Shown here: positions 1-64,000 of the stretch, piece by piece
Numbering within the stretch: the stretch's first letter is position 1
Layout: each line of letters begins with the position of its first letter
From: Nitrospirota bacterium
Lineage (GTDB): Bacteria; Nitrospirota; UBA9217
Assembly (NCBI GenBank): GCA_963754875.1
Contig: CAVWHO010000017.1
Span: forward strand, 144,949-208,948
Direction of reading: 5' to 3'
Length of the DNA stretch: 64,000 nucleotides
Made by a program: the position numbers and the translations under genes
The notes under the pieces: generated by a model
Told to the model about the DNA's origin: nothing
Databases searched by the model: none
Seen by the model: only the letters and a program-made list of their open reading frames with translations

Positions 1-2
1 AC

Positions 3-338
3 AACAGCCTTCCGAAGCGGCTCAAAGAGTATACCGTTCCTGATATCCTTTTTATCGATGAACTGGGGTTCGATCGTCTTGAGCAGTATGATGCCAGGAA
101 CGCATCCCTCTTCTTCAAGGTCATCGACGGCCGGTACTGCAAGGGATCCACGCTCATCACTACGAATATCGATTTTAAAGAACTCGGAGATTACCTGGGC
201 GACCCCGTGGTCACAACTGCTATCGTGGACCGCATGGTGCACCACTCCGTCATCATCAATATCAAGGGGCCGAGCTACCGTATGCACGAATCAAAGAAGC
301 TCAACTCAAAAGTAAAGAAACCCTCCGAATCAAAGTAA
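3..338 (+). CDS. istB: IS21-family IstB helper ATPase, C-terminal part (5' end cut by window edge)
   Basis: Frame-3 translation NSLPKRLKEYTVPDILFIDELGFDRLEQYDARNASLFFKVIDGRYCKGSTLITTNIDFKELGDYLGDPVVTTAIVDRMVHHSVIINIKGPSYRMHESKK, stop TAA 336-338; typical IstB C-terminus. The tabulated ORF 58..315 is an out-of-frame artefact of the same DNA. Confidence 0.8.
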   Translation, partial: NSLPKRLKEYTVPDILFIDELGFDRLEQYDARNASLFFKVIDGRYCKGSTLITTNIDFKELGDYLGDPVVTTAIVDRMVHHSVIINIKGPSYRMHESKKLNSKVKKPSESK

Positions 339-399
339 AACCCTCAAACGCAATCCGTCCGTTCTTCCTCTACATGCACCAACACACAACCCTCTGCGC

Positions 400-1223
400 T
401 CAATCTTTACGCTCTAATGCTCATAAAAAAATCCAACTTCACAAGAAATATCTCTGACAAAAGGTAGAATCGAAATCTAGACGGGTCTTCAAACCGGCGC
501 GGATCCTATCGGTTAATCAAAATCACGCAACTTCAAGTGGGTCCAGCAAAACCGCTGAGGTGGGTCCGTTTCAAGCCGGTGGTAGCAGAGAACAGGTGAT
601 GCAGTCAATCACCCGGTTTCTTGCAAAGAAGCTACGCTTGACGGTTAACAAAGAAAAGAGCGCGGTAGACCGTCCTTGGAACCGCAAGTTCCTCGGTTAC
701 ACCATGACATTGCATCGTAGCCCGAAACTCAAGGTGTCGCCGAAAAGCATCAAGAGAGCCAAGGCGCGTGTTAAGGAGATCACCCGAAAGGGACGGGGAC
801 GCTCACTGCCGAAGGTGATTGCCGAACTTACGAAGTACCTTCGGGGATGGGTAAATTACTTCCGGCTGTCCCAAGTGAAGATCGCTTTCGAGGAACTGGA
901 TCAATGGATACGGCGGAAACTGCGCTGTGTCCTCTGGCGACAATGGAAGAAGCCGCGAACCAGAGCCAAGAAACTTATCCAGCTAGGGATAGAAAAGGTA
1001 AGAGCTTTTGCCTCAGCCTACAATGGCCGGGGTCCATGGTGGAACGCCGGCGCGTCACATATGAACGCTGCGGTAACCGCCAAAGGGCTACAACAACAGG
1101 GACTCATGAGTCTTCTCACAGAGCATCGACGCTTTACAGACCTTGCGTGAACCGCCGTATGCCGAACGGCACGTACGTGTGGTGTGAGAGGCTGGGGCCG
1201 GAAGGCCCCCGCCTACTCGATTG
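400..1223 (+). mobile_element. 5'-truncated group II intron remnant (IEP thumb/X-maturase region plus domain V and VI); approximate boundaries
   Basis: Maturase-type ORF fragment 560..1150 followed by a domain-V-like hairpin CCGCCGUAUGCCGAACGGCACGUACGUGUGG (about 1151..1190) and a GC hairpin GGGGCCGGAAGGCCCC (domain-VI-like). No RT fingers/palm region or start codon upstream. Confidence 0.55.
560..1150 (+). pseudogene. group II intron-encoded protein fragment (thumb/X maturase and C-terminal region only; RT domain and start missing)
   Basis: ORF 196 aa contains KVIAELTKYLRGWVNYFRLSQ and WRQWKKPRTRAKKLIQLGI motifs typical of group II intron maturase domain. Frame open upstream without ATG or RT (YADD) motifs. 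Confidence 0.7.
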
Positions 1224-1605
1224 AAGTTCCCCGTTATGTGAATCGTTTGCATTAAATCCTTTATTAGTGCCTATTCTGCGAGAATTTACTCCACATAATA
1301 ATGCCGCTGTCTTCGATATCCTCTTCATTGGAACCAATCAAATGAGGAGGTGCATATGGTCACGTCACAAGAGGAATGGAATTTGAATTGCACTGAATAC
1401 TGTGCGATTTAAGCAGTCCCGTGAGTGTCTTTCTTCTTTTGAACCCGCTTACACGGTGACAATCTAAAATACCTGATCAAACAAAGAAACAACATTGTAT
1501 ACTGCTTTGATTCGTCGTAAGAGCCTCCGTTATGTGAAGTAAATTGTTAGAAAACCGCTGAATTTCCTTTGCTCACGACATTTGCTTCACATAACGGGGA
1601 ACTTC
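1224..1605. repeat. MITE-like element bounded by perfect 20-bp terminal inverted repeats
   Basis: GAAGTTCCCCGTTATGTGAA at 1224..1243 and its exact reverse complement TTCACATAACGGGGAACTTC at 1586..1605. Internal third copy of the CCGTTATGTGAA core at 1528..1539. No ORF >25 aa inside. Confidence 0.6.
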
Positions 1606-1777
1606 ACATAATAGGTGAACTTGAGAAAATCCAGTGTGCTAAAAAATATCAAAAAAGGCAAAATAGACGTAATTGATACAATCAATACATGATGGATAAC
1701 ACCTCGATTATCAAAGCAAAACGGGAAACCAGGCTTTAATCAAGGGTCTCTAAAAAATGGCTTGTTGTCGCGCATAA

Positions 1778-1814
1778 CCCGAAGGTCGTCTGTTCAAATC
1801 CGGCCCCCGTGCCA
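1778..1814 (+). other. tRNA 3'-end-like remnant (T-loop-like GTTCAAATCC ... CCA); not foldable into a full cloverleaf; possible att-site scar
   Basis: CCCGAAGGTCGTCTGTTCAAATCCGGCCCCCGTGCCA ends in CCA. A diverged copy occurs at 28693..28728. No matching 5' acceptor half upstream. Confidence 0.4.
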
Positions 1815-1825
1815 ATCAATACAAA

Positions 1826-1849
1826 GGGTTACAGCACATGCTGTAACCC
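1826..1849 (+). terminator. perfect 24-bp palindrome GGGTTACAGCACATGCTGTAACCC followed by TTTGCT; intrinsic-terminator-like hairpin or operator
   Basis: Perfect inverted repeat (11-bp arms, CATG centre). Identical core repeated at 28739..28764. Confidence 0.45.
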
Positions 1850-1923
1850 TTTGCTATCCCAGTGGGCCGGTAATGGGCCGGTCTCCTCAATGCTGTCCCC
1901 GCTACCTAAAATGGGAGATCGTC

Positions 1924-2220
1924 ATGAACCAAAAAGACAAGCCGATTGTCTCGATGACGAAGGAAGAACGAGAAGAATTTTGGGATGATGTTTATGTAAA
2001 AGAAGAGGGCATCAGCACTGAATTTAATTTGGACACTCATACAGGCAAAGTTCGTTCACTCCTGGACAATGCTAAGTATAAAATAGATGGTCGGGAACTC
2101 GTACGAACGAAAATTGAACTCCATGCCGGTGACAAAATTCTGTTTGCTCCGATAGCAGATCCCGACGGAGATGATTACGCCAGGATCATCGGCTTGAAGG
2201 GCACTTCGTGCGGCTGTTGA
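1924..2220 (+). CDS. small conserved hypothetical protein (98 aa), paralog of 28833..29060 product
   Basis: ATG 1924 preceded by GGGAGA. Shares YKIDGRELVRTKIELHAGDKILFAPI with YKIGDCEYIRTKIELHPGDEILFTPI of the downstream paralog. The tabulated start 1762 runs across the tRNA-like scar and palindrome and is rejected. Confidence 0.6.
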   Translation: MNQKDKPIVSMTKEEREEFWDDVYVKEEGISTEFNLDTHTGKVRSLLDNAKYKIDGRELVRTKIELHAGDKILFAPIADPDGDDYARIIGLKGTSCGC

Positions 2221-2381
2221 ACTGCGGCATATTATTTCCGGGAATCGAGGCGGGCCCTATTTCCGTTTGCAATTCTGGCCAAGCTTTGATAAAGTAATTG
2301 TGTGTTCAGGTGTCTGTTGGCTTAGGAAGTGTCTCATGCCAAAAACCATCGAGGCTATTTACTTGTAAGGAGGGGAGAGTC

Positions 2382-2663
2382 ATGACAAAACTTATTATTG
2401 AAACCGATGATGCCTGGGCTCGTGAAAAGATCAAATTTGCCATCGATACGGAAATTCACCTCCTAAAAAAAACAGTCGAAAAGATCGACCGTAAAATAAA
2501 AGACTTTGAGAAACAATATGGGCAGCTCGACCGAGAAAATCTCTACGGTAAAGTAGACGACATGATCCTTGTTGAATGGGAGGGAGAGGCAGAGGCAGAA
2601 TCTCTGCGGCGTGTTCAGGGCAGACTGAAATCGCTTGAGGAGATCAGCTTTGAGTATCGATAG
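2382..2663 (+). CDS. small coiled-coil hypothetical protein (93 aa)
   Basis: ATG 2382 with strong SD AAGGAGGGGAGAG. Product MTKLIIETDDAWAREKIKFAIDTEIHLLKKTVEKIDRKIKDFEKQYG...; overlaps next ORF by 29 nt. Confidence 0.55.
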   Translation: MTKLIIETDDAWAREKIKFAIDTEIHLLKKTVEKIDRKIKDFEKQYGQLDRENLYGKVDDMILVEWEGEAEAESLRRVQGRLKSLEEISFEYR

Positions 2664-3045
2664 TTATATTGCAGATTTCGAAACTGTCATTTCAACGCAT
2701 TCCTTCGTCTCTTCCTACTCGCTCACCATCGATAGAAAAACTCGTGATATTACTTTTCTCTCGGAAACCATAGAATTCAGGAATGGAACAGTACTTGATT
2801 TTAAGGAGTTTATCGAGAGTAAAGGCACGGCGATAGAAAAATATCTTTATGGATACAATCATCGTCTGGGCAGTACTCTCATTTTCCGCTACGACAATTC
2901 CCCGGATCCACGCGCACGCCAGATAAGAACATTCCCGCACCACAAGCATCTTCCGCCGGACAAGCTTGTCGATTCCGACAGACTGATTGACTTGCCTGCT
3001 GATCTGAAGGAGATTGAGGGCTTACATACTGAATCGGAAGAATAA
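2635..3045 (+). CDS. hypothetical protein (136 aa) with conserved-looking FRYDNSPDPRARQIRTFPHHKHLPPDK segment; possible partner of the upstream small gene (TA-like pair or one gene split by an indel)
   Basis: ORF with only a TTG start, overlapping the preceding gene. No family recognised with certainty. Confidence 0.45.
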   Translation: MRRSALSIDSYIADFETVISTHSFVSSYSLTIDRKTRDITFLSETIEFRNGTVLDFKEFIESKGTAIEKYLYGYNHRLGSTLIFRYDNSPDPRARQIRTFPHHKHLPPDKLVDSDRLIDLPADLKEIEGLHTESEE

Positions 3046-3047
3046 AA

Positions 3048-4121
3048 ATGAACCTGAACCAGGAAATGTTGTCAGTAATCCTGCCGCATGGAGCTATACG
3101 GCTGGAATGGGCAGAGGCCCAGGAAGAAGTCAGTAAGGACCAGGAACTTCTCCAGCGGGAAATATTTCGGCGATTTGCCGACCATCCCGATGGCGCATTT
3201 CTTTTTCTCGGATTCTCCAATAAATCAGTTCCCCTTTCTCCTTCCCTCGATTATTGGCGCAACGTATGCGGACTCTTCGCCAGGAAACTCGCTCACACTC
3301 CAAATCTGGAAATCCTTCGTCATAAGGCCATCGTCGAAATCAGCGAAGAAGAATTAAACCATGTCCTTGCATCAGCGCCGCTGATGACTGGCGCTGAGTA
3401 TTTGACCAGGGTCGTTATCGATGATCTTTGGCAGCGGCTTCATGACGAATTCAGCAAGGAGATCCAAAAGACAAAAGAGAGCGTCGAGGAGTTTATCCGG
3501 GCATACAGTCCCGATATCCATCTCATCGGCCGGGTGTTTTTCCACCTCGTGGAGAGCAAAAAAGATGATTACCCTTTTGCGTTTCTGGCTACGTATTCAC
3601 CGGGACTGAACAGACAGGGCAAATCGCAGCATCTTCCCCTGAGACAAGCCCTGCAGGAATACGACAGGGACGGGAAAAAGCTTCTTGACCTCCTCGTGAC
3701 GGTGCATCGAGCTGCCAAAGAAAGCGCCCTGGTGGCCCAGCTGCTTGAGAGCGGCGAACTGTTCCATCCGCTCGCCTGGACGGCTAAGGAAGCATACACC
3801 TTCCTCCGGGAGATTCCGATCTACGAACAAGCGGGAATATTGTGCCGCATTCCCGACTGGTGGAAGCGCGGCGCATCAAGTTTACAGGTCAATATATCCC
3901 TGGGAGGCCGCCAACCCTCAACGGTAGGCATGGATGCCCTGCTCAGTTTTGACATAGACCTGCATCTTGAGGGTGAGCAGATATCCTATGAAGAGGCCAA
4001 ACGGCTCATTGATGCGTCCGAAGGGCTTGCCTTGATCAAAAACCGTTGGATCGCCGTGGACCATGAAAAGCTGCGCCAGACCCTCGAAGCCTACGAAAAG
4101 CGCAAGCTCCCTCGCCAGTAG
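3048..4121 (+). CDS. SNF2-helicase-associated N-terminal domain (SNF2_assoc-like), probably the N-terminal portion of one ~900-aa YwqA-type SNF2 helicase separated from the ATPase part by a frame change
   Basis: 357-aa ORF ending TAG 4119-4121; the helicase motif-I region continues in the +1 frame from 4063. The combined length matches bacterial SNF2 proteins with a long N-terminal associated domain. Confidence 0.6.
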
Positions 4122-4494
4122 TGGAGGGTTGAGCTTTCGCGAGGCATTGCGGTTCGAACTGAATCCGAAGAGCTTTCTGGACCTTCCCGATAATGATTCA
4201 AGCGTGGTCATCACAAACGGACAATGGATGGAGTCGGTCATGGCGCGCATGCTCCACCCCGAAGCCATAGCGCCCGTACAGATGGAAACATCCTTCAAGG
4301 CGAAATTGCGGCCTTATCAGCAGAGAGGAGTAGCCTGGCTTTCGTTCCTCCATTCCCTCAGATTCGGCATGTGCCTTGCCGATGACATGGGACTCGGTAA
4401 GACCGTGCAGGTTTTGGCGATGCTGCGAGAGTTTGAAATCGAATGGCGAAAAAGGGGCCAGCCTGCTTGTGGTTCCTGCATCTTTGCTCTCTAA
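4063..4494 (+). CDS. SNF2-family helicase fragment carrying ATPase motif I ([12 protein letters not shown]...[18 protein letters not shown]); ends at frameshift in AAAAAGGGG run
   Basis: Translation contains the DEXDc/SNF2_N signature. Frame is lost near 4455-4470, where the downstream ORF continues ...[12 protein letters not shown]. Confidence 0.6.
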
Positions 4495-5743
4495 CTGGGC
4501 TGCTGAGATCGGGAAATTCACTCCTGAACTGTCATTCGCCATTGCTCATCCCTCCGGAAAGGATGAGACGGGCGAGATGCCGAAAGAAAGGAAAGAGATA
4601 GACAGGCTTGATCTCGTGATCACGACGTATTCGCTGGTGCAGAGATACGAATTGCTGCAAACATACGAGTGGAAGTATGTGATCCTCGATGAGGCTCAGG
4701 CTATCAAAAATCCCGGGACGAAGCAAACGAAAGCGGTAAAAAAACTAATAGCAATAAACAGGATCGTCATGACCGGGACCCCGGTCGAAAACCGGCTGTC
4801 TGACCTCTGGTCGATCTTTGATTTCATCAACCCCGGACTCCTCGGCAGCAGCCAGGAGTTCAGTCGATTTGCCAAGAACTTGAATAAGGACCCCGAAGGA
4901 TATGCACGTCTCAGGAAAGTCATCGGTCCCTATATCCTCCGGAGGCTAAAGACCGATAAATCTGTTATTTCCGACTTGCCGGAAAAGGTCGAGATGAAGA
5001 CCTGGTCGTACCTCGGGAAAAAACAGGCCGTCTTGTATCAGAAACTGGTCGACGACCTTCGCAGGTCCGTTGAAAATGTCGAGGGAATTCAGCGGAAAGG
5101 AATTATTCTGAGTTCACTTATGAAATTCAAGCAGATATGCAATCATCCGGACCAATACCTTGGGACTGGTTCCTTTGACGAAAAAGAAAGCGGCAAGTTC
5201 GGTCGACTGCGGGAAATCTGCGAGACCATCTATGAAAAGCGGGAACGGGTTCTCGTTTTCACCCAGTTCCGGGAGATGACTGAACCGCTCGCCGGCTTCT
5301 TGAGCACGTTGTTCGGTCATCAGGGCTTGGTATTGCACGGCGGTACGCCTGTAGGCAAGAGAAAGGAAATCGTGGCTCGTTTTCAGGACGAAGAATATGT
5401 TCCCTTCATGGTCCTGTCGCTAAAAGCCGGCGGTGTTGGACTCAATCTGACCGCCGCAAATCATGTCGTTCATTTCGACCGCTGGTGGAACCCGGCCGTC
5501 GAGAACCAGGCCACGGACCGGGCTTTCCGAATCGGCCAGAAGAAGAACGTGGTCGTGCACAAGTTTATTACTAAGGGTACGGTCGAGGAAAAGATAGACC
5601 AAATGATCGAGGGAAAGTTGAAACTGTCTAACGATGTGGTTCAGGCCGGCAGCGAGGCATGGATCACGGAAATGGACAATGACGAGCTGATGAGATATGT
5701 TTACGTTGACGCTGTGATGATAATGAGAAAGGGATTGCAATGA
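4376..5743 (+). CDS. SNF2-family helicase, SNF2_N remainder plus helicase C-terminal domain
   Basis: [43 protein letters not shown] and [44 protein letters not shown] motifs (SNF2 motifs II-VI). Confidence 0.85.
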
Positions 5744-6594
5744 GCTGGAGTTTTCCTCGATATGTGGCTAAAGCCGAGAAACAGGCACGGGCGGCAAAAA
5801 AACTTGAACAGCTGAAGAAAAAGCGGGACGTGAGGCCGGTTATTATTCAGGGCAGCGCTATTGCGCGCACCTGGTGGGGCAAATCCTGGAACCGAAACCT
5901 GGAGCAGTATGCGGACTACAGCAACCGTATTGGAAGGGGACGCAGTTATGTACGCCACGGCGCCGTTCTGGACCTTCAGATTAACGCCGGCGAGATCAAG
6001 GCGCTCGTGCAAGGTTCGAGGTCCAAGCCCTATGAGATACTTATTAAGATCGGGAAACTCGGCAAAAATACCTGGCAGCAGATATCGTCATCCTGTTCCG
6101 GGATGCTCGACTCCGTATCGGAACTTCTTTCGGGAAATTTTCCAAAAGAGCTCGGTGAATTGTTTCTGCAGCGCGATGCAGGCCTTTTCCCGTCGCCAAA
6201 GGAAATTGCCTTCGAGTGTTCCTGCCCTGACTGGGCGAGCATGTGCAAACATGTGGCGGCAACGCTGTATGGTGTCGGCGCGCGGCTCGATGAAGACGCC
6301 ACGCTCTTTTTCACGCTTCGCGGCGTTGATATGACCGATCTCATAACCCGGACCGCTTCAGCCAAGGCTGAGAGCATGCTCGAAAAGGCAGCGAAGAAAA
6401 GTTCTCGGATTATCGATGATACGGACCTGTCCGCGCTTTTTGGCATAGAGCTGACAAATATTGATAAACCGGCGACTATGGCTGTCGATGTAAGGCCTGT
6501 GAAAAAAACAGTGCGCGTGAAAGCTGCAAAAAGCATGGTGAAAGCAAAGAGGAATATCTCCGAAGAGAAAGAAAAGAAAGGCATCAGACAGTAA
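5740..6594 (+). CDS. SWIM zinc-finger protein (YwqB-like partner of SNF2 helicase)
   Basis: CSCPDWASMCKHVAATLYGV is a CxCxnCxH SWIM signature. Start overlaps helicase stop (ATGA). Confidence 0.8.
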   Translation: MSWSFPRYVAKAEKQARAAKKLEQLKKKRDVRPVIIQGSAIARTWWGKSWNRNLEQYADYSNRIGRGRSYVRHGAVLDLQINAGEIKALVQGSRSKPYEILIKIGKLGKNTWQQISSSCSGMLDSVSELLSGNFPKELGELFLQRDAGLFPSPKEIAFECSCPDWASMCKHVAATLYGVGARLDEDATLFFTLRGVDMTDLITRTASAKAESMLEKAAKKSSRIIDDTDLSALFGIELTNIDKPATMAVDVRPVKKTVRVKAAKSMVKAKRNISEEKEKKGIRQ

Positions 6595-6963
6595 AAAGAA
6601 ATCGATTTCGTCGACAAAATCAGTGAATAAAAAACATGTTGTGCAGAATGTGAAAAAAAGAAAGCGAGTTCGCTGATTAGATCAGAAAGCTAAAATGGTG
6701 TTAAATGGCTATGAGGCCGTCATCATGCTCTATAATATATCGATTAAAGGGAGTTTTTCCGATATCACAATATACCTCTAAGAAGGAATTTCATTCTCGT
6801 CTGGATACAGAGATATCCGAGAAGAATCTTTGTGAAGGTGCTGAAGAATCATCGAGGTGGATGTAATAATGGAGGCAAAACGGATAAGTGAGATAAAACC
6901 GTATTTGCCGTGACTTGTAGCCACATATTAGTATAATGTATATACATGCGGAAAGGAGGAGCT

Positions 6964-7161
6964 ATGCCAACTGCAACAAAAAAGACCGCAAAGCATTTTA
7001 GGCTGGATGAAACGCTGATTAAGAGTGCCCAGAAGATACTCGGTTCCAAGACTGAGACCGAAGCAATCGAAACAGCGCTCGCCGAGATTATCTACCAGGA
7101 GAAGATCAGGAAGTTTATTGAACAGACCGCCGGAAAGTTCAAGTTCGAGGGACTTAATTGA
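6964..7161 (+). CDS. vapB: type II antitoxin, VapB-like
   Basis: ATG 6964 after GGAGGAG. 65-aa product; stop overlaps the TTG start of the PIN toxin gene by 4 nt. Confidence 0.65.
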   Translation: MPTATKKTAKHFRLDETLIKSAQKILGSKTETEAIETALAEIIYQEKIRKFIEQTAGKFKFEGLN

Positions 7162-7556
7162 AATCGAAGGCTGTTCCTGATACTTCCTTCCTCATTGAGC
7201 ATTTCAGAAGGGGAACTGTTCAAAAAGCTTTTCTGAATCTCACGCGCTACTATCATGTCTCTTTCAGTTCTGTTGTGCTCATGGAGCTGCTCGCCGGTGC
7301 CTTCGATCCAAAGGAACAGAAGCTTATTGACCAGATAGCGCGAAATTTTACGGTCATATCAGTTACCGAGCGTGCATGGTTTGCTTGCGGCGAGATCATG
7401 ATGAAACTGCGAAGGGATAAAAAGATCGACAGGCAGAGGATAAAGGGGCTCCTGGCGGACATCCTGATCGCGGTATCGGTCCGGGACACAGGAGCGGTTC
7501 TCATCACGAAGAACGAAAAGGACTTCAAACTTATTCGCGGAGTGTACAATTTTTAA
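7158..7556 (+). CDS. vapC: type II toxin, PIN-domain ribonuclease VapC
   Basis: 132 aa, PIN-domain architecture (acidic residues in VPDTSFLIEH and ISVTERAW...DILIAVSVRDTGAVLITKNEKDF). Classic 4-nt overlap with upstream antitoxin. Confidence 0.8.
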   Translation: MKSKAVPDTSFLIEHFRRGTVQKAFLNLTRYYHVSFSSVVLMELLAGAFDPKEQKLIDQIARNFTVISVTERAWFACGEIMMKLRRDKKIDRQRIKGLLADILIAVSVRDTGAVLITKNEKDFKLIRGVYNF

Positions 7557-7746
7557 TATGTCGTGATTGATTGATATTGACAGTGTTTTTTCCTGTTCCG
7601 TTACTTTCCTGTTAAATAAAAGTACATTTTTGTGAGTTCTAAGCCCTTGATTTGCCGGGTCGGGGAAGGGGGGGGCCGCTTTGCGGTGGCACACCAGAAG
7701 GACATTATGATTCGCTGTACAGTACCCATTGTTAATAAGAAAACAC

Positions 7747-7773
7747 TTGACGTTTAACGCGCGGCGTTATACT
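7747..7773 (+). promoter_or_regulatory. candidate sigma70-type promoter of higBA (TTGACG -15 nt- TATACT), start codon 9 nt after -10 element, so possibly a leaderless or very short-leader transcript; partial palindrome TGATCGCGTGATCA overlaps the start
   Basis: Hexamers read directly from the sequence. Unverified. Confidence 0.3.
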
Positions 7774-7781
7774 ATGATCGC

Positions 7782-8063
7782 GTGATCAAGTCATTCAGGG
7801 ACGGCGAAGCCGAGAAGATATATTCTCGTGAACGGTCACAGAAATTGCCGTCCGATATTCAGCAGGTTGCCTTAAGAAAGTTGCGCATGATAAACAACGC
7901 GAAGAATTTCAACGACCTTCGCATTCCTCCAGCAAACAGGCCAGAAAAACTGTCCGGCAATCGGGCAGGGCAGTACAGCATTCGCATAAATGACCAATGG
8001 CGCGTTTGCTTCGCATGGAAAGACGGCGACGCGGCAGACGTTGAGATCACTGATTATCATTGA
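7782..8063 (+). CDS. higB: HigB-type toxin (RelE/ParE superfamily, plasmid maintenance system killer)
   Basis: GTG start. 93 aa with KLSGNRAGQYSIRINDQWRVCFAWKDGDAADVEITDYH, typical HigB C-terminus. Confidence 0.8.
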   Translation: MIKSFRDGEAEKIYSRERSQKLPSDIQQVALRKLRMINNAKNFNDLRIPPANRPEKLSGNRAGQYSIRINDQWRVCFAWKDGDAADVEITDYH

Positions 8064-8075
8064 GAGTAAATTAGA

Positions 8076-8381
8076 ATGAAGAAAAAAGCATTGCATCCTG
8101 TCCACCCCGGCGAGGTTCTTCTTGAGGAGTTTCTTAATCCCTTGGGTTTGAGCCAAAATAAGCTTGCTGTGAATATTGGCGTTCCAGCGCGAAGAATCAA
8201 CGAAATCGTTCTTGAAAAAAGAAAAGTTACCGCCGATACCGCGCTTAGGCTTGGGCGGTTTTTTAGTACGTCTTCAGAGTTCTGGCTTGGGCTTCAGTCG
8301 CAGTACGACCTTGATTTAGCCGCCGATGCTCTCGGAGACCGTCTCAAGAAGGAAGTTAAGGAATACTCAAAGGTAGCGTGA
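8076..8381 (+). CDS. higA: HigA-type antitoxin (XRE HTH)
   Basis: HPGEVLLEEFLNPLGLSQNKLAVNIGVPARRINEIVLEKRKVTADTALRLGRFFSTSSEFWLGLQSQYDL is a near-consensus HigA sequence; toxin-first gene order. Confidence 0.85.
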   Translation: MKKKALHPVHPGEVLLEEFLNPLGLSQNKLAVNIGVPARRINEIVLEKRKVTADTALRLGRFFSTSSEFWLGLQSQYDLDLAADALGDRLKKEVKEYSKVA

Positions 8382-9273
8382 AAATCAGAAACCGTTTGAA
8401 CAAACCGTTTGAACAAAATGCTCTAACGCATTGTTTGTACTTTCCTGAAGATATAGTTCCTACCTTTTTTGCCCCTGAACTCATATCATGAAGCGGCTCT
8501 ACCCGCATCGATATTTTCCAACAGCTCTCATTACTGTCCTGTTTGTGCCCTGCAAAACAATAATGCATTTATGGATGCTCTAAGTTCTTGATTTGGTGGG
8601 AGGAGGAGAAGGAAAAGGAATATTGGCCCCCCTTCGGGTGATTACTCTGAAGGCCATTTGGTGACAGTATTCACTTTTTTCGGTAAACTGTGTCTTTGAA
8701 GATAATTTTGGATTGTATTCTTTTTTTAATATCACATTAAAAAAACGCAACTACTGACATTATCATGCACCTTGCCGCGCATTGTTGCATAGCAGATTAT
8801 TAATTGAATCTTGTTGTTGCGCCTGTTCTTATTCCGTTATTTATTGCAATACCCTAAAAATACCCATATCAAAAATTCCCCCCCGTGCTAATATAAAGAA
8901 AGAGCCATTCAAATTACTTTTTTCGTATCGTAATAACAGTACATATATAAATATGCGCATATCTTGTATTTTTACGGATTGATGAATATTCTTTCCTGAC
9001 AAAGCCAAAACCGTTTGCGCGAGTTGGACGGACAGAGGCAAGTCGCAGAGACGGGTACATCAGCGCGCTCGGCTTTGTGGTTTCTCCACGAGCAGCTGCT
9101 CTATCAAGCTTATGCACTCGTCAAAGTCTGCCTCGATCTCTTGGATATCGAAGGTTACAAGTTCTCTCCAATGTCATATATGATAGACACCAGACGTCTA
9201 CGCACTAAGGGGCTTACAAAATCGGATCAAGGGATCCAAAAGTCAGCAAAAGCAGCAGCAGAGGAGTGTCTCC

Positions 9274-10383
9274 GTGCTCGATCCAGTTAAAGTGGCCATG
9301 GGAGATCCGTATTTTTTCAGGGATGCACCCGTGTCCATCTGGGTGGAAGATTTTTCAGAGGTGAGGTCCCATTATCAGTCTTTAAGGAAGCAGGGCGTCC
9401 GGGATATGAGGACGTACTTTGCGCAACATCCCGAAGAAATCGTTTTGCTCGCAGGGAAAGTGAAAATCATTGATGTAAACAACGCCACACTTCGTCTCTA
9501 TCAGGCCCTCAGTAAAAAGGATTTTTTCAAGGGCTTGAAACAGATCTTCGGCAAGTCCTCTTATGAAACCTTCAAGGAAGGGCTTATCGCGCTGGCCGAA
9601 GGCAGAAGGGAGTTCGCGAGAGAGTGCGTGAACCTCACGATGAAAAAAGAGGGGCTCAACGTTTTTCTGCAATGGTTTGTTCCCGCCGATTACGAGAATA
9701 CCTGGTCCCGCGTCATTGTCTACGTCAGCGACATCACCGCTCTCAAGACAAGAGAGACCGAACTTCTGTACTCAGAGGAGAAGTATCGCAGGCTCTTTGA
9801 GTCCATCAATGAGGCCGTCTTCCTTGCCGACGTGGAGACCGGACTCGTTCTCGCGGTGAATAAGCGGGGCGGAGAGATTATCGGACTTCCATGCGACGAT
9901 ATCATCGGGATGCACTTTTCCCAGCTCCATCCTGCTGATCAAGCAGACTTCCACATGGCGATGTTTAAGAAACACGTTCAGGGGGACGTGACCATATCCG
10001 ATTGTGTTGAGGTCTATCGAGCAGACGGTGAAAGAATTCCAGTGTCGATAATCTCAAGTCCTCTGACAATAGGGGGGAAGAAATGCATTTCAGCTATATT
10101 CAGACAACAGCCTCAAAAAGATCTGACACCCGCCGCATCAGCAACGACCACTGCTTATACCGCGATGCTGTCGCCACGTGAATGTGAAATCGTAAGATCG
10201 ATTGCAGCAGGACTGAACAACCATCAGATGAGTAAAAAACATACTATCAGCGAGACAACGGTGAAGACCCACCGGACGAGGATCATGCAAAAACTGAAGC
10301 TGCATAAGACTGCAGAACTCGTACTGTTCGCAATAAAGTCAGGTCTGCTTGACGAAAAAATAATCCTCCAAAAAGTTCAGTGA
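9274..10383 (+). CDS. PAS-domain LuxR-family (GerE HTH) transcriptional regulator
   Basis: GTG 9274 after GAGGAG. PAS-like core (EEKYRRLFESINEAVFLADVETGLVLAVNKRGGEIIG) and C-terminal LSPRECEIVRSIAAGLNNHQMSKKHTISETTVKTHRTRIMQKL. Sits upstream of the EPS locus. Confidence 0.8.
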   Translation: MLDPVKVAMGDPYFFRDAPVSIWVEDFSEVRSHYQSLRKQGVRDMRTYFAQHPEEIVLLAGKVKIIDVNNATLRLYQALSKKDFFKGLKQIFGKSSYETFKEGLIALAEGRREFARECVNLTMKKEGLNVFLQWFVPADYENTWSRVIVYVSDITALKTRETELLYSEEKYRRLFESINEAVFLADVETGLVLAVNKRGGEIIGLPCDDIIGMHFSQLHPADQADFHMAMFKKHVQGDVTISDCVEVYRADGERIPVSIISSPLTIGGKKCISAIFRQQPQKDLTPAASATTTAYTAMLSPRECEIVRSIAAGLNNHQMSKKHTISETTVKTHRTRIMQKLKLHKTAELVLFAIKSGLLDEKIILQKVQ

Positions 10384-10791
10384 ACCCTGCCTCTCTTATA
10401 TCATGAAACATCACTTCAGCAGCCATCAAAGCACGCACGCCCTACACCTTTAACCCGACAAAATCGGGTATAAGGTCTACAGGTATTTACTCCAAAAGGT
10501 CGATTGACAATGATCTATTTCTTAGCTAGCTTTAAAAAACAGTTTTTTGGATAACTCTCTCAATTCGTAAAAACATAAAATATCAGAATGCAAGCATATC
10601 GTGCATTCTATCTCTTTTGATACGGGCTTCCCGCTTATTTGGCGGAACAGCTCATAGCGTGTTCGCTTATGCTCATGTAAGTGAGTAGGCGGAGCGATGC
10701 TTGGAACGTTTACGAATCGATTATATTTCAGTCAGGGCTGATGTTCTCGATTTTACGTGCTTCATTAAGATTTTTATCGTCTCGCAAAAAT

Positions 10792-11526
10792 ATGATTAAT
10801 AAATTAATGAATAAGAATTATAACGCGATACTCATCTTTCTGTTAAGCTTGTTTCTGACTGCCTGCGCCGCTTCCGTGAGAAATCCACCAAGCGCTGCAT
10901 CCCCGTTAGAGCAAGAATTTTCTTCGCTTCAAACACCGGAGTACCAGGTCAGGGCGGGAGACCAGCTTGACATCAAATTCTTCTACAATCCCGAACTGAA
11001 CGAACAGGTCCTTGTTCGACCCGACGGCCGTATCTCCCTTCAGCTGGCGCACGAAATTATCGCAGCAGGACTCACTCCCGCCGAGTTGACAAGTGTGCTC
11101 ACCAAGAAATATGCTGCAGAACTTGATACCCCTGAGATCACGGTAATCGTCCGAGCCTTCGGCGGACAGCGGGTTTATGTCGACGGAGAGGTGAACAAAC
11201 CGGGCATCATCAACCTGAGTACCCCGATGACCGTTGTGCAATCGCTTGCCGAGGCCGGCGGTGTCAAGGACACGGCGAAAACGAGTGAGCTTGTGATCAT
11301 ACGGCGCGGTCCGGATAGCAAGCCAATCGCGCTTGTGATGAACATGGAAAAAGTTGTCGATGGCACGGATATGGGCCGTGACCTTTATCTCATGCCGAAT
11401 GACATTGTTTATGTGCCTAGATCCCGGATCGCTAACGTGAATCTGTGGATGGATCAATACATACGGAAGAACATTCCGATATCAATTGGCGCCGGCTATT
11501 ACTATAATTACACCCCCCACCCATAA
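10792..11526 (+). CDS. polysaccharide export protein, Wza/EpsE-like lipoprotein (SLBB domain)
   Basis: Lipoprotein signal MINKLMNKNYNAILIFLLSLFLTAC. GDQLDIKFFYNPELNEQVLVRPDGRISL and PGIINLSTPMTVVQSLAEAGG are export-protein motifs. Confidence 0.8.
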   Translation: MINKLMNKNYNAILIFLLSLFLTACAASVRNPPSAASPLEQEFSSLQTPEYQVRAGDQLDIKFFYNPELNEQVLVRPDGRISLQLAHEIIAAGLTPAELTSVLTKKYAAELDTPEITVIVRAFGGQRVYVDGEVNKPGIINLSTPMTVVQSLAEAGGVKDTAKTSELVIIRRGPDSKPIALVMNMEKVVDGTDMGRDLYLMPNDIVYVPRSRIANVNLWMDQYIRKNIPISIGAGYYYNYTPHP

Positions 11527-11542
11527 TATATTGGATAAATTT

Positions 11543-13012
11543 ATGATAAACCAAAAGCAAGATACTGGCAGTTTAAGAGACTTTCTCACTGTCCTATTTA
11601 AGCATCAAACAAGGATGCTCACCATCTTATTCGCAACGGTCGCAACAGTCACGATCGCTTCTTTCCTCATGTCGCCTCAGTATGAAGCCAAATCAAGCAT
11701 TCTGGTAAATGTCGGCAGAGAATATATCTACCGCCCCGACGCTGGCGGTCAGATGATTTCGATCAACCAGGAAGAGGCCGTAAATTCCGAAATCAATATA
11801 CTTCTGAGCCGGGACTTGATAGAAAGCGTCATTACTACCTTGCAAGTTAAGAATCTCTATCCGGATTTGAGCAAAGAATCCTTCTCTTTGCTGCCAGCTA
11901 CGGGGAATGGTATAAAGATGACCCCTTTACAAGCAGCCGTAATGAGATTTGAAAAAAAGCTAACCGCGGAAGTGGTTAGAAAATCGAGTGTTATCGAGGT
12001 CACTTTTCAGCATAAGGACCCGGAGATCGCGGCCAAGGCTCTCAATCTGCTCGTTGAATTGTACAAGGGAAAACACTTTCAAGTCCACACCGGTGCACAG
12101 TCCTCCTTCCTGGAACAACAACTATCCGATCACGAAATAAAACTGAAACAATCGGAAACCAAGTTGGAACAATTCAAACAAAAAAATCGCGTTTATTCCC
12201 TTGAAGAACAGAGGAGCCTTCTGCTTAAACAGCGAATGGAGCTGGACACGGATTTTAAAAACACTAACAACCGTATTGCGGAACTTCAAAAAAAGTTATC
12301 TTCTCTGGAATCACAAATGAAGGTAATTGCTAATGATAAAAGCCGATACACCCAGACCGAGCGGGACAAAATCATCATTGAAGCAAAATCAAAACTTCTC
12401 GATCTCCAGCTGAAAGAACAGGGGCTCCTGCAGAAATATAAAGAAAAGAACCGTTTGGTCGTGAATGTCCACAAGGAACTAGAACTCGTTAAGGATTTTC
12501 TCAAGCAGCAAGAGGTGGCTATCACCAGCAAGGTGAACACAGGAAACGCTGTCTACCAGGAAGCGGAGCGGTCGATTCTCCAAACAAAGGCAGACCTTGA
12601 CTCTCTAGAGGCGAAAGACAGTGCGCTCAGACGCCAGCTGGCACAAGTCGATGGAGAGATTCAATCCTTGGACCTCAATGAAAAAATGAACCAGGAATTG
12701 AAACGAGAAGTTGCGACTAATGACAAGAATTACAGAACGTATCTTGATAGACTCGAAGAAGCCCGCATTTCGGATGATATGAATCTGCAACGGATGTCGA
12801 ATGTCAGCATAATCCAGGCAGCCACAGTCTCCGCAAAACCGATCAAACCGAAGAAGGCGTTGAATATCCTGCTGGGAATCATCCTTGGTACAGTTTCGGG
12901 TTTTGGCTATGCATTTTTCTCGGAGTATTTATCTCAAGGACTCTCTACTCCTGAAAGCGTGGAAAAAAGACTGGGGTTGCCTGTTTTGACGACCATTTCT
13001 TATAAAAAATGA
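11543..13012 (+). CDS. polysaccharide chain-length determinant (Wzz/GumC/EpsF-like) with two TM segments and long coiled-coil periplasmic domain
   Basis: N-terminal TM (LTILFATVATVTIASFLM), long coiled coil, C-terminal TM (ILLGIILGTVSGFGYAFF). Confidence 0.75.
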   Translation: MINQKQDTGSLRDFLTVLFKHQTRMLTILFATVATVTIASFLMSPQYEAKSSILVNVGREYIYRPDAGGQMISINQEEAVNSEINILLSRDLIESVITTLQVKNLYPDLSKESFSLLPATGNGIKMTPLQAAVMRFEKKLTAEVVRKSSVIEVTFQHKDPEIAAKALNLLVELYKGKHFQVHTGAQSSFLEQQLSDHEIKLKQSETKLEQFKQKNRVYSLEEQRSLLLKQRMELDTDFKNTNNRIAELQKKLSSLESQMKVIANDKSRYTQTERDKIIIEAKSKLLDLQLKEQGLLQKYKEKNRLVVNVHKELELVKDFLKQQEVAITSKVNTGNAVYQEAERSILQTKADLDSLEAKDSALRRQLAQVDGEIQSLDLNEKMNQELKREVATNDKNYRTYLDRLEEARISDDMNLQRMSNVSIIQAATVSAKPIKPKKALNILLGIILGTVSGFGYAFFSEYLSQGLSTPESVEKRLGLPVLTTISYKK

Positions 13013-13192
13013 GGGCTGACGGCCGCTCGTCAAAAGGAATGCAATGTACCTCGAAAGCCTGAGATATCTAGGGTCAGCTTTCATGGGAACTGCACAAATT
13101 GGTCATGAAAAAGGACTCCGGTACCAAAAGCATCTGGAGCCCGGCAGAGCAGAAAATAGTCTTTCCCCCCGCATTCCATCCACAGAGGACAC

Positions 13193-13939
13193 ATGGGTAA
13201 GATATACGAAGCACTGAAACAAGCACAAAAAGAAAAGCAAGTAACCCTGACATCGTCTCTGGTCCCGGCACGACAGCAGTCTTTAAACGTGTCCGCGCCC
13301 GAATGGGAAGAGAGGGGACAGGAAAAAGCGCTGCACAGCCTCTACCAGCGTATTGATTCCCATATTTCCCAGGCTCGGGGAAAAGTGGTTCAGTTCATAG
13401 GCTCGCGGGCAGGAGAAGGCACCTCGACGATTGCATGCATGTTCGGGAGAATGACAGCGACTAATCTGAATAAATCGGTCTTGATCTTGGATGCCGACCA
13501 GCAGAATCCGAAACAACACATCTTATCGGGGATCACGCCCGAGTACGGCTGGGAGGATTTGCTGGAAAATGGTGGTGCCCTCGACAATGTTATTTATCAA
13601 GTGAATGAATCGAACCTCTATGTATGCCCCGTCTCTCCAAGCGCCGTCATAACCCACCATGTTTTTGATTCGCCAACGATTGTGGACCTGTGGAACATGT
13701 TGAAAGAACACTTCGATCTCGTCATTGTGGATTCCCCTCCGGCTACAGCGTCGCCCGACGGGATCGCGATCTCACGGCATGTGGACGGCGTCGTCCTGGT
13801 TCTAGAGGCTGAAAAAACCCGCTTGCCGGTGGCGGTCAAGGCCAAGGAAACCATCGAAAAGCACGGAGGGAAGCTCCTCGGCGTCGTCTTCAATAAGAGA
13901 CGGTACTATATCCCCGATTTTATCTATCGCAGGTTGTAG
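13193..13939 (+). CDS. BY-kinase-like P-loop ATPase (EpsG/CpsD-like chain-length regulator); Walker A reads GSRAGEGTST (Lys replaced by Thr)
   Basis: MGKIYEALKQAQKEK N-terminus, Walker A-like GEGTST, Walker B-like DLVIVDSPP. Confidence 0.7.
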   Translation: MGKIYEALKQAQKEKQVTLTSSLVPARQQSLNVSAPEWEERGQEKALHSLYQRIDSHISQARGKVVQFIGSRAGEGTSTIACMFGRMTATNLNKSVLILDADQQNPKQHILSGITPEYGWEDLLENGGALDNVIYQVNESNLYVCPVSPSAVITHHVFDSPTIVDLWNMLKEHFDLVIVDSPPATASPDGIAISRHVDGVVLVLEAEKTRLPVAVKAKETIEKHGGKLLGVVFNKRRYYIPDFIYRRL

Positions 13940-13995
13940 AAGACTTTCCAGCCTGCAGGTTAACCAGCTGGCAGGCTTACACGCTAATCCGCTTA

Positions 13996-15418
13996 CCTCT
14001 TAATTGTCAAATGTCAGGACATCGGTTACCCGTTTCTAATGGTCCGAAATGTCAAGACATCGGTTACCCAAGGCTGGTAACGGAGTCCTCAGGTAGTAAG
14101 TCTTCAGGCAATCGGTACTCGAAAGTATCGACAGTGTCGTTCCCGAGGTAGAGCTGCACTGAATGGATTTTCGTCACAATTTGTGCCCTTACGTAAGAGT
14201 ATACGAGGTCTTTTGATACCTCGAAGCGTTCACCGAAGATGTCGAGTTTCCGATCACTTCGAATGAACCGAATGACAGAAATACATCCATCCGGAATGAA
14301 GCTGAGGTCAGGCATCTTGGTATTCGATCCTACTGTTACCGGCGTAAAATTGTAGGCGGCCTGCCTCATCTCAAAAGGGGTTTTTCCCTTAAGGAAGCTG
14401 TAACGGTGATACTTGTTGTGAAACCGCTGGAAATTCTTGCTCTGCCGCTTCAGAACGGTATAGCTTGAAAACCATTGTCTGTGGTAGAACTTTTTGTCGT
14501 AGGTGTTGTTAAAATGCTCAACGACGCCGTTGCGCCACGGTTCGGCAATCGGGATAAAGACCGGATGGACACCATAGGCCAAGCAAAGCCGTATGACCAT
14601 TCCGAAAGATCGGGGGTAACGATTGCTGCCGCGGAAGTTCAGCGCATTGTCCATCTGGAGATAATCAGGAATCCCCATGGTCTTCCAGCAGCGTAAAAGC
14701 CCATGGCAGACGTGGGAATCCTCCTTTGTTCTTTGAGCCTCTATGTATACTTCACGGTCGAACAGATCGATAACGTTCATCGAATAGAATCTGCCGTCTC
14801 CTTTAATGTAACGCGGTCCTACCAGATCCATCTGGTGAATGTTGTTGCTGCACAGAGCTTCGATGAAGTAAGGGTATTCGACCCCTTTCGGTACATAGGC
14901 TGTTTTTTTTTACGAGCCCTTCGCGCTTCAGCACTCGGTTAATTGTACTATCCGAAGGGAACGGTAAATCCTGCTTCTTGAGTTCCCACTTGATGGCCGA
15001 GACACCGATCTGGGAATAGGGAGCAGCTACCAACTGTTGTCTGGTCGAAAGGATGCGCTCTTTTTCTTCCTGGTCGATCTCTGAGGGCCTTGTTTTGGGA
15101 GCCCGGGATTGTTCTTTGTACCAGTCTGGTGCTCCGGTCTGATAGCGGTTCAGCCATTTGAAGAACCACTTTTTGGATCGGTTCAAGCTGGTATAGACAT
15201 CCTTGGGTGATTCACCTCCTTGGATGTGTCTATTAATTGCGGTTTGTCTTAGTTCTTCTTCCATCAGTGCTCTCCTTTGACGATCTCGGATAAGGAGAGC
15301 ATGATAGCATTAAATGCAGACTAGGACACCGATGTCCTGATGTAAAAAAAATGACGTTTCGGGTAACCGATGTCTTGACACATCTGGGTAACCGATGTCC
15401 TGAAACTTGTCACTTAAT
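13996..15418 (-). mobile_element. IS481-like insertion sequence with multiple subterminal 20-bp repeats at both ends
   Basis: TGTCAGGACATCGGTTACCC (14011) and TGTCAAGACATCGGTTACCC (14051) are mirrored by GGGTAACCGATGTCTTGACA (15361) and GGGTAACCGATGTCCTGAAA (15386), plus a third partial copy at 15321. Outer IR TTAATTGTCA/TGTCACTTAA. Carries an HTH + rve transposase. Confidence 0.75.
14064..15264 (-). pseudogene. IS481-family DDE (rve) transposase split by a frameshift in a T9/A9 homopolymer (14903..14911)
   Basis: N-terminal HTH ORF (15264..14803) continues in another frame as ...KKTAYVPKGVEYPYFIEALCSNNIHQMDLVGPRY into the rve ORF. The third catalytic residue appears as DNALNF instead of DNGxEF. 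Confidence 0.7.
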
Positions 15419-15846
15419 AGCTAGTCAGCTTGCCCGTTTATCAGCAAGCAGGCTTAGAGGATAAGCCGCCTGCTCGTATGTGCACCGAACCAAGACCTAC
15501 AAGGAACCGATAGTCTGGCAAAGGATTGATGAACTCGCCATTGAAGGATATAAGGCAACCAAAAAATCTCAAAAGAAGAGATGCACGGATTTACCTCGTA
15601 CGCAAATGCAACTCTTTCAATTCTAACGAATATGATTTGGGTACGTTAGAAAAAGGAGACAGGGAATTTGCATGATTTGTGAACGTATCAATCGAGTCAG
15701 TGGCCGAGACGAAATATCTGCTCAATTCTGCGGCGAAATTTAGATATTTCAAAGAGTAAGAATAGGAGAAGAAAGAGGAACTGAAAAAAGTCAGCAAAAT
15801 ACTGTGAAACTTTTCGATTTCGCGCCTACCTGTTGGTGAAAAAATT

Positions 15847-17283
15847 ATGACACCTCCCCGCAGAAAAATACTTTTTCAGTCAATGAAACTCTTTGATCTC
15901 CTGAACATGATCATTTGCTTTATTTTTGCTGCGTCAATCGAATCGAGCAGTGAACATGTTTCGTTGGAGGAGTTCCTTTCCGTGCGCATCAAGCTGGCGA
16001 ACGTAGTGCTTTTTTCCGGTTTTGTCTTCCTGTGGTATTACACCCTGTTTTGGTTCGGGTCTTATGTATCGCAACGGCTCGCCTCTCTCAAGAGCGTAGT
16101 CGCCGATATCGTAAAGGCCACATCTGTAGGGACCATTATCCTCATGGTTTTTGCGATGCTGTTTCATATCACAATGGCCAGCAAAAGCTTCCTCGTTTTT
16201 TTCTGGCTTAGCGTCACAATTATCGCTATTGTGAGCAGGCTCATTCTCAAGCTTGTGTTGGAGAGGATCAGGCTTCGTGGAAGAAACCAGCGGAATATCA
16301 TCGTCGTCGGGACCAATGCACGGGCCATGCGTTTCGCGAGGTGGATGGAAACGAACAACGAGCTCGGTTACCGTCTCGTCGGTTTTGCAGACGATGATTG
16401 GCCTCAGATTCAAAAAGCTCGACAGGCCGGCTATGTCGTTGTGAGCGGCTTAAAGGAATTTCCATCCTATTTGAGAAAGAACATTGTCGACGAAGTGATG
16501 ATCTGCCTTCCTGTGAAGTCATTTTACCAAGACGCCTCGGGCATAATCTCCGCCTGTGAAGAGCAGGGCATCATCGTGAGATTTTTTTCGGACTTGTTTG
16601 ATCACAAGATTGCCCATACCCTAACCACAACCTATGATGACGAATCGATCGTCACGTTGTTCACCGGGAGCATGGTTGGCGGCTGCGTCCTCATCAAACG
16701 CGCCATGGACATCCTCCTTTCCCTTGTCATCATTATTACACTCTTGCCTCTCTATCTGGTCACTGCTCTCCTGATCAAGCTCACTTCACCCGGACCCGTC
16801 TTCTTTGTTCAGGAACGATTGGGTCTTCATAAGCGGAGGATAAGAGTCTTCAAATTTCGCACAATGGTGCAAGATGCAGAAAAAAAACAGGCTGAGTTGG
16901 AACATCTTAACGAGGTGAGCGGTCCGGTATTCAAGATCAAACATGACCCTCGTGTAACTCCTGTAGGGAAATTATTGAGAAAGTCCAGTATTGATGAACT
17001 TCCGCAGCTTTTTAATGTATTGAGAGGGGATATGAGCCTTGTTGGTCCCAGGCCGATGGCTGTGAGGGACTATAATGGCTTTGACCAGGATTGGCACCGC
17101 CGTCGCTTCAGCGTAAGGCCAGGCATCACCTGTCTCTGGCAGATCAGCGGAAGGAGTGATCTATGCTTCGAAAAATGGATGGAGCTGGATATGCACTATA
17201 TCGACAACTGGTCATTGTGGCTTGATCTGAAGATATTGCTGGGGACAATTCCTGCTGTGTTGAAGGGAAGCGGGGCAGAGTAA
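15847..17283 (+). CDS. polyprenyl-phosphate sugar phosphotransferase (WbaP/EpsB-type priming glycosyltransferase)
   Basis: Multi-TM N-terminus and C-terminal bacterial sugar transferase domain with DELPQLFNVLRGDMSLVGPRP. Confidence 0.85.
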   Translation: MTPPRRKILFQSMKLFDLLNMIICFIFAASIESSSEHVSLEEFLSVRIKLANVVLFSGFVFLWYYTLFWFGSYVSQRLASLKSVVADIVKATSVGTIILMVFAMLFHITMASKSFLVFFWLSVTIIAIVSRLILKLVLERIRLRGRNQRNIIVVGTNARAMRFARWMETNNELGYRLVGFADDDWPQIQKARQAGYVVVSGLKEFPSYLRKNIVDEVMICLPVKSFYQDASGIISACEEQGIIVRFFSDLFDHKIAHTLTTTYDDESIVTLFTGSMVGGCVLIKRAMDILLSLVIIITLLPLYLVTALLIKLTSPGPVFFVQERLGLHKRRIRVFKFRTMVQDAEKKQAELEHLNEVSGPVFKIKHDPRVTPVGKLLRKSSIDELPQLFNVLRGDMSLVGPRPMAVRDYNGFDQDWHRRRFSVRPGITCLWQISGRSDLCFEKWMELDMHYIDNWSLWLDLKILLGTIPAVLKGSGAE

Positions 17284-17481
17284 GTGGTCTGCCGTCTGGC
17301 AGCTTGAATTCTTGACAGTTTTTTAATTTGCAGTTTGCTTAAGACAATACTGGCTTTGCTGAAAGGATCGGGAGCAGGTTAAGGTCGGATCGGTCGAAGT
17401 AATGCATTACCGCTGTGGATATGATGATCGAGAGACACGAGGCCGCAGTTTTATTCCTTGAAGAGGAGTTAGATTTATAAC

Positions 17482-18810
17482 ATGTTCACCGAACGACTTG
17501 AAATGAAAACGGCATTGGCAAGCGTCGTCTTTTTCGCCCTAGTATTTTTTTTTAGCGATCATTATTTGTACTACTCTCTCTTAGAAAATTACGACCTCTC
17601 GACTGATGTTTTTGAAAGCTTAACTCTGGAAGGAAATTTAGGAAGACGGCTAGCGTTTGTGGCGCTTGCTTTATTTGCGATTAGCAGTTTATTGGCCAAG
17701 AACCGCCACCGTCTTAAGATTCATGGGGCTCTCGGTTGGATGCTAGCATTATTCTTTCTGTGGTCCCTCATGAGCATTGCCTGGTCCATTGATCCAGGCT
17801 TGACCTTCCGCAGACTCGGGGTCTTCATTATTGTTTGCCTCAGTGCCGTCGCCACGGTCAGACTTATCCCGATCAGTTTTCTTCCATCTTTGGCCTTTTT
17901 CGTTACGGCCTCTTATCTACTGGTAGGACTGATCGTAGAGATAAGCTTGGGGACATTTAGACCAATATCAGAGGGATATCGTTTCGCCGGCACTCTCCAT
18001 CCAAACATGCAGGGCGTTAATTGCGCCATGATGTTACTTTCAGCTACAACCCTGGCTGGCAGTGGTAAAAGCCGAAAAGCCGTTTTTATCCTCGCTGCTT
18101 TTATCGGTTTGCTGGCTTTATGCCTCACCAAGTCCCGGACGGCCTTTGCCGCTATGTTTTTTGCCCTGACCGTGTTCAAAACATTAAGTGGTTCTGCATC
18201 AAAGTGTTTAAAAGTCATCTTGGGTATAATATGGATCTTCTGTTTTTCATATCTCCTCTGGGGAGATGATTTGATTTCGGTCTTGGGAAAATGGGTTTTT
18301 ATGGGGAGAGCGTCCGAAGGTCTGGATACGCTTGCCGGTCGTATGCAAATATATAAACTAAGTCTGGATTACATCGGCCAGCATCCATTTCACGGTTATG
18401 GGTTCGCTAGTTTTTGGGTGCCCCGTCACATCCGTGAGTTTTCGCAAGCGGTAGGAATAGGCATCAACGGCGCCCACTCCATCTATCTTGAACTTTTGCT
18501 CAATGTTGGACTAGTGGGTTGTATCACCTATGTTTTCATTCTCTTTCTAGGGGTTAAGGATGCATTAAGCTACTATAAAAACACTCAAGCTGCCGAATAT
18601 GGCTTTCTATTCATGCTGTTTGTTTTCTCTGTAATGCATGGGATGCTAGAAGGGGCACTAATTCAAGTGTCTTTCGGCTTGTTTCTGTTGATCTGTGGCT
18701 TCTTACACTTAGCCTTCGGGGCTGTGCCAGCAACCATGCAGTTTGAGGGCGAGCTACAAGATAAGAGGGCCGAGTCTTTACCCTTTCCACGGCAGACAAC
18801 ACCAGAATAA
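17482..18810 (+). CDS. O-antigen ligase/Wzy-like polysaccharide polymerase (multi-TM)
   Basis: 442 aa, about 10 predicted TM helices with large loop; position in EPS cluster. Confidence 0.6.
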   Translation: MFTERLEMKTALASVVFFALVFFFSDHYLYYSLLENYDLSTDVFESLTLEGNLGRRLAFVALALFAISSLLAKNRHRLKIHGALGWMLALFFLWSLMSIAWSIDPGLTFRRLGVFIIVCLSAVATVRLIPISFLPSLAFFVTASYLLVGLIVEISLGTFRPISEGYRFAGTLHPNMQGVNCAMMLLSATTLAGSGKSRKAVFILAAFIGLLALCLTKSRTAFAAMFFALTVFKTLSGSASKCLKVILGIIWIFCFSYLLWGDDLISVLGKWVFMGRASEGLDTLAGRMQIYKLSLDYIGQHPFHGYGFASFWVPRHIREFSQAVGIGINGAHSIYLELLLNVGLVGCITYVFILFLGVKDALSYYKNTQAAEYGFLFMLFVFSVMHGMLEGALIQVSFGLFLLICGFLHLAFGAVPATMQFEGELQDKRAESLPFPRQTTPE

Positions 18811-18812
18811 TC

Positions 18813-20282
18813 ATGCACAATATTCTAATAAAAAAAATCCTGCGTGTTTACGAGAATGTATTGTTCAAAAATAGTTCCTGGGGATTAATGTCTCATATCT
18901 CGCAAACAATCCTGGTAAGCTTTTTTTTCATCATCATTGCAAGAATATATTCTACTACTGAATTTGCCAACTACATAATTGCCATTACTATTTACCAGCT
19001 TGTAGCAGCTTTTTCCACTTTCGGACTTAGCCAATGGTTTATTAGGGAATTTGCAGGTACGAGCAACCGAACGGATTTAATAAGTAAATTTTTGAAGATG
19101 CAAATTTATTTTGGGGTTTTTTTTTATGTCATAAATATCATTTTTACACTATTTGTTTATAATGACGGGTTCATCCGCCTATTGGCCGCAATCTGTGGTC
19201 TTAATATTATTTTTGATAATTCAATTAATGCGATAAAATGTTTGAATATTGCAGAATTTCAGCAAACAAGAACATTTAAAATACTTACAGTTGAGGCGTT
19301 TTTAAAGTTAATAACTGGCTGCTTTCTGTTTGCGTATCCATTCTCTATAATCACACTGTCCACCCTTCTAATAATCATACGATTAGTAACCTTAAATATG
19401 TTCTTGACATATGGTTCTTCCAGCCTAATCAGTTTGCATTCTCTTTTGAAGTACAAGTTATCATTTATTGATATACGGCACTTGATCATTTTAAATTGGC
19501 CATTTGTGATTATTGGAAGTGTGTCCATGGTAAATTGGCGCCTTGCAAATATTATAATATCGAAAACATTAACTATTGCCGATATCGCTAATTATGAAAT
19601 ATCTTATAAGGTATTTTCAATAGCTCAATTGTTACCAGTCGTTGTATCCACCACAGTTTATCCGTTGCTAGTAAAATTATATGCAGAGGGAGACATGGAT
19701 AGGTTTCGATCTTTATATAAAATGACTCATTTGTATTATCTATTATTTGGTCTTTTTTCTTACACATTTATTTATACATTTTCAGATTTCCTGATACCGT
19801 TGGCATTTGGTTCAAGATATGTCTTCAGTGCAGTTTATACAAAACAGCTATTCTTAACAATGCTAGTTTTTCCTACAGCTTTTTTACAAGCAAATATCCT
19901 AATTGCTATGAGATATGAAAAAAATGACATGTGGTTAAATATCATTTTACTCTTAGCAAATATTATTATATGTCTTATCGGATTGCATTATATAAAATCA
20001 CTTGCAGTAGTGACTATTTCTATTTTCTTATCTTTTCTTATCTTTCATATTTTGCAAGATATATTTATGATAAAAGTAAACGTCTCGACCATAAGACACG
20101 CCTTCACATTTTATGCTATTAGTTTAGTGGCTGTCATTAGCTATATATTACTATCCAAAGCTTTTGGTTCTTACTTTGCTTTTTTTACCTTTTGGCTCTT
20201 GACATATTATTTCCTGATTCGCTCGAATAAACTTAAGCATCACAATGAAAATATTACTTTTTTAACAATTAAGGATGGATAG
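18813..20282 (+). CDS. Wzx-like polysaccharide flippase (MOP superfamily), AT-rich gene
   Basis: 489 aa, 12-14 hydrophobic segments; first gene of the low-GC cassette. Confidence 0.6.
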   Translation: MHNILIKKILRVYENVLFKNSSWGLMSHISQTILVSFFFIIIARIYSTTEFANYIIAITIYQLVAAFSTFGLSQWFIREFAGTSNRTDLISKFLKMQIYFGVFFYVINIIFTLFVYNDGFIRLLAAICGLNIIFDNSINAIKCLNIAEFQQTRTFKILTVEAFLKLITGCFLFAYPFSIITLSTLLIIIRLVTLNMFLTYGSSSLISLHSLLKYKLSFIDIRHLIILNWPFVIIGSVSMVNWRLANIIISKTLTIADIANYEISYKVFSIAQLLPVVVSTTVYPLLVKLYAEGDMDRFRSLYKMTHLYYLLFGLFSYTFIYTFSDFLIPLAFGSRYVFSAVYTKQLFLTMLVFPTAFLQANILIAMRYEKNDMWLNIILLLANIIICLIGLHYIKSLAVVTISIFLSFLIFHILQDIFMIKVNVSTIRHAFTFYAISLVAVISYILLSKAFGSYFAFFTFWLLTYYFLIRSNKLKHHNENITFLTIKDG

Positions 20283-20386
20283 GATAATGTATAAAATGAT
20301 TTTCCATATTAAATCTAGAGTAATAAAAGTCGCTAATGTGGCAATTGACAAGTGGATAAACTGTATACAATAAGAAGAGAAAATTA

Positions 20387-21343
20387 ATGGCAAGAGCTAA
20401 AAGTGCACTGATTTGCGGAATTTCAGGTCAGGACGGCGCATACCTTTCGCAGTTTCTGTTAAACAAGGGGTATGAAATATATGGTACCTCCCGCGATGCG
20501 CAAATGCAAGCATTTCATAACCTGGCCCGACTCGGAATACGTGATCGCGTAAAAACGGAATCAATGGCATTGAATGACTTCCGAAGTGTCCTCCAGATTG
20601 TTGCCAAAGTCAGGCCGGATGAGATCTATAACCTGGCAGGACAGAGCTCGGTAGGACTTTCCTTTCAGCAACCTATAGAGACACTAGAAAGTATTAGTGG
20701 AGGTACTCTCAATTTGCTTGAAGCAATCCGTTTCATCGACCTTCCCGTCAAATTTTACAATGCTGGCTCTAGTGAAAGTTTTGGGGATACCGGTGGCGCC
20801 TCGGCGGATGAATCCACCCCATTCAGGCCGAGAAGCCCTTATGCAGTGGCAAAGGCGACTTCTTGTTGGGAAGTGTCAAATTACCGAGAGGCTTACGGCC
20901 TCTTTGCCTGTTCTGGAATCCTGTTTAACCATGAGTCTCCCTTACGGCCAGATCGCTTCGTAACAAAAAAAATAACTTCCGCCGTCTGTCGGATCGCTAA
21001 AGGATCAAGGGAAAAACTGAGGTTGGGGGATATTTCAATTTCCAGGGACTGGGGATGGGCCTCGGAATATGTCGAGGCGATGTGGCTTATGCTCCAGCAG
21101 GATCAACCGGATGACTACGTGATAGCCACGGGAGAGGAGCATACCCTGGAAGAGTTCACATCTTTTGCCTTTGGATGCATGGGGATTGACTGGCGCGACT
21201 ATGTGGAAAATGGCCCTGAATTGTATAGACCGACCGAAATCAGGACAAGTCGAGGGAACCCTGAAAAGGCGCTGACTCAGCTGGGCTGGCAGGCTCGTTA
21301 TAAGATGTGCGACATAGTTAAAATGATGTTAATGGAACAGTAA
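20387..21343 (+). CDS. gmd: GDP-mannose 4,6-dehydratase family SDR (Gmd/Rmd-like)
   Basis: ALICGISGQDGAYLSQFLLNKGYEIYG N-terminus; catalytic YAVAKA (YxxxK) motif. Confidence 0.75.
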   Translation: MARAKSALICGISGQDGAYLSQFLLNKGYEIYGTSRDAQMQAFHNLARLGIRDRVKTESMALNDFRSVLQIVAKVRPDEIYNLAGQSSVGLSFQQPIETLESISGGTLNLLEAIRFIDLPVKFYNAGSSESFGDTGGASADESTPFRPRSPYAVAKATSCWEVSNYREAYGLFACSGILFNHESPLRPDRFVTKKITSAVCRIAKGSREKLRLGDISISRDWGWASEYVEAMWLMLQQDQPDDYVIATGEEHTLEEFTSFAFGCMGIDWRDYVENGPELYRPTEIRTSRGNPEKALTQLGWQARYKMCDIVKMMLMEQ

Positions 21344-21438
21344 AGGATGAAGCTGGGCGGAGAATTATAAACCGGTCGCGTTATGCTTACTGGCAGAGAT
21401 TATGAAGGTGATTTCAAGTAAAAAAAAGAGCTGATGAT

Positions 21439-22551
21439 ATGCCAAAATTAAAGAAAAAACTCTGCTGGATAACACCTGATTATTTTTTGTGCGTTGATGC
21501 TTTAATTGTTCCAGAGCTATCTAATGACTATGAGATTGACTGGATTCTTATTAATACACGAAATACAGGAAGAAAATCAGATGGCCTAGTATTTAATACA
21601 TTTAAGCCCAAAGAATATAACCTAAAATATAGACAAAGGGACCCCCGCATAATAATACAATATCTGAGGTTACTAAACAACATCCGGGAATCAGATGCTG
21701 ACTTAATTTATATATCTTTTCACGGTCTGCCATATTTTTTCCCTCTTTTCTTTTTGTTAATAAACCCCAATCGGGTGATTTATGGTGCTCACAATGTTAG
21801 TACTCCAAAAGGGGCGAGTAATGAGTGCCTTATGCGAATATATAATAATTATGTACATAGCAGAATGAAAAAATTTCACGTATTTTCGAAGTCGCAGTTA
21901 ACCATTATTAGAAGACTGCTACCTGATAAAAAATCATATTATGCTCCCTTAGCTCTAGAAGATTATGGATCATCAGCTGTTATTCCACCTGATAATATAA
22001 TAAGGTTTTTATTTTTTGGGTACATTAGAAATTATAAAAGGCTAGATTTATTGATAAATGCTTTTCAGGATTTGTACAAATCCGGAATGCAAAATATTGA
22101 GCTCTATATTGCCGGCAATTGTGAAAATTGGGAATATTATCAATCAATGATTACTATCAGTGAAGGGATTAAAACAAGAATTGAAATTATACCCAATCAT
22201 GATATTCCAGATCTAATATCTTCTTGCCATTATATGGTATTGCCTTACCAGGATATAGCCCAAAGTGCGGTGCTTACATTAGCATATCAATACAATAAGC
22301 CAATAATCGCTTCCGATATTGATCCTTTCAGGGAGTTCATCGTAGATGGATTTACAGGATTCTTTTTTAAAAGACAATCACGGGAAAGTTTATCTTCTGT
22401 TATGAGAGAAGTAATTTTAAAGCATAATGCTAATTACGAAAACATGAGACAAAATATCATGGCTTTTGTAAAGAAAGAGTATTCAATGAGCCAAATAATA
22501 TCTATGTATAAAGCCTTTTTAGATGAATGTATTTCAAGGGAACAGCAATAA
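21439..22551 (+). CDS. glycosyltransferase family 4
   Basis: C-terminal GT4 signature region HYMVLPYQDIAQSAVLTLAYQYNKPIIASDIDPFREFIVDGFTGFFF. Confidence 0.7.
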   Translation: MPKLKKKLCWITPDYFLCVDALIVPELSNDYEIDWILINTRNTGRKSDGLVFNTFKPKEYNLKYRQRDPRIIIQYLRLLNNIRESDADLIYISFHGLPYFFPLFFLLINPNRVIYGAHNVSTPKGASNECLMRIYNNYVHSRMKKFHVFSKSQLTIIRRLLPDKKSYYAPLALEDYGSSAVIPPDNIIRFLFFGYIRNYKRLDLLINAFQDLYKSGMQNIELYIAGNCENWEYYQSMITISEGIKTRIEIIPNHDIPDLISSCHYMVLPYQDIAQSAVLTLAYQYNKPIIASDIDPFREFIVDGFTGFFFKRQSRESLSSVMREVILKHNANYENMRQNIMAFVKKEYSMSQIISMYKAFLDECISREQQ

Positions 22552-22568
22552 AAAAAAATGGGCTCTGT

Positions 22569-23726
22569 ATGAAAAAAATAGGAATATTAACTTATTTAAA
22601 TGAATATGCAAATCTTGGTACTAACATGCAAGCGTATTGCACGTTGGAGGCAATTAAAAAAGAATATCCTGATGCCCAAGTAGAACTAATAAATTATGTG
22701 GGATGGCGGCGGCCAATGAGGCCCTATCTAACGGATATTTCTTTTCATTCGTTTAAAAATGATATTATCAGAATTAAAAAATATAATATTTTTTTTAAAA
22801 ATGAAATTACAACGAGCCGAAACAAATTAATGTCTTCAAACCGTGACAACTCTATTGAGTTTATTAAGAAACAAAACTATGACGCAATATATGTTGGCTC
22901 TGATACGGTGTTGGAATTACAACAGGCCAACAAAGATAACTTGACTGCATACTGGTTAGACAATACGGTTGATAGTCATAAATTTCTTATAGCAGCTTCC
23001 TCTCATAATGTTTATTATGACGCCTTATCTGAAAATCAAAAGAATCTAATTCAGAAAACAATAGATGGATTTTCTTTATTAGGGGTTAGAGATGAGGCTA
23101 CCTTCCGATTGCTATCAAATTTTACGTCGCCAGGAGATAAAAGGTTGCAAATCGTACCAGATCCAACGTTTACCTATGAAATAGATTATAGTATTGCCGA
23201 GCAATATATTAAAAGGAAGAAATTAAATTTTAATAAACCTGTTGTCTGTTTGCATTTATTAAGAAATACAAAATGGGCGTGGGATTTATCGAATTATTTC
23301 AGAAAGTCGGGTTTTATTGTAGTATCGCTTCGTCCTGCTTATTATGCTGATATGATTTTTACAGATTTGTCGCCTTTTGAACAAATGGGAATATATAAAT
23401 ATTTTGACCTCGTCATAACTCATCGATTCCATGATTCCATTTTTTGTATAAAAAATTATACTCCTGTTATTTTCTTTACAGAGAATGTTACTGATGTAAC
23501 GCCAGATCAAGAATCGAAAGCCTTGACGCTATTTAAGTCGTTTAAATTAGACAAATCAAATTACATCGCAAACAAGGATATTTTGACAGCTAAATATTTA
23601 CTTGATATGCAGCAGAAGGCGATAATGAATTTTAAAAATAATGAGGATTTTATTAAATGTGAACTTAAGGTGCAAAAAAATAAATATGAAAACTTTGTAC
23701 AGGAATCTAGAAGAATGTGCATGTAA
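22569..23726 (+). CDS. polysaccharide pyruvyl transferase family protein
   Basis: N-terminus MKKIGILTYLNEYANLGTNMQAYCTL and later DLVITHRFHDSIF are typical of CsaB/WcaK-type pyruvyl transferases. Confidence 0.6.
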   Translation: MKKIGILTYLNEYANLGTNMQAYCTLEAIKKEYPDAQVELINYVGWRRPMRPYLTDISFHSFKNDIIRIKKYNIFFKNEITTSRNKLMSSNRDNSIEFIKKQNYDAIYVGSDTVLELQQANKDNLTAYWLDNTVDSHKFLIAASSHNVYYDALSENQKNLIQKTIDGFSLLGVRDEATFRLLSNFTSPGDKRLQIVPDPTFTYEIDYSIAEQYIKRKKLNFNKPVVCLHLLRNTKWAWDLSNYFRKSGFIVVSLRPAYYADMIFTDLSPFEQMGIYKYFDLVITHRFHDSIFCIKNYTPVIFFTENVTDVTPDQESKALTLFKSFKLDKSNYIANKDILTAKYLLDMQQKAIMNFKNNEDFIKCELKVQKNKYENFVQESRRMCM

Positions 23727-23733
23727 TGATTGC

Positions 23734-23859
23734 ACAACAATGAGATTACGCCCGAGCAAAATAGCTCGGATCGAATATCTACTGAACCGCCGACCAAGGA
23801 GCCTTGGTTACAAAACGCCATTGAAGGTCGCAGCCTCAAGTAATACACTTCGAGTTTGA
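23734..23859 (+). pseudogene. relic of an IS30-family transposase C-terminus (about 40 codons)
   Basis: ...KIARIEYLLNRRPRSLGYKTPLKV matches the characteristic IS30 C-terminal LNxRPRKxLGYKTPxEV tail. No upstream transposase body. Confidence 0.5.
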
Positions 23860-23899
23860 ATTCGCGACCTTACATTTTATCTGGTTATTCCCAAATTCT

Positions 23900-24994
23900 A
23901 TGAAAATTATTATAACCTCACCTTCACTTAAGAAAAATCACAATATAAGTGGCATTTCATCGGTCACACAATTTATTATCAAAAGAAATACGGGAAAGGA
24001 ATATATTCATTTTCAACTGGGCAAAAAAGACTTCGAAAGTCGTAATTTAGGCTGGTTTTTCCGAATTCTGAAAGCATATCTGAAATGGGGTTATTTGATG
24101 CTTACCCAAAAGGATATATTGATACATTTCAATCTCGCCTTTAGCATACTCTCCATATTTCGTGATTCTCCTTTGATTTTATTTGCCCGCTTGTTGCGCA
24201 AACCCATGATTATTCATTTACATGGTGGTGAATATCTCACAGAGAGCAAAATGCCATTATTGATAAAGTATATTTTAAAATGCAGTATGTCGGGCCAAAA
24301 CCCGAAAATTGTCCTAAGTTCTACGGAAAAGAAAATGATCAATCGAAATTTCAGTATTAGTAAAATATTTGTTCTCCCAAATTGCATCGAATTAGAGGAT
24401 GCAGGCAAGTTTCAACGTACTTATACGAAAAACGAGGTGCTCAGACTTCTATTCATGGGCCGTATTGTTGTAAGCAAGGGAATTGAATTAATTTTTCGGG
24501 CACTGGAATGCCTAAAACAGAAAGGCGTTAGATTAAAATTTGTTATAGCAGGCAAAGGCCCTGACGAAAAACTTTATGTCCGTAAATTTAGGGAGTTGTT
24601 AGGCGAGGATTTTGAACATAAGGGCGTTGTATCAGGTGACCAAAAGACAGAATTATTAAGAAATTGCCATGTATTTCTTTTGCCATCATTTTTTGAGGGA
24701 TTGCCAATGGCATTGATCGAGAGCATGTCTTTTGGCTTAGTCCCCGTAACCACGAATGTTGGTTCCATCAAGTATGTAATTAAACATGAGATAAACGGGA
24801 TATTTGTAAATAAGCATTCATCAGCAGAAATAGCATCTGCTATTGAAAAACTTTCTAAAGATAAAGAACATTTGCAAGAATTAAGCAGAAATGCACGACA
24901 ATATATCTTTAGCAACTACAATCCGGACGCCTATATTGCCAGACTAAATGAGATCTACGACGATGAATATAATCATAAATATTCATTCAGTTAA
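23900..24994 (+). CDS. glycosyltransferase family 4
   Basis: FLLPSFFEGLPMALIESMSFGLVPVTTNVGSIKYVIKHEINGIFV is a GT4 E-x7-E-type C-terminal motif. Confidence 0.75.
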   Translation: MKIIITSPSLKKNHNISGISSVTQFIIKRNTGKEYIHFQLGKKDFESRNLGWFFRILKAYLKWGYLMLTQKDILIHFNLAFSILSIFRDSPLILFARLLRKPMIIHLHGGEYLTESKMPLLIKYILKCSMSGQNPKIVLSSTEKKMINRNFSISKIFVLPNCIELEDAGKFQRTYTKNEVLRLLFMGRIVVSKGIELIFRALECLKQKGVRLKFVIAGKGPDEKLYVRKFRELLGEDFEHKGVVSGDQKTELLRNCHVFLLPSFFEGLPMALIESMSFGLVPVTTNVGSIKYVIKHEINGIFVNKHSSAEIASAIEKLSKDKEHLQELSRNARQYIFSNYNPDAYIARLNEIYDDEYNHKYSFS

Positions 24995-25901
24995 TAATAG
25001 TTTATGGTTTGAGACCATAATTTGTTTCTTAAAATCAAAGTATGCATTGATACCTGTAGAAACTTTGCATGAAATCTACCTGGGACGAATATATATAAAA
25101 AACTCATGTCATATTACTGTAGATGACGGCAATAAATCATTTTACGATGTAATTTTCCCCGTATTAAAAAAACATCATGTCCCGGCCTCTGTCTATGTAT
25201 CTCCCAAGATATGTAAAGAAAAAAGCAATTATTGGTTTCAGGAAATACAAGGATATGACCAAATTGAGTTAAAGCGGATCATTGCCGATATGTCGAATTG
25301 CTCATATAATTACCTTCTCAAGTATAGTGCAGAAGGGATATTGAAGACCTTTCCAGTTTACCAGATTCATGAAATAATAATGAGATACCGAAAAATAACT
25401 GATACTGAAAAAAAAGTATTTCAGAATCTGACGGTAAACAACCTTAAAGAGATCGATCAATCCGGTTTGGTGACAATTGGGTCGCACACTATCAACCACC
25501 CAATATTAACAAATGAAGATGATGCAAGCAGCAAATATGAAATAGTTGAATCTGTACGCGAATTATCAACCCTATTAAGCCGAGAAATAAAATATTTTGC
25601 ATATCCTAATGGCATACCTATCCTGGATTTTACAGAACGAGAGATGAATTATCTAAACAATATTGGTATTCAATTAGCTTTTACGACAGAGTCAAAAAAT
25701 ATCTCCTCCTTTGACAACCCAATGGGTATCCCCAGAATAGGAATATCGGATGGTGAAAGTTTGTCTTTTTTTAAAAGTAAATTATTTTTAGCTTCTTTTT
25801 GGAACACCTTTAAAAGGTTGAACCCGACAGGTGAATATAGAGAAAGAAAGGAATTACGCCGGTTTTTTCAGTCGGGAACACGCATGGATTATATTTCATG
25901 A
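24963..25901 (+). CDS. polysaccharide deacetylase (NodB homology domain)
   Basis: HITVDDGNKSFYDVIFPVL (motif 1 DD), GSHTINHPIL (motif 3). Confidence 0.7.
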   Translation: MNIIINIHSVNNSLWFETIICFLKSKYALIPVETLHEIYLGRIYIKNSCHITVDDGNKSFYDVIFPVLKKHHVPASVYVSPKICKEKSNYWFQEIQGYDQIELKRIIADMSNCSYNYLLKYSAEGILKTFPVYQIHEIIMRYRKITDTEKKVFQNLTVNNLKEIDQSGLVTIGSHTINHPILTNEDDASSKYEIVESVRELSTLLSREIKYFAYPNGIPILDFTEREMNYLNNIGIQLAFTTESKNISSFDNPMGIPRIGISDGESLSFFKSKLFLASFWNTFKRLNPTGEYRERKELRRFFQSGTRMDYIS

Positions 25902-26704
25902 ACGTCCAAAAACCTTTTCCATTACCTCATCGTACTATCCTTGGAATGCGGCTCGATGCGGCTAGCAATGCAGATGCAACTCGCATTATTTTAAAGTCGG
26001 CAAAGGAAAAAGTGCGCGGCTATGTTTGTGCAGCAAATGTGCACATGGTCATGGAATCGCACGATGAGGAGGCATTTCAAAGGATTGTGAACGGTGCCGT
26101 TTTAGTCATTCCGGACGGCATGCCTTTGGTTTGGGGTTTACGCTTTTTAGGGGTAAGAAAAGCTACTCACATTCGCGGCTACGATCTTACCGTGGATCTT
26201 CTCGAAGCGTCAGCACGAGAAGGCGTGACGGTCGGATTTTACGGCGGAAGCATCGAAGTTTTGAATAAGCTGCTGCAGGCTTCCCAAAAGAGATTCTCAC
26301 AACTTAAAGCAGTCTATTCATATAGCCCACCGTTCCGCCAGATGTCACATGAGGAAGATGAGCGTATAATTACGGAGATCAATGACTCAGGAGTGAACAT
26401 TCTCTTTGTCGGACTTGGATGTCCCAAGCAAGAGCGATGGATGGCAGAGCATGCTGGCCGTATCGACGCGATTATGATCGGCGTCGGTGCTGCGTTTGAT
26501 TTTTTAGGAGGCTCAAAGCCCCAAGCTCCTCGTTGGATGATGTCTGCAGGGCTTGAATGGTTATTTCGCTTGGTTATAGAGCCGCGAAGACTTTGGCGAA
26601 GATACTGTATTTATAATGCTCGATTTATAGTTTTATTTATTATGCAGTTGCTCAGCAATTACTACAGCATTGCCCGGCAAAAAATTTTTAAATGCATGGG
26701 CTGA
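25898..26704 (+). CDS. WecB/TagA/CpsF-family glycosyltransferase (GT26)
   Basis: VCAANVHMVMESHDEEAFQRIVNGAVLVIPDGMPLVWG ... LFVGLGCPKQERWMAEHAG matches the GT26 family pattern. Start overlaps previous stop. Confidence 0.8.
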   Translation: MNVQKPFPLPHRTILGMRLDAASNADATRIILKSAKEKVRGYVCAANVHMVMESHDEEAFQRIVNGAVLVIPDGMPLVWGLRFLGVRKATHIRGYDLTVDLLEASAREGVTVGFYGGSIEVLNKLLQASQKRFSQLKAVYSYSPPFRQMSHEEDERIITEINDSGVNILFVGLGCPKQERWMAEHAGRIDAIMIGVGAAFDFLGGSKPQAPRWMMSAGLEWLFRLVIEPRRLWRRYCIYNARFIVLFIMQLLSNYYSIARQKIFKCMG

Positions 26705-26921
26705 AAACCTCTTATTCTGGATAAGAAAGGAGACCAGACCCTATTCTAGCATCGACAAATCTTTTTTCACTCACACACATATGCCATTAGACGGGATCAA
26801 GCATACGCGCGATTACAACTGCTAAGGCAAGAGAGGGAAAAAGAAACACTGCTGTAATTAAAGAACCACAGAATCTTTTTCCATTTTAGTTTCCGGCATC
26901 TGAGCAGTATAGGTTTTATTT

Positions 26922-28034
26922 TCAATGAGCAACCAAATTACTTGGAATCAGAGGAGGAAAGCTAGTGTGTTTTTTGATAATGCTCCACTGCGCTTTATCC
27001 TGACGATTTACCTCTGGAATAAGACTCATGCCGTAATCCGTACCGCTCATGCTCGGCCACCATGAATTTGCCCCGGAAGGATCGGCATAGGCATAGTACC
27101 AATACGTTCCTGACACTCCATTTTGCTTCAAGACGTTAAGGAAATTGTCAAGTACAGTAAGCCATCGAGGATCGTTTTCTGGAATACCAAACTCTCCGAC
27201 AAATCCTTTTGCATTGCTCTGCTTTAGCCATTGTAAGAAGGGCTGAACTTTATCGACTCCCCAGTTGGGATACGCGCCTTGCTGGTCATACGTCTGTGTA
27301 TATGTGCCGCTCCCGTTGCCGTCAAAATACAAGTGGGCCTCATAGATGAGGTTGTTCGCCGGGTCAATAATTTTGAGGCCGCCATTGTCCCTAGGCCAAT
27401 AATAGGCGCTAGCCCATTGCGTGCCTTCCACGTAAATTGTTGTGTGCATATCGACTGAGCGGATGCCATTAACCGCCGCTTGTGCGGCTTGTGGCCACAC
27501 GCCTGTGCCGAGGTCGTGAGGTTCGTTCATGATATCGTAGCCAGCGAGACCAGCACTCCCCGATAGAGCTCCCGCCAGTTTGGTCCACAGATCTTGGAAA
27601 GCAGAAATGGGGAGAGAACTTGATCCGATAACCAGTCCGCCGGTACTGCTAACCGCAACGATGCCGTAATTAGCCACTGCGGTAGCCGCCCAATTAGGAT
27701 TGTAGCGCCCATAATTATGAATATCTACAATTACTTGCATTTTGCGGGTCGTTGCTAAGTCTAAAAATGATTTAAGCTTTCCAACTTCAGTTTGATTGAG
27801 CGGGCCATTGAGAGTAGACTGTAATTTTTCCCATGCGATGGGCAAACGGACGAGAACGATACCTTTATTTTTGAGATAATCAAGGTGGCTCGCAATCGGA
27901 TACGTTTCCCAAGAATATTCCGACCCAGATATGTTTATGCCGATCATTGCCCCGGTTGCCATACTTGGCGCAGCATAAGCCAGGATCATTAGTACGAAAA
28001 ATAATCTCTTTAGCATTTCATTTCTCTCCTTCAT
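26922..28034 (-). CDS. secreted glycoside hydrolase family 5 (cellulase-type)
   Basis: Signal peptide MLKRLFFVLMILAYAAPSMA; VIVDIHNYGRY and catalytic YDIMNEPHD (NEP acid/base) motifs. Confidence 0.8.
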   Translation of the reverse strand: MKERNEMLKRLFFVLMILAYAAPSMATGAMIGINISGSEYSWETYPIASHLDYLKNKGIVLVRLPIAWEKLQSTLNGPLNQTEVGKLKSFLDLATTRKMQVIVDIHNYGRYNPNWAATAVANYGIVAVSSTGGLVIGSSSLPISAFQDLWTKLAGALSGSAGLAGYDIMNEPHDLGTGVWPQAAQAAVNGIRSVDMHTTIYVEGTQWASAYYWPRDNGGLKIIDPANNLIYEAHLYFDGNGSGTYTQTYDQQGAYPNWGVDKVQPFLQWLKQSNAKGFVGEFGIPENDPRWLTVLDNFLNVLKQNGVSGTYWYYAYADPSGANSWWPSMSGTDYGMSLIPEVNRQDKAQWSIIKKHTSFPPLIPSNLVAH

Positions 28035-28108
28035 AATAGGTTACTCTTTGTAGATTGGGATTAATAATGACATTTCTACAATCTAATTTCAATTATGGAT
28101 AGAGAATG

Positions 28109-28438
28109 CTAATGCACTTTTTGAACTGTTCTGAGCGGGAATTGTAAACCACCTGAGCTCCCGTCATTGGCTGCAAGCCAGCGCTTTTTTTTAACCTCGT
28201 TTTCCAAGTGAGCTTTTTTGAGCGCTTGTTCCGACTGGCCGATTCGTTCTTCCAACCCAGCTTCTTTTGCGGAATCGGCTTCGAAGCTTTTTTTGATATA
28301 CTGCTTTCTCCAATGATACAGATGCCCGGAGGAAATGCTGTGTCTCCGGCAGAGCTGGGCTGCGGTGCTCACCCCGCTCAGATACTCTTCAACGACCTAG
28401 CCTTTGAATTCGGTGCTGAACTTCCTCTGTTTGCTCAT
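28109..28438 (-). pseudogene. IS3-family OrfA-like transposase relic with in-frame TAG; no OrfB
   Basis: Minus-strand reading MSKQRKFSTEFKG-stop(28399..28397)-VVEEYLSGVSTAAQLCRRHSISSGHLYHWRKQY... is an IS3 orfA HTH region; ends against the GH5 gene. Confidence 0.6.
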
Positions 28439-28692
28439 GACAAGATCCTTTCCGCCCCTCGGGGCCGAAGATCCTGTCCGACATTCTAACATAACTTGAC
28501 TTGTCTAAACAGAGGGGGTCAGTTCAGACGGCGGGAACCTTTCATCTATTAGAGAAGCATGGACGCAAAGCGACTATTGATATGAAATCGGCAAAACAAA
28601 CATTAGCTGAGAGAGATCTCGTAAGTCAAAGTAAAAAAGAAAAAGAGACAGCAACTTGTTTTGATCCCTAGCTCAAAAATCGGGTTTCACAA

Positions 28693-28728
28693 CCGAAGGT
28701 CACGTTTTCAAACCTTGTCACGCTACCA
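28693..28728 (+). other. second, more diverged copy of the tRNA-3'-end-like sequence
   Basis: ACCGAAGGTCACGTTTTCAAACCTTGTCACGCTACCA aligns with 1778..1814 at about 70 % identity. Confidence 0.35.
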
Positions 28729-28738
28729 AATCTATCAA

Positions 28739-28764
28739 GGGGTTACAGCACATGCTGTAACCCC
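28739..28764 (+). terminator. perfect 26-bp palindrome GGGGTTACAGCACATGCTGTAACCCC followed by GATTTATTTAT (terminator-like); same core as 1826..1849
   Basis: Exact repeat of the 22-nt core with both arms extended by one G:C pair. Confidence 0.45.
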
Positions 28765-28832
28765 GATTTATTTATCAGGACAGTCTCAGGACACTCTCGA
28801 AACATGAGATGTGACAGTGATAAAAGACGAGT

Positions 28833-29060
28833 TTGACAGCCTCAATGTCGAATGAAAAAAAGGAAAATTATGGGATGAAGTCTATACAAAGAGGATGGCA
28901 TTGTCATCGAATTCGATCCGATCACAATTCAAAAAAATTTCGCGTTCTTGCTGATAGCAATATCTATAAGATTGGGGATTGTGAATACATAAGAACCAAA
29001 ATCGAACTCCATCCCGGAGACGAAATTCTCTTCACTCCCATAGGCCCAATGGGTTCATAA
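28833..29060 (+). CDS. small conserved hypothetical protein, paralog of 1924..2220 product (start uncertain; ATG 28875 also possible)
   Basis: Shares the IRTKIELHPGDEILF block with gene 1924..2220. Same position relative to the palindrome. Confidence 0.5.
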   Translation: MTASMSNEKKENYGMKSIQRGWHCHRIRSDHNSKKFRVLADSNIYKIGDCEYIRTKIELHPGDEILFTPIGPMGS

Positions 29061-29149
29061 ATCCAAACGTTTGATCGTTCTGCATCGTTATACTGACTAG
29101 TTGAAAGTATCGTTGTATCGGATTTTTTCCCTTGGGATGCCAGGTACAC

Positions 29150-29482
29150 TTATCGCATCAAATTCGTGCTTCGGATCAGGTTCACATTCTTGATAAGTCC
29201 TTTTTCGCTGCAGCTCTCGTTCACCGAATCCGCACTGTATTTCTCTGCAAGCTGCCGTGTCCGTTGTTGGAGACCGCGGGGCTGTTTCAGTACGATTTGG
29301 AAATGGCCTTCCGCGAAATTAACAGGCATGAACAGCCCCCGCTCTCGTGCGATCAGAGATGCTTGTACGAAGGCCCATTCACTGCCGGTCTTAAACCCTC
29401 TGCTCTGACCGATAGGAACGCCAACAGCAAAACCGATCAATACTAAAACGATAACCGACACAATTCGTACTATAATTTTCAT
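29150..29482 (-). CDS. small membrane-anchored hypothetical protein (110 aa)
   Basis: N-terminal TM MKIIVRIVSVIVLVLIGFAVGV. Confidence 0.45.
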   Translation of the reverse strand: MKIIVRIVSVIVLVLIGFAVGVPIGQSRGFKTGSEWAFVQASLIARERGLFMPVNFAEGHFQIVLKQPRGLQQRTRQLAEKYSADSVNESCSEKGLIKNVNLIRSTNLMR

Positions 29483-29711
29483 AGCTCATCCTCCTTTTTT
29501 TACTTGGCAAACGCGAGAGGAATCACATTCCGACGCGATCATTTTTCGGCTTGCTCCCGTGCGCGTCAAAGCGGCGAACAAAGTTGTGCTCATGCCGGTA
29601 CAAGTTCGTAACTAACTCTTATCCACAGAAAAAGTGAACGAACATTTTGTTTTCCCGCCCCTGACAGTTGTCAGTTAAAGCAACCATTGATAATTATTAA
29701 TTCACAGCCGG

Positions 29712-30092
29712 TTAATTTTGTAGCGGGTCACTTTTTGTGTCCGTTTTAATGTTGAATCTTACTCCAACAAACTCCCGAAACTTTTCTTCATCGACTTTGA
29801 TAAAGTATGCATTCCCGAGTCGTCCTCCGATCCGTGTAATCCCTCGAGGACCGTCTTTCCTTGATACTATTCCTGCACCTCCGTATTTTTCGACTGGCAC
29901 CATTAAGGAAAAGTTTATTTGTTCACGGAGCGCCAACCTTAGGCCGATGCCGGCTACCCTAAATCCCCCAGGGGATAAGTCGAGAGAGTAAGCTTTTCCC
30001 AGATTCTTGCCTGCAACCATTATATTGACTTCAAGTTCTCTTTTTTGGCGATTACCGCTCTTTCTCCGGTCCTTACCAAATATTGCCCGCAT
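29712..30092 (-). CDS. PilZ-domain protein (c-di-GMP receptor candidate)
   Basis: RQKRE (RxxxR) followed by DLSPGGFRV (DxSxGG) PilZ signature. Confidence 0.6.
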   Translation of the reverse strand: MRAIFGKDRRKSGNRQKRELEVNIMVAGKNLGKAYSLDLSPGGFRVAGIGLRLALREQINFSLMVPVEKYGGAGIVSRKDGPRGITRIGGRLGNAYFIKVDEEKFREFVGVRFNIKTDTKSDPLQN

Positions 30093-30316
30093 ATTCCTCC
30101 TTTCCGTTCGGAACAGCCTGTCTTTAATAAATCAGAGGCAATTACACCTAAACATTTTTTACTATTGGTACTGGCCGTCTTGCGCCCTAAGACACATGTT
30201 CCCAAAATATGCATTCTGCAAACTCACATCATCAGAGTAAAACGATCTCCGCAAGCTTTGGAAAGATTACTTCCGGGTCAATCCGTTCTCTATTCCGGGG
30301 ACCTCCGGCGGCTTCT

Positions 30317-30652
30317 TCACTTGGCGGAGATCGCAAAAGTGTTGGGTGCAGTTCGTGAAAGGCCTGGCAGCCTATGGAGTTTTTTGGCTAGGGCGCTCAC
30401 GATCGATTCCCGGTTAAGATTTGCTCCGTGAACCGTTTTAACTTCGGAAATGATCTCTGAAACATGGAGTGGGCGCCCGGCGCGTATAAGTATGTCTATG
30501 ACCATATCCATATTAGACATACCTGTTCGCTCCCCTGTCAAACCCTTCAACTTAATCGGCCGAAATTGACGGATAGCGCGAAGCTGGGCCAATAATAAAG
30601 ATTCATGCATTTCAATAAGATAATCAGGTATGGTATTTTTTAATTGTTTCAT
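30317..30652 (-). CDS. hypothetical protein (111 aa), possibly winged-helix
   Basis: ORF with ATG start; no confident family. Confidence 0.4.
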   Translation of the reverse strand: MKQLKNTIPDYLIEMHESLLLAQLRAIRQFRPIKLKGLTGERTGMSNMDMVIDILIRAGRPLHVSEIISEVKTVHGANLNRESIVSALAKKLHRLPGLSRTAPNTFAISAK

Positions 30653-30810
30653 GCAGCTTATCCTTTTCTCATTTTACGTTTTGTCAAAATACTGCGATTA
30701 ATTTTTCTGATTGCTTTTGCTTTTCAAGATGTTCTTAACAATTCTCTTGTCTCCCCCCTGAAAATGAGCTAAAAGTAGTGTTGATAACACCCTCAAGGGA
30801 GAGCTTGCTC

Positions 30811-31062
30811 ATGTCGAACACGTCGCGTGTTGCTCGTTTTATCATCTGGATCTGTTCCAAGTTCACTCGCGTTGAAATTGAACAGATCGCCGCCGGGTTA
30901 CAGGATGTTCTCCAAAATCGCAATCCGGAAGTGAAACCGAAAGACGATTTTAAAGAGAAGCATCCAAACTACCGGCAGTTCGCGGTCGATCCAAAACCGC
31001 CGCTCACCGAACCGCTGCTCGAAAAAAAACACAAGAAACGAAAGACTACAACCAACTCTTAG
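30811..31062 (+). CDS. IS-encoded ORF1 (about 83 aa), upstream partner of the transposase
   Basis: ATG 30811 (MSNTSRVARF...); ends TAG 31060-31062, just after the A8C run 31022..31030. Confidence 0.45.
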   Translation: MSNTSRVARFIIWICSKFTRVEIEQIAAGLQDVLQNRNPEVKPKDDFKEKHPNYRQFAVDPKPPLTEPLLEKKHKKRKTTTNS

Positions 31063-32282
31063 CTCAGTACGAAGCGCTTCACGGAAAGCCTCTTGCTGCT
31101 GTAAAGCGCTGGGGCAAGTCTCATGCACTCCCCAAACTGGTTTTTTGCCCCGTCTGCAATGCCCCGCACGACTATCTCTACTACAACGACGGTAAGAAAA
31201 AATCTCAGATCAGGTGCAAGGTCTGTGGTCACTTGTTTCAAGCCGACCAGAGATTCCGTAAAAACGATAAGTCAAAATACTTTTGCCCCTACTGCAACCA
31301 CGCTCTCTTTCGTTGGAAAATGCGGAAAGAGGTTACGCTTTACAAATGCCCCAACGATGACTGCCAGCACCGCGTCCAGGCCATCGCAAAACTTAATCCG
31401 GCTGAGCGTGCATTACAGAAGAAACGAAGCTCGCAGTTCAAGCTCTGCTACCAGTACCGGGAGTATCATTACAAACCCCAAGAGCTTCTTCACTCTGAGC
31501 CCGAAAAGCCGATCGTCGAGCTTACGAAGATCCATAACTCCGAGAACGTCCTCGGCCTGATCCTTGCCTTTTATGTTTCCTTCGCCGTTCCAGCCAGGAA
31601 AACCGCGGCTATTTTGAAGTCCGTCTTCAATATCAAAGTCTCTTATCAGACGGTCCTAAATTATGCGGCAGCCGCAGCGTTTTACTGCCACAGCTACAAT
31701 CTCCAGCGTAAAGGCCCGATCGATTCTATTCAGGCTGGCGATGAAACGTATATCAGGGTCCTGGGGAAGCATCAATACGTCTTTTTCTTCATCTCATCCA
31801 AGAGCCTGAAAATCACCGCCTACCATGTTGCCGATAACCGGGGAACGCAACCAGCAATCATCGCCATGAACGAAGCGATCCGTACCGCAGCTCCCGGTCA
31901 GGAGATTATCCTCGTGACCGACGGCAATCCTTCCTACCCAGCCGGCATCCATTTTCTGAATGCTCAGGAAGGCGATGATCCCGATATCCAGCACCACAAG
32001 GTCATCGGCCTCCAAAACCTCGATGCCGAGTCAACGGAATGGAGGGCGTTTAAACAGCTCATCGAGCGCTTGAATAGGACCTACAAGTATCACGTGAGGC
32101 CTGCGGCCGGTTTCAACAGTAACAACGGCTCCGTGGTCCTGACGACGCTCTTTGTGACCCATTACAACTTTCTCCGCCCTCACATGTCATTGAACTACAA
32201 GCCACCCGTTCAATTGCCGGAGCTCCAGGCCATTACCACGCTTCAGGGCAAATGGGCGAAGATTCTTTCTCTCGCTGCTTAA
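31020..32282 (+). CDS. DDE transposase with N-terminal double CxxC zinc ribbon; the frame is open from 30954 but lacks an ATG before 31233 (TTG), suggesting -1 frameshift fusion to ORF1 at the A8C run or a homopolymer indel
   Basis: CPVCNAPHDYLYYNDGKKKSQIRCKVCGH and CPYCNHALFRWKMRKEVTLYKCPNDDCQH zinc ribbons; DDE candidates in IQAGDETYIRV, ILVTDGNPSYPA and LIERLNRTYKYHVRP. Confidence 0.7.
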   Translation, partial: RKKTQETKDYNQLLAQYEALHGKPLAAVKRWGKSHALPKLVFCPVCNAPHDYLYYNDGKKKSQIRCKVCGHLFQADQRFRKNDKSKYFCPYCNHALFRWKMRKEVTLYKCPNDDCQHRVQAIAKLNPAERALQKKRSSQFKLCYQYREYHYKPQELLHSEPEKPIVELTKIHNSENVLGLILAFYVSFAVPARKTAAILKSVFNIKVSYQTVLNYAAAAAFYCHSYNLQRKGPIDSIQAGDETYIRVLGKHQYVFFFISSKSLKITAYHVADNRGTQPAIIAMNEAIRTAAPGQEIILVTDGNPSYPAGIHFLNAQEGDDPDIQHHKVIGLQNLDAESTEWRAFKQLIERLNRTYKYHVRPAAGFNSNNGSVVLTTLFVTHYNFLRPHMSLNYKPPVQLPELQAITTLQGKWAKILSLAA

Positions 32283-32813
32283 ACTTTCCGCCTGCTACAT
32301 CTCAAAGAACGATCTCGTTAATGGACTTCTGTTGCCTGCTGCGTCCCATGCCGACGGTCGATCCGCCGCTAGATGATCTGGCTCCCCGTCGCTAACCTTA
32401 TCCGTCGATCATTTCATAGGGTCTACTCTCATTTTCATGAAAGTTTTGACACTATCTCATTTTACGGAATATTGGCACTATAGCAGAATTACGTATGTAT
32501 GTCAATAAGATAGTTACATACATAATGGGGAGCGTATGGTGATATTTTGCCGTAACGAGAATTAGGATGCCGATGTTCGTTCCAAACTAAAGATAATATT
32601 CTCAGAAAACAATGACATAATGATTCTTGACAAGTGTGCCAAATATGGCACAATGGGATTCGCATGGTGATGGTTCATGCTTACTGTGGAGTGGGCTATA
32701 GAGTGCGGCAGGTCGTTTCGTGCAGGAATGCCGGGCAGTGCACTCCGGCAGCCCGGTAACAAAAGGAGGGCAGTATAAGGCAGGGAGTAAAATATGATGT
32801 ATCGGCGGTTGTT

Positions 32814-34334
32814 TTGTGGGGCTTATTCTCTATCCTCGCTGGTTGCAGCAGCCAGAATCCACAGTCGAATTTCAATCCCGATACGGGAAGACATGTGTCC
32901 TCCGACTGGCTTCCTGCGGGCCACATGACGGCGGCGACGGCGGACATCGCCTCCTGCATCCAATGTCATGGCGCGGATCTCGCCGGAGGCATTTCTCGCA
33001 TCTCATGCACGTCGTGCCATATGGGAAGCCCAACGTCCGTCCATCCGGCAAACTGGGTTCCCCTGTTCAGAACGCATGGGCCCTACGCGACGCTGAACGG
33101 GACCGTCGCCTGTGCGAACCAGTATTGCCACGGACCTACGCTTGCCGGCGTTGCCGGCAGCGGACCGTCCTGCACGAGCTGCCACGGTCTTCCCTTCGAC
33201 CCGACAGTGCTCGTTTGCGGAGACTGCCACAAACAGCAGATGGGCACGCGGAGACCGGTGGTGGGACCAAATGGAGATTTCGGCCAAAACGCAGCGATTC
33301 TGTCTCATCATGTCACGGGAACGGCTGATCCCACGCCCAACCAGTGTCGGGTCTGCCATGACATGTCTGAGCACATGTCCGGCACGGTCCGTCTGCGGAA
33401 CGCCGATACAGGAGCGACCATTGTCTACAGCATAGCCGCTCCCAGCACACTCAAGCCCTTCTGCTTGAGCTGTCACGACGCGAGTGGCGCGCTCGCGACC
33501 GCGGTCATGAGCGGTACGCCCTCAGCGCCATTCAACGACGGTTCAAGACTGGGAACCCCGCCATATCCCTTTGCCACCAGGATCTATTCAAGCTGGAACG
33601 GCACATACGGCCACGGCACGAATGGGAACCACGCACCCGGATCGAGGCTTACCTGTCTAGGCACAGGCCAGCCCGGCACCGGCTGTCATGGAAATGGCCA
33701 AAGCATCAATGCACACGGGTCTGTAAACCAGGTGTTGGCGACGAGGGAATTTAAATATGATATTGCTTCCTCGGGCCCGATGTATACTTATGATGAGGCG
33801 CATTTTGACCTGTGCTTCAATTGTCATGAAAGCTATCCTCTTGTCTCGAAGACGGAAATCTTTGGGGTGAAGTTCGGCGGGTTACTGGACACTGCTTACG
33901 GTCCTCTCGGACCACGCGGTCAGAATCCACCCTATGATACTGGTGGACTCTTCCTTACGCACTTTGCTGACCATGACGATCTCTTGAATCCCTCTAATCC
34001 CCTGAATGATCCGGCCTTTTGGGGTACGACGAACATGAACCTTCACTGGTTCCATATAGGAGGGCAGACAGCCTCATTCCGCGGGACCGGTGCTACAACC
34101 GGCATCAACTGCGTCAACTGTCATGATGTTCATGGTTCGAGTGATCCCTACGGTGCAGTTTATGATGAGCTGGCATATAGCAATACGACGACTCTTGGGA
34201 ACAATGTGAGCGGAGAGATGGTATATTCAGCATATACGACTACCTTGTTGGAAGGTTATCCCACTTATTGTTCCTTCAACTGTCACTTTTTGCAGGGTCC
34301 GACAAAGGCGTGGTTTTCCCCGATTGTTGAGTAG
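32814..34334 (+). CDS. lipoprotein multihaem cytochrome c (7 CxxCH plus CX3CH, CX4CH and CX9CH variants)
   Basis: Lipobox LAGC-SS. Haem motifs CIQCH, CTSCH (x2), CGDCH, CRVCH, CLSCH, CFNCH, CVNCH, CSFNCH, CANQYCH. True start probably ATG 32794 in another frame (MMYRRLF...), implying a 1-nt indel near 32805-32815. Confidence 0.85.
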   Translation: MWGLFSILAGCSSQNPQSNFNPDTGRHVSSDWLPAGHMTAATADIASCIQCHGADLAGGISRISCTSCHMGSPTSVHPANWVPLFRTHGPYATLNGTVACANQYCHGPTLAGVAGSGPSCTSCHGLPFDPTVLVCGDCHKQQMGTRRPVVGPNGDFGQNAAILSHHVTGTADPTPNQCRVCHDMSEHMSGTVRLRNADTGATIVYSIAAPSTLKPFCLSCHDASGALATAVMSGTPSAPFNDGSRLGTPPYPFATRIYSSWNGTYGHGTNGNHAPGSRLTCLGTGQPGTGCHGNGQSINAHGSVNQVLATREFKYDIASSGPMYTYDEAHFDLCFNCHESYPLVSKTEIFGVKFGGLLDTAYGPLGPRGQNPPYDTGGLFLTHFADHDDLLNPSNPLNDPAFWGTTNMNLHWFHIGGQTASFRGTGATTGINCVNCHDVHGSSDPYGAVYDELAYSNTTTLGNNVSGEMVYSAYTTTLLEGYPTYCSFNCHFLQGPTKAWFSPIVE

Positions 34335-34677
34335 TTCGTAACCTGACCAAGCATGCAAGATTTTCCATCAAGAAAGCAGCCATAAGAAAGGCCGCTGCTT
34401 CATCCCTGCCCGCGACGGGGCCTGTGGACCGCTGCTGGTCGGCGCATAGGCGGTGGGCCTGATCGCCCGCCGGAGTCTTTCCCGCTGGCCCGGGATTGGG
34501 CTTTCCACCTGGATCTCCTGAAGGCATGCTCACCATAATGAGCTGGCATGCCCAGCTGCACGGAATGGCCTCTTTAGTATCGCCTCTCCTCGCTGAAATT
34601 TAAACATTAAAAACCTGAAGAGAGGTCTCGTCCTAAGGCCTTTTTGACTGCTTAGGATATCGTCATACAATACTGAA

Positions 34678-34863
34678 CTAATCACGTACATTGACTGCAA
34701 AGATAACGGTCCAGAAGAAAATAACAAAAGTTGCGGCCCCCCGGTAAATCTGCTCCAGGTTCCAGGAACCTGATGGCGTGTTCAGCAAGTCGGAAGGGTA
34801 GGCCCAATATGCCAGCGGTAGGCCGATAACGATGATCGCTATCCGGATAAAGCGCGCTTTCAT
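34678..34863 (-). CDS. small two-TM membrane protein (61 aa)
   Basis: MKARFIRIAIIVIGLPLAYWAY ... FVIFFWTVIFAV; GGAAGG SD upstream. Confidence 0.45.
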   Translation of the reverse strand: MKARFIRIAIIVIGLPLAYWAYPSDLLNTPSGSWNLEQIYRGAATFVIFFWTVIFAVNVRD

Positions 34864-35153
34864 GAGAATTCAAACCTTCCTGAAATTATGATACCATGTT
34901 CAGCCATCCTGTGTGGGCAGGCCGCAGCGAAATTATAAGAGCCGCTGATCAAGATTACACGGTGGATGATGTTTAAGAGAGTGTAAAAGAGGTCCTGAAG
35001 TGTACGCCGTTCAAAGCGGAGTTGGAGCTTCGGGTGGATCTCCGTCCCGTCCCGATTGATGCAGAGCAAGATAAGGCAGGTCTTTTTCAATCTCATGACG
35101 AACGCAAAAGAAAAGTTGCTGCGTGTAGATGTCGTAGCCGAAGGAGAATAGAC

Positions 35154-35483
35154 ATGCTCGTTGCAAAATCACTTGCTCTTTTTGTAGTTGCCGGTTTATG
35201 CGAGATCGGAGGCGGGTACCTCGTTTGGCTCCGGCTCAGGGAAGGCAAAAGCTTGTGGGTAGCCTTTGCAGGGGCGATTGTGCTCATTCTGTACGGCATT
35301 ATTCCCACCATGCAGGCGGCGAATTTCGGAAGAGTCTACGCGGCTTACGGCGGCGTGTTCGTGATCCTGTCGATCCTGTGGGGCTGGAAAGTGGACAACA
35401 TTCTTCCTGATCGGTTCGATGTTCTCGGAGGATTGATCTGTCTTATCGGCGTCGGCGTCATCATGTACTGGCCGAGAGGATAA
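35154..35483 (+). CDS. ynfA: YnfA-family (UPF0060) small membrane protein
   Basis: [24 protein letters not shown] ... [13 protein letters not shown] closely parallels E. coli YnfA. SD AAGGAGAA. Confidence 0.85.
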
Positions 35484-35505
35484 ACAGAGCGAGGAGGGAA
35501 ACGTC

Positions 35506-35637
35506 ATGAAAGAGCTTATGAAAGTGCTGTCAGCAGCAGGCGTCGCCTCATACAGTGCGGTTGCCTGTGCTCAAGGACAACTCCAAGGCTACGGCATGGG
35601 TCCCGGCGTGATGGGCTGGGGGTGCGGCATGGGGTAG
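35506..35637 (+). CDS. candidate 43-aa Gly/Met-rich small protein MKELMKVLSAAGVASYSAVACAQGQLQGYGMGPGVMGWGCGMG
   Basis: Strong SD GAGGAGGG 7 nt before ATG. Not in the ORF table because it is shorter than 60 aa. Confidence 0.35.
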   Translation: MKELMKVLSAAGVASYSAVACAQGQLQGYGMGPGVMGWGCGMG

Positions 35638-35684
35638 CCGTGGCCCATTATGGTACAACTCTTCAGGGTGCCCATCAAATCGGC

Positions 35685-36080
35685 TTAGACAGAAATCATA
35701 TTCTCCACTTCCCGGCCAGTAAGAATGTTGTTATATTGCCTGATCATTGAAATCAGTTTTTGAAAGTCGACAGGCTTTTCAAAGAATGCATTAGCGCCGG
35801 CGGCAAGAAAGGCACTTTCCCTTGTTTCACAACTTAAACCGACAATAAGGGAATCTGCGAAGCGGCACCGCATGAGTCTCGCGAAATCAGCCCCGTTCAT
35901 TCCCGGCATGTCATAATCGGTCACAATGATATCAAAGTTGCGCTTTCGAGAGAGGAGGAGTGCATCAGACGGGTTATTGCAGAATGATACGACGTATTCT
36001 TCTTTTTCCATGAAACGCATAAGGATGGTGCCGAAGAGTTCTTCATCATCTACAATGAGAATTGATTTTTTGTTTTTCAT
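35685..36080 (-). CDS. single-domain response regulator (CheY-like receiver)
   Basis: ILIVDDEELFGTILMRFM ... DIIVTDYDMPGMNGADFARL. Confidence 0.8.
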   Translation of the reverse strand: MKNKKSILIVDDEELFGTILMRFMEKEEYVVSFCNNPSDALLLSRKRNFDIIVTDYDMPGMNGADFARLMRCRFADSLIVGLSCETRESAFLAAGANAFFEKPVDFQKLISMIRQYNNILTGREVENMISV

Positions 36081-36358
36081 ATATTTCTGTCAAAATCTAA
36101 TATTAAAAAATACGACAAGTTCGGCGCGTTGCTCTTTACACATTTATCGCCATATCGGGCCAATAACTTTAATATTTTGTAAAATTTTATACAGTCGTAC
36201 TCTCCTGGTAAATAAAAGAGTTTTCCCTTATGTTGTAAATTGTTGAATTAATGATATAAAATTGAACTATGCGCGATGTCTGAAAAGAAAAAGCAGGCCG
36301 GATTTCAGCCTGCTTTTTAATCAGTTGATGCATCTGCCTGTTTTCTGAGGTAATCGTG

Positions 36359-36640
36359 TCAAAAAACGGTAATTCCGTTCCCCCACTCCATGCTCGGCTC
36401 GGTTGAACGTAAGCCGCCTGCGGCTGAACCTTCGTTTTCGGTATATTTTACCGGTCGAATGTCAAATGCGGTAATTTCGTTCCCCAGTGCGAGCCCCGAT
36501 CCGAGATCATGCGAGGGAACAGGTACCTTATCAAATACCGTAATGGCATTATACTCACCAGCGCTCATATCTTTGGCATAAGCAGTTCCGAAGGTAAGAG
36601 CAATTACCAGAACGCTCAAAAGAATTAGTGTCTTTTTCAT
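36359..36640 (-). CDS. small secreted protein with ITxFD-type internal repeats
   Basis: Signal peptide MKKTLILLSVLVIALTFGTAYA; repeats NAITVFD / EITAFD / NGITVF. Confidence 0.5.
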   Translation of the reverse strand: MKKTLILLSVLVIALTFGTAYAKDMSAGEYNAITVFDKVPVPSHDLGSGLALGNEITAFDIRPVKYTENEGSAAGGLRSTEPSMEWGNGITVF

Positions 36641-37015
36641 AGTTATCGCCTCTTTTCTTTTTGACTTTACCAAATCATGGTATAAGCTTATCACAGCTTT
36701 TGCAATTGTCAAGAGAGTATGCAACTTTGCAACTTATCTGCAGCCAAAGTAAATCGGAGCTGTTCAAATAAAATAGATTGTAGTATGAATCCCGGGACTT
36801 GCAATCCTCCGGCTCCTGCCCGGGTAATGCGTCGTAAACAGCACCATGCACTCGCGCTATTTCACTCGTAAACGCTGGTGCAGCCGGGAGGTCGCGATAG
36901 ATATTAGAGGAAACTCCACTTGGTTGGACGGGAGAGGGGATATCGAAAACCCCTCCGCGGTGCTGCATCCGAAGGTCACGTGCTATTTCGATTATTACTT
37001 CCCCTGGAAAAGAAA

Positions 37016-39088
37016 CTAATAGGGAGACACGAAGCAGGTACTTAACCCCTTCGATGCCTGTTCCTGCTGCACTACCTTCTGCAGTTGTTGCCCGTTGGAT
37101 TCAAGCAGACTGGAAGCGGACAATTGCCCCCAATTACTGACATGTATGAGCCTGACCACGCTGTTGGCAATGCTTTTTCTTTCATCCGGCGTGATTGCCA
37201 TACACGATGTGCTTTTGCGGCAATATCCGGAATAGCTGCAACTGATATTTTGACACATGTCATTGTCAACGGTTACGCTTTTGGACAAATTCCTCGGCCG
37301 GTCGACATTACAGCCTTTGATCACGGCGACATGATAGGCAAGGAGCTGCAGCGGTACAACGGTGACAAAAGGAACGAGCGCGGGATGTGTCGGCGGCACC
37401 ACGATCATGTCGTCCGCCTTGTCGCGGAAGGCAGCGGGTGAATCCGTGACCACAATGATCCTTCCTCCCATCGCTTTCACCTCCGCGATGTTCGAGAGCA
37501 TCTTTTCGTGCAGGCCGTCGATCGTTGCCAGGAAAACAACGGGGACTCCCTCCTCGATCAGCGCGATGGGGCCATGTTTCATTTCTCCCGCCGGATATCC
37601 GTCAGCGTGAATGTAGGCGAGCTCCTTCATCTTGAGCGCGCCTTCGAGCGCGACAGGGTAGTTTATGCCCCGGCCGACGTACAGCATGCTCTTCGCGTTC
37701 ACGAGGGTCTTTGCGATCTCCTTGACCACGCTGTCGGTTTGGAGCGCCTGTCGAATGAGCCTTGGCAGATCGAGCAGAAATGGTTTGAGCGTCTGAATCT
37801 CGAGGTCGCTGAGCTTGCCTTTCTTGGTACCCAGGGCAATACCCAGGAGGCTCAGGGCGGCAAGCTGAGCGGTAAAGGCCTTGGTGGACACCACGCCGAT
37901 CTCCAGCCCCGCACGCGTGTAGAGGACCGAATCAGCCTCGCGCGTGGTCGTGCTGCCGACGACATTGCAGATCGTTAAGGTCCTCGCTCCTTTTCCCTTC
38001 GCTTCCCGCTGTGCTGCGAGGGTATCGGCTGTTTCTCCGGACTGCGTAATGGTGATGAGTACCGTTCCTTTCGGGATGACCGGGCACATGTCGCGGAACT
38101 CCGAGGCGATGTCCACGGCCACGGGGATGCGGACGAACTTCTCGATCATATACCGGCCGACGAGGCCTGCATGGTACGATGTACCGCAGGCTGCAATATG
38201 GAGCCGCCTGAGGTCCTTGACGCTACCCGCGATACCCATCTCCTCCATGAGCCTGTTCGTGTCGTCGATCCACTCCCGCAGGGTATCCATGACCCCCTGG
38301 GGTTGCTCGTATATCTCCTTGAGCATAAAATGATCATATCCCTGCTTCTCGGCCATTGCGGGCGTCCAGTTGACCGTTACGATTTTCCCTTCAAGCTGCA
38401 CCGATTCCCGGGTCTCGGCATGCTTCAGTTCGACCCCGGTGCTCCTGAGCGCGGCCAGGTGCCCCTCTTCGAGATAAATGAAGTTCCTCGTATAGGGGAG
38501 AAGCGCGGGAACATCAGATGCGAGGTACTGTGCATCCGTGCCTATCCCAATGACGAGCGGGCTGCCGTTGCGAATCGCGAACAGCGTGTCCGGCGTGCCT
38601 TCGTAGATGATCCCCAGCGCATAAGCCCCGCGAAGGTGCGCGATCGCTTGTCGGATCGCCTCATCGATGGGAAGGCCGCGGTCAAGGTAACTCGCGATGA
38701 GCTGAGGCACCACCTCCGAGTCCGTCTGGGATGTGAAAACATGTCCGGTAGCTGCCAATTCGGTCCGCAACTCGCGGTAATTTTCAATGATGCCGTTGTG
38801 TACCACGGAGACGCCTTTCACGGTGTGCGGTTGGGCATTGACTGTGGACGGCGCCCCATGGGTGGCCCATCGCGTGTGGCCGATGCCGATCGTAATGGCT
38901 GGTAAGGGGGTAGGCAGTAGCTTCTGGAGGTCCTTCAGCTTGCCTGGAGTCTTGTAAACCTCGATTCCCGATCCGTTCTTAAAAGCAATTCCTGACGAAT
39001 CGTAACCACGGTATTCCAAACGGGTAAGGCCATCAAAGAGAAGCTGCAGAGAATCCTTTTTTCCAACATATCCCACGATTCCGCTCAT
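37016..39088 (-). CDS. glmS: glutamine--fructose-6-phosphate aminotransferase GlmS homolog, atypical: Ser instead of the catalytic N-terminal Cys, and an 83-aa C-terminal extension beyond the canonical ...KSVTVD end
   Basis: MSGIVGYVG... (ATG AGC GGA) where GlmS proteins have MCGIVG. Canonical end ...AYHVAVIKGCNVDRPRNLSKSVTVD at 37265, but the frame stays open to 37016. Confidence 0.85.
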   Translation of the reverse strand: MSGIVGYVGKKDSLQLLFDGLTRLEYRGYDSSGIAFKNGSGIEVYKTPGKLKDLQKLLPTPLPAITIGIGHTRWATHGAPSTVNAQPHTVKGVSVVHNGIIENYRELRTELAATGHVFTSQTDSEVVPQLIASYLDRGLPIDEAIRQAIAHLRGAYALGIIYEGTPDTLFAIRNGSPLVIGIGTDAQYLASDVPALLPYTRNFIYLEEGHLAALRSTGVELKHAETRESVQLEGKIVTVNWTPAMAEKQGYDHFMLKEIYEQPQGVMDTLREWIDDTNRLMEEMGIAGSVKDLRRLHIAACGTSYHAGLVGRYMIEKFVRIPVAVDIASEFRDMCPVIPKGTVLITITQSGETADTLAAQREAKGKGARTLTICNVVGSTTTREADSVLYTRAGLEIGVVSTKAFTAQLAALSLLGIALGTKKGKLSDLEIQTLKPFLLDLPRLIRQALQTDSVVKEIAKTLVNAKSMLYVGRGINYPVALEGALKMKELAYIHADGYPAGEMKHGPIALIEEGVPVVFLATIDGLHEKMLSNIAEVKAMGGRIIVVTDSPAAFRDKADDMIVVPPTHPALVPFVTVVPLQLLAYHVAVIKGCNVDRPRNLSKSVTVDNDMCQNISCSYSGYCRKSTSCMAITPDERKSIANSVVRLIHVSNWGQLSASSLLESNGQQLQKVVQQEQASKGLSTCFVSPY

Positions 39089-39713
39089 GATTTCGCTCCC
39101 TCGACTTGCCGGGTCTCATGCCAGTGATAACGGCATTGCTATTTTGGACTTGACATATATAAAGCAAGAAGGGTGCCGGATTAATGAAGGAAACGGCCAA
39201 GGCGTGATAAAATACCGTTAATCCCTTTATTTCCTCTATTTCTTCTATTTTTTAATAAGTTACTCGCACGCTTCCTTCTCATTAGAACATAATTAAAGAG
39301 AGGAACGAAATATGATTTTGCCCTGAAATTTCACCTATCGCGGAGAAGGACATTAAAAAAAAATTGAGTTCTCCAATAAGTGGTTCCAGGGTATACAATA
39401 AAAAATCAGAATTTTAAGTAATTATTCAATATAATATGGTGATGTATCTATGAGATACAATATATTATAATATTATTCAATTGTTTATATAATGTGTATC
39501 AAATATATACACAAAATCCGGCCCCGCTACCAAGAACTCATAACTCGACACAGCAATAACATTTCCTTTGAGCCGACAATCACCCTTTGATTTGCTTGAT
39601 TTTTTCCCCAAGTTGTCCTATTCTCAGGGTAAAAAAGGAGAAGGAAAAGGAAAGGAAGAATTAAGAAGGAAGAAGGGGAAAATAAAAGAACTTCTTAATT
39701 CCTCAATTGTCTT
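39089..39713. other. 625-bp AT-rich intergenic region between divergent glmS and sspB-like genes, dense in short inverted repeats and a polypurine tract
   Basis: GTATCTATGAGATAC and TGTGTATCAAATATATACACA palindromes; GGAGAAGGAAAAGGAAAGGAAG tract at 39637. The same 16-mer GGAGAAGGAAAAGGAA occurs at 8598. Confidence 0.4.
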
Positions 39714-40124
39714 ATGAAAAAACAGGTAGAGTATCTGCAGAGGTTGTTTTACGATATTTGGAATGATTTTGGAAGCGTCTATCTCATCGTGAAATATTCA
39801 AGCACTACCAGCATCGGCAGACGCGGGTTTACCGAAGAAGAGAAGAAACAGGGGCTGCTGCTCGTTTTTAACGATAAGACCAACACCACGCTGGACTGGG
39901 ACGCCGAGGGAAATCTCACCTGCGTCCTCGCCTTCGGCACCCGCAAAGAAGACGTCTTCATCCATCACGATGATCTGCTGGGCGTGTATTCACCGGAGGC
40001 ACGGGTGCAGTTTCTCAGGAGCGATGTCAGCAACGAACCTGCCGAATCGCCCGAAACGGATGCCGGGCAGCGTGATAAAAACCACGTCGTTTCGATCAGC
40101 AATTTCAAACAAAGGAAGAAGTAA
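39714..40124 (+). CDS. sspB: SspB-like ClpXP adaptor protein (stringent starvation protein B family), tentative
   Basis: EYLQRLFYDIWNDFGSVYLIVKY and LLLVFNDKT...CVLAFGTRKEDVFIHHDDLLGVYSPE parallel the SspB N-domain; basic C-terminal tail. Confidence 0.5.
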   Translation: MKKQVEYLQRLFYDIWNDFGSVYLIVKYSSTTSIGRRGFTEEEKKQGLLLVFNDKTNTTLDWDAEGNLTCVLAFGTRKEDVFIHHDDLLGVYSPEARVQFLRSDVSNEPAESPETDAGQRDKNHVVSISNFKQRKK

Positions 40125-40177
40125 AAAGGTCTGTTCTCGATTCTTTTTTCCAATTGCCTGCAGGAGGGGACACAAAG

Positions 40178-40558
40178 ATGTTAACGAGAATCAGTGTTGC
40201 CGCGTTCGCATTCATGATGTGCATCTCGCCCGCTGCTGCCGAACAACGACTCGGGGTCGCCGTGTATCCCGGAGCGAAATACGATTTCATCAGGACGAAG
40301 CTGCTCGCGGAGAACCCGTCAGTTCAAGGGGCGGCATACCGGACCGGCGACGATCTCGCAAAGGTCACAGCCTTTTACCGGGAGCATGGGCTCCTGTTCC
40401 TGAAGATCGGCAGTACGTCGAAAGAGGAAGTGCGGTTCAAGAAAGTAGATATTAACGTGGATGTGGTCGTTCAGCAGCCGTGGAGGGACCCGCAAACGGG
40501 CGCCACAATGAAGGACACCCTTATTCTGATTTTAAAAGAAAAGGAGCAGGGGAAGTAG
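40178..40558 (+). CDS. secreted hypothetical protein
   Basis: Signal peptide MLTRISVAAFAFMMCISPAAA. Confidence 0.5.
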   Translation: MLTRISVAAFAFMMCISPAAAEQRLGVAVYPGAKYDFIRTKLLAENPSVQGAAYRTGDDLAKVTAFYREHGLLFLKIGSTSKEEVRFKKVDINVDVVVQQPWRDPQTGATMKDTLILILKEKEQGK

Positions 40559-40560
40559 TG

Positions 40561-40749
40561 ATGCCGAAACGGCCTGTTGTAGATCAAGACCTGTGCATAG
40601 GCTGCGGACACTGCGCGGAAGTGTGCCCCAAGGTCTTCGATCTCATCGACGACAAGTCGAACGTGACCGGGCCGCACCAGTGCGGCACCTGCAACTGCCA
40701 GGAGGCGATCGATACCTGCCCGGTGCAGGCGATCTCATGGGAAGAGTAG
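40561..40749 (+). CDS. small 4Fe-4S ferredoxin (62 aa)
   Basis: CIGCGHCAEVCP ... C....CP cluster ligands; ATG 40561. Confidence 0.75.
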   Translation: MPKRPVVDQDLCIGCGHCAEVCPKVFDLIDDKSNVTGPHQCGTCNCQEAIDTCPVQAISWEE

Positions 40750-41052
40750 GCGCGATATAAACACGAGAGACCCGAACCGGAAGTTTGCGCAACCGTCCTT
40801 ATGAGAGAGGTGTCTATGAAACAGATCGCTGACAAAACCTCGTTCTGCCTGCCCTGGACCCAGACGCTCCTGGGCACTTATGTGAACGAACGGCAAGGTG
40901 AACTTCATGGCCCTGGACTGGCTCACGCGCGCGAACCGGGGCCACGCCTCGAACGACGCCATCCGAGTGACCCGGCCCTGCCGGGAGGCTTGCCCAGTGC
41001 TATAATTTAATTATCCACAACAAATATCCTGAAGGAAAAGGGGTGAGTCTCT

Positions 41053-41231
41053 ATGAACATCGATCTGGACAAGAAAGAACGGGACCTGCTCGTTCATGAA
41101 CTGGAGGAGACCACGATTCCGCAGATCAGGGAGCTGGTCGCCTCAGGCATGCGGAAGATCAGCCGCGATGAGCTTAAAATGGACGAGGAAGTGCTGAAGA
41201 ACGTGCTTGAAAAATTGAAAAAGGCCGCGTG
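41053..41231 (+). CDS. small hypothetical protein (59 aa)
   Basis: SD AAGGGGTG before ATG 41053. Product MNIDLDKKERDLLVHELEETTIPQIRELVASGMRKISRDELKMDEEVLKNVLEKLKKAA. Confidence 0.4.
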
Positions 41232-41506
41232 ATCAGTTTCAGCTTCGGTCGTAAACAGCGGATCGATCCATCGCCCGGACCTTGGAGGGAGAGGTACTTT
41301 TTTAAGTGCCTCTTTTTTTGTGGTTCAGGAGAAAAGTGAACGGACAATTAAGACCGCTGCACAAAGGGCCCCTTTACTTTTTTGTGCAGCGGTCTCCCCC
41401 ACAGGCTGAAGAAATTGCATCGCATCTAATCGTTGGTAGGGAAAAGGAAGAAGTAAGAAATAAAGGAATTTCTAAATTCATGCATTCTTAATTCTTTCTT
41501 TAGCCA

Positions 41507-42817
41507 CTAGTACCATTCAAAGCCATAGTTATAACCTGCCTGGTCAGCGTAGATGACCCTGAAGACACCCGGAGTAAAACTCTGTGAGGCCGGCGCCGTG
41601 CTGCCGCTGGTTGTCAAATTAATGCTGCCTCGTACCCTGTTCGCGGCGCTCCAGCCCGAGTCTCCGATCTCATACCCGGCGTTGCCAAATACGGTCGAAA
41701 GCTCGGCATCGGAAGGCTGGACCCAGGAGCCATCATTCAGTTTCTTCCACCATTGCCATTCGATATTCGTAATGTTACCGTTGGCCATCGTGAGCCTGAT
41801 TTGAGGCATATACATGTTATAGAGGTTCGAATCGATCGTTTGTGAGTTCACGTTCTGGAAGGTAAACACCGTCGAGCCCACGGTTACCGTATAAGTCCCC
41901 GCGGGAGGCGTGGCAGGCGTTGTTGCACTGCCGCCGCAGAAAAAGTTCAGGTTCCTGCCTGATGTGTCTGCAACGTTCCAGCACGGCGTCTGATCATTTG
42001 ACCCGTTCACGGTTGCCGGAGTATGGAGTGCAGCACTCGGCCAGCTGGCGGAAGGCATATCCGGATTTGCCCAGAAATAATATTCATACCCTTTGTAGGT
42101 TATGGCCGTATGGTCGCTCCAGGCCCCCTGAATAGCGGAAAAACTGCTGCTGCCGTTAAATTCATAATCAAGCCCCAGGGAGTAAGACTTGTTTTCCTGA
42201 TGATCGATCACTCCGTTTCCATCAATGTCCACATTACTCAACCTTGTCATGGCGATGTCCATGATGCCGTACGCCGTCGCTATCGCTTGAGAGAGTCCGA
42301 GGTCTTGAAGAAGCGCGGACGACGTTATGGAACCCTGGGCCTCGCTCCCGCTGAGAGAAACAGTACCCAGATTGATGTCCGTCGAATTCAAATTGATGGG
42401 GAAGGAATGCATGCCCGTCGTAGCGTCGGTTTTATAGAGGCCGACGATCGAAGTCCCATTTAAAAGACCGATGATATAAGGCTTACCCTTATCGAGGTTG
42501 AGGGAAAAATCGCTTCCGCTTGTTGTTGCTGTTGCAAACGTCCCGTCGGAGCTGACGGCCACGATGTTGCTGACCGTGGTCCCGGCTGCAAAAGCGCTTT
42601 TTAACGGAGACAGGTAAGCCAGCAAGCGGCTGAATCGGGTGTCTGTTGCGGCCATGGTAACGGTTGCGTTGTCCAGCTTTCCAGTGATTTTAACGGTGCC
42701 ATTGCCCGCTCCCGCTCCGGGTCCGGACCCGGAGCCGCCGCTGCTGCAGCCTGATGCGACAATACCGATCGCGCAGACTGTCGCGATCATAAGAACATGA
42801 ACTCTGCCAATCTTCAT
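41507..42817 (-). CDS. lipoprotein of unknown function with EF-hand-like Ca-binding loop
   Basis: Signal/lipobox MKIGRVHVLMIATVCAIGIVASGC; DIDGNGVIDHQE matches the DxDxNGxIxxxE EF-hand loop; C-terminus GFEWY. Confidence 0.65.
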   Translation of the reverse strand: MKIGRVHVLMIATVCAIGIVASGCSSGGSGSGPGAGAGNGTVKITGKLDNATVTMAATDTRFSRLLAYLSPLKSAFAAGTTVSNIVAVSSDGTFATATTSGSDFSLNLDKGKPYIIGLLNGTSIVGLYKTDATTGMHSFPINLNSTDINLGTVSLSGSEAQGSITSSALLQDLGLSQAIATAYGIMDIAMTRLSNVDIDGNGVIDHQENKSYSLGLDYEFNGSSSFSAIQGAWSDHTAITYKGYEYYFWANPDMPSASWPSAALHTPATVNGSNDQTPCWNVADTSGRNLNFFCGGSATTPATPPAGTYTVTVGSTVFTFQNVNSQTIDSNLYNMYMPQIRLTMANGNITNIEWQWWKKLNDGSWVQPSDAELSTVFGNAGYEIGDSGWSAANRVRGSINLTTSGSTAPASQSFTPGVFRVIYADQAGYNYGFEWY

Positions 42818-43137
42818 GATACGCCCCTTTCTTTTCCACAAAAAGATATTGAGCTGATCGTACACCCCTTTTCCCGCACACGCAACATAAAGTTGCAGTT
42901 TACGTTGTGCAAAACGCAACAGGTTGTTTTCAAGAAAAGAAAATATTTTGCCTTGCCGCATCAATACTGATTTTGTTCTTTGCCTTCTGCAATTCTCACG
43001 CAAAACTGTTGACTGGACTGCCTCTTTCCGTTATGGTGATCATGACCGCCCGCGCTGTCCCGTACTCCTAGTGCAGCACACTGCGACGGGATTACGAGGT
43101 CTGCGGCCGGACCGAAATACGGACTCCTCACTGCCTG

Positions 43138-43653
43138 TTGAAGATGGTCTTTTCGTACTACAATAAACTGTCATCAGCCCAAAAGCGCGTCTATCGGAAG
43201 AGCGACGAGATTCACGCGGTGCCCCTCGTTGATGGCAGGACATTCCAGCCGCTCATCGCGCGCCTGGCTTCGGCTTTGGAGCAGGAAGACCGGGCGCAGA
43301 CAGAAGAGATCTGTAGAGCGCTCGCCTTGGGCCTCGCAAACGGTCTCGGTGTCCCTCCGCTTCGCCTGAAAGTGCTTCCAGCGCGGCCGGCCGGCGGATG
43401 GGGAGAACTGCACGGCTTGTATGAACTGGCCCAAGGCAGGGCATCCGCTGTCATAACCCTTTGGATGCGCACGGCAAGGCACAAGCGCGTGGTTGCCTTT
43501 CGTACGTTCCTGCGCACGTTCCTGCACGAGTTCTGCCATCATCTGGACTATCACCGGTACGGCCTGGACGACTCGTTCCATACCGAGGGGTTCTATAAGC
43601 GGGAATCGAGCCTCTTTCATCAATTGGTGCCGGAGTCGCACCCAACCTCATAA
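43138..43653 (+). CDS. hypothetical protein with HExxH (HEFCHH) zinc-metallopeptidase-like motif
   Basis: 171 aa; RTFLHEFCHHLDYHRYG. Confidence 0.5.
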   Translation: MKMVFSYYNKLSSAQKRVYRKSDEIHAVPLVDGRTFQPLIARLASALEQEDRAQTEEICRALALGLANGLGVPPLRLKVLPARPAGGWGELHGLYELAQGRASAVITLWMRTARHKRVVAFRTFLRTFLHEFCHHLDYHRYGLDDSFHTEGFYKRESSLFHQLVPESHPTS

Positions 43654-43856
43654 ACACAACTGAATAGAGATACGCGAAATGCAGAAGCAGCCATGGCGAC
43701 AGGGTCTTCGATTTCAAGGTACTTCAGATAATCAACGGCTTCGTGATACTGTGTGATCTATGAGAGAATTGTCCAAAATCACCCTATAGTTTCAGCCAGA
43801 GTTGCCGATAAGACAGATGGATGCTAAATGTTGCATAATGAAAGGAGCAAATAATC

Positions 43857-44090
43857 ATGTCAGATGCAATTTCTGGAATTGTTTCCGGGCAACCAGCTTA
43901 TCAGCCTCAGCAAGTGGCTTCTCAGCAACCAGCAACACAGGGAGCTGCCCCATCATCCAAGGATGATATTGTAACTATCTCGTCTCAGGGCAAGCAAGCA
44001 ACACAACAACCCGCCCCTTACTCGCCGACTGAGGAAAAGAACGAGTCTTACGCTCAGAAGACCGCAGAGGCCCAGGCTGGCAAGAAGTAG
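43857..44090 (+). CDS. small Gln/Ala/Pro-rich low-complexity protein (77 aa)
   Basis: SD AAAGGAG before ATG 43857. Confidence 0.45.
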   Translation: MSDAISGIVSGQPAYQPQQVASQQPATQGAAPSSKDDIVTISSQGKQATQQPAPYSPTEEKNESYAQKTAEAQAGKK

Positions 44091-44227
44091 CAGTTTTAAG
44101 AAATGGGATGTTTTTATAGAGCACATCGGTACATCGGTGTGCTTATTTTGTTTCCAAGCTGACACACGTCGGAAAGGTAATGAGGGATTGTCGGCCGGCT
44201 GAAGGGAGCGTTGCCAGGAGATAGAAA

Positions 44228-44488
44228 TCAAGATTTGATGGGATCCCTTTTCAAATAGCAGCTCTCGCAGAAGGCCTTCCCATCAACGGAATAGTAGCCT
44301 TTGTTAGAGCAATCGCGATAAAAATTCCGTGTCGGCGAGCATGCCTCGTTACCGACAGCCGACGGTACGCACAATTGCAATTTGCATGCGGAACAAGTCA
44401 GTCTTTTCGGACAAGGACAGTGCTCGCAGTCTTTGTCAGGACATCCGGGGCATGGCTGCGCTGTTGAAGAATCCACAATAGTCTCCAA
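44228..44488 (-). CDS. small Cys-rich protein (16 Cys in 86 aa; CxxC pairs)
   Basis: CPGCPDKDCEHCPCPKRLTCSACKLQLC... Confidence 0.45.
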   Translation of the reverse strand: METIVDSSTAQPCPGCPDKDCEHCPCPKRLTCSACKLQLCVPSAVGNEACSPTRNFYRDCSNKGYYSVDGKAFCESCYLKRDPIKS

Positions 44489-44740
44489 GATCTACGATCC
44501 TAAAGCCGGAATAAAAATGCCGGTGTCAACCATCTGTTCTGCGTGGTGCCGTATGGCAGGGCCGACGTTGTTATCTGCCGCCTTTCTGTTGCAGTGCCCG
44601 GTTTTCTAAAGAGTGAGCGCCCGGGGACGCGCTGGGCTCATGAAAAATTATAGTCGAACCCTGATTAATTTCAATCGGGGATTCCCTGATTGCTCTTCTG
44701 TGAGAAGCGAATGTAGGTCCGGCGCGCTTGCTTGGCCTGA

Positions 44741-45394
44741 TCAGTCTTCGAGGGAGGTTATGCCTTCGCGGATGGCGAATTTCGTAAGATCGGCGATGCT
44801 GCGGGTATTCAATTTGGTCATGATCTGGTGGCGGTGCGTTTCTACGGTCTTCACGCTGACGTCGAGCAGGGCTGCAACTTCCCGTGTTGTTTTGCCTTCC
44901 GCCAGGAGCTGGAGCACCTCCCGTTCCCGGGCAGTGAGCGTTGATTTAGCTGCTTTCCGGCCTTGCCGGGACGCCCGCGTCTCGCCTTCGCGATGAACAG
45001 CCGCGTTCTGGGGGCAGAAATATCGTTGGTTCTCCAGTACTGCGCGAACGGCCTTCAGCAACTCCGTGTACCCGCAGGTCTTGTGTATATAACCCGATGC
45101 GCCGGCATCGAGCATGTCCAGAACAAACCGCTTCTCCCTGTGTTTGGACAGGGCTATGATCTTGATGCCGGGACATTTGCCGACAATGCGTCGCGTCGCT
45201 TCCATCCCGTTCATCCGGGGCATGGAAATGTCCATGATGACTACATCGGGAGTAAGCCGCTGCGCCAATTGGACAGCCTCGCGACCGTCATTCGCCTCGG
45301 CAACGACTTTCATGTCCGCCTGTTTGTCGAAAAGCGTTCTCAGCCCTTCGCGCACGATCTCATGATCGTCGGCAAGAAGGATTTTAATGCTCAT
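44741..45394 (-). CDS. NarL/FixJ-family response regulator (REC + LuxR HTH)
   Basis: MSIKILLADDHEIVREGL ... LTAREREVLQLLAEGKTTREVAALLDVSVKTVETHRHQIMTKL. Confidence 0.85.
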   Translation of the reverse strand: MSIKILLADDHEIVREGLRTLFDKQADMKVVAEANDGREAVQLAQRLTPDVVIMDISMPRMNGMEATRRIVGKCPGIKIIALSKHREKRFVLDMLDAGASGYIHKTCGYTELLKAVRAVLENQRYFCPQNAAVHREGETRASRQGRKAAKSTLTAREREVLQLLAEGKTTREVAALLDVSVKTVETHRHQIMTKLNTRSIADLTKFAIREGITSLED

Positions 45395-46015
45395 ACGTCT
45401 CCTCTTTGCAGTCTTGAATCAGCATGAATGAACCACGAATGTCGGTTGTCAGTGTTGTTGTTTCAGATGGACAGTGCAATGGGTGAGTTAAACAGGATGA
45501 ATGGTACCTTAAATCGTGGCAAATGACAATCGGGGAATTCCTTAGTATTGCTTTTTAAACGTTTCCCGTTCGACTTTTTCCGTCGGTTCATTCTGCTTTC
45601 ATCTATGCCTCATATGATATGATACCTCTTGCAAAAATTTAGTCAAGACCGCATCGAAGGTCCTCCACACCGTACCGTTATCCACTGCAACATGCCGGGG
45701 CTTTTATTTTGACAGCGCTCCCTTTTTTTGCTAAAGTTCCTGCATGACGCGCCACTCCTCAGAGAACATGCCCGTACTGTTTACCCGTTCAAAAACGCTG
45801 GCGTTCTCTATCACGATGGTGAAGTCGCATAACCTCAAGCGGCAATGAAAAGAGGGGGATGTTCAAAGCAGACCAGGACCGTATCTGAGAGGTGACCCAT
45901 GCAGGAGGAACAGAAGCACATACCCGGATCGGTCTGAGCGCCGTCGAGCGGCACCGGGGGGTGTTGCCAGGCGGGTCAGCAGCCGGGGCTGCAACCGGAA
46001 GAGATCAGGAGCGCG

Positions 46016-46723
46016 GTGCGGACCAAATATTCCGAGGTGGCCCAGTCGGCCTCCGGGAAATTCTCCTACCCCACGGGCCGGGAGGGCGCATGTGCGCTCG
46101 GCTATGATCCCGCACTCATCGACGCCGCCCTTCCCAGCCTGCTCGAATCCTTCTGCGGTGTGGGCAATCCCTTTTCCCTGTTCCCGATCCAGCCCGGATC
46201 GGTCATCCTCGATGTCGGATGCGGCGCGGGTTTCGATCTCTCCGTCGCGGCGCGGCTGACCGGTCCCGAAGGCATGGTGCACGGGGTCGATCTGACCGAG
46301 GCCATGGCGGCACGGGCGCGTGAGAACCTTCACAAGGCAGGCATTGCGAATGTCCGCGTGCAGCAGGTGGGGTCGGAGAGCCTGCCGTTTAAAGACAACA
46401 CCTTTGATGCGGTCATTTCGAACGGCGTGATCAATCTCTCGCCTGACAAAGAGACCCTGTTCTGCGAGATCAACCGGGTGCTGAAACCGGGGGGCTGGTT
46501 CGGCTTCGCCGATGTGGTGCTGGAGAAGGAACTGCCCCAGGGCATGGCAGGCAGTGCCGAAGCGTGGTCGCAATGAATCGGCGGCGCGGTCCCGGTCGGG
46601 GACCATCTCCTGGCGCTCCGGCGGGCGGGCTTTGCAGACATCCTGTTCACCGGCATGACGGGTTTCCGAACTTCTCCCTACACCGAAGGCGCGCTCTTCA
46701 GAGCCAGGAAGAAAGCGGCGTGA
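46016..46723 (+). CDS. arsM: ArsM/UbiE-type SAM-dependent methyltransferase, candidate selenoprotein: in-frame TGA (46574-46576) at the conserved Cys position. Possible 5' extension to ATG 45899 through another in-frame TGA.
   Basis: ILDVGCGAGFD, VHGVDLTEAM, VISNGVINLSPDK, LKPGGWFGFADVVLEKELP, then AEAWSQ-TGA-IGGAVPVGDHLLALRRAGFADILFTG continues in the same frame to TGA 46721-46723. Confidence 0.65.
46577..46604 (+). promoter_or_regulatory. candidate bacterial SECIS element: 11-nt spacer after UGA, then hairpin GGUCCC-GGUC(G)-GGGACC
   Basis: Spacer AUCGGCGGCGC (11 nt), then 6-bp stem with GGUC-containing apical loop at 46588..46604. Spacing and loop resemble the E. coli fdhF SECIS. Confidence 0.5.
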
Positions 46724-46992
46724 TACAGGAGCGACGGGCGGAGCAACTGACTCTCTTCTTTGATCTTTCCCGCATTTGAATCTATCAATGGTCGAGAAGT
46801 GCCTCCGGTCCTCCTCTCGTCTTCCTGAACCCCATTCGGACAAGCCGGAACCAACGGCAGAAAACAAAAGCATCTCACGCAAAGCCGGACCCTGCCCCGG
46901 CATTTCTTTGCGTGCTTGGCGTCTTTGGGCGAAAATTTTTTTCAGTTTTGGGTAGAATTTTACTTATACGTCCCTGATTCCCGGAGCGATAG

Positions 46993-48312
46993 ATGCGCGA
47001 CGCGATAGCCCTGACCGCGAACATGGACAAACGCCGGAGACATCCCCCCGGATTATACGTCCTCTTTTTTACGGAAATGTGGGAGAGGTTTTCCTACTAC
47101 GGGATGCGATCGTTGCTGGTCTACTATATGATCAAGCACCTGCAGTTCACGCAGGAACGGTCGTCCCAAATTTACGGGCTCTATACCGGGTTCGTCTACT
47201 TCACGCCGCTCTTCGGCGGCATGCTTGCGGACCGGATCCTGGGTCAGCGCCGGACGGTCATCGTGGGCGGAGTGCTCATGGCCATCGGACATTTCCTGAT
47301 GGCCTTTGAGAGCGCGTTCATCCCGGCGCTCCTGTTCCTGATCCTCGGAAACGGCGCCTTCAAACCGAATATCTCAACGCAGGTTGGGGCGCTTTACCCT
47401 GCGGGCGACCATCGCCGCGACCGAGCGTTCAGCCTTTTCTACATGGGCATCAATCTCGGTGCGTTCTTTTCACCGCTCGTGTGCGGGACCCTCGGCGAAA
47501 AAATCGGGTTCTCCTGGGGTTTTGCGGCAGCCGGCGTCGGCATGATCATCGGGCTTCTCGTTTATCTTTGGGGCCAGAAACACCTTGCCCCGGATCTGAT
47601 CATGCAGAAGAAGGGACCCGAACAGCAGAAGTCTTCAGAACCTATGACGCGCGAGGACTGGCTGAAGATCGGCGCGATTTTCGTCATGATGGCCCTCTCC
47701 GTCGTTTTCTGGAGCGTTTACGAGCAGCAGGGCAACACGATGGCGCTCTGGGCAGACGCCAATACGGACCGGATGATCTTCGGCTGGGAGATGCCGGCCT
47801 CGTGGTTCCAATCCTTTAATCCGCTCATGATTTTCATTCTCGTGCCGGTGCTGAATATGTTCTGGGCCCGGCAGGACCACCGCAGAAAGGAACCGTCGAG
47901 CATCGCCAAGATGGGAATCGGCTGCATGCTGTTGGCCTCCGCCTTCCTGATCCTGATCCCGCCGGCACGGGAGCTGGCTGTCAATCCGAAGGCCAGCCTC
48001 TGGTGGCTGACCGCATGCACGTTCGTGCTCACGCTCGGCGAAGTCTATCTATCCCCGATTGGCCTCTCGCTGGTGACCAAAATCGCTCCCGCCCGGATCG
48101 TCTCCATGATGATGGGCGTATGGTTCCTCTCGAGCTTTTTCGGCAACTATTTGTCGGGATATCTTGGAACGTTCTGGGAGAAAATGCCAAGGGAGAATTA
48201 CTTCCTGCTCATGTTCGCCCTGTCCTTCTTCGCGGGCCTGGCATTCTTTGCCCTCCTTAAGCCGCTCAAAAAAGCAATCGGACAGGACAAACAGGCAAGA
48301 GCGGACCTGTGA
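46993..48312 (+). CDS. POT-family di/tripeptide:proton symporter
   Basis: FFTEMWERFSYYGMRSLLVYYM PTR2 signature; multi-TM. Confidence 0.85.
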   Translation: MRDAIALTANMDKRRRHPPGLYVLFFTEMWERFSYYGMRSLLVYYMIKHLQFTQERSSQIYGLYTGFVYFTPLFGGMLADRILGQRRTVIVGGVLMAIGHFLMAFESAFIPALLFLILGNGAFKPNISTQVGALYPAGDHRRDRAFSLFYMGINLGAFFSPLVCGTLGEKIGFSWGFAAAGVGMIIGLLVYLWGQKHLAPDLIMQKKGPEQQKSSEPMTREDWLKIGAIFVMMALSVVFWSVYEQQGNTMALWADANTDRMIFGWEMPASWFQSFNPLMIFILVPVLNMFWARQDHRRKEPSSIAKMGIGCMLLASAFLILIPPARELAVNPKASLWWLTACTFVLTLGEVYLSPIGLSLVTKIAPARIVSMMMGVWFLSSFFGNYLSGYLGTFWEKMPRENYFLLMFALSFFAGLAFFALLKPLKKAIGQDKQARADL

Positions 48313-48465
48313 TTCGAAGACCTTTTTTTAAATAGAAGGAATGAGAAGCTTGGATGGGGAAGGGAAGAGAAGAGAAGACGCAGACCGGCTGCACGTCACC
48401 CCGTCTTCGAAAAAAGAAACCGGCAGAACGGATGAACCGTCCTGCCGGTATGAGTAAATGTCGAA

Positions 48466-50154
48466 CTAGGCGTTCACTTCGTTTGTCTCAACGCATTCCG
48501 CCTTGGTCGTGGACCAGCAGTGCCCGAGAATTTCCTTGAGGTCGGCCTCCGGCGTTGACGCGATCGGCTTGATGCTGAAATTCTTTACGAGCACATCGAG
48601 CACGTTCGGCGTGATGAACGCCGGGAGCGACGGCCCGAGCCGGATGTCCTTGATCCCGAGATGGAGCAGCGTGAGCAGGATGGCAACGGCCTTCTGCTCG
48701 TACCAGGAAAGGATGAGCGAGAGAGGCAGATCGTTCACGCCCACATTGAACGCCTTGGACAAGGCAAGGGCGATCTGTACCGCCGAATAAGCGTCGTTGC
48801 ACTGGCCGATGTCCAAAAGCCTCGGGATGCCTCCGATATCTCCCAGTTCCTTATCGAAGAACCGGAACTTACCGCAGGCAAGGGTCAACACCACCGTGTC
48901 CCTGGGGGTCTTTTCCACGAATTCGGTATAGTAGTTTCTGCCGGGCTTCGCGCCGTCGCAGCCGCCTACAAGAAAGAAGTGGCGGATCTTGCCGGCCTTG
49001 ACCGCATCAATCACCTTATCGGCCACGCCGAGCACCGCATTCCGCGCAAACCCTGCGAAGACTTCCTTTCCCGGCACATCTTCCGTGAATCCCGGAAGGG
49101 CAAGCGCCCTGTCGATTGCCGGCGCAAAGTCGCTGTCAGTTATGTGTTTCACATCTGGCCAGCCCACAAGCCCGCAGGTGAATATATTCGCTTTGTACGA
49201 TTCGTGCGGTTTCTGGATGCAGTTCGTGGTCATTACGATTGCACCCGGAAAGTGCGCAAATTCCTTGTGTTGGTTCTGCCAGGCGGTGCCGTAATGCCCG
49301 TAGAAGTGCGAGTACTTCTTCAGGGTCGGATACCCGTGGGCAGGCAGCATTTCCCCATGCGTGTAAATGTTGATTCCCTTGCCCTCGGTCTGCTTCAGGA
49401 TCGTTTCGAGGTCCTTCAGATCATGTCCGGACACCAGAAGGGCTTTGCCCTTTTTCACACCCAGCGGGACCTTGGTCGGGATAGGGTGGCCGTACGTGCC
49501 GGTGTTGCCCGCGTCAAGAAGCTCCATGGCCTTGAGATTGACCTCGCCGCACTTCAGCACAAGACCGACCCAATCGTTCACCCCGAGGTTCGTCCCGGTC
49601 ATGGCAGCCAGGGCCTCGCTCATGAACGCATAGATTGAATCATCGGTTTTGCCGAGGATCTGTGCGTGGTCTGCATACGCGGCAACGCCTTTCAGTCCGA
49701 AAAGCAGAATATCCTGGAGCGATTGAACGTCAGGGTTCACCACCACGTCGGGGACGTGCTCACGGACGACTCGTCCCTGCTTGACGAGGCCCTCGATCGT
49801 GGACTCCGGTTTAAACGATGCGCTTGCGTGGGCAAAATCCGTTTTGCCGTCCGACTGGCGTATTTTTGCGCCGAGCTGCTCGCGAAGTTCCACGCTTTTT
49901 TTGATCAGCTTTTCGAACCGTTTGGGATCGAAGTCGACATTGGTGAGCGTTGAAAAAAGCGCTTTCGCCAAAAAGACGTTAACGTCCCCATCCACGACGC
50001 CGACCTTTCTCCCCTCTACGGCATAGAGCGACAGCCCCTTCAGGGTATAGATCAAAAGGTCCTGTAATGCCGAGACCTCCGGGTCCTTGCCGCATACGCC
50101 GATCCTGGTGCAGCCCTTTCCATTGGCTGCCTGCTCGCATTGATAACAAAACAT
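48466..50154 (-). CDS. hcp: hybrid cluster protein / hydroxylamine reductase
   Basis: MFCYQCEQAANGKGCTRIGVCGK N-terminal cysteine motif; about 563 aa. Start trimmed from the tabulated 50238. Confidence 0.9.
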   Translation of the reverse strand: MFCYQCEQAANGKGCTRIGVCGKDPEVSALQDLLIYTLKGLSLYAVEGRKVGVVDGDVNVFLAKALFSTLTNVDFDPKRFEKLIKKSVELREQLGAKIRQSDGKTDFAHASASFKPESTIEGLVKQGRVVREHVPDVVVNPDVQSLQDILLFGLKGVAAYADHAQILGKTDDSIYAFMSEALAAMTGTNLGVNDWVGLVLKCGEVNLKAMELLDAGNTGTYGHPIPTKVPLGVKKGKALLVSGHDLKDLETILKQTEGKGINIYTHGEMLPAHGYPTLKKYSHFYGHYGTAWQNQHKEFAHFPGAIVMTTNCIQKPHESYKANIFTCGLVGWPDVKHITDSDFAPAIDRALALPGFTEDVPGKEVFAGFARNAVLGVADKVIDAVKAGKIRHFFLVGGCDGAKPGRNYYTEFVEKTPRDTVVLTLACGKFRFFDKELGDIGGIPRLLDIGQCNDAYSAVQIALALSKAFNVGVNDLPLSLILSWYEQKAVAILLTLLHLGIKDIRLGPSLPAFITPNVLDVLVKNFSIKPIASTPEADLKEILGHCWSTTKAECVETNEVNA

Positions 50155-50603
50155 CGTGTGTCCTCCTTGTATGAAAGAAATGCCTGTCGTCGTCACCATT
50201 GACGATGAACCGACTATACATGACTTATAGCAGGACACCTATGACAGAGATCATAAGGGTTACTTTTTTTAGAAATTATTTTTCGGAGAGGAGAGTGTCT
50301 ATCCCGTAAAAATCAATACCTTAATCCGTGGCGGGCCGGTTTGACGATTTTATTTCTTGCACTGGAGGAGGAGGTCCCATGATCCCGAGAGGTGGGCGGC
50401 TCAAGCGATACCCTGAAAATACCCTTCTTTTGTTCTTTATCTTATCGCAAAATTCAATTATAATTCGCTTTAGTATACTTTGGCGCGGTTTATTCTTCCG
50501 GTTTTAGCATTTTCCCGAAAAGGGGTTGCATTGGGAGAAGCAGACGTATAAGGATATGCCCAGGGGACATTTTCGGGCTGATTTAATCCTACCGTGAATC
50601 TAC

Positions 50604-51320
50604 ATGCTTTGGAGGAGCCCCGGCGTGGAACAGGATAAAAGGCGGCATAAGAGATACAAACTGAAATTGGTGGAAGTAAACGGAAAGATGAGCCTGGCCG
50701 ATAAAGTGGAAATCATCGATGTCAGCCTGGGCGGAGTGTCCCTGCGGGTAGATCGTCGACTCAACCCGGGCAGGGAATACCTGCTCAAGCTGGGAGACAA
50801 GACAAAAAGTTTCGATCTGAAGTGCGTCGTGGTACGGTCGGAATTAAGCGGGTTTGAGAAAAAAGTCAACGGCGAACAGACCATGATCTACACGGCAGGG
50901 ATGAGATTCACGGAGAGTTCGTTGGGCCAGATAGAGGGTTTTTTTAAATCGATTGAACTTGTCGAAAAAGGGAACGTGCATTCCGAATCCGATCGCAGGA
51001 TTGATATACGGTTTCAGATCCACACTCCCGGCGAGAAGATATTGAATTACCCCGCCCAGTTCAAATTGAAGGAGATCAGCCTGAGCGGCATCCGGATCGA
51101 AACCGATGTGAACCTTGCCTTGCAAAGCATCATCCCCATGGTGCTCGCTCTTCATGACAATAACTTTGTGCAGTTCAACGGACGGGTTGCCTCAACTCGC
51201 ATGTTTGAAGAACAGGGTGAAACCCGCTACGATATCGGCGTGGAGTTATCGGACATTTCGGAAACGGGGGCCGCGCTGCTCAAATCTTTCATCGACTATC
51301 TGGCAATGTCGGAAAAGTAA
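50604..51320 (+). CDS. tandem PilZ-domain protein (GTG 50625 after GGAGGAG is the more likely start)
   Basis: Two RxxxR...DxSxGG units: RRHKRY...DVSLGGVSL and RRIDIRF...EISLSGIRI. Confidence 0.7.
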   Translation: MLWRSPGVEQDKRRHKRYKLKLVEVNGKMSLADKVEIIDVSLGGVSLRVDRRLNPGREYLLKLGDKTKSFDLKCVVVRSELSGFEKKVNGEQTMIYTAGMRFTESSLGQIEGFFKSIELVEKGNVHSESDRRIDIRFQIHTPGEKILNYPAQFKLKEISLSGIRIETDVNLALQSIIPMVLALHDNNFVQFNGRVASTRMFEEQGETRYDIGVELSDISETGAALLKSFIDYLAMSEK

Positions 51321-51656
51321 GGCGGGACAAAAGAGAAGGACGGTGGCCCGTTGCACGTCCTCGGGCCTTCCAGTCCCGCATGACCCGCCTCCCTCCGCAG
51401 AGATTAGACCAATGCCTTCACGCCGTTAAAGAGGACCCGCTCTCGCTCTGCTCGTCTGAAATGGTGAGGTTACAACGGGCTCTTGGCACGAAGCGCTCAA
51501 CGCACAAAATTCGTTCCATGATTTATTACCTTTGGCAAAGCAATGCGTGAATATGGTAATATATATCCTCCTGAGGCCCAACGACAGTGCCTTTTTGGAA
51601 AATTCTAAAGAAAGACACAACGACCGGGAGGGCCGCCCTTTTATGGTGACGTTTCC

Positions 51657-52358
51657 GTGCTGCGATCATTGAGTACTGTGGGGTCTCAGGACCGTCATCA
51701 CCATCCCGCGCTCCTCCTTGACACCATGCGATCGAACAATCCGAAAAATCGCCGTCTGAAGCGATTGCCGCAACACCGGCACAGCAGCGTGGAGGTCGAC
51801 GTCGAGTCGCTCCGGTCGCTCGAGAACCGCTGCAACGGCTGCGTCAAGGGAGAACGGTGCTGCTGCTCGTCGTACGAGGTCTGCGTTACCACCGCGGAGT
51901 TGAAGAGGATCATCAAGGTCCTGCCCGAGGCCGCCAAGTTCTGCCCCCATCTCCTGGCCGCAGGAGGATACGACAACGTGTTCGAGGAAGAAGAGCCTGG
52001 GCTTTTTTCCATTGACACGACGGAGGACGGCCTCTGCCTCTTTGCCTACTGGTCCCAGCACCGGGTCCATTGCTCCCTGCACACCGTCGCAACGACACTC
52101 GGCCTGCCCCTGGCGCACGTGAAGCCGAAGGTCTGCCTGCTCTGGCCCCTGCACTTTTCAGAAGGCAACGAGGTCCTGGCCGTGATCAACGATGCATTTC
52201 TGTTCAACTGCAATGCCCGGAAAGCGCCGGGTTCGCGCAGTCTGAGCCCCGGCTTTGCCGAGGCGATTGAACTGGTGTACGGCAAAGGCTGCGGGACCCA
52301 GGTGAAGCAGGCGGCAGAGAACGGGGATCGGCGAACGCTGCTGGTCATCCGGCGGTGA
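51657..52358 (+). CDS. Cys-rich protein with CxxCx6CCC motif (YkgJ/UPF0153-like putative Fe-S/zinc-binding domain), tentative
   Basis: CNGCVKGERCCCSSYEVC. Confidence 0.5.
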   Translation: MLRSLSTVGSQDRHHHPALLLDTMRSNNPKNRRLKRLPQHRHSSVEVDVESLRSLENRCNGCVKGERCCCSSYEVCVTTAELKRIIKVLPEAAKFCPHLLAAGGYDNVFEEEEPGLFSIDTTEDGLCLFAYWSQHRVHCSLHTVATTLGLPLAHVKPKVCLLWPLHFSEGNEVLAVINDAFLFNCNARKAPGSRSLSPGFAEAIELVYGKGCGTQVKQAAENGDRRTLLVIRR

Positions 52359-52463
52359 GCAGGCTTGCCACCGGGAAATAAGCCTCACGGGGCCGCGGAG
52401 AAGCACTACGTGCTCTCTCCCGCGGAGTGAAGTCAACAACTTCATTCACGGTAAGGCGGTTCC

Positions 52464-53033
52464 TTGGCAATGATTCAACGCTGCGCGTGGGCGACGGGGG
52501 ATCCTCTCCTGATCGCATATCATGATCAGGAATGGGGCGTGCCCATTCACGAGGACGGAAAACTGTTCGAGTTCCTTATTCTGGAGGGCGTACAGGCCGG
52601 GCTCTCATGGTTGACCGTGCTCAGAAAGCGGGAAAATTATCGCGCAGCTTTCGACGGGTTTGATCCTGCCGTCGTTGCGGGCTACCAGAAAAAGGAAATC
52701 CAACGCCTGCTGATGAATGAAGGCATCATTCGCAACCGCTCAAAGATTGAAGCAGCGATCATCAATGCGAAGGAGTTTCTCGATGTCCAGCATGAGTTCG
52801 GGTCCTTCGATGCATACATCTGGAGGTTTGTCGGCAAGATACCCATAGACCACGGCTTTACGGCACGCACCACGATACCGGCCACAACCGAAGAATCAGG
52901 CGCCATAAGCAGGGATTTGAAAAAACGCGGCTTCAAGTTCGTCGGTCCGACGATATGTTATGCCTTCATGCAGGCAATAGGAATGGTGAACGACCACACG
53001 ACCGACTGTTTCAGGCATAAGAAGGTGCGCTGA
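52464..53033 (+). CDS. tag: DNA-3-methyladenine glycosylase I
   Basis: RCAWATGDPLLIAYHDQEWGVP, zinc-ligand C/H pattern, 189 aa. Confidence 0.85.
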   Translation: MAMIQRCAWATGDPLLIAYHDQEWGVPIHEDGKLFEFLILEGVQAGLSWLTVLRKRENYRAAFDGFDPAVVAGYQKKEIQRLLMNEGIIRNRSKIEAAIINAKEFLDVQHEFGSFDAYIWRFVGKIPIDHGFTARTTIPATTEESGAISRDLKKRGFKFVGPTICYAFMQAIGMVNDHTTDCFRHKKVR

Positions 53034-53104
53034 AGAGGAACCTTCCGGAGAACGATACCCTCGCGAAGGACGATTTATAAAATAAGGCCGAAGACCGGTC
53101 GGAG

Positions 53105-53299
53105 CTAACTCAAAATGCAGGTTGCCTCAACTACCGCGTGGGCTTCTTCCTTGCTCATGCCGTTCGTCTGATAATAGATATAGTCATCAACCATATCGCA
53201 CAGCTCTTTGCGGGGAACATCCGGCTTCAATTCGAGGACTTCCTCTTTAAATAACTTTGCGGCGTCGGCAGCCATTTCTTTCTTCTCTATCCTGTTCAT
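53105..53299 (-). CDS. small acidic hypothetical protein (64 aa)
   Basis: SD GAGGGAGGG before ATG 53299. Confidence 0.45.
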   Translation of the reverse strand: MNRIEKKEMAADAAKLFKEEVLELKPDVPRKELCDMVDDYIYYQTNGMSKEEAHAVVEATCILS

Positions 53300-54112
53300 A
53301 ATGCCCTCCCTCGCGCCCGGAAACCGGCGACGAAATACCGTCGCTTGCGATCTCTGAAGGAAAGAAGTCTATTTTTGTCTTTATTATATCATACTTCCAG
53401 CTCTCTATTTGCCAGCCGACAGGTCTAGAAAACCGTGATTCCCGTGTTGCGACATGTTTACTCTGCACTGAAGGCTTTATGTGCGGAACGAGTTTCCGTC
53501 TGCTTCCAGAATATGAAGCAGGAACCAGTCCTTGAGAGGAGGAAAACGAAAAGGGATAGTGCGGCAGTGAAAAGAAGGCCCTATTCATGAAGCCCGTGTG
53601 TATTTTTATACAGCACCCCGGAGGTTAGATTGGCCCGCCCTTGGAGCAGGCCAAAGGCTGCGCGTCCGGATAAGAGAACTGGCGACTTAGGTATTAGACC
53701 ATAAAAAAGCACTAATTCGATCGGGAAATAATAAGATATACTTAAATTATAAATTAGTTTGCGAGCGCCAAGGCGGTAAACATGGCAGAGACGCTGAAAA
53801 AAGGTAAATGATCGAAATGTGGCCTTGTGGTACAAAGCCATGATGAAAAGGAAATAGTCGAGATTGTTGCGCATCATATAAAAAAAGTGCATAATACGAG
53901 TATCTCTGAAAATGAAACATGCTGCATAACGCTCAAATGACGGCATATGTTGTCTTAAGGGGCTTGGCGATTTCAAGCCCTTTTTTATATTAATGATTCT
54001 CCCTGCATACCCTGTGAGCCAGTGTTCATCGGGGCTGTCATATTCCAGATGCGGGGGATGACGTGAAAGATTTCGGTTGAAAGAGAGGCCGAAACTGCCA
54101 CTGAGGCGCGCG

Positions 54113-56227
54113 ATGAAGAACGTGAATATTAATGTGCTTGCTATCGAAGATAATCCGGACGATGCGGAACTGCTTCGGATGATGCTGGGAAAGGCACGTG
54201 AGCCTTCTTTTACCTTCATCCGGGCGCAACGGTTGTCCGAGGGGCTCCAACTGCTGCGCGAAAGCTCATTCGATATCGTGCTCCTCGATCTGGGACTTCC
54301 CGACAGCGCGGGGATGGACTCGGTCATGGAGATCAGGAAGCAATCCCCCACGATCCCGATCATCCTATTCACCGGGATCGACGACGACGAGATCGCCCTT
54401 AAAGCCCTGCACCTGGACGTGCAGGACTACCTCGCGAAGGGGCAGATCGACCGCAATCTCCTGGTGCGCTCCATACGGTATGCCATCGAGCGAAAACGGG
54501 CCGTCGAAGCGCTCCGGGACAGCGAGGCGCGTTTCCGCCGCCTGAGCGAGAGCGGTATTATCGGTATAGTGTACTTCGATGCCGATGGGCGGATCATCGA
54601 TGGAAACGACAAATTCCTCGCGATGATCGGTTCCAACCGCGAGGAGCTTGCGGCCGGTCGGGTGCGGCGCTGGGTCCGTCTGGTCCCGCCGGAATGGAAG
54701 AGGAGAATGAGGGAAGCTTATAGCGAGTTCAGGGCGACCGACCGCATCACGCCCTACGAAACGGAGTATCTCCGCCGGGATGGGTCGAAATTCTGGGGTC
54801 TCTTCGGCGCGGCGAAACTCGACGGGCAGGCGGACGGCATCGCCTTCATCGTGGACATCACCGAGCGCAAAAGGCTCGAAGAGGAGATCACCCATATGGC
54901 CCATCACGATGTCCTGACGGGCCTGCCGAACAGGCGGCTGTTTATGGAACTGATCCGCTTCGAGATCGCAGAAGCCCGCCGCAATCGGAAAAAAACAGGC
55001 CTCTTGTTCCTCGATCTCGACCGCTTCAAAGAAGTCAACGACACGCTGGGACACGAAGCGGGCGATCAGCTCCTGAGGACGGTGGCGGAGCGCCTCAGGG
55101 CCGCAATCAGGGATTCGGACGCCGTTGCAAGGATCGGCGGGGACGAGTTCAGCATCCTCCTTGCGGGCATCACGCGGCCGGAGGACATCACGGAGATTGC
55201 TCAGAAGATACTGGATGCCTTTCGGGAGAAGTGCGTCCATGCCGGCCACGAGTTCACCATCACGGCCAGCATGGGCATCAGCGTTTATCCCGATGACAGC
55301 GATTCCATTGAATCACTGTTTCGGTATGCGGACATTGCCCTGTATCACGCCAAGAACCGGGGCAGGAATACATTCGAATTCTACGACCCTGACATCAACC
55401 GGCGTTCAGTCGAGCGGCTGAAATTTGAAAACGCCCTTCGCCGGACCGTTCTGCGCCGGGAACTGACGGTTCACTATCAACCGCTGATCGACATCGGGAC
55501 GGGGAGGATCGTCTCGGCCGAGGCGCTGGTGCGCTGGAATCACCCGAAACTGGGCCTGCTTGACGCTAAACGGTTCATACAGACCGCCGAGTCCATCGGG
55601 ATCATCACGACCATCGATGAGTGGGTCTTACGGACCGCCTGCACGCAGCTCAAGACGTTGCTGGACGCGGGGTATGCTCCCTTTTTCATAGCGGCAAACC
55701 TCTCCTCCCGGGTATTTCAGAACCCCGGCTTTGCAGACATGATAACGAGGATCCTCGATGAAACGGGAGTGCCGCCCCATCTCGTTGATATCGAGATTAC
55801 GGAAAGCGTCGCGGTGGTGGATATCGAACGTACGATCGGCCGCCTGCATGAGCTGGCACAAAAGGGAATCCGCATCACCATTGATGACTTCGGCACGGGT
55901 TATGCGTCTTTGAGCTATCTGAAGAAGCTGCCGATTCAAAGGCTCAAAATAGATCAAACGTTCGTTAAGGACATTGCCGTTGATCCGGATGACCGGGCGA
56001 TTGTCGGCGCCGTGACCTCCATGGCCCATCAAATGAAACTATCGGTCGTTGCCGAGGGCGTGGAAACCGCGGAGCAGCTTTCCTGTCTCACCGAAATCCG
56101 GTGCGACGAGGCGCAGGGGTACTTTTTCAACAGACCGCTGCCGCCCGAAGAATTTATCAAATTGATGGCCGAACGAAAGCACCTGAGAGAAACGGCTGCA
56201 CCGAAGTTCACGGCCACCTCTCCTTGA
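54113..56227 (+). CDS. response-regulator receiver-PAS-GGDEF-EAL protein (c-di-GMP turnover)
   Basis: VLAIEDNPDD...LLDLGLPD (REC), RIGGDEFSIL (GGDEF), EALVRW and QGYFF EAL motifs. Confidence 0.9.
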   Translation: MKNVNINVLAIEDNPDDAELLRMMLGKAREPSFTFIRAQRLSEGLQLLRESSFDIVLLDLGLPDSAGMDSVMEIRKQSPTIPIILFTGIDDDEIALKALHLDVQDYLAKGQIDRNLLVRSIRYAIERKRAVEALRDSEARFRRLSESGIIGIVYFDADGRIIDGNDKFLAMIGSNREELAAGRVRRWVRLVPPEWKRRMREAYSEFRATDRITPYETEYLRRDGSKFWGLFGAAKLDGQADGIAFIVDITERKRLEEEITHMAHHDVLTGLPNRRLFMELIRFEIAEARRNRKKTGLLFLDLDRFKEVNDTLGHEAGDQLLRTVAERLRAAIRDSDAVARIGGDEFSILLAGITRPEDITEIAQKILDAFREKCVHAGHEFTITASMGISVYPDDSDSIESLFRYADIALYHAKNRGRNTFEFYDPDINRRSVERLKFENALRRTVLRRELTVHYQPLIDIGTGRIVSAEALVRWNHPKLGLLDAKRFIQTAESIGIITTIDEWVLRTACTQLKTLLDAGYAPFFIAANLSSRVFQNPGFADMITRILDETGVPPHLVDIEITESVAVVDIERTIGRLHELAQKGIRITIDDFGTGYASLSYLKKLPIQRLKIDQTFVKDIAVDPDDRAIVGAVTSMAHQMKLSVVAEGVETAEQLSCLTEIRCDEAQGYFFNRPLPPEEFIKLMAERKHLRETAAPKFTATSP

Positions 56228-56408
56228 CCGCGTCGTACCAGGGAGATCAAGCGTGCAGCCGGAGACTGAACGGAATGAGGGAAGGACCAACCGGAACGGC
56301 CGGCAGATCCGGCGGATTGCTTGGCAGAAATTATTCGAAATGAGCGGTGTCATTCTTCGGAACGTGCAACAAACCTCCCGCAGGTCCTTTTCGTATTCTC
56401 ACGATCCT

Positions 56409-58187
56409 TCAGGCACCAGGCATCTGACTGCATTCGTTGAACACCCGGAGCCGGCAGACCCGGCACCGTTCGGGGTCGAGCCGGGGAACGATCGCCCGTA
56501 TGGCGGCCAGCTTGGACCCCAGGATGTTCTCCTCCCCGATGCGCTCGGTATACCCTCCGCGATGAAGCGTCTCGACAACCTCCCCCTTTAACGAGCAGAG
56601 GTAGAGCTTTCTACCCTCCAGGTGCAGCCGGTGGGCCTCGTTCGCCAGGGTCTCGGCGCCGGCCACATCGATGAAGTTGATCCCGCCGCCGACGATCAGG
56701 ATATGGGCCTGCTCGGGGTTCGCGCGCGTCACGGCGTGCAGTTCCTCGGCAAAGTAATTCACGGCACCGAAGAAGAGTGAACCGTCCACGCGCAGAATCT
56801 TGAGCTGCGGGCATTCGGGCAAGTCCATCCGCTCGATGTTGATGAAGCGCTGATGGTCGTCCTGGTGCTCCGGCACCAGCGTCACGAACCCGGGATGGGA
56901 AGTTCGGTTCAGGTAAAGCAGCAGAGAGAGCATGACGCCCACGTAGATCGCAAACTCCAGCTCCACGAGCAGCGTGGCAAGGAGGGTGACAGCAAGCACT
57001 GCTGCTTCCTGGCGGCTCGTCCGAACGATGGTCGCAATATGATGAAAGTCGATGAGGTTCCATGCGACGAGCAGCAGCACGCCCGCCATTGCCGGAATCG
57101 GCAGATAGGCCGTGAGCGGCGCGATAAGGAGCAGAATGAGCAAAAGAGCAATTGCGGCGAACACGGCCGCCAGGGGCGTCCGCGCCCCGGCGTCGAAGTT
57201 AACGCCCGTGCGGGTGAAGGAGCCCGATGAGGCGTAGCTCGAGAAGAAGCTGCCGACTATGTTCGCCAGGCCCTGGCCGATGAACTCCTGGTTGCTGTCG
57301 ATGCGCTGCTGGGACCGTGTGGCCACGGCGCGGGCAATGGAGACCGCCTCGGCCAGGCCGAGCATGGCCACGGCCAGCGCGGCCGGAGCGAGGCTGCGGA
57401 TATTTGCCGTCGAGAGGTCGGGCAGCGAAAAAGGCGGCAGGTGCGCGGGCAGCGAGCCGACGAGGCGCACGCCATGCTCCTTTCCGTTCAGCAGGAGCGA
57501 CAGGAGGCTTCCGATGACCATGGCGACGAGCATGCCCGGCAGCTTCGGAAGATAGCGCTTGAACAGCAGCGCGAACATGAGGGTAGTCAGGGCGATCGCA
57601 ACAACGACGGGATTAATGGCGGAGAGATGCTGCAGCAGGTCGACCCAGACATGAATGAACGCGTGACGCTTCGAACCGGGAACGCCGAGAAAGTTGCTGA
57701 GCTGGCTCGTGCCGATCAGGAGCGCAGCGCCCGCGGTGAAGCCCACTACGACCGAATGCGATACGAAGTTCACGAGCGCCCCGAGCCGCGCGACACCCAG
57801 GGACAGCTGGAACAGGCCGGCCAGGAACGTTATGGCCAGGACCATCTCGATGTACGACGGGCTGCCCACCTGCACGAGCGGGCTGACCGTCGTGAACAGT
57901 ACGATGGATATGGCCGTCGTCGGTCCGGATACCAGGTGGAAAGACGAGCCGAAGAGCGCGGCAATGATGGCGGGGACGATGGCCGTATAGAGGCCATATT
58001 CCGGCGGCAATCCTGCGATCATGGCAAAGGCCACGCCCTGCGGCAGGACAATGATCGCGCCGGTAAGACCCGCCAGAAGATCGCTGCGCATTGTACGACG
58101 GGTAACCTGCGGCCACCAGTCAGCAGGCGGGAAGATTTTTTTGATCAGAGCAGCAGTGTCGCTCATAGTCGTTCCCTTCGGCTCCAT
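56409..58187 (-). CDS. SulP-family anion transporter with C-terminal STAS domain
   Basis: Multi-TM core and STAS-like tail (...HILIVGGGINFIDVAGAETL...). Confidence 0.85.
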   Translation of the reverse strand: MEPKGTTMSDTAALIKKIFPPADWWPQVTRRTMRSDLLAGLTGAIIVLPQGVAFAMIAGLPPEYGLYTAIVPAIIAALFGSSFHLVSGPTTAISIVLFTTVSPLVQVGSPSYIEMVLAITFLAGLFQLSLGVARLGALVNFVSHSVVVGFTAGAALLIGTSQLSNFLGVPGSKRHAFIHVWVDLLQHLSAINPVVVAIALTTLMFALLFKRYLPKLPGMLVAMVIGSLLSLLLNGKEHGVRLVGSLPAHLPPFSLPDLSTANIRSLAPAALAVAMLGLAEAVSIARAVATRSQQRIDSNQEFIGQGLANIVGSFFSSYASSGSFTRTGVNFDAGARTPLAAVFAAIALLLILLLIAPLTAYLPIPAMAGVLLLVAWNLIDFHHIATIVRTSRQEAAVLAVTLLATLLVELEFAIYVGVMLSLLLYLNRTSHPGFVTLVPEHQDDHQRFINIERMDLPECPQLKILRVDGSLFFGAVNYFAEELHAVTRANPEQAHILIVGGGINFIDVAGAETLANEAHRLHLEGRKLYLCSLKGEVVETLHRGGYTERIGEENILGSKLAAIRAIVPRLDPERCRVCRLRVFNECSQMPGA

Positions 58188-58611
58188 GCTTTTTCTCTTA
58201 CCTTAACCCGCTTCTTGCGGCGGCGATACCTACTAGAAACTATTATATCCTAAACCGGACGAGCCGGTACTACAAGAAATCTCCGACAATCAAGAGAGAC
58301 ACCAACGGGATCATCAATCCCGCGACTTGGAATCCCTGGCTCCGGTTGGAGCAGCTCCACTAAACCAGGATGCACACAACATTAATACGTTACTTATGCA
58401 CATTGATGCAAATATGCCCTAAAGGCTACCCGTTATGCCAGTAGCTGGCAAATTTAAAAAGAAGAATTAATTTAGGTTTAATTCAGCGTGCAAAGACGAA
58501 ATTATTGAAAGTCTGCGGGAATACTGTCATTGAATGGAAGGATGTTTTAGTTCAGCGTGAACTGGACATTTTGCCGATTTGAGATAGTCTATCTCGAACG
58601 GAGGAAAATTC

Positions 58612-58785
58612 ATGCGAAAAAAGGCGTCACAATACACAACCAGTACCGCACTGCTTCATTTACGCGATGTGTGGTGGACAATAGTAAAGGCGAAAAAAAA
58701 TATCCTTGCCCTTTCAAAAAGTTTGACAGCAGTATCGATTTCTGCACAACTATTCAACTTTAAACACATCAAGGATTGCATATGA
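58612..58785 (+). CDS. candidate 57-aa small protein, convergently overlapping the 3' end of the membrane-protein gene
   Basis: SD GGAGGA 7 nt before ATG 58612. Product MRKKASQYTTSTALLHLRDVWWTIVKAKKNILALSKSLTAVSISAQLFNFKHIKDCI. Speculative. Confidence 0.25.
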   Translation: MRKKASQYTTSTALLHLRDVWWTIVKAKKNILALSKSLTAVSISAQLFNFKHIKDCI

Positions 58786-59430
58786 GGCAATCGCGATGGT
58801 TAAAGCACAGACAGCTCTAAATAATTGGATAGGAAGTCCAAGAATGGGATTAATAAGCAGCCCCCCGAACACGGCATAGCACAAAAAACCAAATGCGGCG
58901 ACGTTTAAACCTCTAATCAATTTCGGGATATTAGCGGCTTTCATAGTATTGCCAAGCTTGAACAGTACAAATGCGCTAAACGCCGACCCCACGATGCCAA
59001 AGCTGTAACGTGCGATAAGTCCCATTTGACTAATGTCAGAGATACCGAGGACAAAGATGGCCACTATGTATATCACGAATAGAAAAAATGGAATTGCTCT
59101 GACGATACCTTTTTTTTCAGATTTGTACGTTATGAGGTTGATTGCAAACTGCAGCAAGAAGACAAAAGATAGAATCATCATTATTTGTCCTACGTAGAGA
59201 AGTTGGACAGATTCCGACATGGTTAAAGTCTTGCCGACGAATCTTGCCCAATCGGTCAGTTCTGCCGCACCATGCATGAAACCAAATACAACAAGCATCC
59301 AAAACGATGACACTAAGGCAATGGCAGTAGTCTTTACAAGCTCCGTGCCAATAAGAGTCGCCATTACCATGAAACTTAGTCCGTAAACCAGAAAGATATA
59401 AAAGAGCGGCTGCGTGAAAAGTTTATCCAT
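58750..59430 (-). CDS. integral membrane protein of unknown function (about 7 TM)
   Basis: ATG 59430 with GGAGGAG SD. Product MDKLFTQPLFYIFLVYGLSFMVM... The tabulated start 59448 lacks an RBS. Confidence 0.6.
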   Translation of the reverse strand: MDKLFTQPLFYIFLVYGLSFMVMATLIGTELVKTTAIALVSSFWMLVVFGFMHGAAELTDWARFVGKTLTMSESVQLLYVGQIMMILSFVFLLQFAINLITYKSEKKGIVRAIPFFLFVIYIVAIFVLGISDISQMGLIARYSFGIVGSAFSAFVLFKLGNTMKAANIPKLIRGLNVAAFGFLCYAVFGGLLINPILGLPIQLFRAVCALTIAIASYAILDVFKVE

Positions 59431-59450
59431 ATCTCCTCCATGCCACAAAA

Positions 59451-59720
59451 CTAATCGAACGTTTCTAAAAGATTCTTCAAATCTTCATTTACCATCTTTG
59501 ATTCATTTTTTGATTCAAATAACGATACGGCTTTTGTAATGTTCTCAACGAGGATTTGCATATCGCTCTTATCCAGGCTTGCTACCGGTTTATTCATTTT
59601 CGCAAGATTGTTTTTTAGGATAGAGCCCGCAATAATTTTACCGATTTTCATAGTTAAAGCAGCTTCGACTTTTTTCAGAAATTCTTCCTGTTTCATAGGC
59701 ATTTTATAGCATGAAAGCAC
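59451..59720 (-). CDS. small hypothetical protein co-oriented with the membrane-protein gene
   Basis: 89-aa ORF 3 nt upstream of the membrane gene. Start uncertain (GTG/ATG options). Confidence 0.4.
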   Translation of the reverse strand: MLSCYKMPMKQEEFLKKVEAALTMKIGKIIAGSILKNNLAKMNKPVASLDKSDMQILVENITKAVSLFESKNESKMVNEDLKNLLETFD

Positions 59721-59831
59721 ACAGAAAGCGAGAAAAAATTGTTTTGTGAAATAAATGTTGTTTGCGGGATAATACTCTGGAAGGGGCGAGGAGAAATTGA
59801 AACCATCCTAGGGGGGACAGCCCTACGTATA

Positions 59832-60287
59832 CTACGAATCCAGTACCTCCCTCATCTTTTTCAGCAGGTCCATCGGGGAGAGCGGTTTCATGAGAAATTC
59901 AACACCTTTTTCGACGAGGTCCTCGGAAATTTTTTTATCGGCCGTATAACCGCTCACAAAAAGTGTCTTTATGCCGGGTTGAACCTTTTGTATCTCTCGA
60001 TACACTTCACGGCCGTTCTTTTTCGGCATGATCATGTCGAGGATGACGAGCTTGATGACGTCCTTATGCATCATGAACTTGTGAACGGCGTCTGCTCGTC
60101 CTCCGCTTCGACGACCGTATAACCAGCCTCCTTAAGCACCGTATGGGATAGCTGCCGCACTGTTTCGTCATCTTCGGCGACCAGCACGGTTTCCGTTCCG
60201 CCGGGAAATTTTTCTTCGGGAATGCCGGCGGTCAAAGTCGGGGGTTCAGCTTCTCTCTCGATCAGCGGCAGGTAGATCTTCTTTCTA
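59832..60287 (-). pseudogene. remnant of a hybrid sensor histidine kinase: last residues of the HATPase domain, linker and receiver domain, interrupted by a 1-nt frameshift; the kinase body is missing
   Basis: Minus-strand ...KIYLPLIEREAEPPTLTAGIPEEKFPGGTETVLVAEDDETVRQLSHTVLKEAGYTVVEAEDE, then a frame switch near 60080 into ADAVHKFMMHKDVIKLVILDMIMPKKNGREVYREI...FVSGYT. Upstream is AT-rich junk with a stop. Confidence 0.6.
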
Positions 60288-60771
60288 TATTATATAAGGA
60301 TAGATCATATATCGAAGAACCTAATACTCTAGAAGTGGTTAAGAAGGGGTATTTTAAGGGTAGGCGGAAAGTATCAGGTTTTGATCCATTTCTTACTGCC
60401 GCCACGCCATGCGGCGATGTGGTCCACGAGGTCCGCATCCGGCTTATGCGCACCTGAGAGCTGTAAGCGAGATTCAAAATGGATGTCGTACTGTTTCCCG
60501 ACGGTTTTATCGGCAAGAACAGGATACTTTAGGAAGATGAGGGGGGAAATCCGGTGTATTCCGCATCCTGGCATTATGTTCGATTACCTTCTCCTTTCTC
60601 CGGCCTTGCCATCCGGTCAATGAAGCGCTATCCTTGTCCATATAATACCGCTCTGCATTCGTCTTGAGGCAAAGCATCACTGGCAATTGCATAAGTTCAT
60701 AGTTAGATCTCGAAGCGCACCGCTTTTCTTTTCAATATATCAATTTCATGATCTCTACAAAGGAGAGCTGC

Positions 60772-61416
60772 GTGAAAAACGAAAAAGAAAACGACGATAA
60801 AAAAGATGAGACCAGGAACTATGCATCCTCGCCGGGGCTGACCCGCCGCGGTTTTCTGACAACCCTAGGGGCAGGAGCCGTGACCCTCGCGGTCTCGGAC
60901 AAGGTCCATGCAGCGCCTGTTGCGGATGCGGAAATGACCGAACGCGGAGAGATGACGAAACTCGTGCTGCAGATCAACGGCCGCAAATACCGCCTGCTCG
61001 TGGAGCCGCGCTGGTCGCTCTTGTACGTGCTGCGCGAACAGCTGGGGCTGACCGGCACCAAGGTCGGGTGCGAACGCGGCGAGTGCGGCTCCTGCACCGT
61101 GCTCATCGACGATGTCCCGCGATACGCCTGCATGACCCTGGCAGTTGAGGCCGAAGGAGCGAGGATCACGACCCTCGAAGGGCTCATGAAAGGCGAGGAA
61201 CTCGGACCTGTGCAGCAGGCCTTCGTGGAACAGGACGCTTTCCAGTGCGGTTACTGCACGCCGGGCCAGATCATGGCCGTCGAGGGGCTTCTGCGCAAGA
61301 ACCCTCATCCGTCGACAGAAGAGATCCGAAATGGCATGAGCGGCAACCTGTGCCGCTGTGGTACCTACAAACACATCGTCAATGCCGTAAAGAAAGCTGC
61401 GGAGCTGAAAAAATAA
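60772..61416 (+). CDS. Tat-exported [2Fe-2S]-binding small subunit of a xanthine-dehydrogenase-family Mo-hydroxylase (PaoA/YagT-like)
   Basis: GTG 60772 after AAGGAGAG. Twin-arginine signal TRRGFLTTLGAGAVTLAVS; GCERGECGSCTV and CGYCTPGQ ... CRCGTY cluster motifs. Confidence 0.85.
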   Translation: MKNEKENDDKKDETRNYASSPGLTRRGFLTTLGAGAVTLAVSDKVHAAPVADAEMTERGEMTKLVLQINGRKYRLLVEPRWSLLYVLREQLGLTGTKVGCERGECGSCTVLIDDVPRYACMTLAVEAEGARITTLEGLMKGEELGPVQQAFVEQDAFQCGYCTPGQIMAVEGLLRKNPHPSTEEIRNGMSGNLCRCGTYKHIVNAVKKAAELKK

Positions 61417-61669
61417 ATCATCATTACGGAGGCACAGCCTGCATTCGCGCGACGCGCTCATAAACGCTGGCCGCAGGCTGAGGCACGGAGAAAGAGAAAT
61501 GTCCAAAGGTTGGCTCCGATTTCTTGCAGCGCACGCTACGCACGCAGAGCGTGTAAGATCCGAAATGAAAATTAAAGATTAAGCTTTGCGGCCTTCGCGC
61601 CTTTGCAAGAAGAAGTCTTTTCTCTGTGTTCTCAGTGGATACTGTTTTGAAGATATCGTGAGGTGGACA

Positions 61670-64000
61670 ATGCAAAAGGACGACAAAGAACTCTACTTCG
61701 CGCAGAACATGCCCGTGCCGGAAACACCGCTGCCTGCTCGCGGCGTGAAACCGTGGCAACTAACAAAGGTAGTGGGCAAACCATTGCCGCGCGTGGATGC
61801 GTACGAGCGTGTGAGCGGGAATGCGGTCTATCCCTCGGACGTGCTTCTGTCCGACATGCTCTATGCCGCCATTCTTCGCTGCCCCCACCCCCATGCCGTT
61901 GTGAAGGACGTTGATACGAAAGAGGCGGAAAAGATGATCGGCGTCCGTGCCGTGCTGACAGATGCGAGCAAGGAAGCCGACGTCCTGTGGCCCTGGTCGC
62001 CGGATGTGAAGACCAGGCTCTTTGATCCGGAGTGCCGCTTCGAAGGCGAGGTTGTTGCCGCAGTGGCTGCAGAGACCTTGTACCAGGCATGGGATGCGGT
62101 TCGTGCCATCAAGGTGAAGTACGAAGTCCTGCCTTTCGTGTCCGATGAGCGAAGATCACTCGATGCAGGGGCAGCGCAGGTCCACACAACAGGGAATAAG
62201 ATCAAAACGGACAAGTACGAGCGCGGCGACGTGGCAAAGGGCTTTGCTGAGGCAGATGTGGTGCTTGAACAGACCTACCGGAACGAGTGCGAGCTCCATA
62301 CTCCCCAGGAGCTGCATGGCGGCGTGGCAAAGTGGGACGGCGATAGCCTCACGATCTGGGAGTCCACGCAGGGGGTGTTTGCGGTCCAGGCCCGGGTCGC
62401 TGAAGTGCTGCGTCTGCCGCTTTCGAAGGTACGCGTGATCGGGCATTATATGGGAGGCGGCTTCGGCAGCAAGCTGCAGGCCGACAAAGCAACCATCATC
62501 GCGGCATTGCTCGCCAGGAAGACCGCCCGTCCGGTCAAGATGGTCCTGTCGCGCGAAGAGACCTTTCTTGCCGTGGGCAACCGGCCTCCGGGCACGCATG
62601 AAACTGAAAGCAGGAGTGAAGAAGGACGGTACGCTGACCGCCCTCGAGTTCAGCGGCATCGGCGAGCAGCGGCGCCTATCCCGCAGGCGGCACGGCGCTC
62701 ATGGACTGGCTGGTGCGCGATCTTTACCTCTGCCCGAACGTGCGCACCGAGACCACGGACGTGTACATCAACGCCGGACCTGCGCGGCCTTTCCGCGCGC
62801 CGGGCCATCCGCAGGGCGCGTGGGCGCTTGAGCAGATGCTCGATAGCCTGGCCGAGGCGATCAAGATGGATCCTGTCGAGCTCCGGCTCAAGAATATCCC
62901 TACCTTCAGCCAGGCGCGGCCGGGCAATCCTCCCTATACCACGACCGGTCTTCGGGAGTGCCTTGAAAAAGGCGCAGAGGCCTTCGGATGGAAGGAAGCG
63001 CGGAAAAGAACCGCTTTGAGACTCCGGCGACCGGCCATATCAGAAGAGGGGTGGGCATGGCCGCCGGCCTCTGGGTTGCCGGCGGGGGCAATCCCCCTTC
63101 CACGGTGATCGTGAAGCTCTTCTCCGACGGCAGCGCAAATCTCAATATGGGCGCGAGCGACATCGGCACGGGCACGAAGACCGTCATGGCCATGGTCGTT
63201 GCCGAGGAACTGGGCGTAAAGCCCGAAGCGCTCCAGATCGAGAATGCCGACACGGGCACGACGCAGTACGCAACGCCGAGCGGCGGCAGCAAGACCGTGC
63301 CCACGGAAGCGCCGACAGTGCGCGCTGCCGCGCTCAGCGTAAAACAGCAGCTCCTTGAGCTGGCGGCCCAGGACCTGAAAGCCGAGTGCCGGGGACCTGG
63401 AGCTGCATCGGGGATGAGGTCGTGTCTACTCTGGACCCGTCGAAAAAGATCAAGATCATCGAGTGTTACCGGGTCTCAAGAAGCGCGGGGTGATCGTGGG
63501 CGTCGGATACCGCGGCCCGAACCCCGAGGGCAAGGTGGTGAACCCCTTTGCAGCCCAGTTCTGCGAGGTCGAGGTGAACATGAGGACCGGCGAGGTCAGG
63601 ATCATCCGGTTCCTGGCAGCCCACGACAGCGGAAGGGTGATGAACCGGCTGACCTTCGACAACCAGGTCTTCGGCGGCATCGTCATGGGCATCGGCTTCG
63701 GTATGACCGAGGCGCAGGATCCTGGACAAGAACCAGACCGGCAAGATGGTGAACAAGAACTGGCACGATTACAAAGTGCCGACGATGCTCGATGTTCCCG
63801 CGGACATGACGTCGCTGCCGATCGAAGTTCCGGACAACGAGGCCAATATCGCGGGTGCAAAGGGCCTGGGCGAACCCGTCACGATACCGACGGCAGCGGC
63901 CATTGCGAATGCCGTGTATCACGCAACGGGCGTACGCGTGACCGAAACGCCCATGAGCCTGTTGCGGCTTGCGAAGATGTTTGCGGAAGCGAAGAAGTAA
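61670..64000 (+). CDS. molybdopterin-binding large subunit of the Mo-hydroxylase (CoxL/PaoC-like), interrupted by at least seven frameshifts in G/C homopolymers; stop TAA is the last codon of the window
   Basis: The homologous reading frame jumps between ORFs 61586.., 62568.., 62701.., 62988.., 63746.. and untabulated segments (...TFLAVGNRPP / ARMKLKAGVKKDGTLTALEFSGIG / SSGAYPAGGTALMDWLVRDL / KNRFETPATGHIRRGVGMAAGLW / DLELHRG / EVVSTLDPSKK / VIVGVGYRGPNPEGKVVNPF / ILDKNQTGKMVNKNWHDYKVPTMLDVP). Confidence 0.75.

Follow-up and report, generated by a model that had tools for sequence, protein, structure and literature searches.

A stretch of 64 kb from an uncultivated Nitrospirota bacterium (the window; features lie on the + strand unless stated) carries two homologous modules in direct orientation, 26.9 kb apart. 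In both copies the order is the same: a 3′ half of tRNA-fMet, a hairpin, two 11-bp tandem repeats, the relic of a second tRNA 3′ end and an open reading frame (ORF) of ∼96 aa. The modules are probably the tRNA-proximal junctions of tyrosine-integrase islands inserted in the anticodon stem-loop of tRNA-fMet, with the window holding two displaced junctions. A reading as island junctions with a λ-type P′ arm is favoured because relatives show the intact tRNA followed by the module, displaced 3′ halves and, on one contig, two junctions. The copies in the window are old, displaced and decaying. Islands in tRNA genes are a well-known route by which bacteria gain foreign genes; here the route is met in a little-studied lineage and with some unusual details.

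MAFFT aligns positions 1773–2190 with 28688–29060. The initial annotation had placed a duplicated module here and was right to do so: GGGTTACAGCACATGCTGTAACCC occurs exactly twice in the 64 kb (1826–1849 and 28740–28763), with none expected. The copies agree at 27/42 positions in the tRNA-like part, 39/77 in the 75 nt after the hairpin and 155/237 in the small ORF, so that 51–65 % identity in the flanks contrasts with 24/24 in the hairpin; by our own arithmetic, such a match has a chance of ∼3e-5, assuming a background identity of ∼65 %. The ‘perfect palindrome’ described at first is fully conserved between the copies, but it is a hairpin rather than a palindrome because its reverse strand differs by 2 bases. 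Two shared parts had been missed, the tandem repeats in 11-bp register and the second tRNA-3′-end relic before the ribosome-binding site.

Copy 1 opens with a displaced 3′ half of the initiator tRNA-fMet (1773–1814), which starts in the anticodon loop (CATAACCCGAAGG...) and ends with CCA. Aligned with the intact genes of three related loci (L042, L057 and L079), it has 3 changes relative to the intact gene; over 37 nt its identity to intact Nitrospirota tRNA-fMet is 97 %. The stretch had been taken for a degenerate T-arm and acceptor ending in CCA; its tRNA origin stands, and its identity is corrected to the initiator 3′ half from the anticodon loop onwards. The half in copy 2 (28688–28728), traced by alignment with copy 1 and the intact genes, is strongly decayed, and its T-stem resembles the GGTCACAGG...CCTGT tRNA variant. 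A possible third relic on the same strand, at 39514–39548, consists of AAATCCGGCCCCGCTACCA, like the tRNA-fMet 3′ end, then the anticodon-loop-like CTCATAACTCGA; it is uncertain (blastn-short 19/20, E 0.2). Neither ARAGORN nor Rfam finds a tRNA in the 64-kb window. Abutting the copy 1 half is a conserved non-coding sequence (1640–1772) that is 76 % identical over 138 nt to positions 9707–9844 of L083, which abut a displaced tRNA-fMet half in another Nitrospirota metagenome-assembled genome; it may represent the P-arm side, or right end, of the element before it in the array.

The tie to an intact tRNA-fMet is seen directly in relatives, where the same architecture follows an intact, promoter-equipped gene in at least 11 Nitrospirota loci. 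Intact tRNA-fMet, hairpin, two to four tandem repeats, the second tRNA relic (the ‘box’) and the small gene are found in L042, L087, L088, L089, L090, L095 and L100, and the same order behind an intact tRNA-fMet recurs in L101, L103, L108, L109, L113 and L124, the last with a TTGACA-17-TATTAT promoter before the tRNA. L084 keeps the order, with ∼100 nt separating its repeats from the hairpin. A dozen or more other loci have only the tRNA-fMet 3′ half, and the displaced fragments share a boundary in the anticodon loop. Both arrangements meet on the metagenomic contig Ga0181523_10000144: an intact tRNA-fMet with a ACAGGACAG-type module is followed, ∼55 kb further, by a perfect tRNA 3′ half with a GGCCCRTAACA-type module, and between them lie HD-CE, AAA_13, McrBC, NERD, ResIII, a methylase and an arm-binding (DUF3596) tyrosine integrase. 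CTGTCC occurs 3 times in the 650 nt before the displaced half (∼0.16 expected), each time inverted relative to the left-end repeats. The cargo behind the small gene is variable and defence-rich elsewhere too, for example type IIG restriction-modification with an Mks-like system, Dcm/NotI/Vsr, or WYL with type I-C cas. These loci bear out the first suggestion of tandem island boundaries at a tRNA hotspot.

The module hairpin has a stem of 10–13 bp and a loop of 4 nt. In copy 1 (1823–1852) it is AAAGGGTTACAGC-ACAT-GCTGTAACCCTTT, with a 13-bp stem (dG −23.8 kcal/mol, z −8.3); in copy 2 (28739–28764) it is GGGGTTACAGC-ACAT-GCTGTAACCCC, with an 11-bp stem and a T-rich tail (dG −21.4 kcal/mol, z −7.2). 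A compensatory pair at the stem base (A-T versus G-C) separates the two, and across lineages pairing is kept at 90.8 %, against 37–58 % in slid controls, with 3 compensatory pairs. The T-rich tract noted after both hairpins is acceptable in copy 2, which is terminator-like, but weak in copy 1, where the tail is degenerate and a terminator scan makes no call; in L124 a terminator is called on the same hairpin behind the intact tRNA. The hairpin is a putative tRNA terminator carried by the element. In copy 2, however, it is perfectly kept even though the tRNA half next to it has decayed and the small gene is a pseudogene, which a role as tRNA terminator alone does not explain. There is also a putative IHF-like site: TATCAAGGGGTTA (28733–28745) in copy 2 matches the consensus WATCAANNNNTTR (PMC7581858) perfectly and, on our own reading of the match coordinates and matched strings, overlaps the 5′ arm of the hairpin. 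The scan of 27 modules gives the strict consensus in 11 (∼0.3 expected) and a relaxed one in 20 (∼0.7 expected), copy 1 not being among the matches. The original proposal of a terminator or a protein-binding site is reasonable, and both may hold.

Behind the hairpin, copy 1 has tandem 11-bp repeats of the 9-mer TGGGCCGGT (two copies, 1863–1882); the motif occurs three times in L053 and in L089. Copy 2 has the 7-mer CAGGACA twice at 11-bp spacing (28776–28793), a motif type also present in L042, L087, L088, L090 and L100, and other motifs occupy the same position in other modules. In their 11-bp register, these repeats are candidate arm-type integrase binding sites (a P′ arm), with those of copy 2 apparently of a different specificity type from those of copy 1. 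Directly before the ribosome-binding site lies the box (1887–1906 in copy 1), what is left of another tRNA-fMet 3′ end, from T-loop to acceptor strand. In local alignment to the tRNA 3′ half, 0/300 shuffles reach the score of the window box, p is ≤0.02 in 14 of 24 loci, and in L107 a whole tRNA 3′ half stands at the box position.

The enzyme may be an integrase with DUF3596, which in the IntBPP-1 integrase subgroup serves as the arm-binding domain (PMC8138268). Such integrases lie inside three related arrays (P0041, P0046 and P0055), and on a viral contig one lies 800 nt away from a tRNA-Val that has a hairpin and three tandem repeats behind it. Their link to the tRNA-fMet att site is circumstantial, because none of the islands in the related loci showed both ends together with an integrase beside the att site; in L084 and L118 there is no tRNA fragment within 6 kb beyond the integrase. 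DUF3596 proteins are candidates for the acting enzymes, none having been seen directly adjacent to a tRNA-fMet junction.

Insertion may then proceed as follows. A tyrosine integrase would place the island in the anticodon stem-loop of initiator tRNA-fMet, and the island would supply a replacement for all the sequence 3′ of the crossover. First would come the tRNA 3′ half, restoring the essential gene, next an IHF-like site overlapping the strong terminator hairpin, then two to four arm-type integrase sites in 11-bp phase (a λ-type P′ arm), the relic of an older tRNA 3′ end, and finally the small gene and variable cargo, mainly defence and toxin-antitoxin. Each later insertion into the regenerated tRNA would shift the previous junction downstream, giving an array of tRNA, island, half, island, half. 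In the window, copy 1 would begin an island with toxin-antitoxin and helicase cargo, its LuxR-EPS block and IS elements gained or retained later; copy 2 would begin an older, almost erased island bordering higher-GC genes. The intact tRNA would be expected left of the window.

The first 1611 nt of the window (1–1611) are the 3′ portion of a group II intron with a maturase-domain ORF (560–1150; Pfam GIIM, E 1.4e-22). This intron, which is context only, appears to have entered the preceding element at its end; positions 1222–1611 are 86 % identical to L111 and 76–78 % to L089, both beside other modules. Behind copy 1, at 2382–8381, follow a TumE-type toxin pair, an SNF2 (ZorD/DpdE-like) helicase in two ORFs, a 284-aa unknown protein, VapBC and HigBA. 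Positions 2641–6454 are 79 % identical to positions 1–3814 of L055; there the helicase is intact (888 aa), and another displaced tRNA-fMet half follows ∼2 kb downstream of the segment. VapBC has a counterpart of 82 % identity beside the L083 junction. Low-GC secondary cargo, absent from the L055 counterpart, occupies 9274–28034 (no single strand): a LuxR-PAS regulator, an exopolysaccharide (EPS) locus (Wza/Wzz/BY-kinase-like proteins, sugar transferases, a deacetylase and WecG), IS3-family relics and a GH5 glycosidase, with GC of 0.32–0.40 at 18–26 kb. An IS3-family transposase fragment (28109–28372, − strand; Pfam HTH_Tnp_1) sits where the right end of the island (integrase or P arm) would be expected. 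Left of ∼32 kb GC is mostly 0.32–0.48 (one 2-kb bin at 0.52), and right of it mostly 0.49–0.62 (one bin at 0.43); the higher-GC genes beyond copy 2, with ordinary housekeeping functions, are read as core genome. The 27 kb had been described as consistent with acquired cargo; the segment is a composite rather than one clean island, and no integrase is left inside it. Annotation, Pfam and a tblastn search for relics find no integrase gene or relic in the window; with no intact tRNA either, the array is incomplete there. The right end of the copy 1 island is not recognisable, because a single CTGTCC, and no clear CCGGCCC, lies upstream of copy 2.

The small gene had been reported in both copies. 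It is intact in copy 1 (1924–2220; 98 aa, of a family of ∼96-aa proteins), but in copy 2 (28826–29060) it is a pseudogene with two frameshifts and an internal stop. Forty homologues were found, none of them named, and the protein has no match in Pfam, PHROGs, NCBIfam, PADLOC or PDB sequences. In most loci that have upstream sequence the gene adjoins tRNA-fMet or its 3′ half; the exceptions are L093, without a tRNA part, and L091, with unrelated sequence upstream. The predicted fold, an N-terminal helix and a five-strand barrel (pLDDT 72), is a divergent one that resembles a cold-shock domain; Foldseek returns CspA/YB-1/IF1-like structures at E 1e-3 to 2e-4, with TM-scores of 0.5–0.6 (query) and 0.75–0.79 (target).

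This fold, nearest to single-strand binders, invites another view of the module, as mainly a regulatory leader whose hairpin gates read-through from the strong tRNA-fMet promoter. The small protein would bind the leader RNA, at the hairpin or at the repeated 7–9-mers, and melt the terminator or control its own translation, the repeats being RNA sites instead of integrase sites. CspA-family proteins are known antiterminators, the small gene always stands immediately behind the terminator, and in copy 1 a search of the stretch from hairpin to ORF gave no sigma-70-like promoter. Yet the repeat motif type does not track similarity of the small protein: P0002, 87 % identical to the window protein, goes with TGAGACGG repeats and P0005, 81 % identical, with TGGGCCGG repeats. 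In addition, L084-type modules have, on our own reading, an apparent promoter (TTGATA-17-TATAGT) between repeats and gene, the same hairpin-plus-repeat layout stands behind other tRNAs without the small gene, and the family alignment, set against CspA, does not keep the RNP1/RNP2 aromatic motifs by which cold-shock proteins are marked. A mainly regulatory leader is unlikely, even if such a function can coexist with insertion of islands.

The two window copies have separate ancestry. The copy 1 protein is nearest to P0001–P0006 (81–89 %), whereas the reconstructed copy 2 peptide is 52–57 % identical to the P0017–P0030 subfamily and 49 % to copy 1. The copies are therefore not each other's closest relatives, which is evidence against the local duplication offered initially as an alternative: a chromosomal unit of tRNA, terminator and small gene, anciently duplicated, in which both tRNAs decayed later with no site-specific integration. 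That all parts are common to both copies in the same order and orientation, and that the window has no integrase, would fit such an event. It is nonetheless improbable: the modules of other genomes are closer to each copy than its window partner is, repeat motif and tRNA T-stem types differ between the copies, both lack the tRNA 5′ half with a boundary that recurs in a dozen or more unrelated loci, and the cargo recurs beside another displaced half (L055).

Very doubtful, too, is a crossover inside the hairpin, which would make the 27 kb one island between direct repeats of 24–26 bp (attL/attR), its diverged flanks homologous only through an attP resembling attB. Perfect identity is indeed confined to the hairpin, whose two inverted 9–10 bp arms around a short spacer look like a recombinase core site. 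The spacer is only 4 nt, however, and the overlap regions of tyrosine recombinases are longer, 6–8 bp. The perfect block common to both junctions of Ga0181523_10000144 is the tRNA 3′ half, their two hairpins being quite different; displaced fragments begin at the anticodon loop, at tRNA positions 28–38 in most loci; and intact tRNAs of 13 kinds are followed by the same stem. A generic repeat, REP-like or MITE-like, present at both places by chance can be set aside. The stem does occur in 82 DNA stretches of the genome collection, from several phyla, but in 53 of 83 occurrences a tRNA gene or a displaced half precedes it by ∼12 nt; the palindrome is found at many, mostly tRNA-linked loci and is not scattered as a REP element would be. 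The window has only two copies in 64 kb, with homology reaching ∼400 bp past the hairpin.

As junctions of tRNA islands, the modules can be set beside known systems. The P′ arm of λ attP consists of the core, the H′ IHF site and the arm-type Int sites P′1–P′3. The modules have a comparable layout of core (the tRNA half), WATCAANNNNTTR-like site and two to four direct repeats at about one helical turn, and the integrases of related arrays have an arm-binding N-terminal domain as in λ. Unlike the λ arm, they have a longer core-to-arm distance (∼95 bp) and a built-in terminator hairpin overlapping the IHF-like site. The predicted barrel of the small protein superposes on CspA, the YB-1 cold-shock domain and IF1 but, at a moderate pLDDT of 72, has an extra N-terminal helix and neither a sequence-profile match nor the RNP1/RNP2 aromatics. 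Integrases of the IntBPP-1 type (DUF3596/PF12167; PMC8138268) occur in related arrays, and none in the window. Another parallel is with the tDNA islands of Islander (PMC4383910), whose ends are recognised by a regenerated target together with a displaced fragment and among which tandem arrays are known. Shared with these are the split and restored tRNA, the same-orientation displaced 3′ fragment at the far end, a crossover centred on the anticodon loop (the starts of the displaced halves match the ‘anticodon-centred attP’ class), successive insertions that build arrays, and variable, often defensive cargo. The differences are that the window holds displaced junctions only, with no intact tRNA and no integrase, that the initiator tRNA serves as target, in uncultivated Nitrospirota, and that each island of the family opens with the same small gene and bears a second tRNA-3′-end relic. 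The system is of a known kind, to which the Nitrospirota modules add a new family member.

Within the window the 24-mer GGGTTACAGCACATGCTGTAACCC is found at two places only, 1826-1849 and 28740-28763, against none expected by chance, and alignment of the two copies shows that homology reaches well beyond it. Mapped copy to copy, each module consists of (i) a tRNA-like segment on the + strand (1773-1814 in copy 1, 28688-28728 in copy 2), (ii) a hairpin (1823-1852 and 28739-28764), (iii) two direct repeats with 11-bp spacing (1863-1882 and 28776-28793), and (iv) a small ORF (1924-2220 and ~28826-29060). The initial annotation of two such modules is thereby confirmed, but what it called a perfect palindrome is a stem-loop whose loop, ACAT, is asymmetric. 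The copies agree at 27/42 positions in the tRNA part, at 39/77 in the spacer after the hairpin and at 155/237 in the ORF; the hairpin is identical at 24/24 positions, which has a probability of ~3e-5 given a background identity of ~65 %. The small gene had been described as a paralogous pair. It is intact in copy 1 (98 aa), while the ORF of copy 2 requires two frame changes and contains one stop, and is therefore a pseudogene.

The degenerate stretch ending in CCA, noted earlier as resembling a tRNA 3' end, is the 3' half of the initiator tRNA-fMet gene. Over 37 nt the tRNA part of copy 1 shares 97 % identity with the corresponding half of intact initiator tRNA-fMet genes in Nitrospirota MAGs, and the homology begins at the anticodon loop (CATAACCCGAAGG). 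Copy 2 holds the same segment, far more decayed, with a T-stem nearer to a second tRNA-fMet variant. Rfam searches of both copies, at the gathering threshold and at E<=10, returned no tRNA, the sole match being a sub-threshold one between the hairpin and the terminator part of the sRNA BjrC68; no tRNA of any kind is called in the 64-kb window by ARAGORN or Rfam. Of the features used by Islander, displaced fragments are present in the window as two + strand tRNA-fMet pieces, both beginning at the anticodon loop, a boundary shared by most of the 17 fragments classified; an intact tRNA at one end is found in relatives and not in the window, and may lie to the left of it. A further site on the same strand as both copies, at 39514-39548 in the AT-rich gap after glmS, reads AAATCCGGCCCCGCTACCA (19/20 to the tRNA-fMet 3' end) and then CTCATAACTCGA, which resembles the anticodon-loop start of a displaced half; with a match of E 0.2, this may be an older, third scar or a coincidence.

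Related loci show what the intact arrangement looks like. Behind an intact tRNA-fMet, the hairpin, 2-4 tandem repeats, a short box and the small gene follow in this order at L087, L088, L089, L090, L095, L100, L101, L103, L108, L109, L113 and L124; L042, which came from the genome scan, has the same order, as does L084, although there the repeats lie ~100 nt past the hairpin. The tRNA promoter of L124 is TTGACA-17-TATTAT. At least 12 other loci have only the tRNA 3' half, with the 5' boundary mostly at tRNA positions 28-38, in the anticodon stem-loop. The ends of islands in tRNA genes are marked by a restored target gene and a displaced fragment; attP sites centred on the anticodon form the largest class, and tandem arrays occur (PMC4383910). 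The half-only loci carry this signature.

On its sequence, the metagenome contig Ga0181523_10000144 is a direct precedent for the arrangement in the window. An intact tRNA-fMet and a module with ACAGGACAG repeats lie at ~0.9 kb, and ~55 kb further on a perfect 3' half (CTCATAACCC...CCA) is followed by a different module with GGCCCRTAACA repeats. The interval encodes HD-CE, AAA_13, McrBC, NERD and ResIII proteins, a methylase, and a tyrosine integrase whose arm-binding domain is DUF3596. CTGTCC occurs three times within the 650 nt before the displaced half (~0.16 expected per orientation), each time inverted with respect to the left-end repeats, as would be expected of the P-arm sites of an inserted island. 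The modules behind intact tRNA-fMet genes, the anticodon-loop boundary and this contig together support the earlier suggestion of tandem island boundaries at a tRNA integration hotspot.

The alternative that had been offered, an ancient local duplication of one tRNA-hairpin-gene unit, would account for the shared order of parts, but each copy is nearer to other lineages than to its partner. The small protein of copy 1 is 81-89 % identical to P0001-P0006, proteins from other samples; the reconstructed peptide of copy 2 falls closest to a different subfamily (52-57 %) and reaches only 49 % against copy 1. The two copies carry different repeat motifs (TGGGCCGGT in copy 1, CAGGACA in copy 2) and different types of tRNA T-stem, and the 138-nt stretch left of copy 1 recurs with 76 % identity at a displaced junction in L083. 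A local duplication is thus very unlikely.

The predicted folding energy of the hairpin is -23.8 kcal/mol in copy 1 (z -8.3) and -21.4 kcal/mol in copy 2 (z -7.2), the copies differing by one compensatory pair at the base of the stem. Module loci retrieved via the small protein are unbiased as to the hairpin; over 16 such modules 90.8 % of cells are paired, versus 37-58 % in slid controls, and at three pairs the changes are compensatory. The structure is therefore under selection, as had been proposed. With a G+C-rich stem-loop and a T run, the hairpin is a predicted terminator in copy 2 and behind the intact tRNA of L124, where the ACAT loop is identical to that of the window; in copy 1 the stem is present and the tail degenerate, and no terminator is called, so that the T-rich tract ascribed to both copies holds for copy 2.

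A genome scan with the pattern GGTTACAGC-N4-GCTGTAACC, using one genome per species, returned 82 DNA stretches (L001-L082). Among these the exact stem lies ~12 nt behind intact tRNAs of 13 kinds and also behind displaced 3' halves of tRNA-Glu, -Phe, -Val, -Thr and -fMet, with 17 fragments and 36 intact genes making up the 53 tRNA-adjacent matches. The lineages span several phyla: Nitrospirota, delta-proteobacterial groups (relatives of Desulfovibrio, Geobacter and Desulfuromonas, and similar MAGs), Cupriavidus and others. The stem also follows a tRNA-Val half within a predicted provirus (viral locus L121). Control patterns in viral contigs gave 2 versus 0, 0 and 1, counts too low for comparison, and a full-text literature search for the stem sequence returned only primers. 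The stem, widespread behind tRNAs, was at first taken for an ordinary host terminator. The genes beyond it lack conservation, and the 25 Pfam families most often matched include no integrase family; this view was revised because 17 of the 53 matches are displaced halves. A dispersed palindrome of the REP or BIME kind, which would recur at many unrelated loci, is rejected, as there are only two copies in 64 kb and elsewhere the hairpin is tied to tRNA 3' ends. Instead, the stem appears to travel with elements that target the anticodon loop, as a built-in tRNA terminator.

A match to the IHF consensus WATCAANNNNTTR (PMC7581858) lies just before the 5' arm of the hairpin and overlaps it, as placed from the match coordinates and strings; the candidate IHF-binding string is TATCAAGGGGTTA. 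Under strict criteria the match is found in 11/27 modules and under relaxed criteria in 20/27, where ~0.3 and ~0.7 would be expected, these modules being related by descent. It is perfect in copy 2 (28733-28745), lost in copy 1, and persists in lineages in which the hairpin sequence has changed. The overlap explains the constancy of the hairpin at the sequence level only partly. The hairpin of copy 2 is perfect next to a decayed tRNA half and a dead gene, which points either to a role still in place, for example in insulating islands from one another, or to gene conversion.

The tandem repeats are present in both window copies and in all relatives inspected, where the 11-bp phase is kept and the sequence falls into at least four types that vary by module. 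Because these types do not co-vary with small-protein similarity, the repeats would fit better as arm-type sites of co-evolving integrases than as sites for the small protein. The GGGCCGG repeats of copy 1 are complementary to CCGGCCC at the junction of the tRNA T-stem and acceptor, and the whole leader (1790-1930) folds well (z -5.0); as a general feature this complementarity was rejected, since it fails for other repeat types. The CTTCACATAA repeats at 1530-1615 were likewise dropped as P-arm sites because they lie inside group II intron homology.

In the IntBPP-1 integrase subgroup the domain that binds arm sites is DUF3596 (PMC8138268). Integrases of this type occur in three related arrays, in a conserved block that runs from an HD plus OB-fold protein (~329 aa) through a small ORF of 65-84 aa to the integrase and then 1-2 small ORFs (L118 4748-8073, L119 8773-12065 and L135 540-3264). 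At the contig end of L135 (1-110), past an HTH gene beside the integrase block, are four tandem ~22-bp repeats resembling AATTCCCCAYTTAGGRCCAAA. On one viral contig a DUF3596-type integrase and a tRNA-Val are 800 nt apart, and behind this tRNA come a hairpin and three tandem repeats. The integrase that Islander expects of each island is present in related arrays but not in the window, where Pfam searches of the ORFs tested and tblastn with the array integrases found neither an integrase nor a relic of one; an att fragment was sought beyond the integrases of the related arrays and none was found.

The small protein has 40 homologues, none of them named and nearly all of ~96 aa. The profile searches proposed for the 98-aa protein gave no family: there is no match in Pfam, PHROGs, NCBIfam, PADLOC or PDB sequences, and the only NCBIfam row is a sub-threshold match to LrpA. 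Its AlphaFold model (28 sequences, pLDDT 72) combines an N-terminal helix with a five-strand barrel, and the best structural matches are the cold-shock domains of YB-1 and CspA, IF1, and phage CspC. The likeness to the cold-shock family is one of fold only: no profile of the family matches in Pfam or NCBIfam at thresholds of 0.01 and 0.1, nor any PDB sequence at E<=10, and the aromatic RNP1 and RNP2 motifs of cold-shock proteins such as CspA are not visible in the alignment. Because these motifs are not kept, we call the modelled protein a divergent cold-shock-like fold with no assigned role; it might serve as a directionality factor or, at the hairpin next to it, as an antiterminator, but these are ideas and not results.

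Directly before the ribosome-binding site of the small gene is the box (1887-1906), a degenerate second tRNA-fMet 3' end that is significant in 14/24 loci and may be read as the scar of an older event now travelling with the module. In L107 (1-60) a whole tRNA-fMet 3' half abuts the small gene at the box position, which together with the box suggests that the gene formerly lay immediately behind the tRNA. A bolder extension is that the hairpin and IHF-like site would be a functional attachment-site part of a broad group of anticodon-loop-targeting islands (several phyla, at least five kinds of tRNA), and that the always-first small gene would be a new accessory factor, either a directionality factor or an antiterminator tapping the strong tRNA promoter through the hairpin; we consider this combined proposal unlikely.

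Behind the small gene, relatives carry (i) a type IIG restriction-modification enzyme, MNT/HEPN-like genes and Mks-like genes, (ii) Dcm/NotI/Vsr with an integrase ~9 kb away on the opposite strand, or (iii) a WYL regulator and type I-C cas genes. Downstream of copy 1 in the window come a TumE-type toxin pair, a split SNF2 helicase of the ZorD/DpdE kind, a 284-aa protein, VapBC and HigBA, and beyond these a LuxR-PAS regulator, an exopolysaccharide (EPS) locus, IS3-family relics and a GH5 enzyme. Positions 2641-6454 are 79 % identical to a block in the Nitrospirota MAG locus L055, and this block ends ~2 kb before another displaced tRNA-fMet half. The helicase is a single 888-aa ORF in L055 (408-3074) and two ORFs in the window (3048-4121 and 4376-5743), where it is probably inactivated. 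The EPS part, of low GC (0.32-0.40), is missing from L055; the bracketed 27 kb is therefore composite, in line with its earlier description as heterogeneous and IS-rich. From ~32.8 kb rightwards GC is mostly higher and the gene content unremarkable (cytochrome, GlmS, hybrid-cluster protein, transporters).

DDE transposase genes or fragments, of the IS3 family and others, lie at 14064-15264 (- strand), 28109-28372 (- strand) and 31123-32282 (+ strand); they break up the EPS locus and also flank copy 2, where the right end of the island would be expected. The 3' part of a group II intron occupies 1-1611, with its maturase domain at 560-1150, and ends ~160 nt before copy 1. Related intron sequence lies beside small-gene modules in L089 (792-991 and 3817-3978) and L111 (1406-1794), which hints that the intron may prefer the neighbourhood of the module as a target.

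Accretion at the initiator-tRNA gene explains how ~30 kb of toxin-antitoxin, helicase and exopolysaccharide genes came to be gathered here. In related genomes this gene is one of the main sites at which defence systems (restriction-modification, McrBC, CRISPR-Cas, Mks-like) have settled, and the succession of tRNA-fMet 3' half, hairpin, phased repeats and small gene provides a precise signature for spotting such arrays in metagenome assemblies. Two questions are raised: why the same terminator stem accompanies islands at different tRNAs in different phyla, and what role the conserved first gene has.

What is new is a family that targets the initiator tRNA of Nitrospirota, represented in the window by only two displaced, decaying junctions. 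In the P' arm of phage lambda the core is followed by an IHF site and then by tandem arm sites; by analogy, the module would have the same order, with its IHF-like site and phased repeats. The system as a whole is of a known kind: islands integrated in a tRNA gene, standing in tandem array, with a lambda-type attachment arm.

Follow-up and report, generated by a model that had tools for sequence, protein, structure and literature searches.

A probable two-selenocysteine ArsM-like methyltransferase in Nitrospirota, with a SECIS element behind each internal UGA codon

Introduction

Can a reading frame that meets TGA three times encode an intact enzyme, and if so, how many of these codons are read as selenocysteine (Sec)? 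The question is raised by a locus in a 64-kb stretch of Nitrospirota DNA (hereafter the window, i.e., the whole stretch analyzed), for which a sequence-only reading had proposed an ArsM-like methyltransferase with Sec at an internal TGA. That reading left a choice between a start at ATG 45899 with two Sec codons and a start at GTG 46016 with one. The enzyme type itself is already known: ArsM-type selenoproteins with Sec in a UxxG motif were already on record in 2007 and have curated NCBI models, and the finding is for this reason less novel than that reading implied. Here, comparative evidence indicates that 45899–46723 is very probably a real gene for an ArsM-fold SAM methyltransferase, in which both internal UGAs are read as Sec, each has its own SECIS element, and the third UGA terminates translation.

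Results and discussion

Gene boundaries and family assignment

Translation confirmed the frame described previously, with in-frame TGA codons at 45935–45937, 46574–46576 and 46721–46723, and gave a product of 274 residues plus a stop codon. For this frame, the program-made list of open reading frames held only a GTG-initiated ORF (46016–46576, 186 aa). The gene and its surroundings are laid out as follows:

45899–46723 (+): probable full coding sequence of the ArsM-like methyltransferase with two Sec residues (translation, family matches and homologs)
45887–45895 (+): Shine-Dalgarno (SD)-like GAGAGGTGA, 3 nt before the ATG, read from the sequence
46721–46723 (+): true stop codon, TGA
45709–45737 (+): promoter-like site, TTGACA-17 nt-TAAAGT with TG before the -10 hexamer (consensus scan only, weak)
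46884–46901 (+): terminator-like hairpin followed by a T-rich tract (consensus scan only, weak)
46205–46237 (+): SAM-binding motif ILDVGCGAGFD (Pfam), with invariant D105, G107, G109, G111 and D113

For comparison, we assembled homologs from 80 species-level genomes (Nitrospirota, Desulfobulbales and others) sharing 51%–81% identity. Among 68 distinct homologous loci, a start codon was kept 8–20 codons ahead of the first TGA in 66, the distance being exactly 13 codons in 43 of these loci, and an SD-like motif preceded the equivalent start codon in 51. At the other end of the gene, TAA or TAG stands in place of TGA 46721–46723 as the terminator of 41 of 79 homologs, which rules out a third Sec there. 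No conserved tail was found after this codon within the window's clade. Apparent tail conservation past 46721 in four Desulfobulbales loci was dismissed, as it runs on through true stops.

The protein matched Pfam families Methyltransf_31, _11 and _25. Its best NCBIfam matches were three curated ArsM-type selenoprotein models, followed by PRK11873 ArsM, and its best PDB matches by both sequence and fold were CmArsM, CrArsM and human AS3MT (top Foldseek matches 6cx6, 5evj, 8xt7 and 4fr0; top phmmer matches were ArsM chains). These searches agree on the ArsM-like SAM methyltransferase assigned earlier, and Pfam, Foldseek and phmmer show a class I SAM-methyltransferase fold with an ArsM-like N-terminal lid. 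The AF2 model had a pLDDT of 86.9, with residues 1–30 of low confidence.

The second UGA codon and its probable SECIS element

The second internal UGA (U226) and the hairpin behind it, SECIS-2, have these positions:

46574–46576 (+): second Sec codon, UGA, residue U226, in the motif U-I-G-G (= UxxG); TGA in 81/81 aligned rows
46588–46604 (+): SECIS-2, 6-bp stem GGUCCC/GGGACC with loop GGUCG, beginning 11 nt after the UGA (UGA to loop, 17 nt)

A PDB sequence search aligned U226 exactly with the As-binding Cys224 of CmArsM and with the matching Cys of CrArsM. The sequence-only reading was therefore right to place this TGA at the As-binding Cys; its wording of the surrounding motif was not correct, the canonical forms being ..GEC[LI]GGA and ..GC[VI]AGA and the published selenoprotein motif UxxG. 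The same column holds Cys in 26 representatives of the type with Gly at residue 176 (Gly176 type, see below) and in 41 canonical representatives. Downstream of U226, 48 codons are conserved as protein, several residues being invariant, and codon position 3 accounts for 51% of substitutions, compared with 55% in the coding region before the TGA. This bias bears out the suggestion that the frame continues into an ArsM C-terminal region.

The hairpin previously noted 11 nt past this TGA is present and folds at −11.2 kcal/mol. Its stability relative to shuffles was unexceptional in this GC-rich context (z = +1.49 for 57 nt and +0.16 for 37 nt), and the significance of SECIS-2 comes from comparison across genomes, not from stability alone. 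Over 76 distinct sequences, the element was 97.8% paired, whereas slid controls reached at most 72%, and compensatory changes occurred in four of six pairs (36 cells). Covariation amounted to 0.264, compared with 0.152 in shuffles, and the observed value was reached by none of 500. The 30-nt window covering the hairpin ranked in the top 1.6% in-gene, and 85% of 68 loci place it in the top decile.

The first UGA codon and its probable SECIS element

The first internal UGA (U13) lies close to the start codon and is also followed by a hairpin, SECIS-1:

45935–45937 (+): UGA for the first Sec (U13), part of a U-[PA]-P motif; TGA in 71/81 aligned rows
45948–45967 (+): SECIS-1, 8-bp stem GCGGCACC/GGUGUUGC with loop GGGG (UGA to loop, 18 nt)

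Where an N-terminal extension is present, 71 of 72 rows have TGA at the U13 codon, and U-[PA]-P is conserved directly at it. The ten rows without TGA comprise one with Ser (TCG, locus L009), eight with no extension or no aligned residue (one of these cut by a contig end) and one apparent Cys. The latter, in locus L084, was rejected, as it lies upstream of the real start, in the 5′UTR. No Cys counterpart of U13 was found among the aligned rows, and the Gly176/Cys226 representatives are without such an arm. Since the sole non-TGA case is Ser, U13 shows no Sec/Cys exchange; of the two positions at which Cys-bearing orthologs had been suggested as a check, U226 has Cys-bearing homologs, the Gly176-type representatives among them, and U13 does not.

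The linker between U13 and the methyltransferase core spans 16–47 codons and, over 2207 codons, contained no in-frame stop, compared with 32 and 102 in the other frames. Throughout the extension-bearing clade, the first TGA and the core share one reading frame without exception. Together, the conserved start codon and SD-like motif, the conservation of TGA at U13 and the stop-free linker back the start at ATG 45899 with two Sec codons.

SECIS-1 folds at −12.2 kcal/mol, and its 46-nt context at −24.4 kcal/mol (z = −2.87); its 30-nt window ranks in the top 2.8% in-gene for stability. Behind U13, the hairpin occurs in one of two registers, depending on the clade. The SECIS-1 register was 83% paired over 29 Nitrospirota-type sequences, a percentage inflated by the sorting of the two U13 hairpin groups by fit ahead of counting, and compensatory changes were found in five of seven pairs. 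SECIS-1, which did not figure in the sequence-only reading, is the stronger of the two hairpins.

Published criteria for bacterial SECIS (bSECIS) elements specify a loop of 3–9 nt, a stem of 4–16 bp, G in the first two loop positions, 16–37 nt from UGA to loop and a minimum free energy (MFE) of ≤−7.5 kcal/mol; both SECIS-1 and SECIS-2 fall within these limits. For SECIS-2, a check of its fold had been proposed, and the element passes as a bSECIS without being stabler than shuffled sequence. Like E. coli fdhF-type or consensus bSECIS elements, both hairpins lie in the coding region just 3′ of the UGA and have a G-rich apical loop. The 11-nt spacer and GGUC-containing loop of SECIS-2 are features that we take to be shared with the E. 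coli fdhF SECIS. Unlike that type, the element at U13 occurs in two registers by clade, and neither hairpin has an Rfam match: no relevant family was returned at gathering thresholds over the whole window or at permissive E-values over 45850–46800. The sole Rfam matches, to miRNA and lncRNA, were discarded as chance.

Recoding or its alternatives

Two explanations would dispense with Sec altogether. If the locus were a pseudogene, or its TGAs sequencing or assembly errors for true TGC, TGT or TGG codons, it would be understandable that gene callers give only the 186-aa ORF and that GenBank relatives are labelled as short “hypothetical” or “methyltransferase domain-containing” proteins. However, both positions are TGA in independent assemblies from about 70–80 species in several phyla, the frame is intact with coding-type evolution after each TGA, and covarying RNA hairpins lie behind both codons. 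The comparative sequence data effectively refute this explanation, to which we assign a negligible probability. Hardly any credence is due either to a reassignment of TGA to Trp or Gly (genetic codes 4 or 25) with no Sec involved. Some metagenome pipelines did give homologs Trp at both sites, and the resulting “full-length” records show Trp at both Sec positions, but these calls come from contigs of 1–2 kb whose underlying DNA is TGA. In the window, TGA is the ordinary stop of 11 of 24 other genes, which are well supported and end at family-consistent positions, as was argued earlier against genome-wide recoding. Moreover, the Cys224 column holds Cys, not Trp, in solved homologs and in the 26 Gly176-type representatives, and SECIS hairpins occur specifically behind these two TGAs.

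It is also improbable, if less so, that only the second TGA encodes Sec, with the first 12 codons and their TGA forming a leader ORF or untranslated sequence and translation starting downstream (e.g., at GTG 46016). Single-Sec forms do exist, since nine related loci are without the N-terminal extension. Such a start would also fit the want of a Cys-bearing U13 counterpart, the low pLDDT of residues 1–30 and the NCBIfam models, which begin past the N-terminal region (profile position 11 corresponds to residue 34). These points are set against a first TGA that is in frame with the core across a stop-free linker, an ATG and SD-like motif at a fixed distance (13 codons in 43/68 loci), a covarying hairpin that fits the bSECIS rules, and a U-[PA]-P motif conserved directly at the TGA. 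A protein with Sec at both U13 and U226 is accordingly the reading followed below.

Other TGA-interrupted candidates in the window, at 51426–52445 (−), 179–1150 (+) and 7092–7766 (−), were not selenoproteins, representing antisense or low-complexity sequence or a group-II-intron maturase fragment.

Active site and possible substrates

U226 adjoins the SAM pocket, at the As(III)-binding Cys224 position of solved ArsM enzymes. Two further codons bear on the remaining ligands:

46424–46426 (+): Gly176 codon (ISNGVINL), at the position of As-binding Cys174 of CmArsM; Gly in 81/81 rows
46154–46156 (+): Cys86 codon, in FCGVGNP; invariant in 81/81 rows

The Gly-for-Cys replacement in ISNGVINL, already remarked upon in the sequence-only reading, is invariant in the family; Gly176 aligns with the Cys of CmArsM “visnCvcnls,” and this column is Gly in 39 of 41 Sec-type representatives. 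In CmArsM, C174 and C224 are each essential, C174A abolishing activity, and Cys174 is likewise essential in AS3MT. Cys72 is the third As(III) ligand of ArsM, needed for the first methylation, and Cys44 is its partner in a disulfide cascade. When CmArsM “FYGCG” is aligned with FCGVG of the window protein, Cys72 falls on Val88; Cys86 is located two residues earlier in the same loop. In the region aligned with Cys44, the homolog alignment contains no conserved Cys. Because Gly176 is invariant and the Cys72 column is also changed, the earlier caution that this may not be a standard arsenite methyltransferase is justified.

A possible mechanism can be outlined from these substitutions. Sec226 would be the catalytic, substrate-binding nucleophile of a clade that appears to have lost the other canonical ligands (Cys174 to Gly, and Val in the Cys72 column). 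Because these two columns are lost, second and third soft ligands may be supplied by the lid-loop Cys86 and by Sec13, which the predicted model places on a flexible N-terminal arm of low confidence (Met-x12-Sec-Pro-Pro). Sec226, Cys86 and Sec13 could in this way jointly chelate a soft metalloid, with As(III) the likeliest candidate. Alternatively, Cys86 and Sec13 might resolve a Se-S or Se-Se bond formed in turnover, which would by analogy parallel the Cys44-Cys72 disulfide cascade of ArsM. In either role, the arm may be likened to the C-terminal Sec tails or fused Sec domains of curated ArsM-type double selenoproteins.

A different view, which we regard as possible but somewhat doubtful, accepts the selenoprotein as genuine and takes it not to be an arsenic enzyme; it would act on another substrate (Se, Te or Sb species, Hg, or a partner thiol or selenol) or use Sec226 as a covalent nucleophile. 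The replacement of two canonical As(III) ligands would be accounted for, as would the loss of CmArsM activity upon C174A, the score against PRK11873 ArsM (192.8 bits, cut-off 263), the lack of ars genes or a conserved neighbor at the loci examined, and the NCBI name of the closest model, which is merely “methyltransferase/UXPK-star.” Nonetheless, every one of the nearest solved proteins, by fold and by sequence, is an As(III) methyltransferase. Of the three curated models closest to the window protein, two bear the name of arsenite methyltransferase fusions, and a soft-metalloid site with three ligands could be re-formed from Sec13, Cys86 and Sec226. A bolder proposal, which we put forward tentatively and consider rather unlikely, is that the Gly176 clade forms a separate class in which the three-Cys site is replaced by Sec226, Sec13 and Cys86, operating as a Se-Se(-S) chelate or a selenenyl-selenide couple on a substrate that is perhaps not arsenite. 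The N-terminal arm would then be an independently evolved equivalent of the C-terminal UXPK-star tail and a selenoprotein architecture not described before, widespread in anaerobic Nitrospirota and Desulfobulbales.

Comparison with known systems

The arsenite methyltransferase selenoprotein (PRK11873/NF008823 type; reference sequence WP_011987699.1) is credited to Fomenko et al. (2007) in the reviews PMC13188914 and PMC9312934, and the 2026 review lists it (UxxG) along with multi-Sec ArsM-type families. The window protein resembles it in combining the ArsM fold with a UxxG Sec (here U-I-G-G) at the column of Cys224 (CmArsM) or Cys206 (human AS3MT). The listed selenoprotein has a single Sec, whereas the window protein has a second one at residue 13 with its own SECIS. 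Its PRK11873 score is below the cut-off, and its relatives score 188–210 bits.

The best-scoring model was NF047649 (283.4 bits over profile positions 11–250, under the 460-bit cut-off), which represents a methyltransferase/UXPK-star double selenoprotein (Haft & Tolstoy 2025, as cited in PMC13188914). Common to both are a methyltransferase core with a UxxG Sec (window residues 226–229) and a second Sec on a terminal extension. The two differ in that profile positions 251–283, the UXPK-stop tail, are unmatched by the window protein, which ends in RKKAA-stop, and in that its second Sec lies near the N-terminus (U-[PA]-P) instead of at the C-terminus. NF041537 (ArsM/AhpD) and NF041536 (ArsM/DUF2284) followed with 281.6 and 259.5 bits. 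They share a related methyltransferase domain with a UxxG Sec, and the matches cover only this part (positions 11–250 of each profile). Both models describe fusions (345 and 459 profile positions) that carry additional Sec within or close to the attached domain. Such a domain is missing from the window protein, which stays far under their cut-offs (510 and 575); the sister and Desulfobulbales forms also stay under them. Judging by the models, and by what the citing review relates of the families of Haft & Tolstoy (2025), an N-terminal Sec with its own SECIS looks undescribed and is set apart from those families.

With the solved ArsM and AS3MT enzymes (CmArsM, 4FS8/6CX6; CrArsM, 5EVJ; human AS3MT, 8XT7), the window protein shares the fold and SAM motif at 27%–30% identity and TM scores of 0.55–0.69, and it keeps the nucleophile of the Cys224 column, as Sec. 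It departs from them in having Gly for Cys174, Val at the Cys72 column and no conserved Cys44. Eukaryotic ArsM/AS3MT proteins, of roughly 380 residues, have a C-terminal domain that is also missing here.

Genomic context and distribution

A search of the 64-kb window and of roughly 850 kb of flanking sequence brought up no selA, selB, selD or tRNA-Sec gene. ARAGORN detected no tRNA at all across the window, nor any tRNA-Sec gene among 60 related loci, NCBIfam/Pfam annotation of 20 window ORFs yielded no Sec-machinery or ars genes, and tblastn with E. coli SelD returned nothing from about 850 kb of window and loci. Adjacent to the methyltransferase gene are a LuxR-type response regulator, a POT transporter, a hybrid-cluster protein and Tag; an ars operon or other arsenic context (arsR, acr3/arsB, arsC) was not found around it. 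Clustering of ORFs within ±5 kb showed no neighbor family in more than 8 of 77 loci, and the recurrent neighbors across these loci were unrelated (P-type ATPase, PEPCK, MCP and PAS kinase).

This methyltransferase family is widespread, with 512 relatives among species-representative genomes and 1731 representative clusters at E ≤ 1e-30 with the profile. One relative, on ERZ25039463 contig_1415, shares 85% identity with the window protein. Its Sec-containing members are systematically misannotated in public records as proteins of about 186–204 residues, truncated at both ends; every one of the closest homologs had been predicted as an ORF that stops at the same residue (79% coverage). None of the curated NCBIfam models reaches its cut-off on the window protein. 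Because of this misannotation and the scores below model cut-offs, environmental surveys of arsM genes in sulfate-reducing and Nitrospirota populations are expected to miss or mis-score the family. Only one canonical arsenic ligand is kept in the probable two-Sec protein, as Sec, and a second Sec is added 13 residues from the N-terminus. This arrangement offers a testable model, in which Se-based ligands would replace the Cys triad of ArsM or another soft metalloid would be acted on. A Sec codon at position 13, followed by a SECIS about 10 nt later, would also provide a natural case for SelB-dependent decoding near initiation.

A conserved methyltransferase frame with two internal TGA codons

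The two-TGA methyltransferase gene is a real feature of the window. Translation of positions 45899-46723 (+) agrees with the frame with internal TGAs proposed in a sequence-only reading: the product begins MQEEQKHIPGSV-TGA-APSSGTGGCCQ..., proceeds through a methyltransferase core (ILDVGCGAGFD, VISNGVINLSPDK) and ends ...AEAWSQ-TGA-IGGAVPVGDHLLALRRAGFADILFTGMTGFRTSPYTEGALFRARKKAA-TGA. A mechanical ORF list contained only GTG 46016..46576 (186 aa). The internal TGAs are referred to here as U13 (45935-45937) and U226 (46574-46576), after their positions in the 274-residue protein, and the RNA hairpins 3' of them as SECIS-1 and SECIS-2.

Features of the methyltransferase gene
45709-45737, promoter-like site
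45887-45895 (+), SD-like GAGAGGTGA upstream of ATG 45899
45899 (+), ATG start codon
45948-45967 (+), SECIS-1 after U13: 8 bp, loop GGGG, UGA-loop 18 nt, MFE -12.2 kcal/mol
46588-46604 (+), SECIS-2 after U226: 6 bp, loop GGUCG, UGA-loop 17 nt, MFE -11.2 kcal/mol
46884-46901, terminator-like hairpin

Homologs show that the two TGAs are conserved codons rather than errors. A search among 5.8 billion proteins returned dozens of homologs at 63-100% identity that covered exactly 79% of the query and stopped at the end of the window ORF, together with homologs at ~50-60% identity and 99% coverage, from 1-2 kb contigs, that carried Trp at both TGA positions. The DNA of these homologs reads TGA at each of the two positions; the Trp residues are therefore an artefact of gene calling with code 4. 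A homolog with 85% identity, from a contig of 2.57 Mb, also shared both TGAs. With each species represented by one genome, a scan gave 512 relatives, the best 80 of which (51-81% identity) belonged to MAGs of Nitrospirota/Thermodesulfovibrionales and Desulfobulbales/Thermodesulfobacteriota and to single Brocadia, Eisenbacteria and Geobacter bins. TGA occupied the U226 column in 81/81 aligned rows and the U13 column in 71/81; of the other 10 rows, one (L009) had Ser (TCG) and nine lacked a usable residue (no N-terminal extension, a contig-end cut, or, in L084, an apparent Cys inside the 5'UTR). Single-Sec sister forms without the N-terminal arm also occur. Genome-wide reassignment, which the sequence-only reading had already discounted from ordinary TGA stops, is excluded, as TGA ends 11/24 other window genes.

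That reading also held that the frame goes on after U226, and the homologs bear this out: 51% of substitutions relative to the window fall at codon position 3 downstream of U226 (55% in the 45 codons upstream), and F245, G252, T254, T262, A265, F267 and K271 are invariant. The TGA at 46721-46723 is a true stop, since TAA or TAG ends 41/79 homologs in this column and no conserved tail follows it in the window's clade. At the other end, a start codon lies 8-20 codons 5' of the U13 TGA in 66/68 distinct loci (exactly 13 codons in 43/68), with an SD-like motif in 51/68. The linker from U13 to the core is variable (16-47 codons) and over 2207 codons contains no in-frame stop, against totals of 32 and 102 when read in either of the remaining frames; an independent leader ORF at U13 is therefore rejected. 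The two-Sec option starting at ATG 45899 gains support from the start codon and SD kept upstream of U13 and from this stop-free linker. The N-terminal motif is U-[PA]-P-x-x-G-[AT]-G-[GS]-[CRH]-[RQ], of which the GG[CRH][RQ] part largely overlaps the SECIS-1 stem-loop and may reflect constraint from RNA rather than protein.

Three family members (L020, L022 and L030) have a conserved C-terminal extension of ~25-30 residues past the usual end (…KSGWIS[KR][IV]F[GS]LF[SP]GNS…); it contains no Sec, resembles a hydrophobic or amphipathic tail and has no equivalent in the window protein. In four Desulfobulbales loci (L035, L036, L044 and L050), nucleotide conservation 3' of the terminal TGA (downstream frame …RFFLSFLS…SLHLRN…) runs through true stops, which rules out a coding tail and leaves either an unexplained conserved element or an opposite-strand gene. 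An antisense ORF (45863-46903, -, 346 codons) spans the whole methyltransferase gene, with an Arg/Gly/Pro-rich translation. All homology evidence there is on the + strand, and the ORF is most probably an antisense artefact of GC-rich DNA.

SECIS elements

The published bacterial SECIS (bSECIS) model specifies an apical loop of 3-9 nt, a stem of 4-16 bp, G in the first two loop positions, 16-37 nt from UGA to loop and an MFE ≤ -7.5 kcal/mol; both hairpins agree with it on every criterion. SECIS-2 is the GGUCCC-GGUCG-GGGACC hairpin of the sequence-only reading, found 11 nt 3' of the second TGA, and SECIS-1 is absent from that reading. The stability of SECIS-2 is unexceptional in its GC-rich context (z = +1.49 for 57 nt, +0.16 for 37 nt), so its thermodynamics alone proves nothing; SECIS-1 in a 46-nt context reached -24.4 kcal/mol (z = -2.87).

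Across 76 distinct sequences aligned without gaps, 97.8% of SECIS-2 cells were paired, with compensatory changes in 4/6 pairs (36 cells). One pair alternates G-C/A-U, joining position 1 of a Val or Ile codon to the synonymous position 3 of an Asp codon, and another alternates C-G/U-A. This covariation was reached by 0/500 shuffles, and pairing in slid registers was at most 72%. The SECIS-1 hairpin occurs in two registers among homologs: a Desulfobulbales-type stem with a GGUC loop (92% paired, 5/6 pairs compensatory, 37 cells) and a Nitrospirota-type stem that includes the window (83% paired, 5/7 pairs compensatory), the groups being pre-sorted by fit, which inflates these pairing percentages. 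As an unbiased control, the 30-nt window 3' of each UGA was ranked by stability against every in-frame window of its gene. For the gene at 45899-46723, those after U13 and U226 were in the most stable 2.8% and 1.6%, respectively; across 68 loci, 51% (U13) and 85% (U226) reached the top decile (10% expected by chance).

Protein family and active site

Pfam gave only generic SAM-methyltransferase domains, and the best three NCBIfam matches were curated ArsM-type selenoprotein models, with alignments confined to the methyltransferase part of each profile.

Best NCBIfam matches of the window protein
NF047649, methyltransferase/UXPK-star double selenoprotein, 283 bits vs cut-off 460
NF041537, arsenite methyltransferase/AhpD domain selenoprotein, 282 bits vs cut-off 510
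NF041536, arsenite methyltransferase/DUF2284 domain selenoprotein, 260 bits vs cut-off 575

The generic ArsM subfamily PRK11873 came next (193 bits vs cut-off 263). None of the Sec, Cys226 or single-Sec sister forms scored reached the NCBIfam cut-offs, and GenBank labels members as truncated "hypothetical" or "methyltransferase domain-containing" proteins. By sequence and fold alike (the latter from an AlphaFold model with mean pLDDT 86.9 and low confidence for residues 1-30), the nearest solved structures were CmArsM, CrArsM and human AS3MT (27-30% identity, TM 0.55-0.69).

A phmmer alignment to CmArsM and CrArsM places U226 on the As-binding Cys224 (CmArsM numbering), as the sequence-only reading had proposed, and Gly176 on the As-binding Cys174. 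Canonical ArsM has Cys72 in an F-[YW]-G-C-G loop, whereas the window protein has Val88 in that column and its family an invariant Cys86 two residues ahead (F-C-G-V-G); Cys44 is without a conserved counterpart in the family. In CmArsM, either C174A or C224A abolishes activity on As(III) as well as on MAs(III), and C72 is required for the first methylation only.

A profile was searched against 1.84 billion cluster representatives, and columns were tabulated for the top 150 hits. These included 41 full-length proteins with Cys at 176 and 226 and at canonical column 88, 26 with Gly176 and Cys226 (mostly with no Cys at 86 or 88), and 41 Sec forms, which end exactly at 226. Gly176 was present in 39/41 Sec forms, tying Sec226 to a large Gly176 clade that, by these alignments, also has Cys226 members and is without the canonical ligand triad. 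Homologs with Cys were found at 226 (the 26 Gly176 representatives, matching Cys224 of ArsM), and no Cys form of U13 was found among the aligned homologs. One Gly176/Cys226 homolog in the representative library (P0131) has the C-terminus …SPQSGCSP, which may be the Cys version of the Sec tail ("U-x-P-K-stop") at the C-terminus of NF047649.

Proposed mechanism, substrate and novelty

The alignments establish a predicted two-Sec ArsM-fold SAM methyltransferase with Sec226 at the substrate-binding Cys224 position. SelB, with Sec-tRNA and the two SECIS elements, would insert Sec at codons 13 and 226. Sec226 would bind a soft metalloid beside the SAM methyl group, and Cys86 and Sec13, the latter on a flexible arm, could act as ligands or resolving nucleophile in place of Cys174, Cys72 and Cys44 of canonical enzymes. 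The N-terminal Sec arm would be the functional counterpart of features in the curated multi-Sec ArsM-type families, namely a Sec tail at the C-terminus or fused domains with Sec. Homology makes As(III) the substrate to assume by default. The Cys-to-Gly change had been read as a hint of a non-standard arsenite methyltransferase, and with Gly176 on Cys174 the canonical ligand triad is indeed gone; a substrate other than As(III) is a distinct, if minority, possibility.

The central idea of a selenoprotein holds, though not as a novelty. Arsenite methyltransferase has been on record as a selenoprotein, with Sec in a UxxG motif, since Fomenko et al. 2007, and Haft & Tolstoy 2025 added three multi-Sec ArsM-type families, so the gene is of a known kind. 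The stand-alone architecture in which an N-terminal Sec has its own SECIS seems to be covered by no curated model or accessible literature, although Haft & Tolstoy 2025 may include it; the same appears to apply to the invariant loss of Cys174 and to the breadth in anaerobic Nitrospirota and Desulfobulbales.

Genomic context

From its promoter-like site and terminator-like hairpin, the gene appears, weakly, to be monocistronic. Its neighbours encode a LuxR-type response regulator, a POT peptide transporter, a hybrid-cluster protein, a Tag glycosylase, a GGDEF-EAL protein and a SulP transporter. No ars or sel genes were among the annotated genes of the 64-kb window, and no neighbouring family occurred in >8/77 loci.

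Elsewhere, an ORF at 179-1150 (+) resembles, by its translation, the C-terminal portion of a reverse transcriptase/maturase of group II introns (…LAKKLRLTVNKEKSAVDRPWNRKFLGYT…); a TGA at 455 interrupts the upstream sequence, and the ORF is probably fragmentary, at the edge of the window. A low-GC block at ~18000-26700 (32-40% vs ~49% for the window) of consecutive + strand ORFs adjoins a Wzz/GNVR chain-length determinant (11486-13012) and an initiating sugar transferase (15847-17283), and is probably a polysaccharide biosynthesis island gained by horizontal transfer. At 61586-63752 (+), two successive ORFs that differ in frame (61586-63019 and 62988-63752) each match the molybdenum-binding subunit of the xanthine dehydrogenase / 4-hydroxybenzoyl-CoA reductase family, at profile positions ~1-272 and ~418-555 of ~750, which points to a gene that is frameshifted or split, or to an assembly error around 63000; the gene continues beyond the window end. 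A DDE-type transposase (31233-32282, +; DDE_Tnp_IS240 / rve_3 domains) is followed by a multihaem cytochrome with an MtrC/MtrF-like domain (32814-34334).
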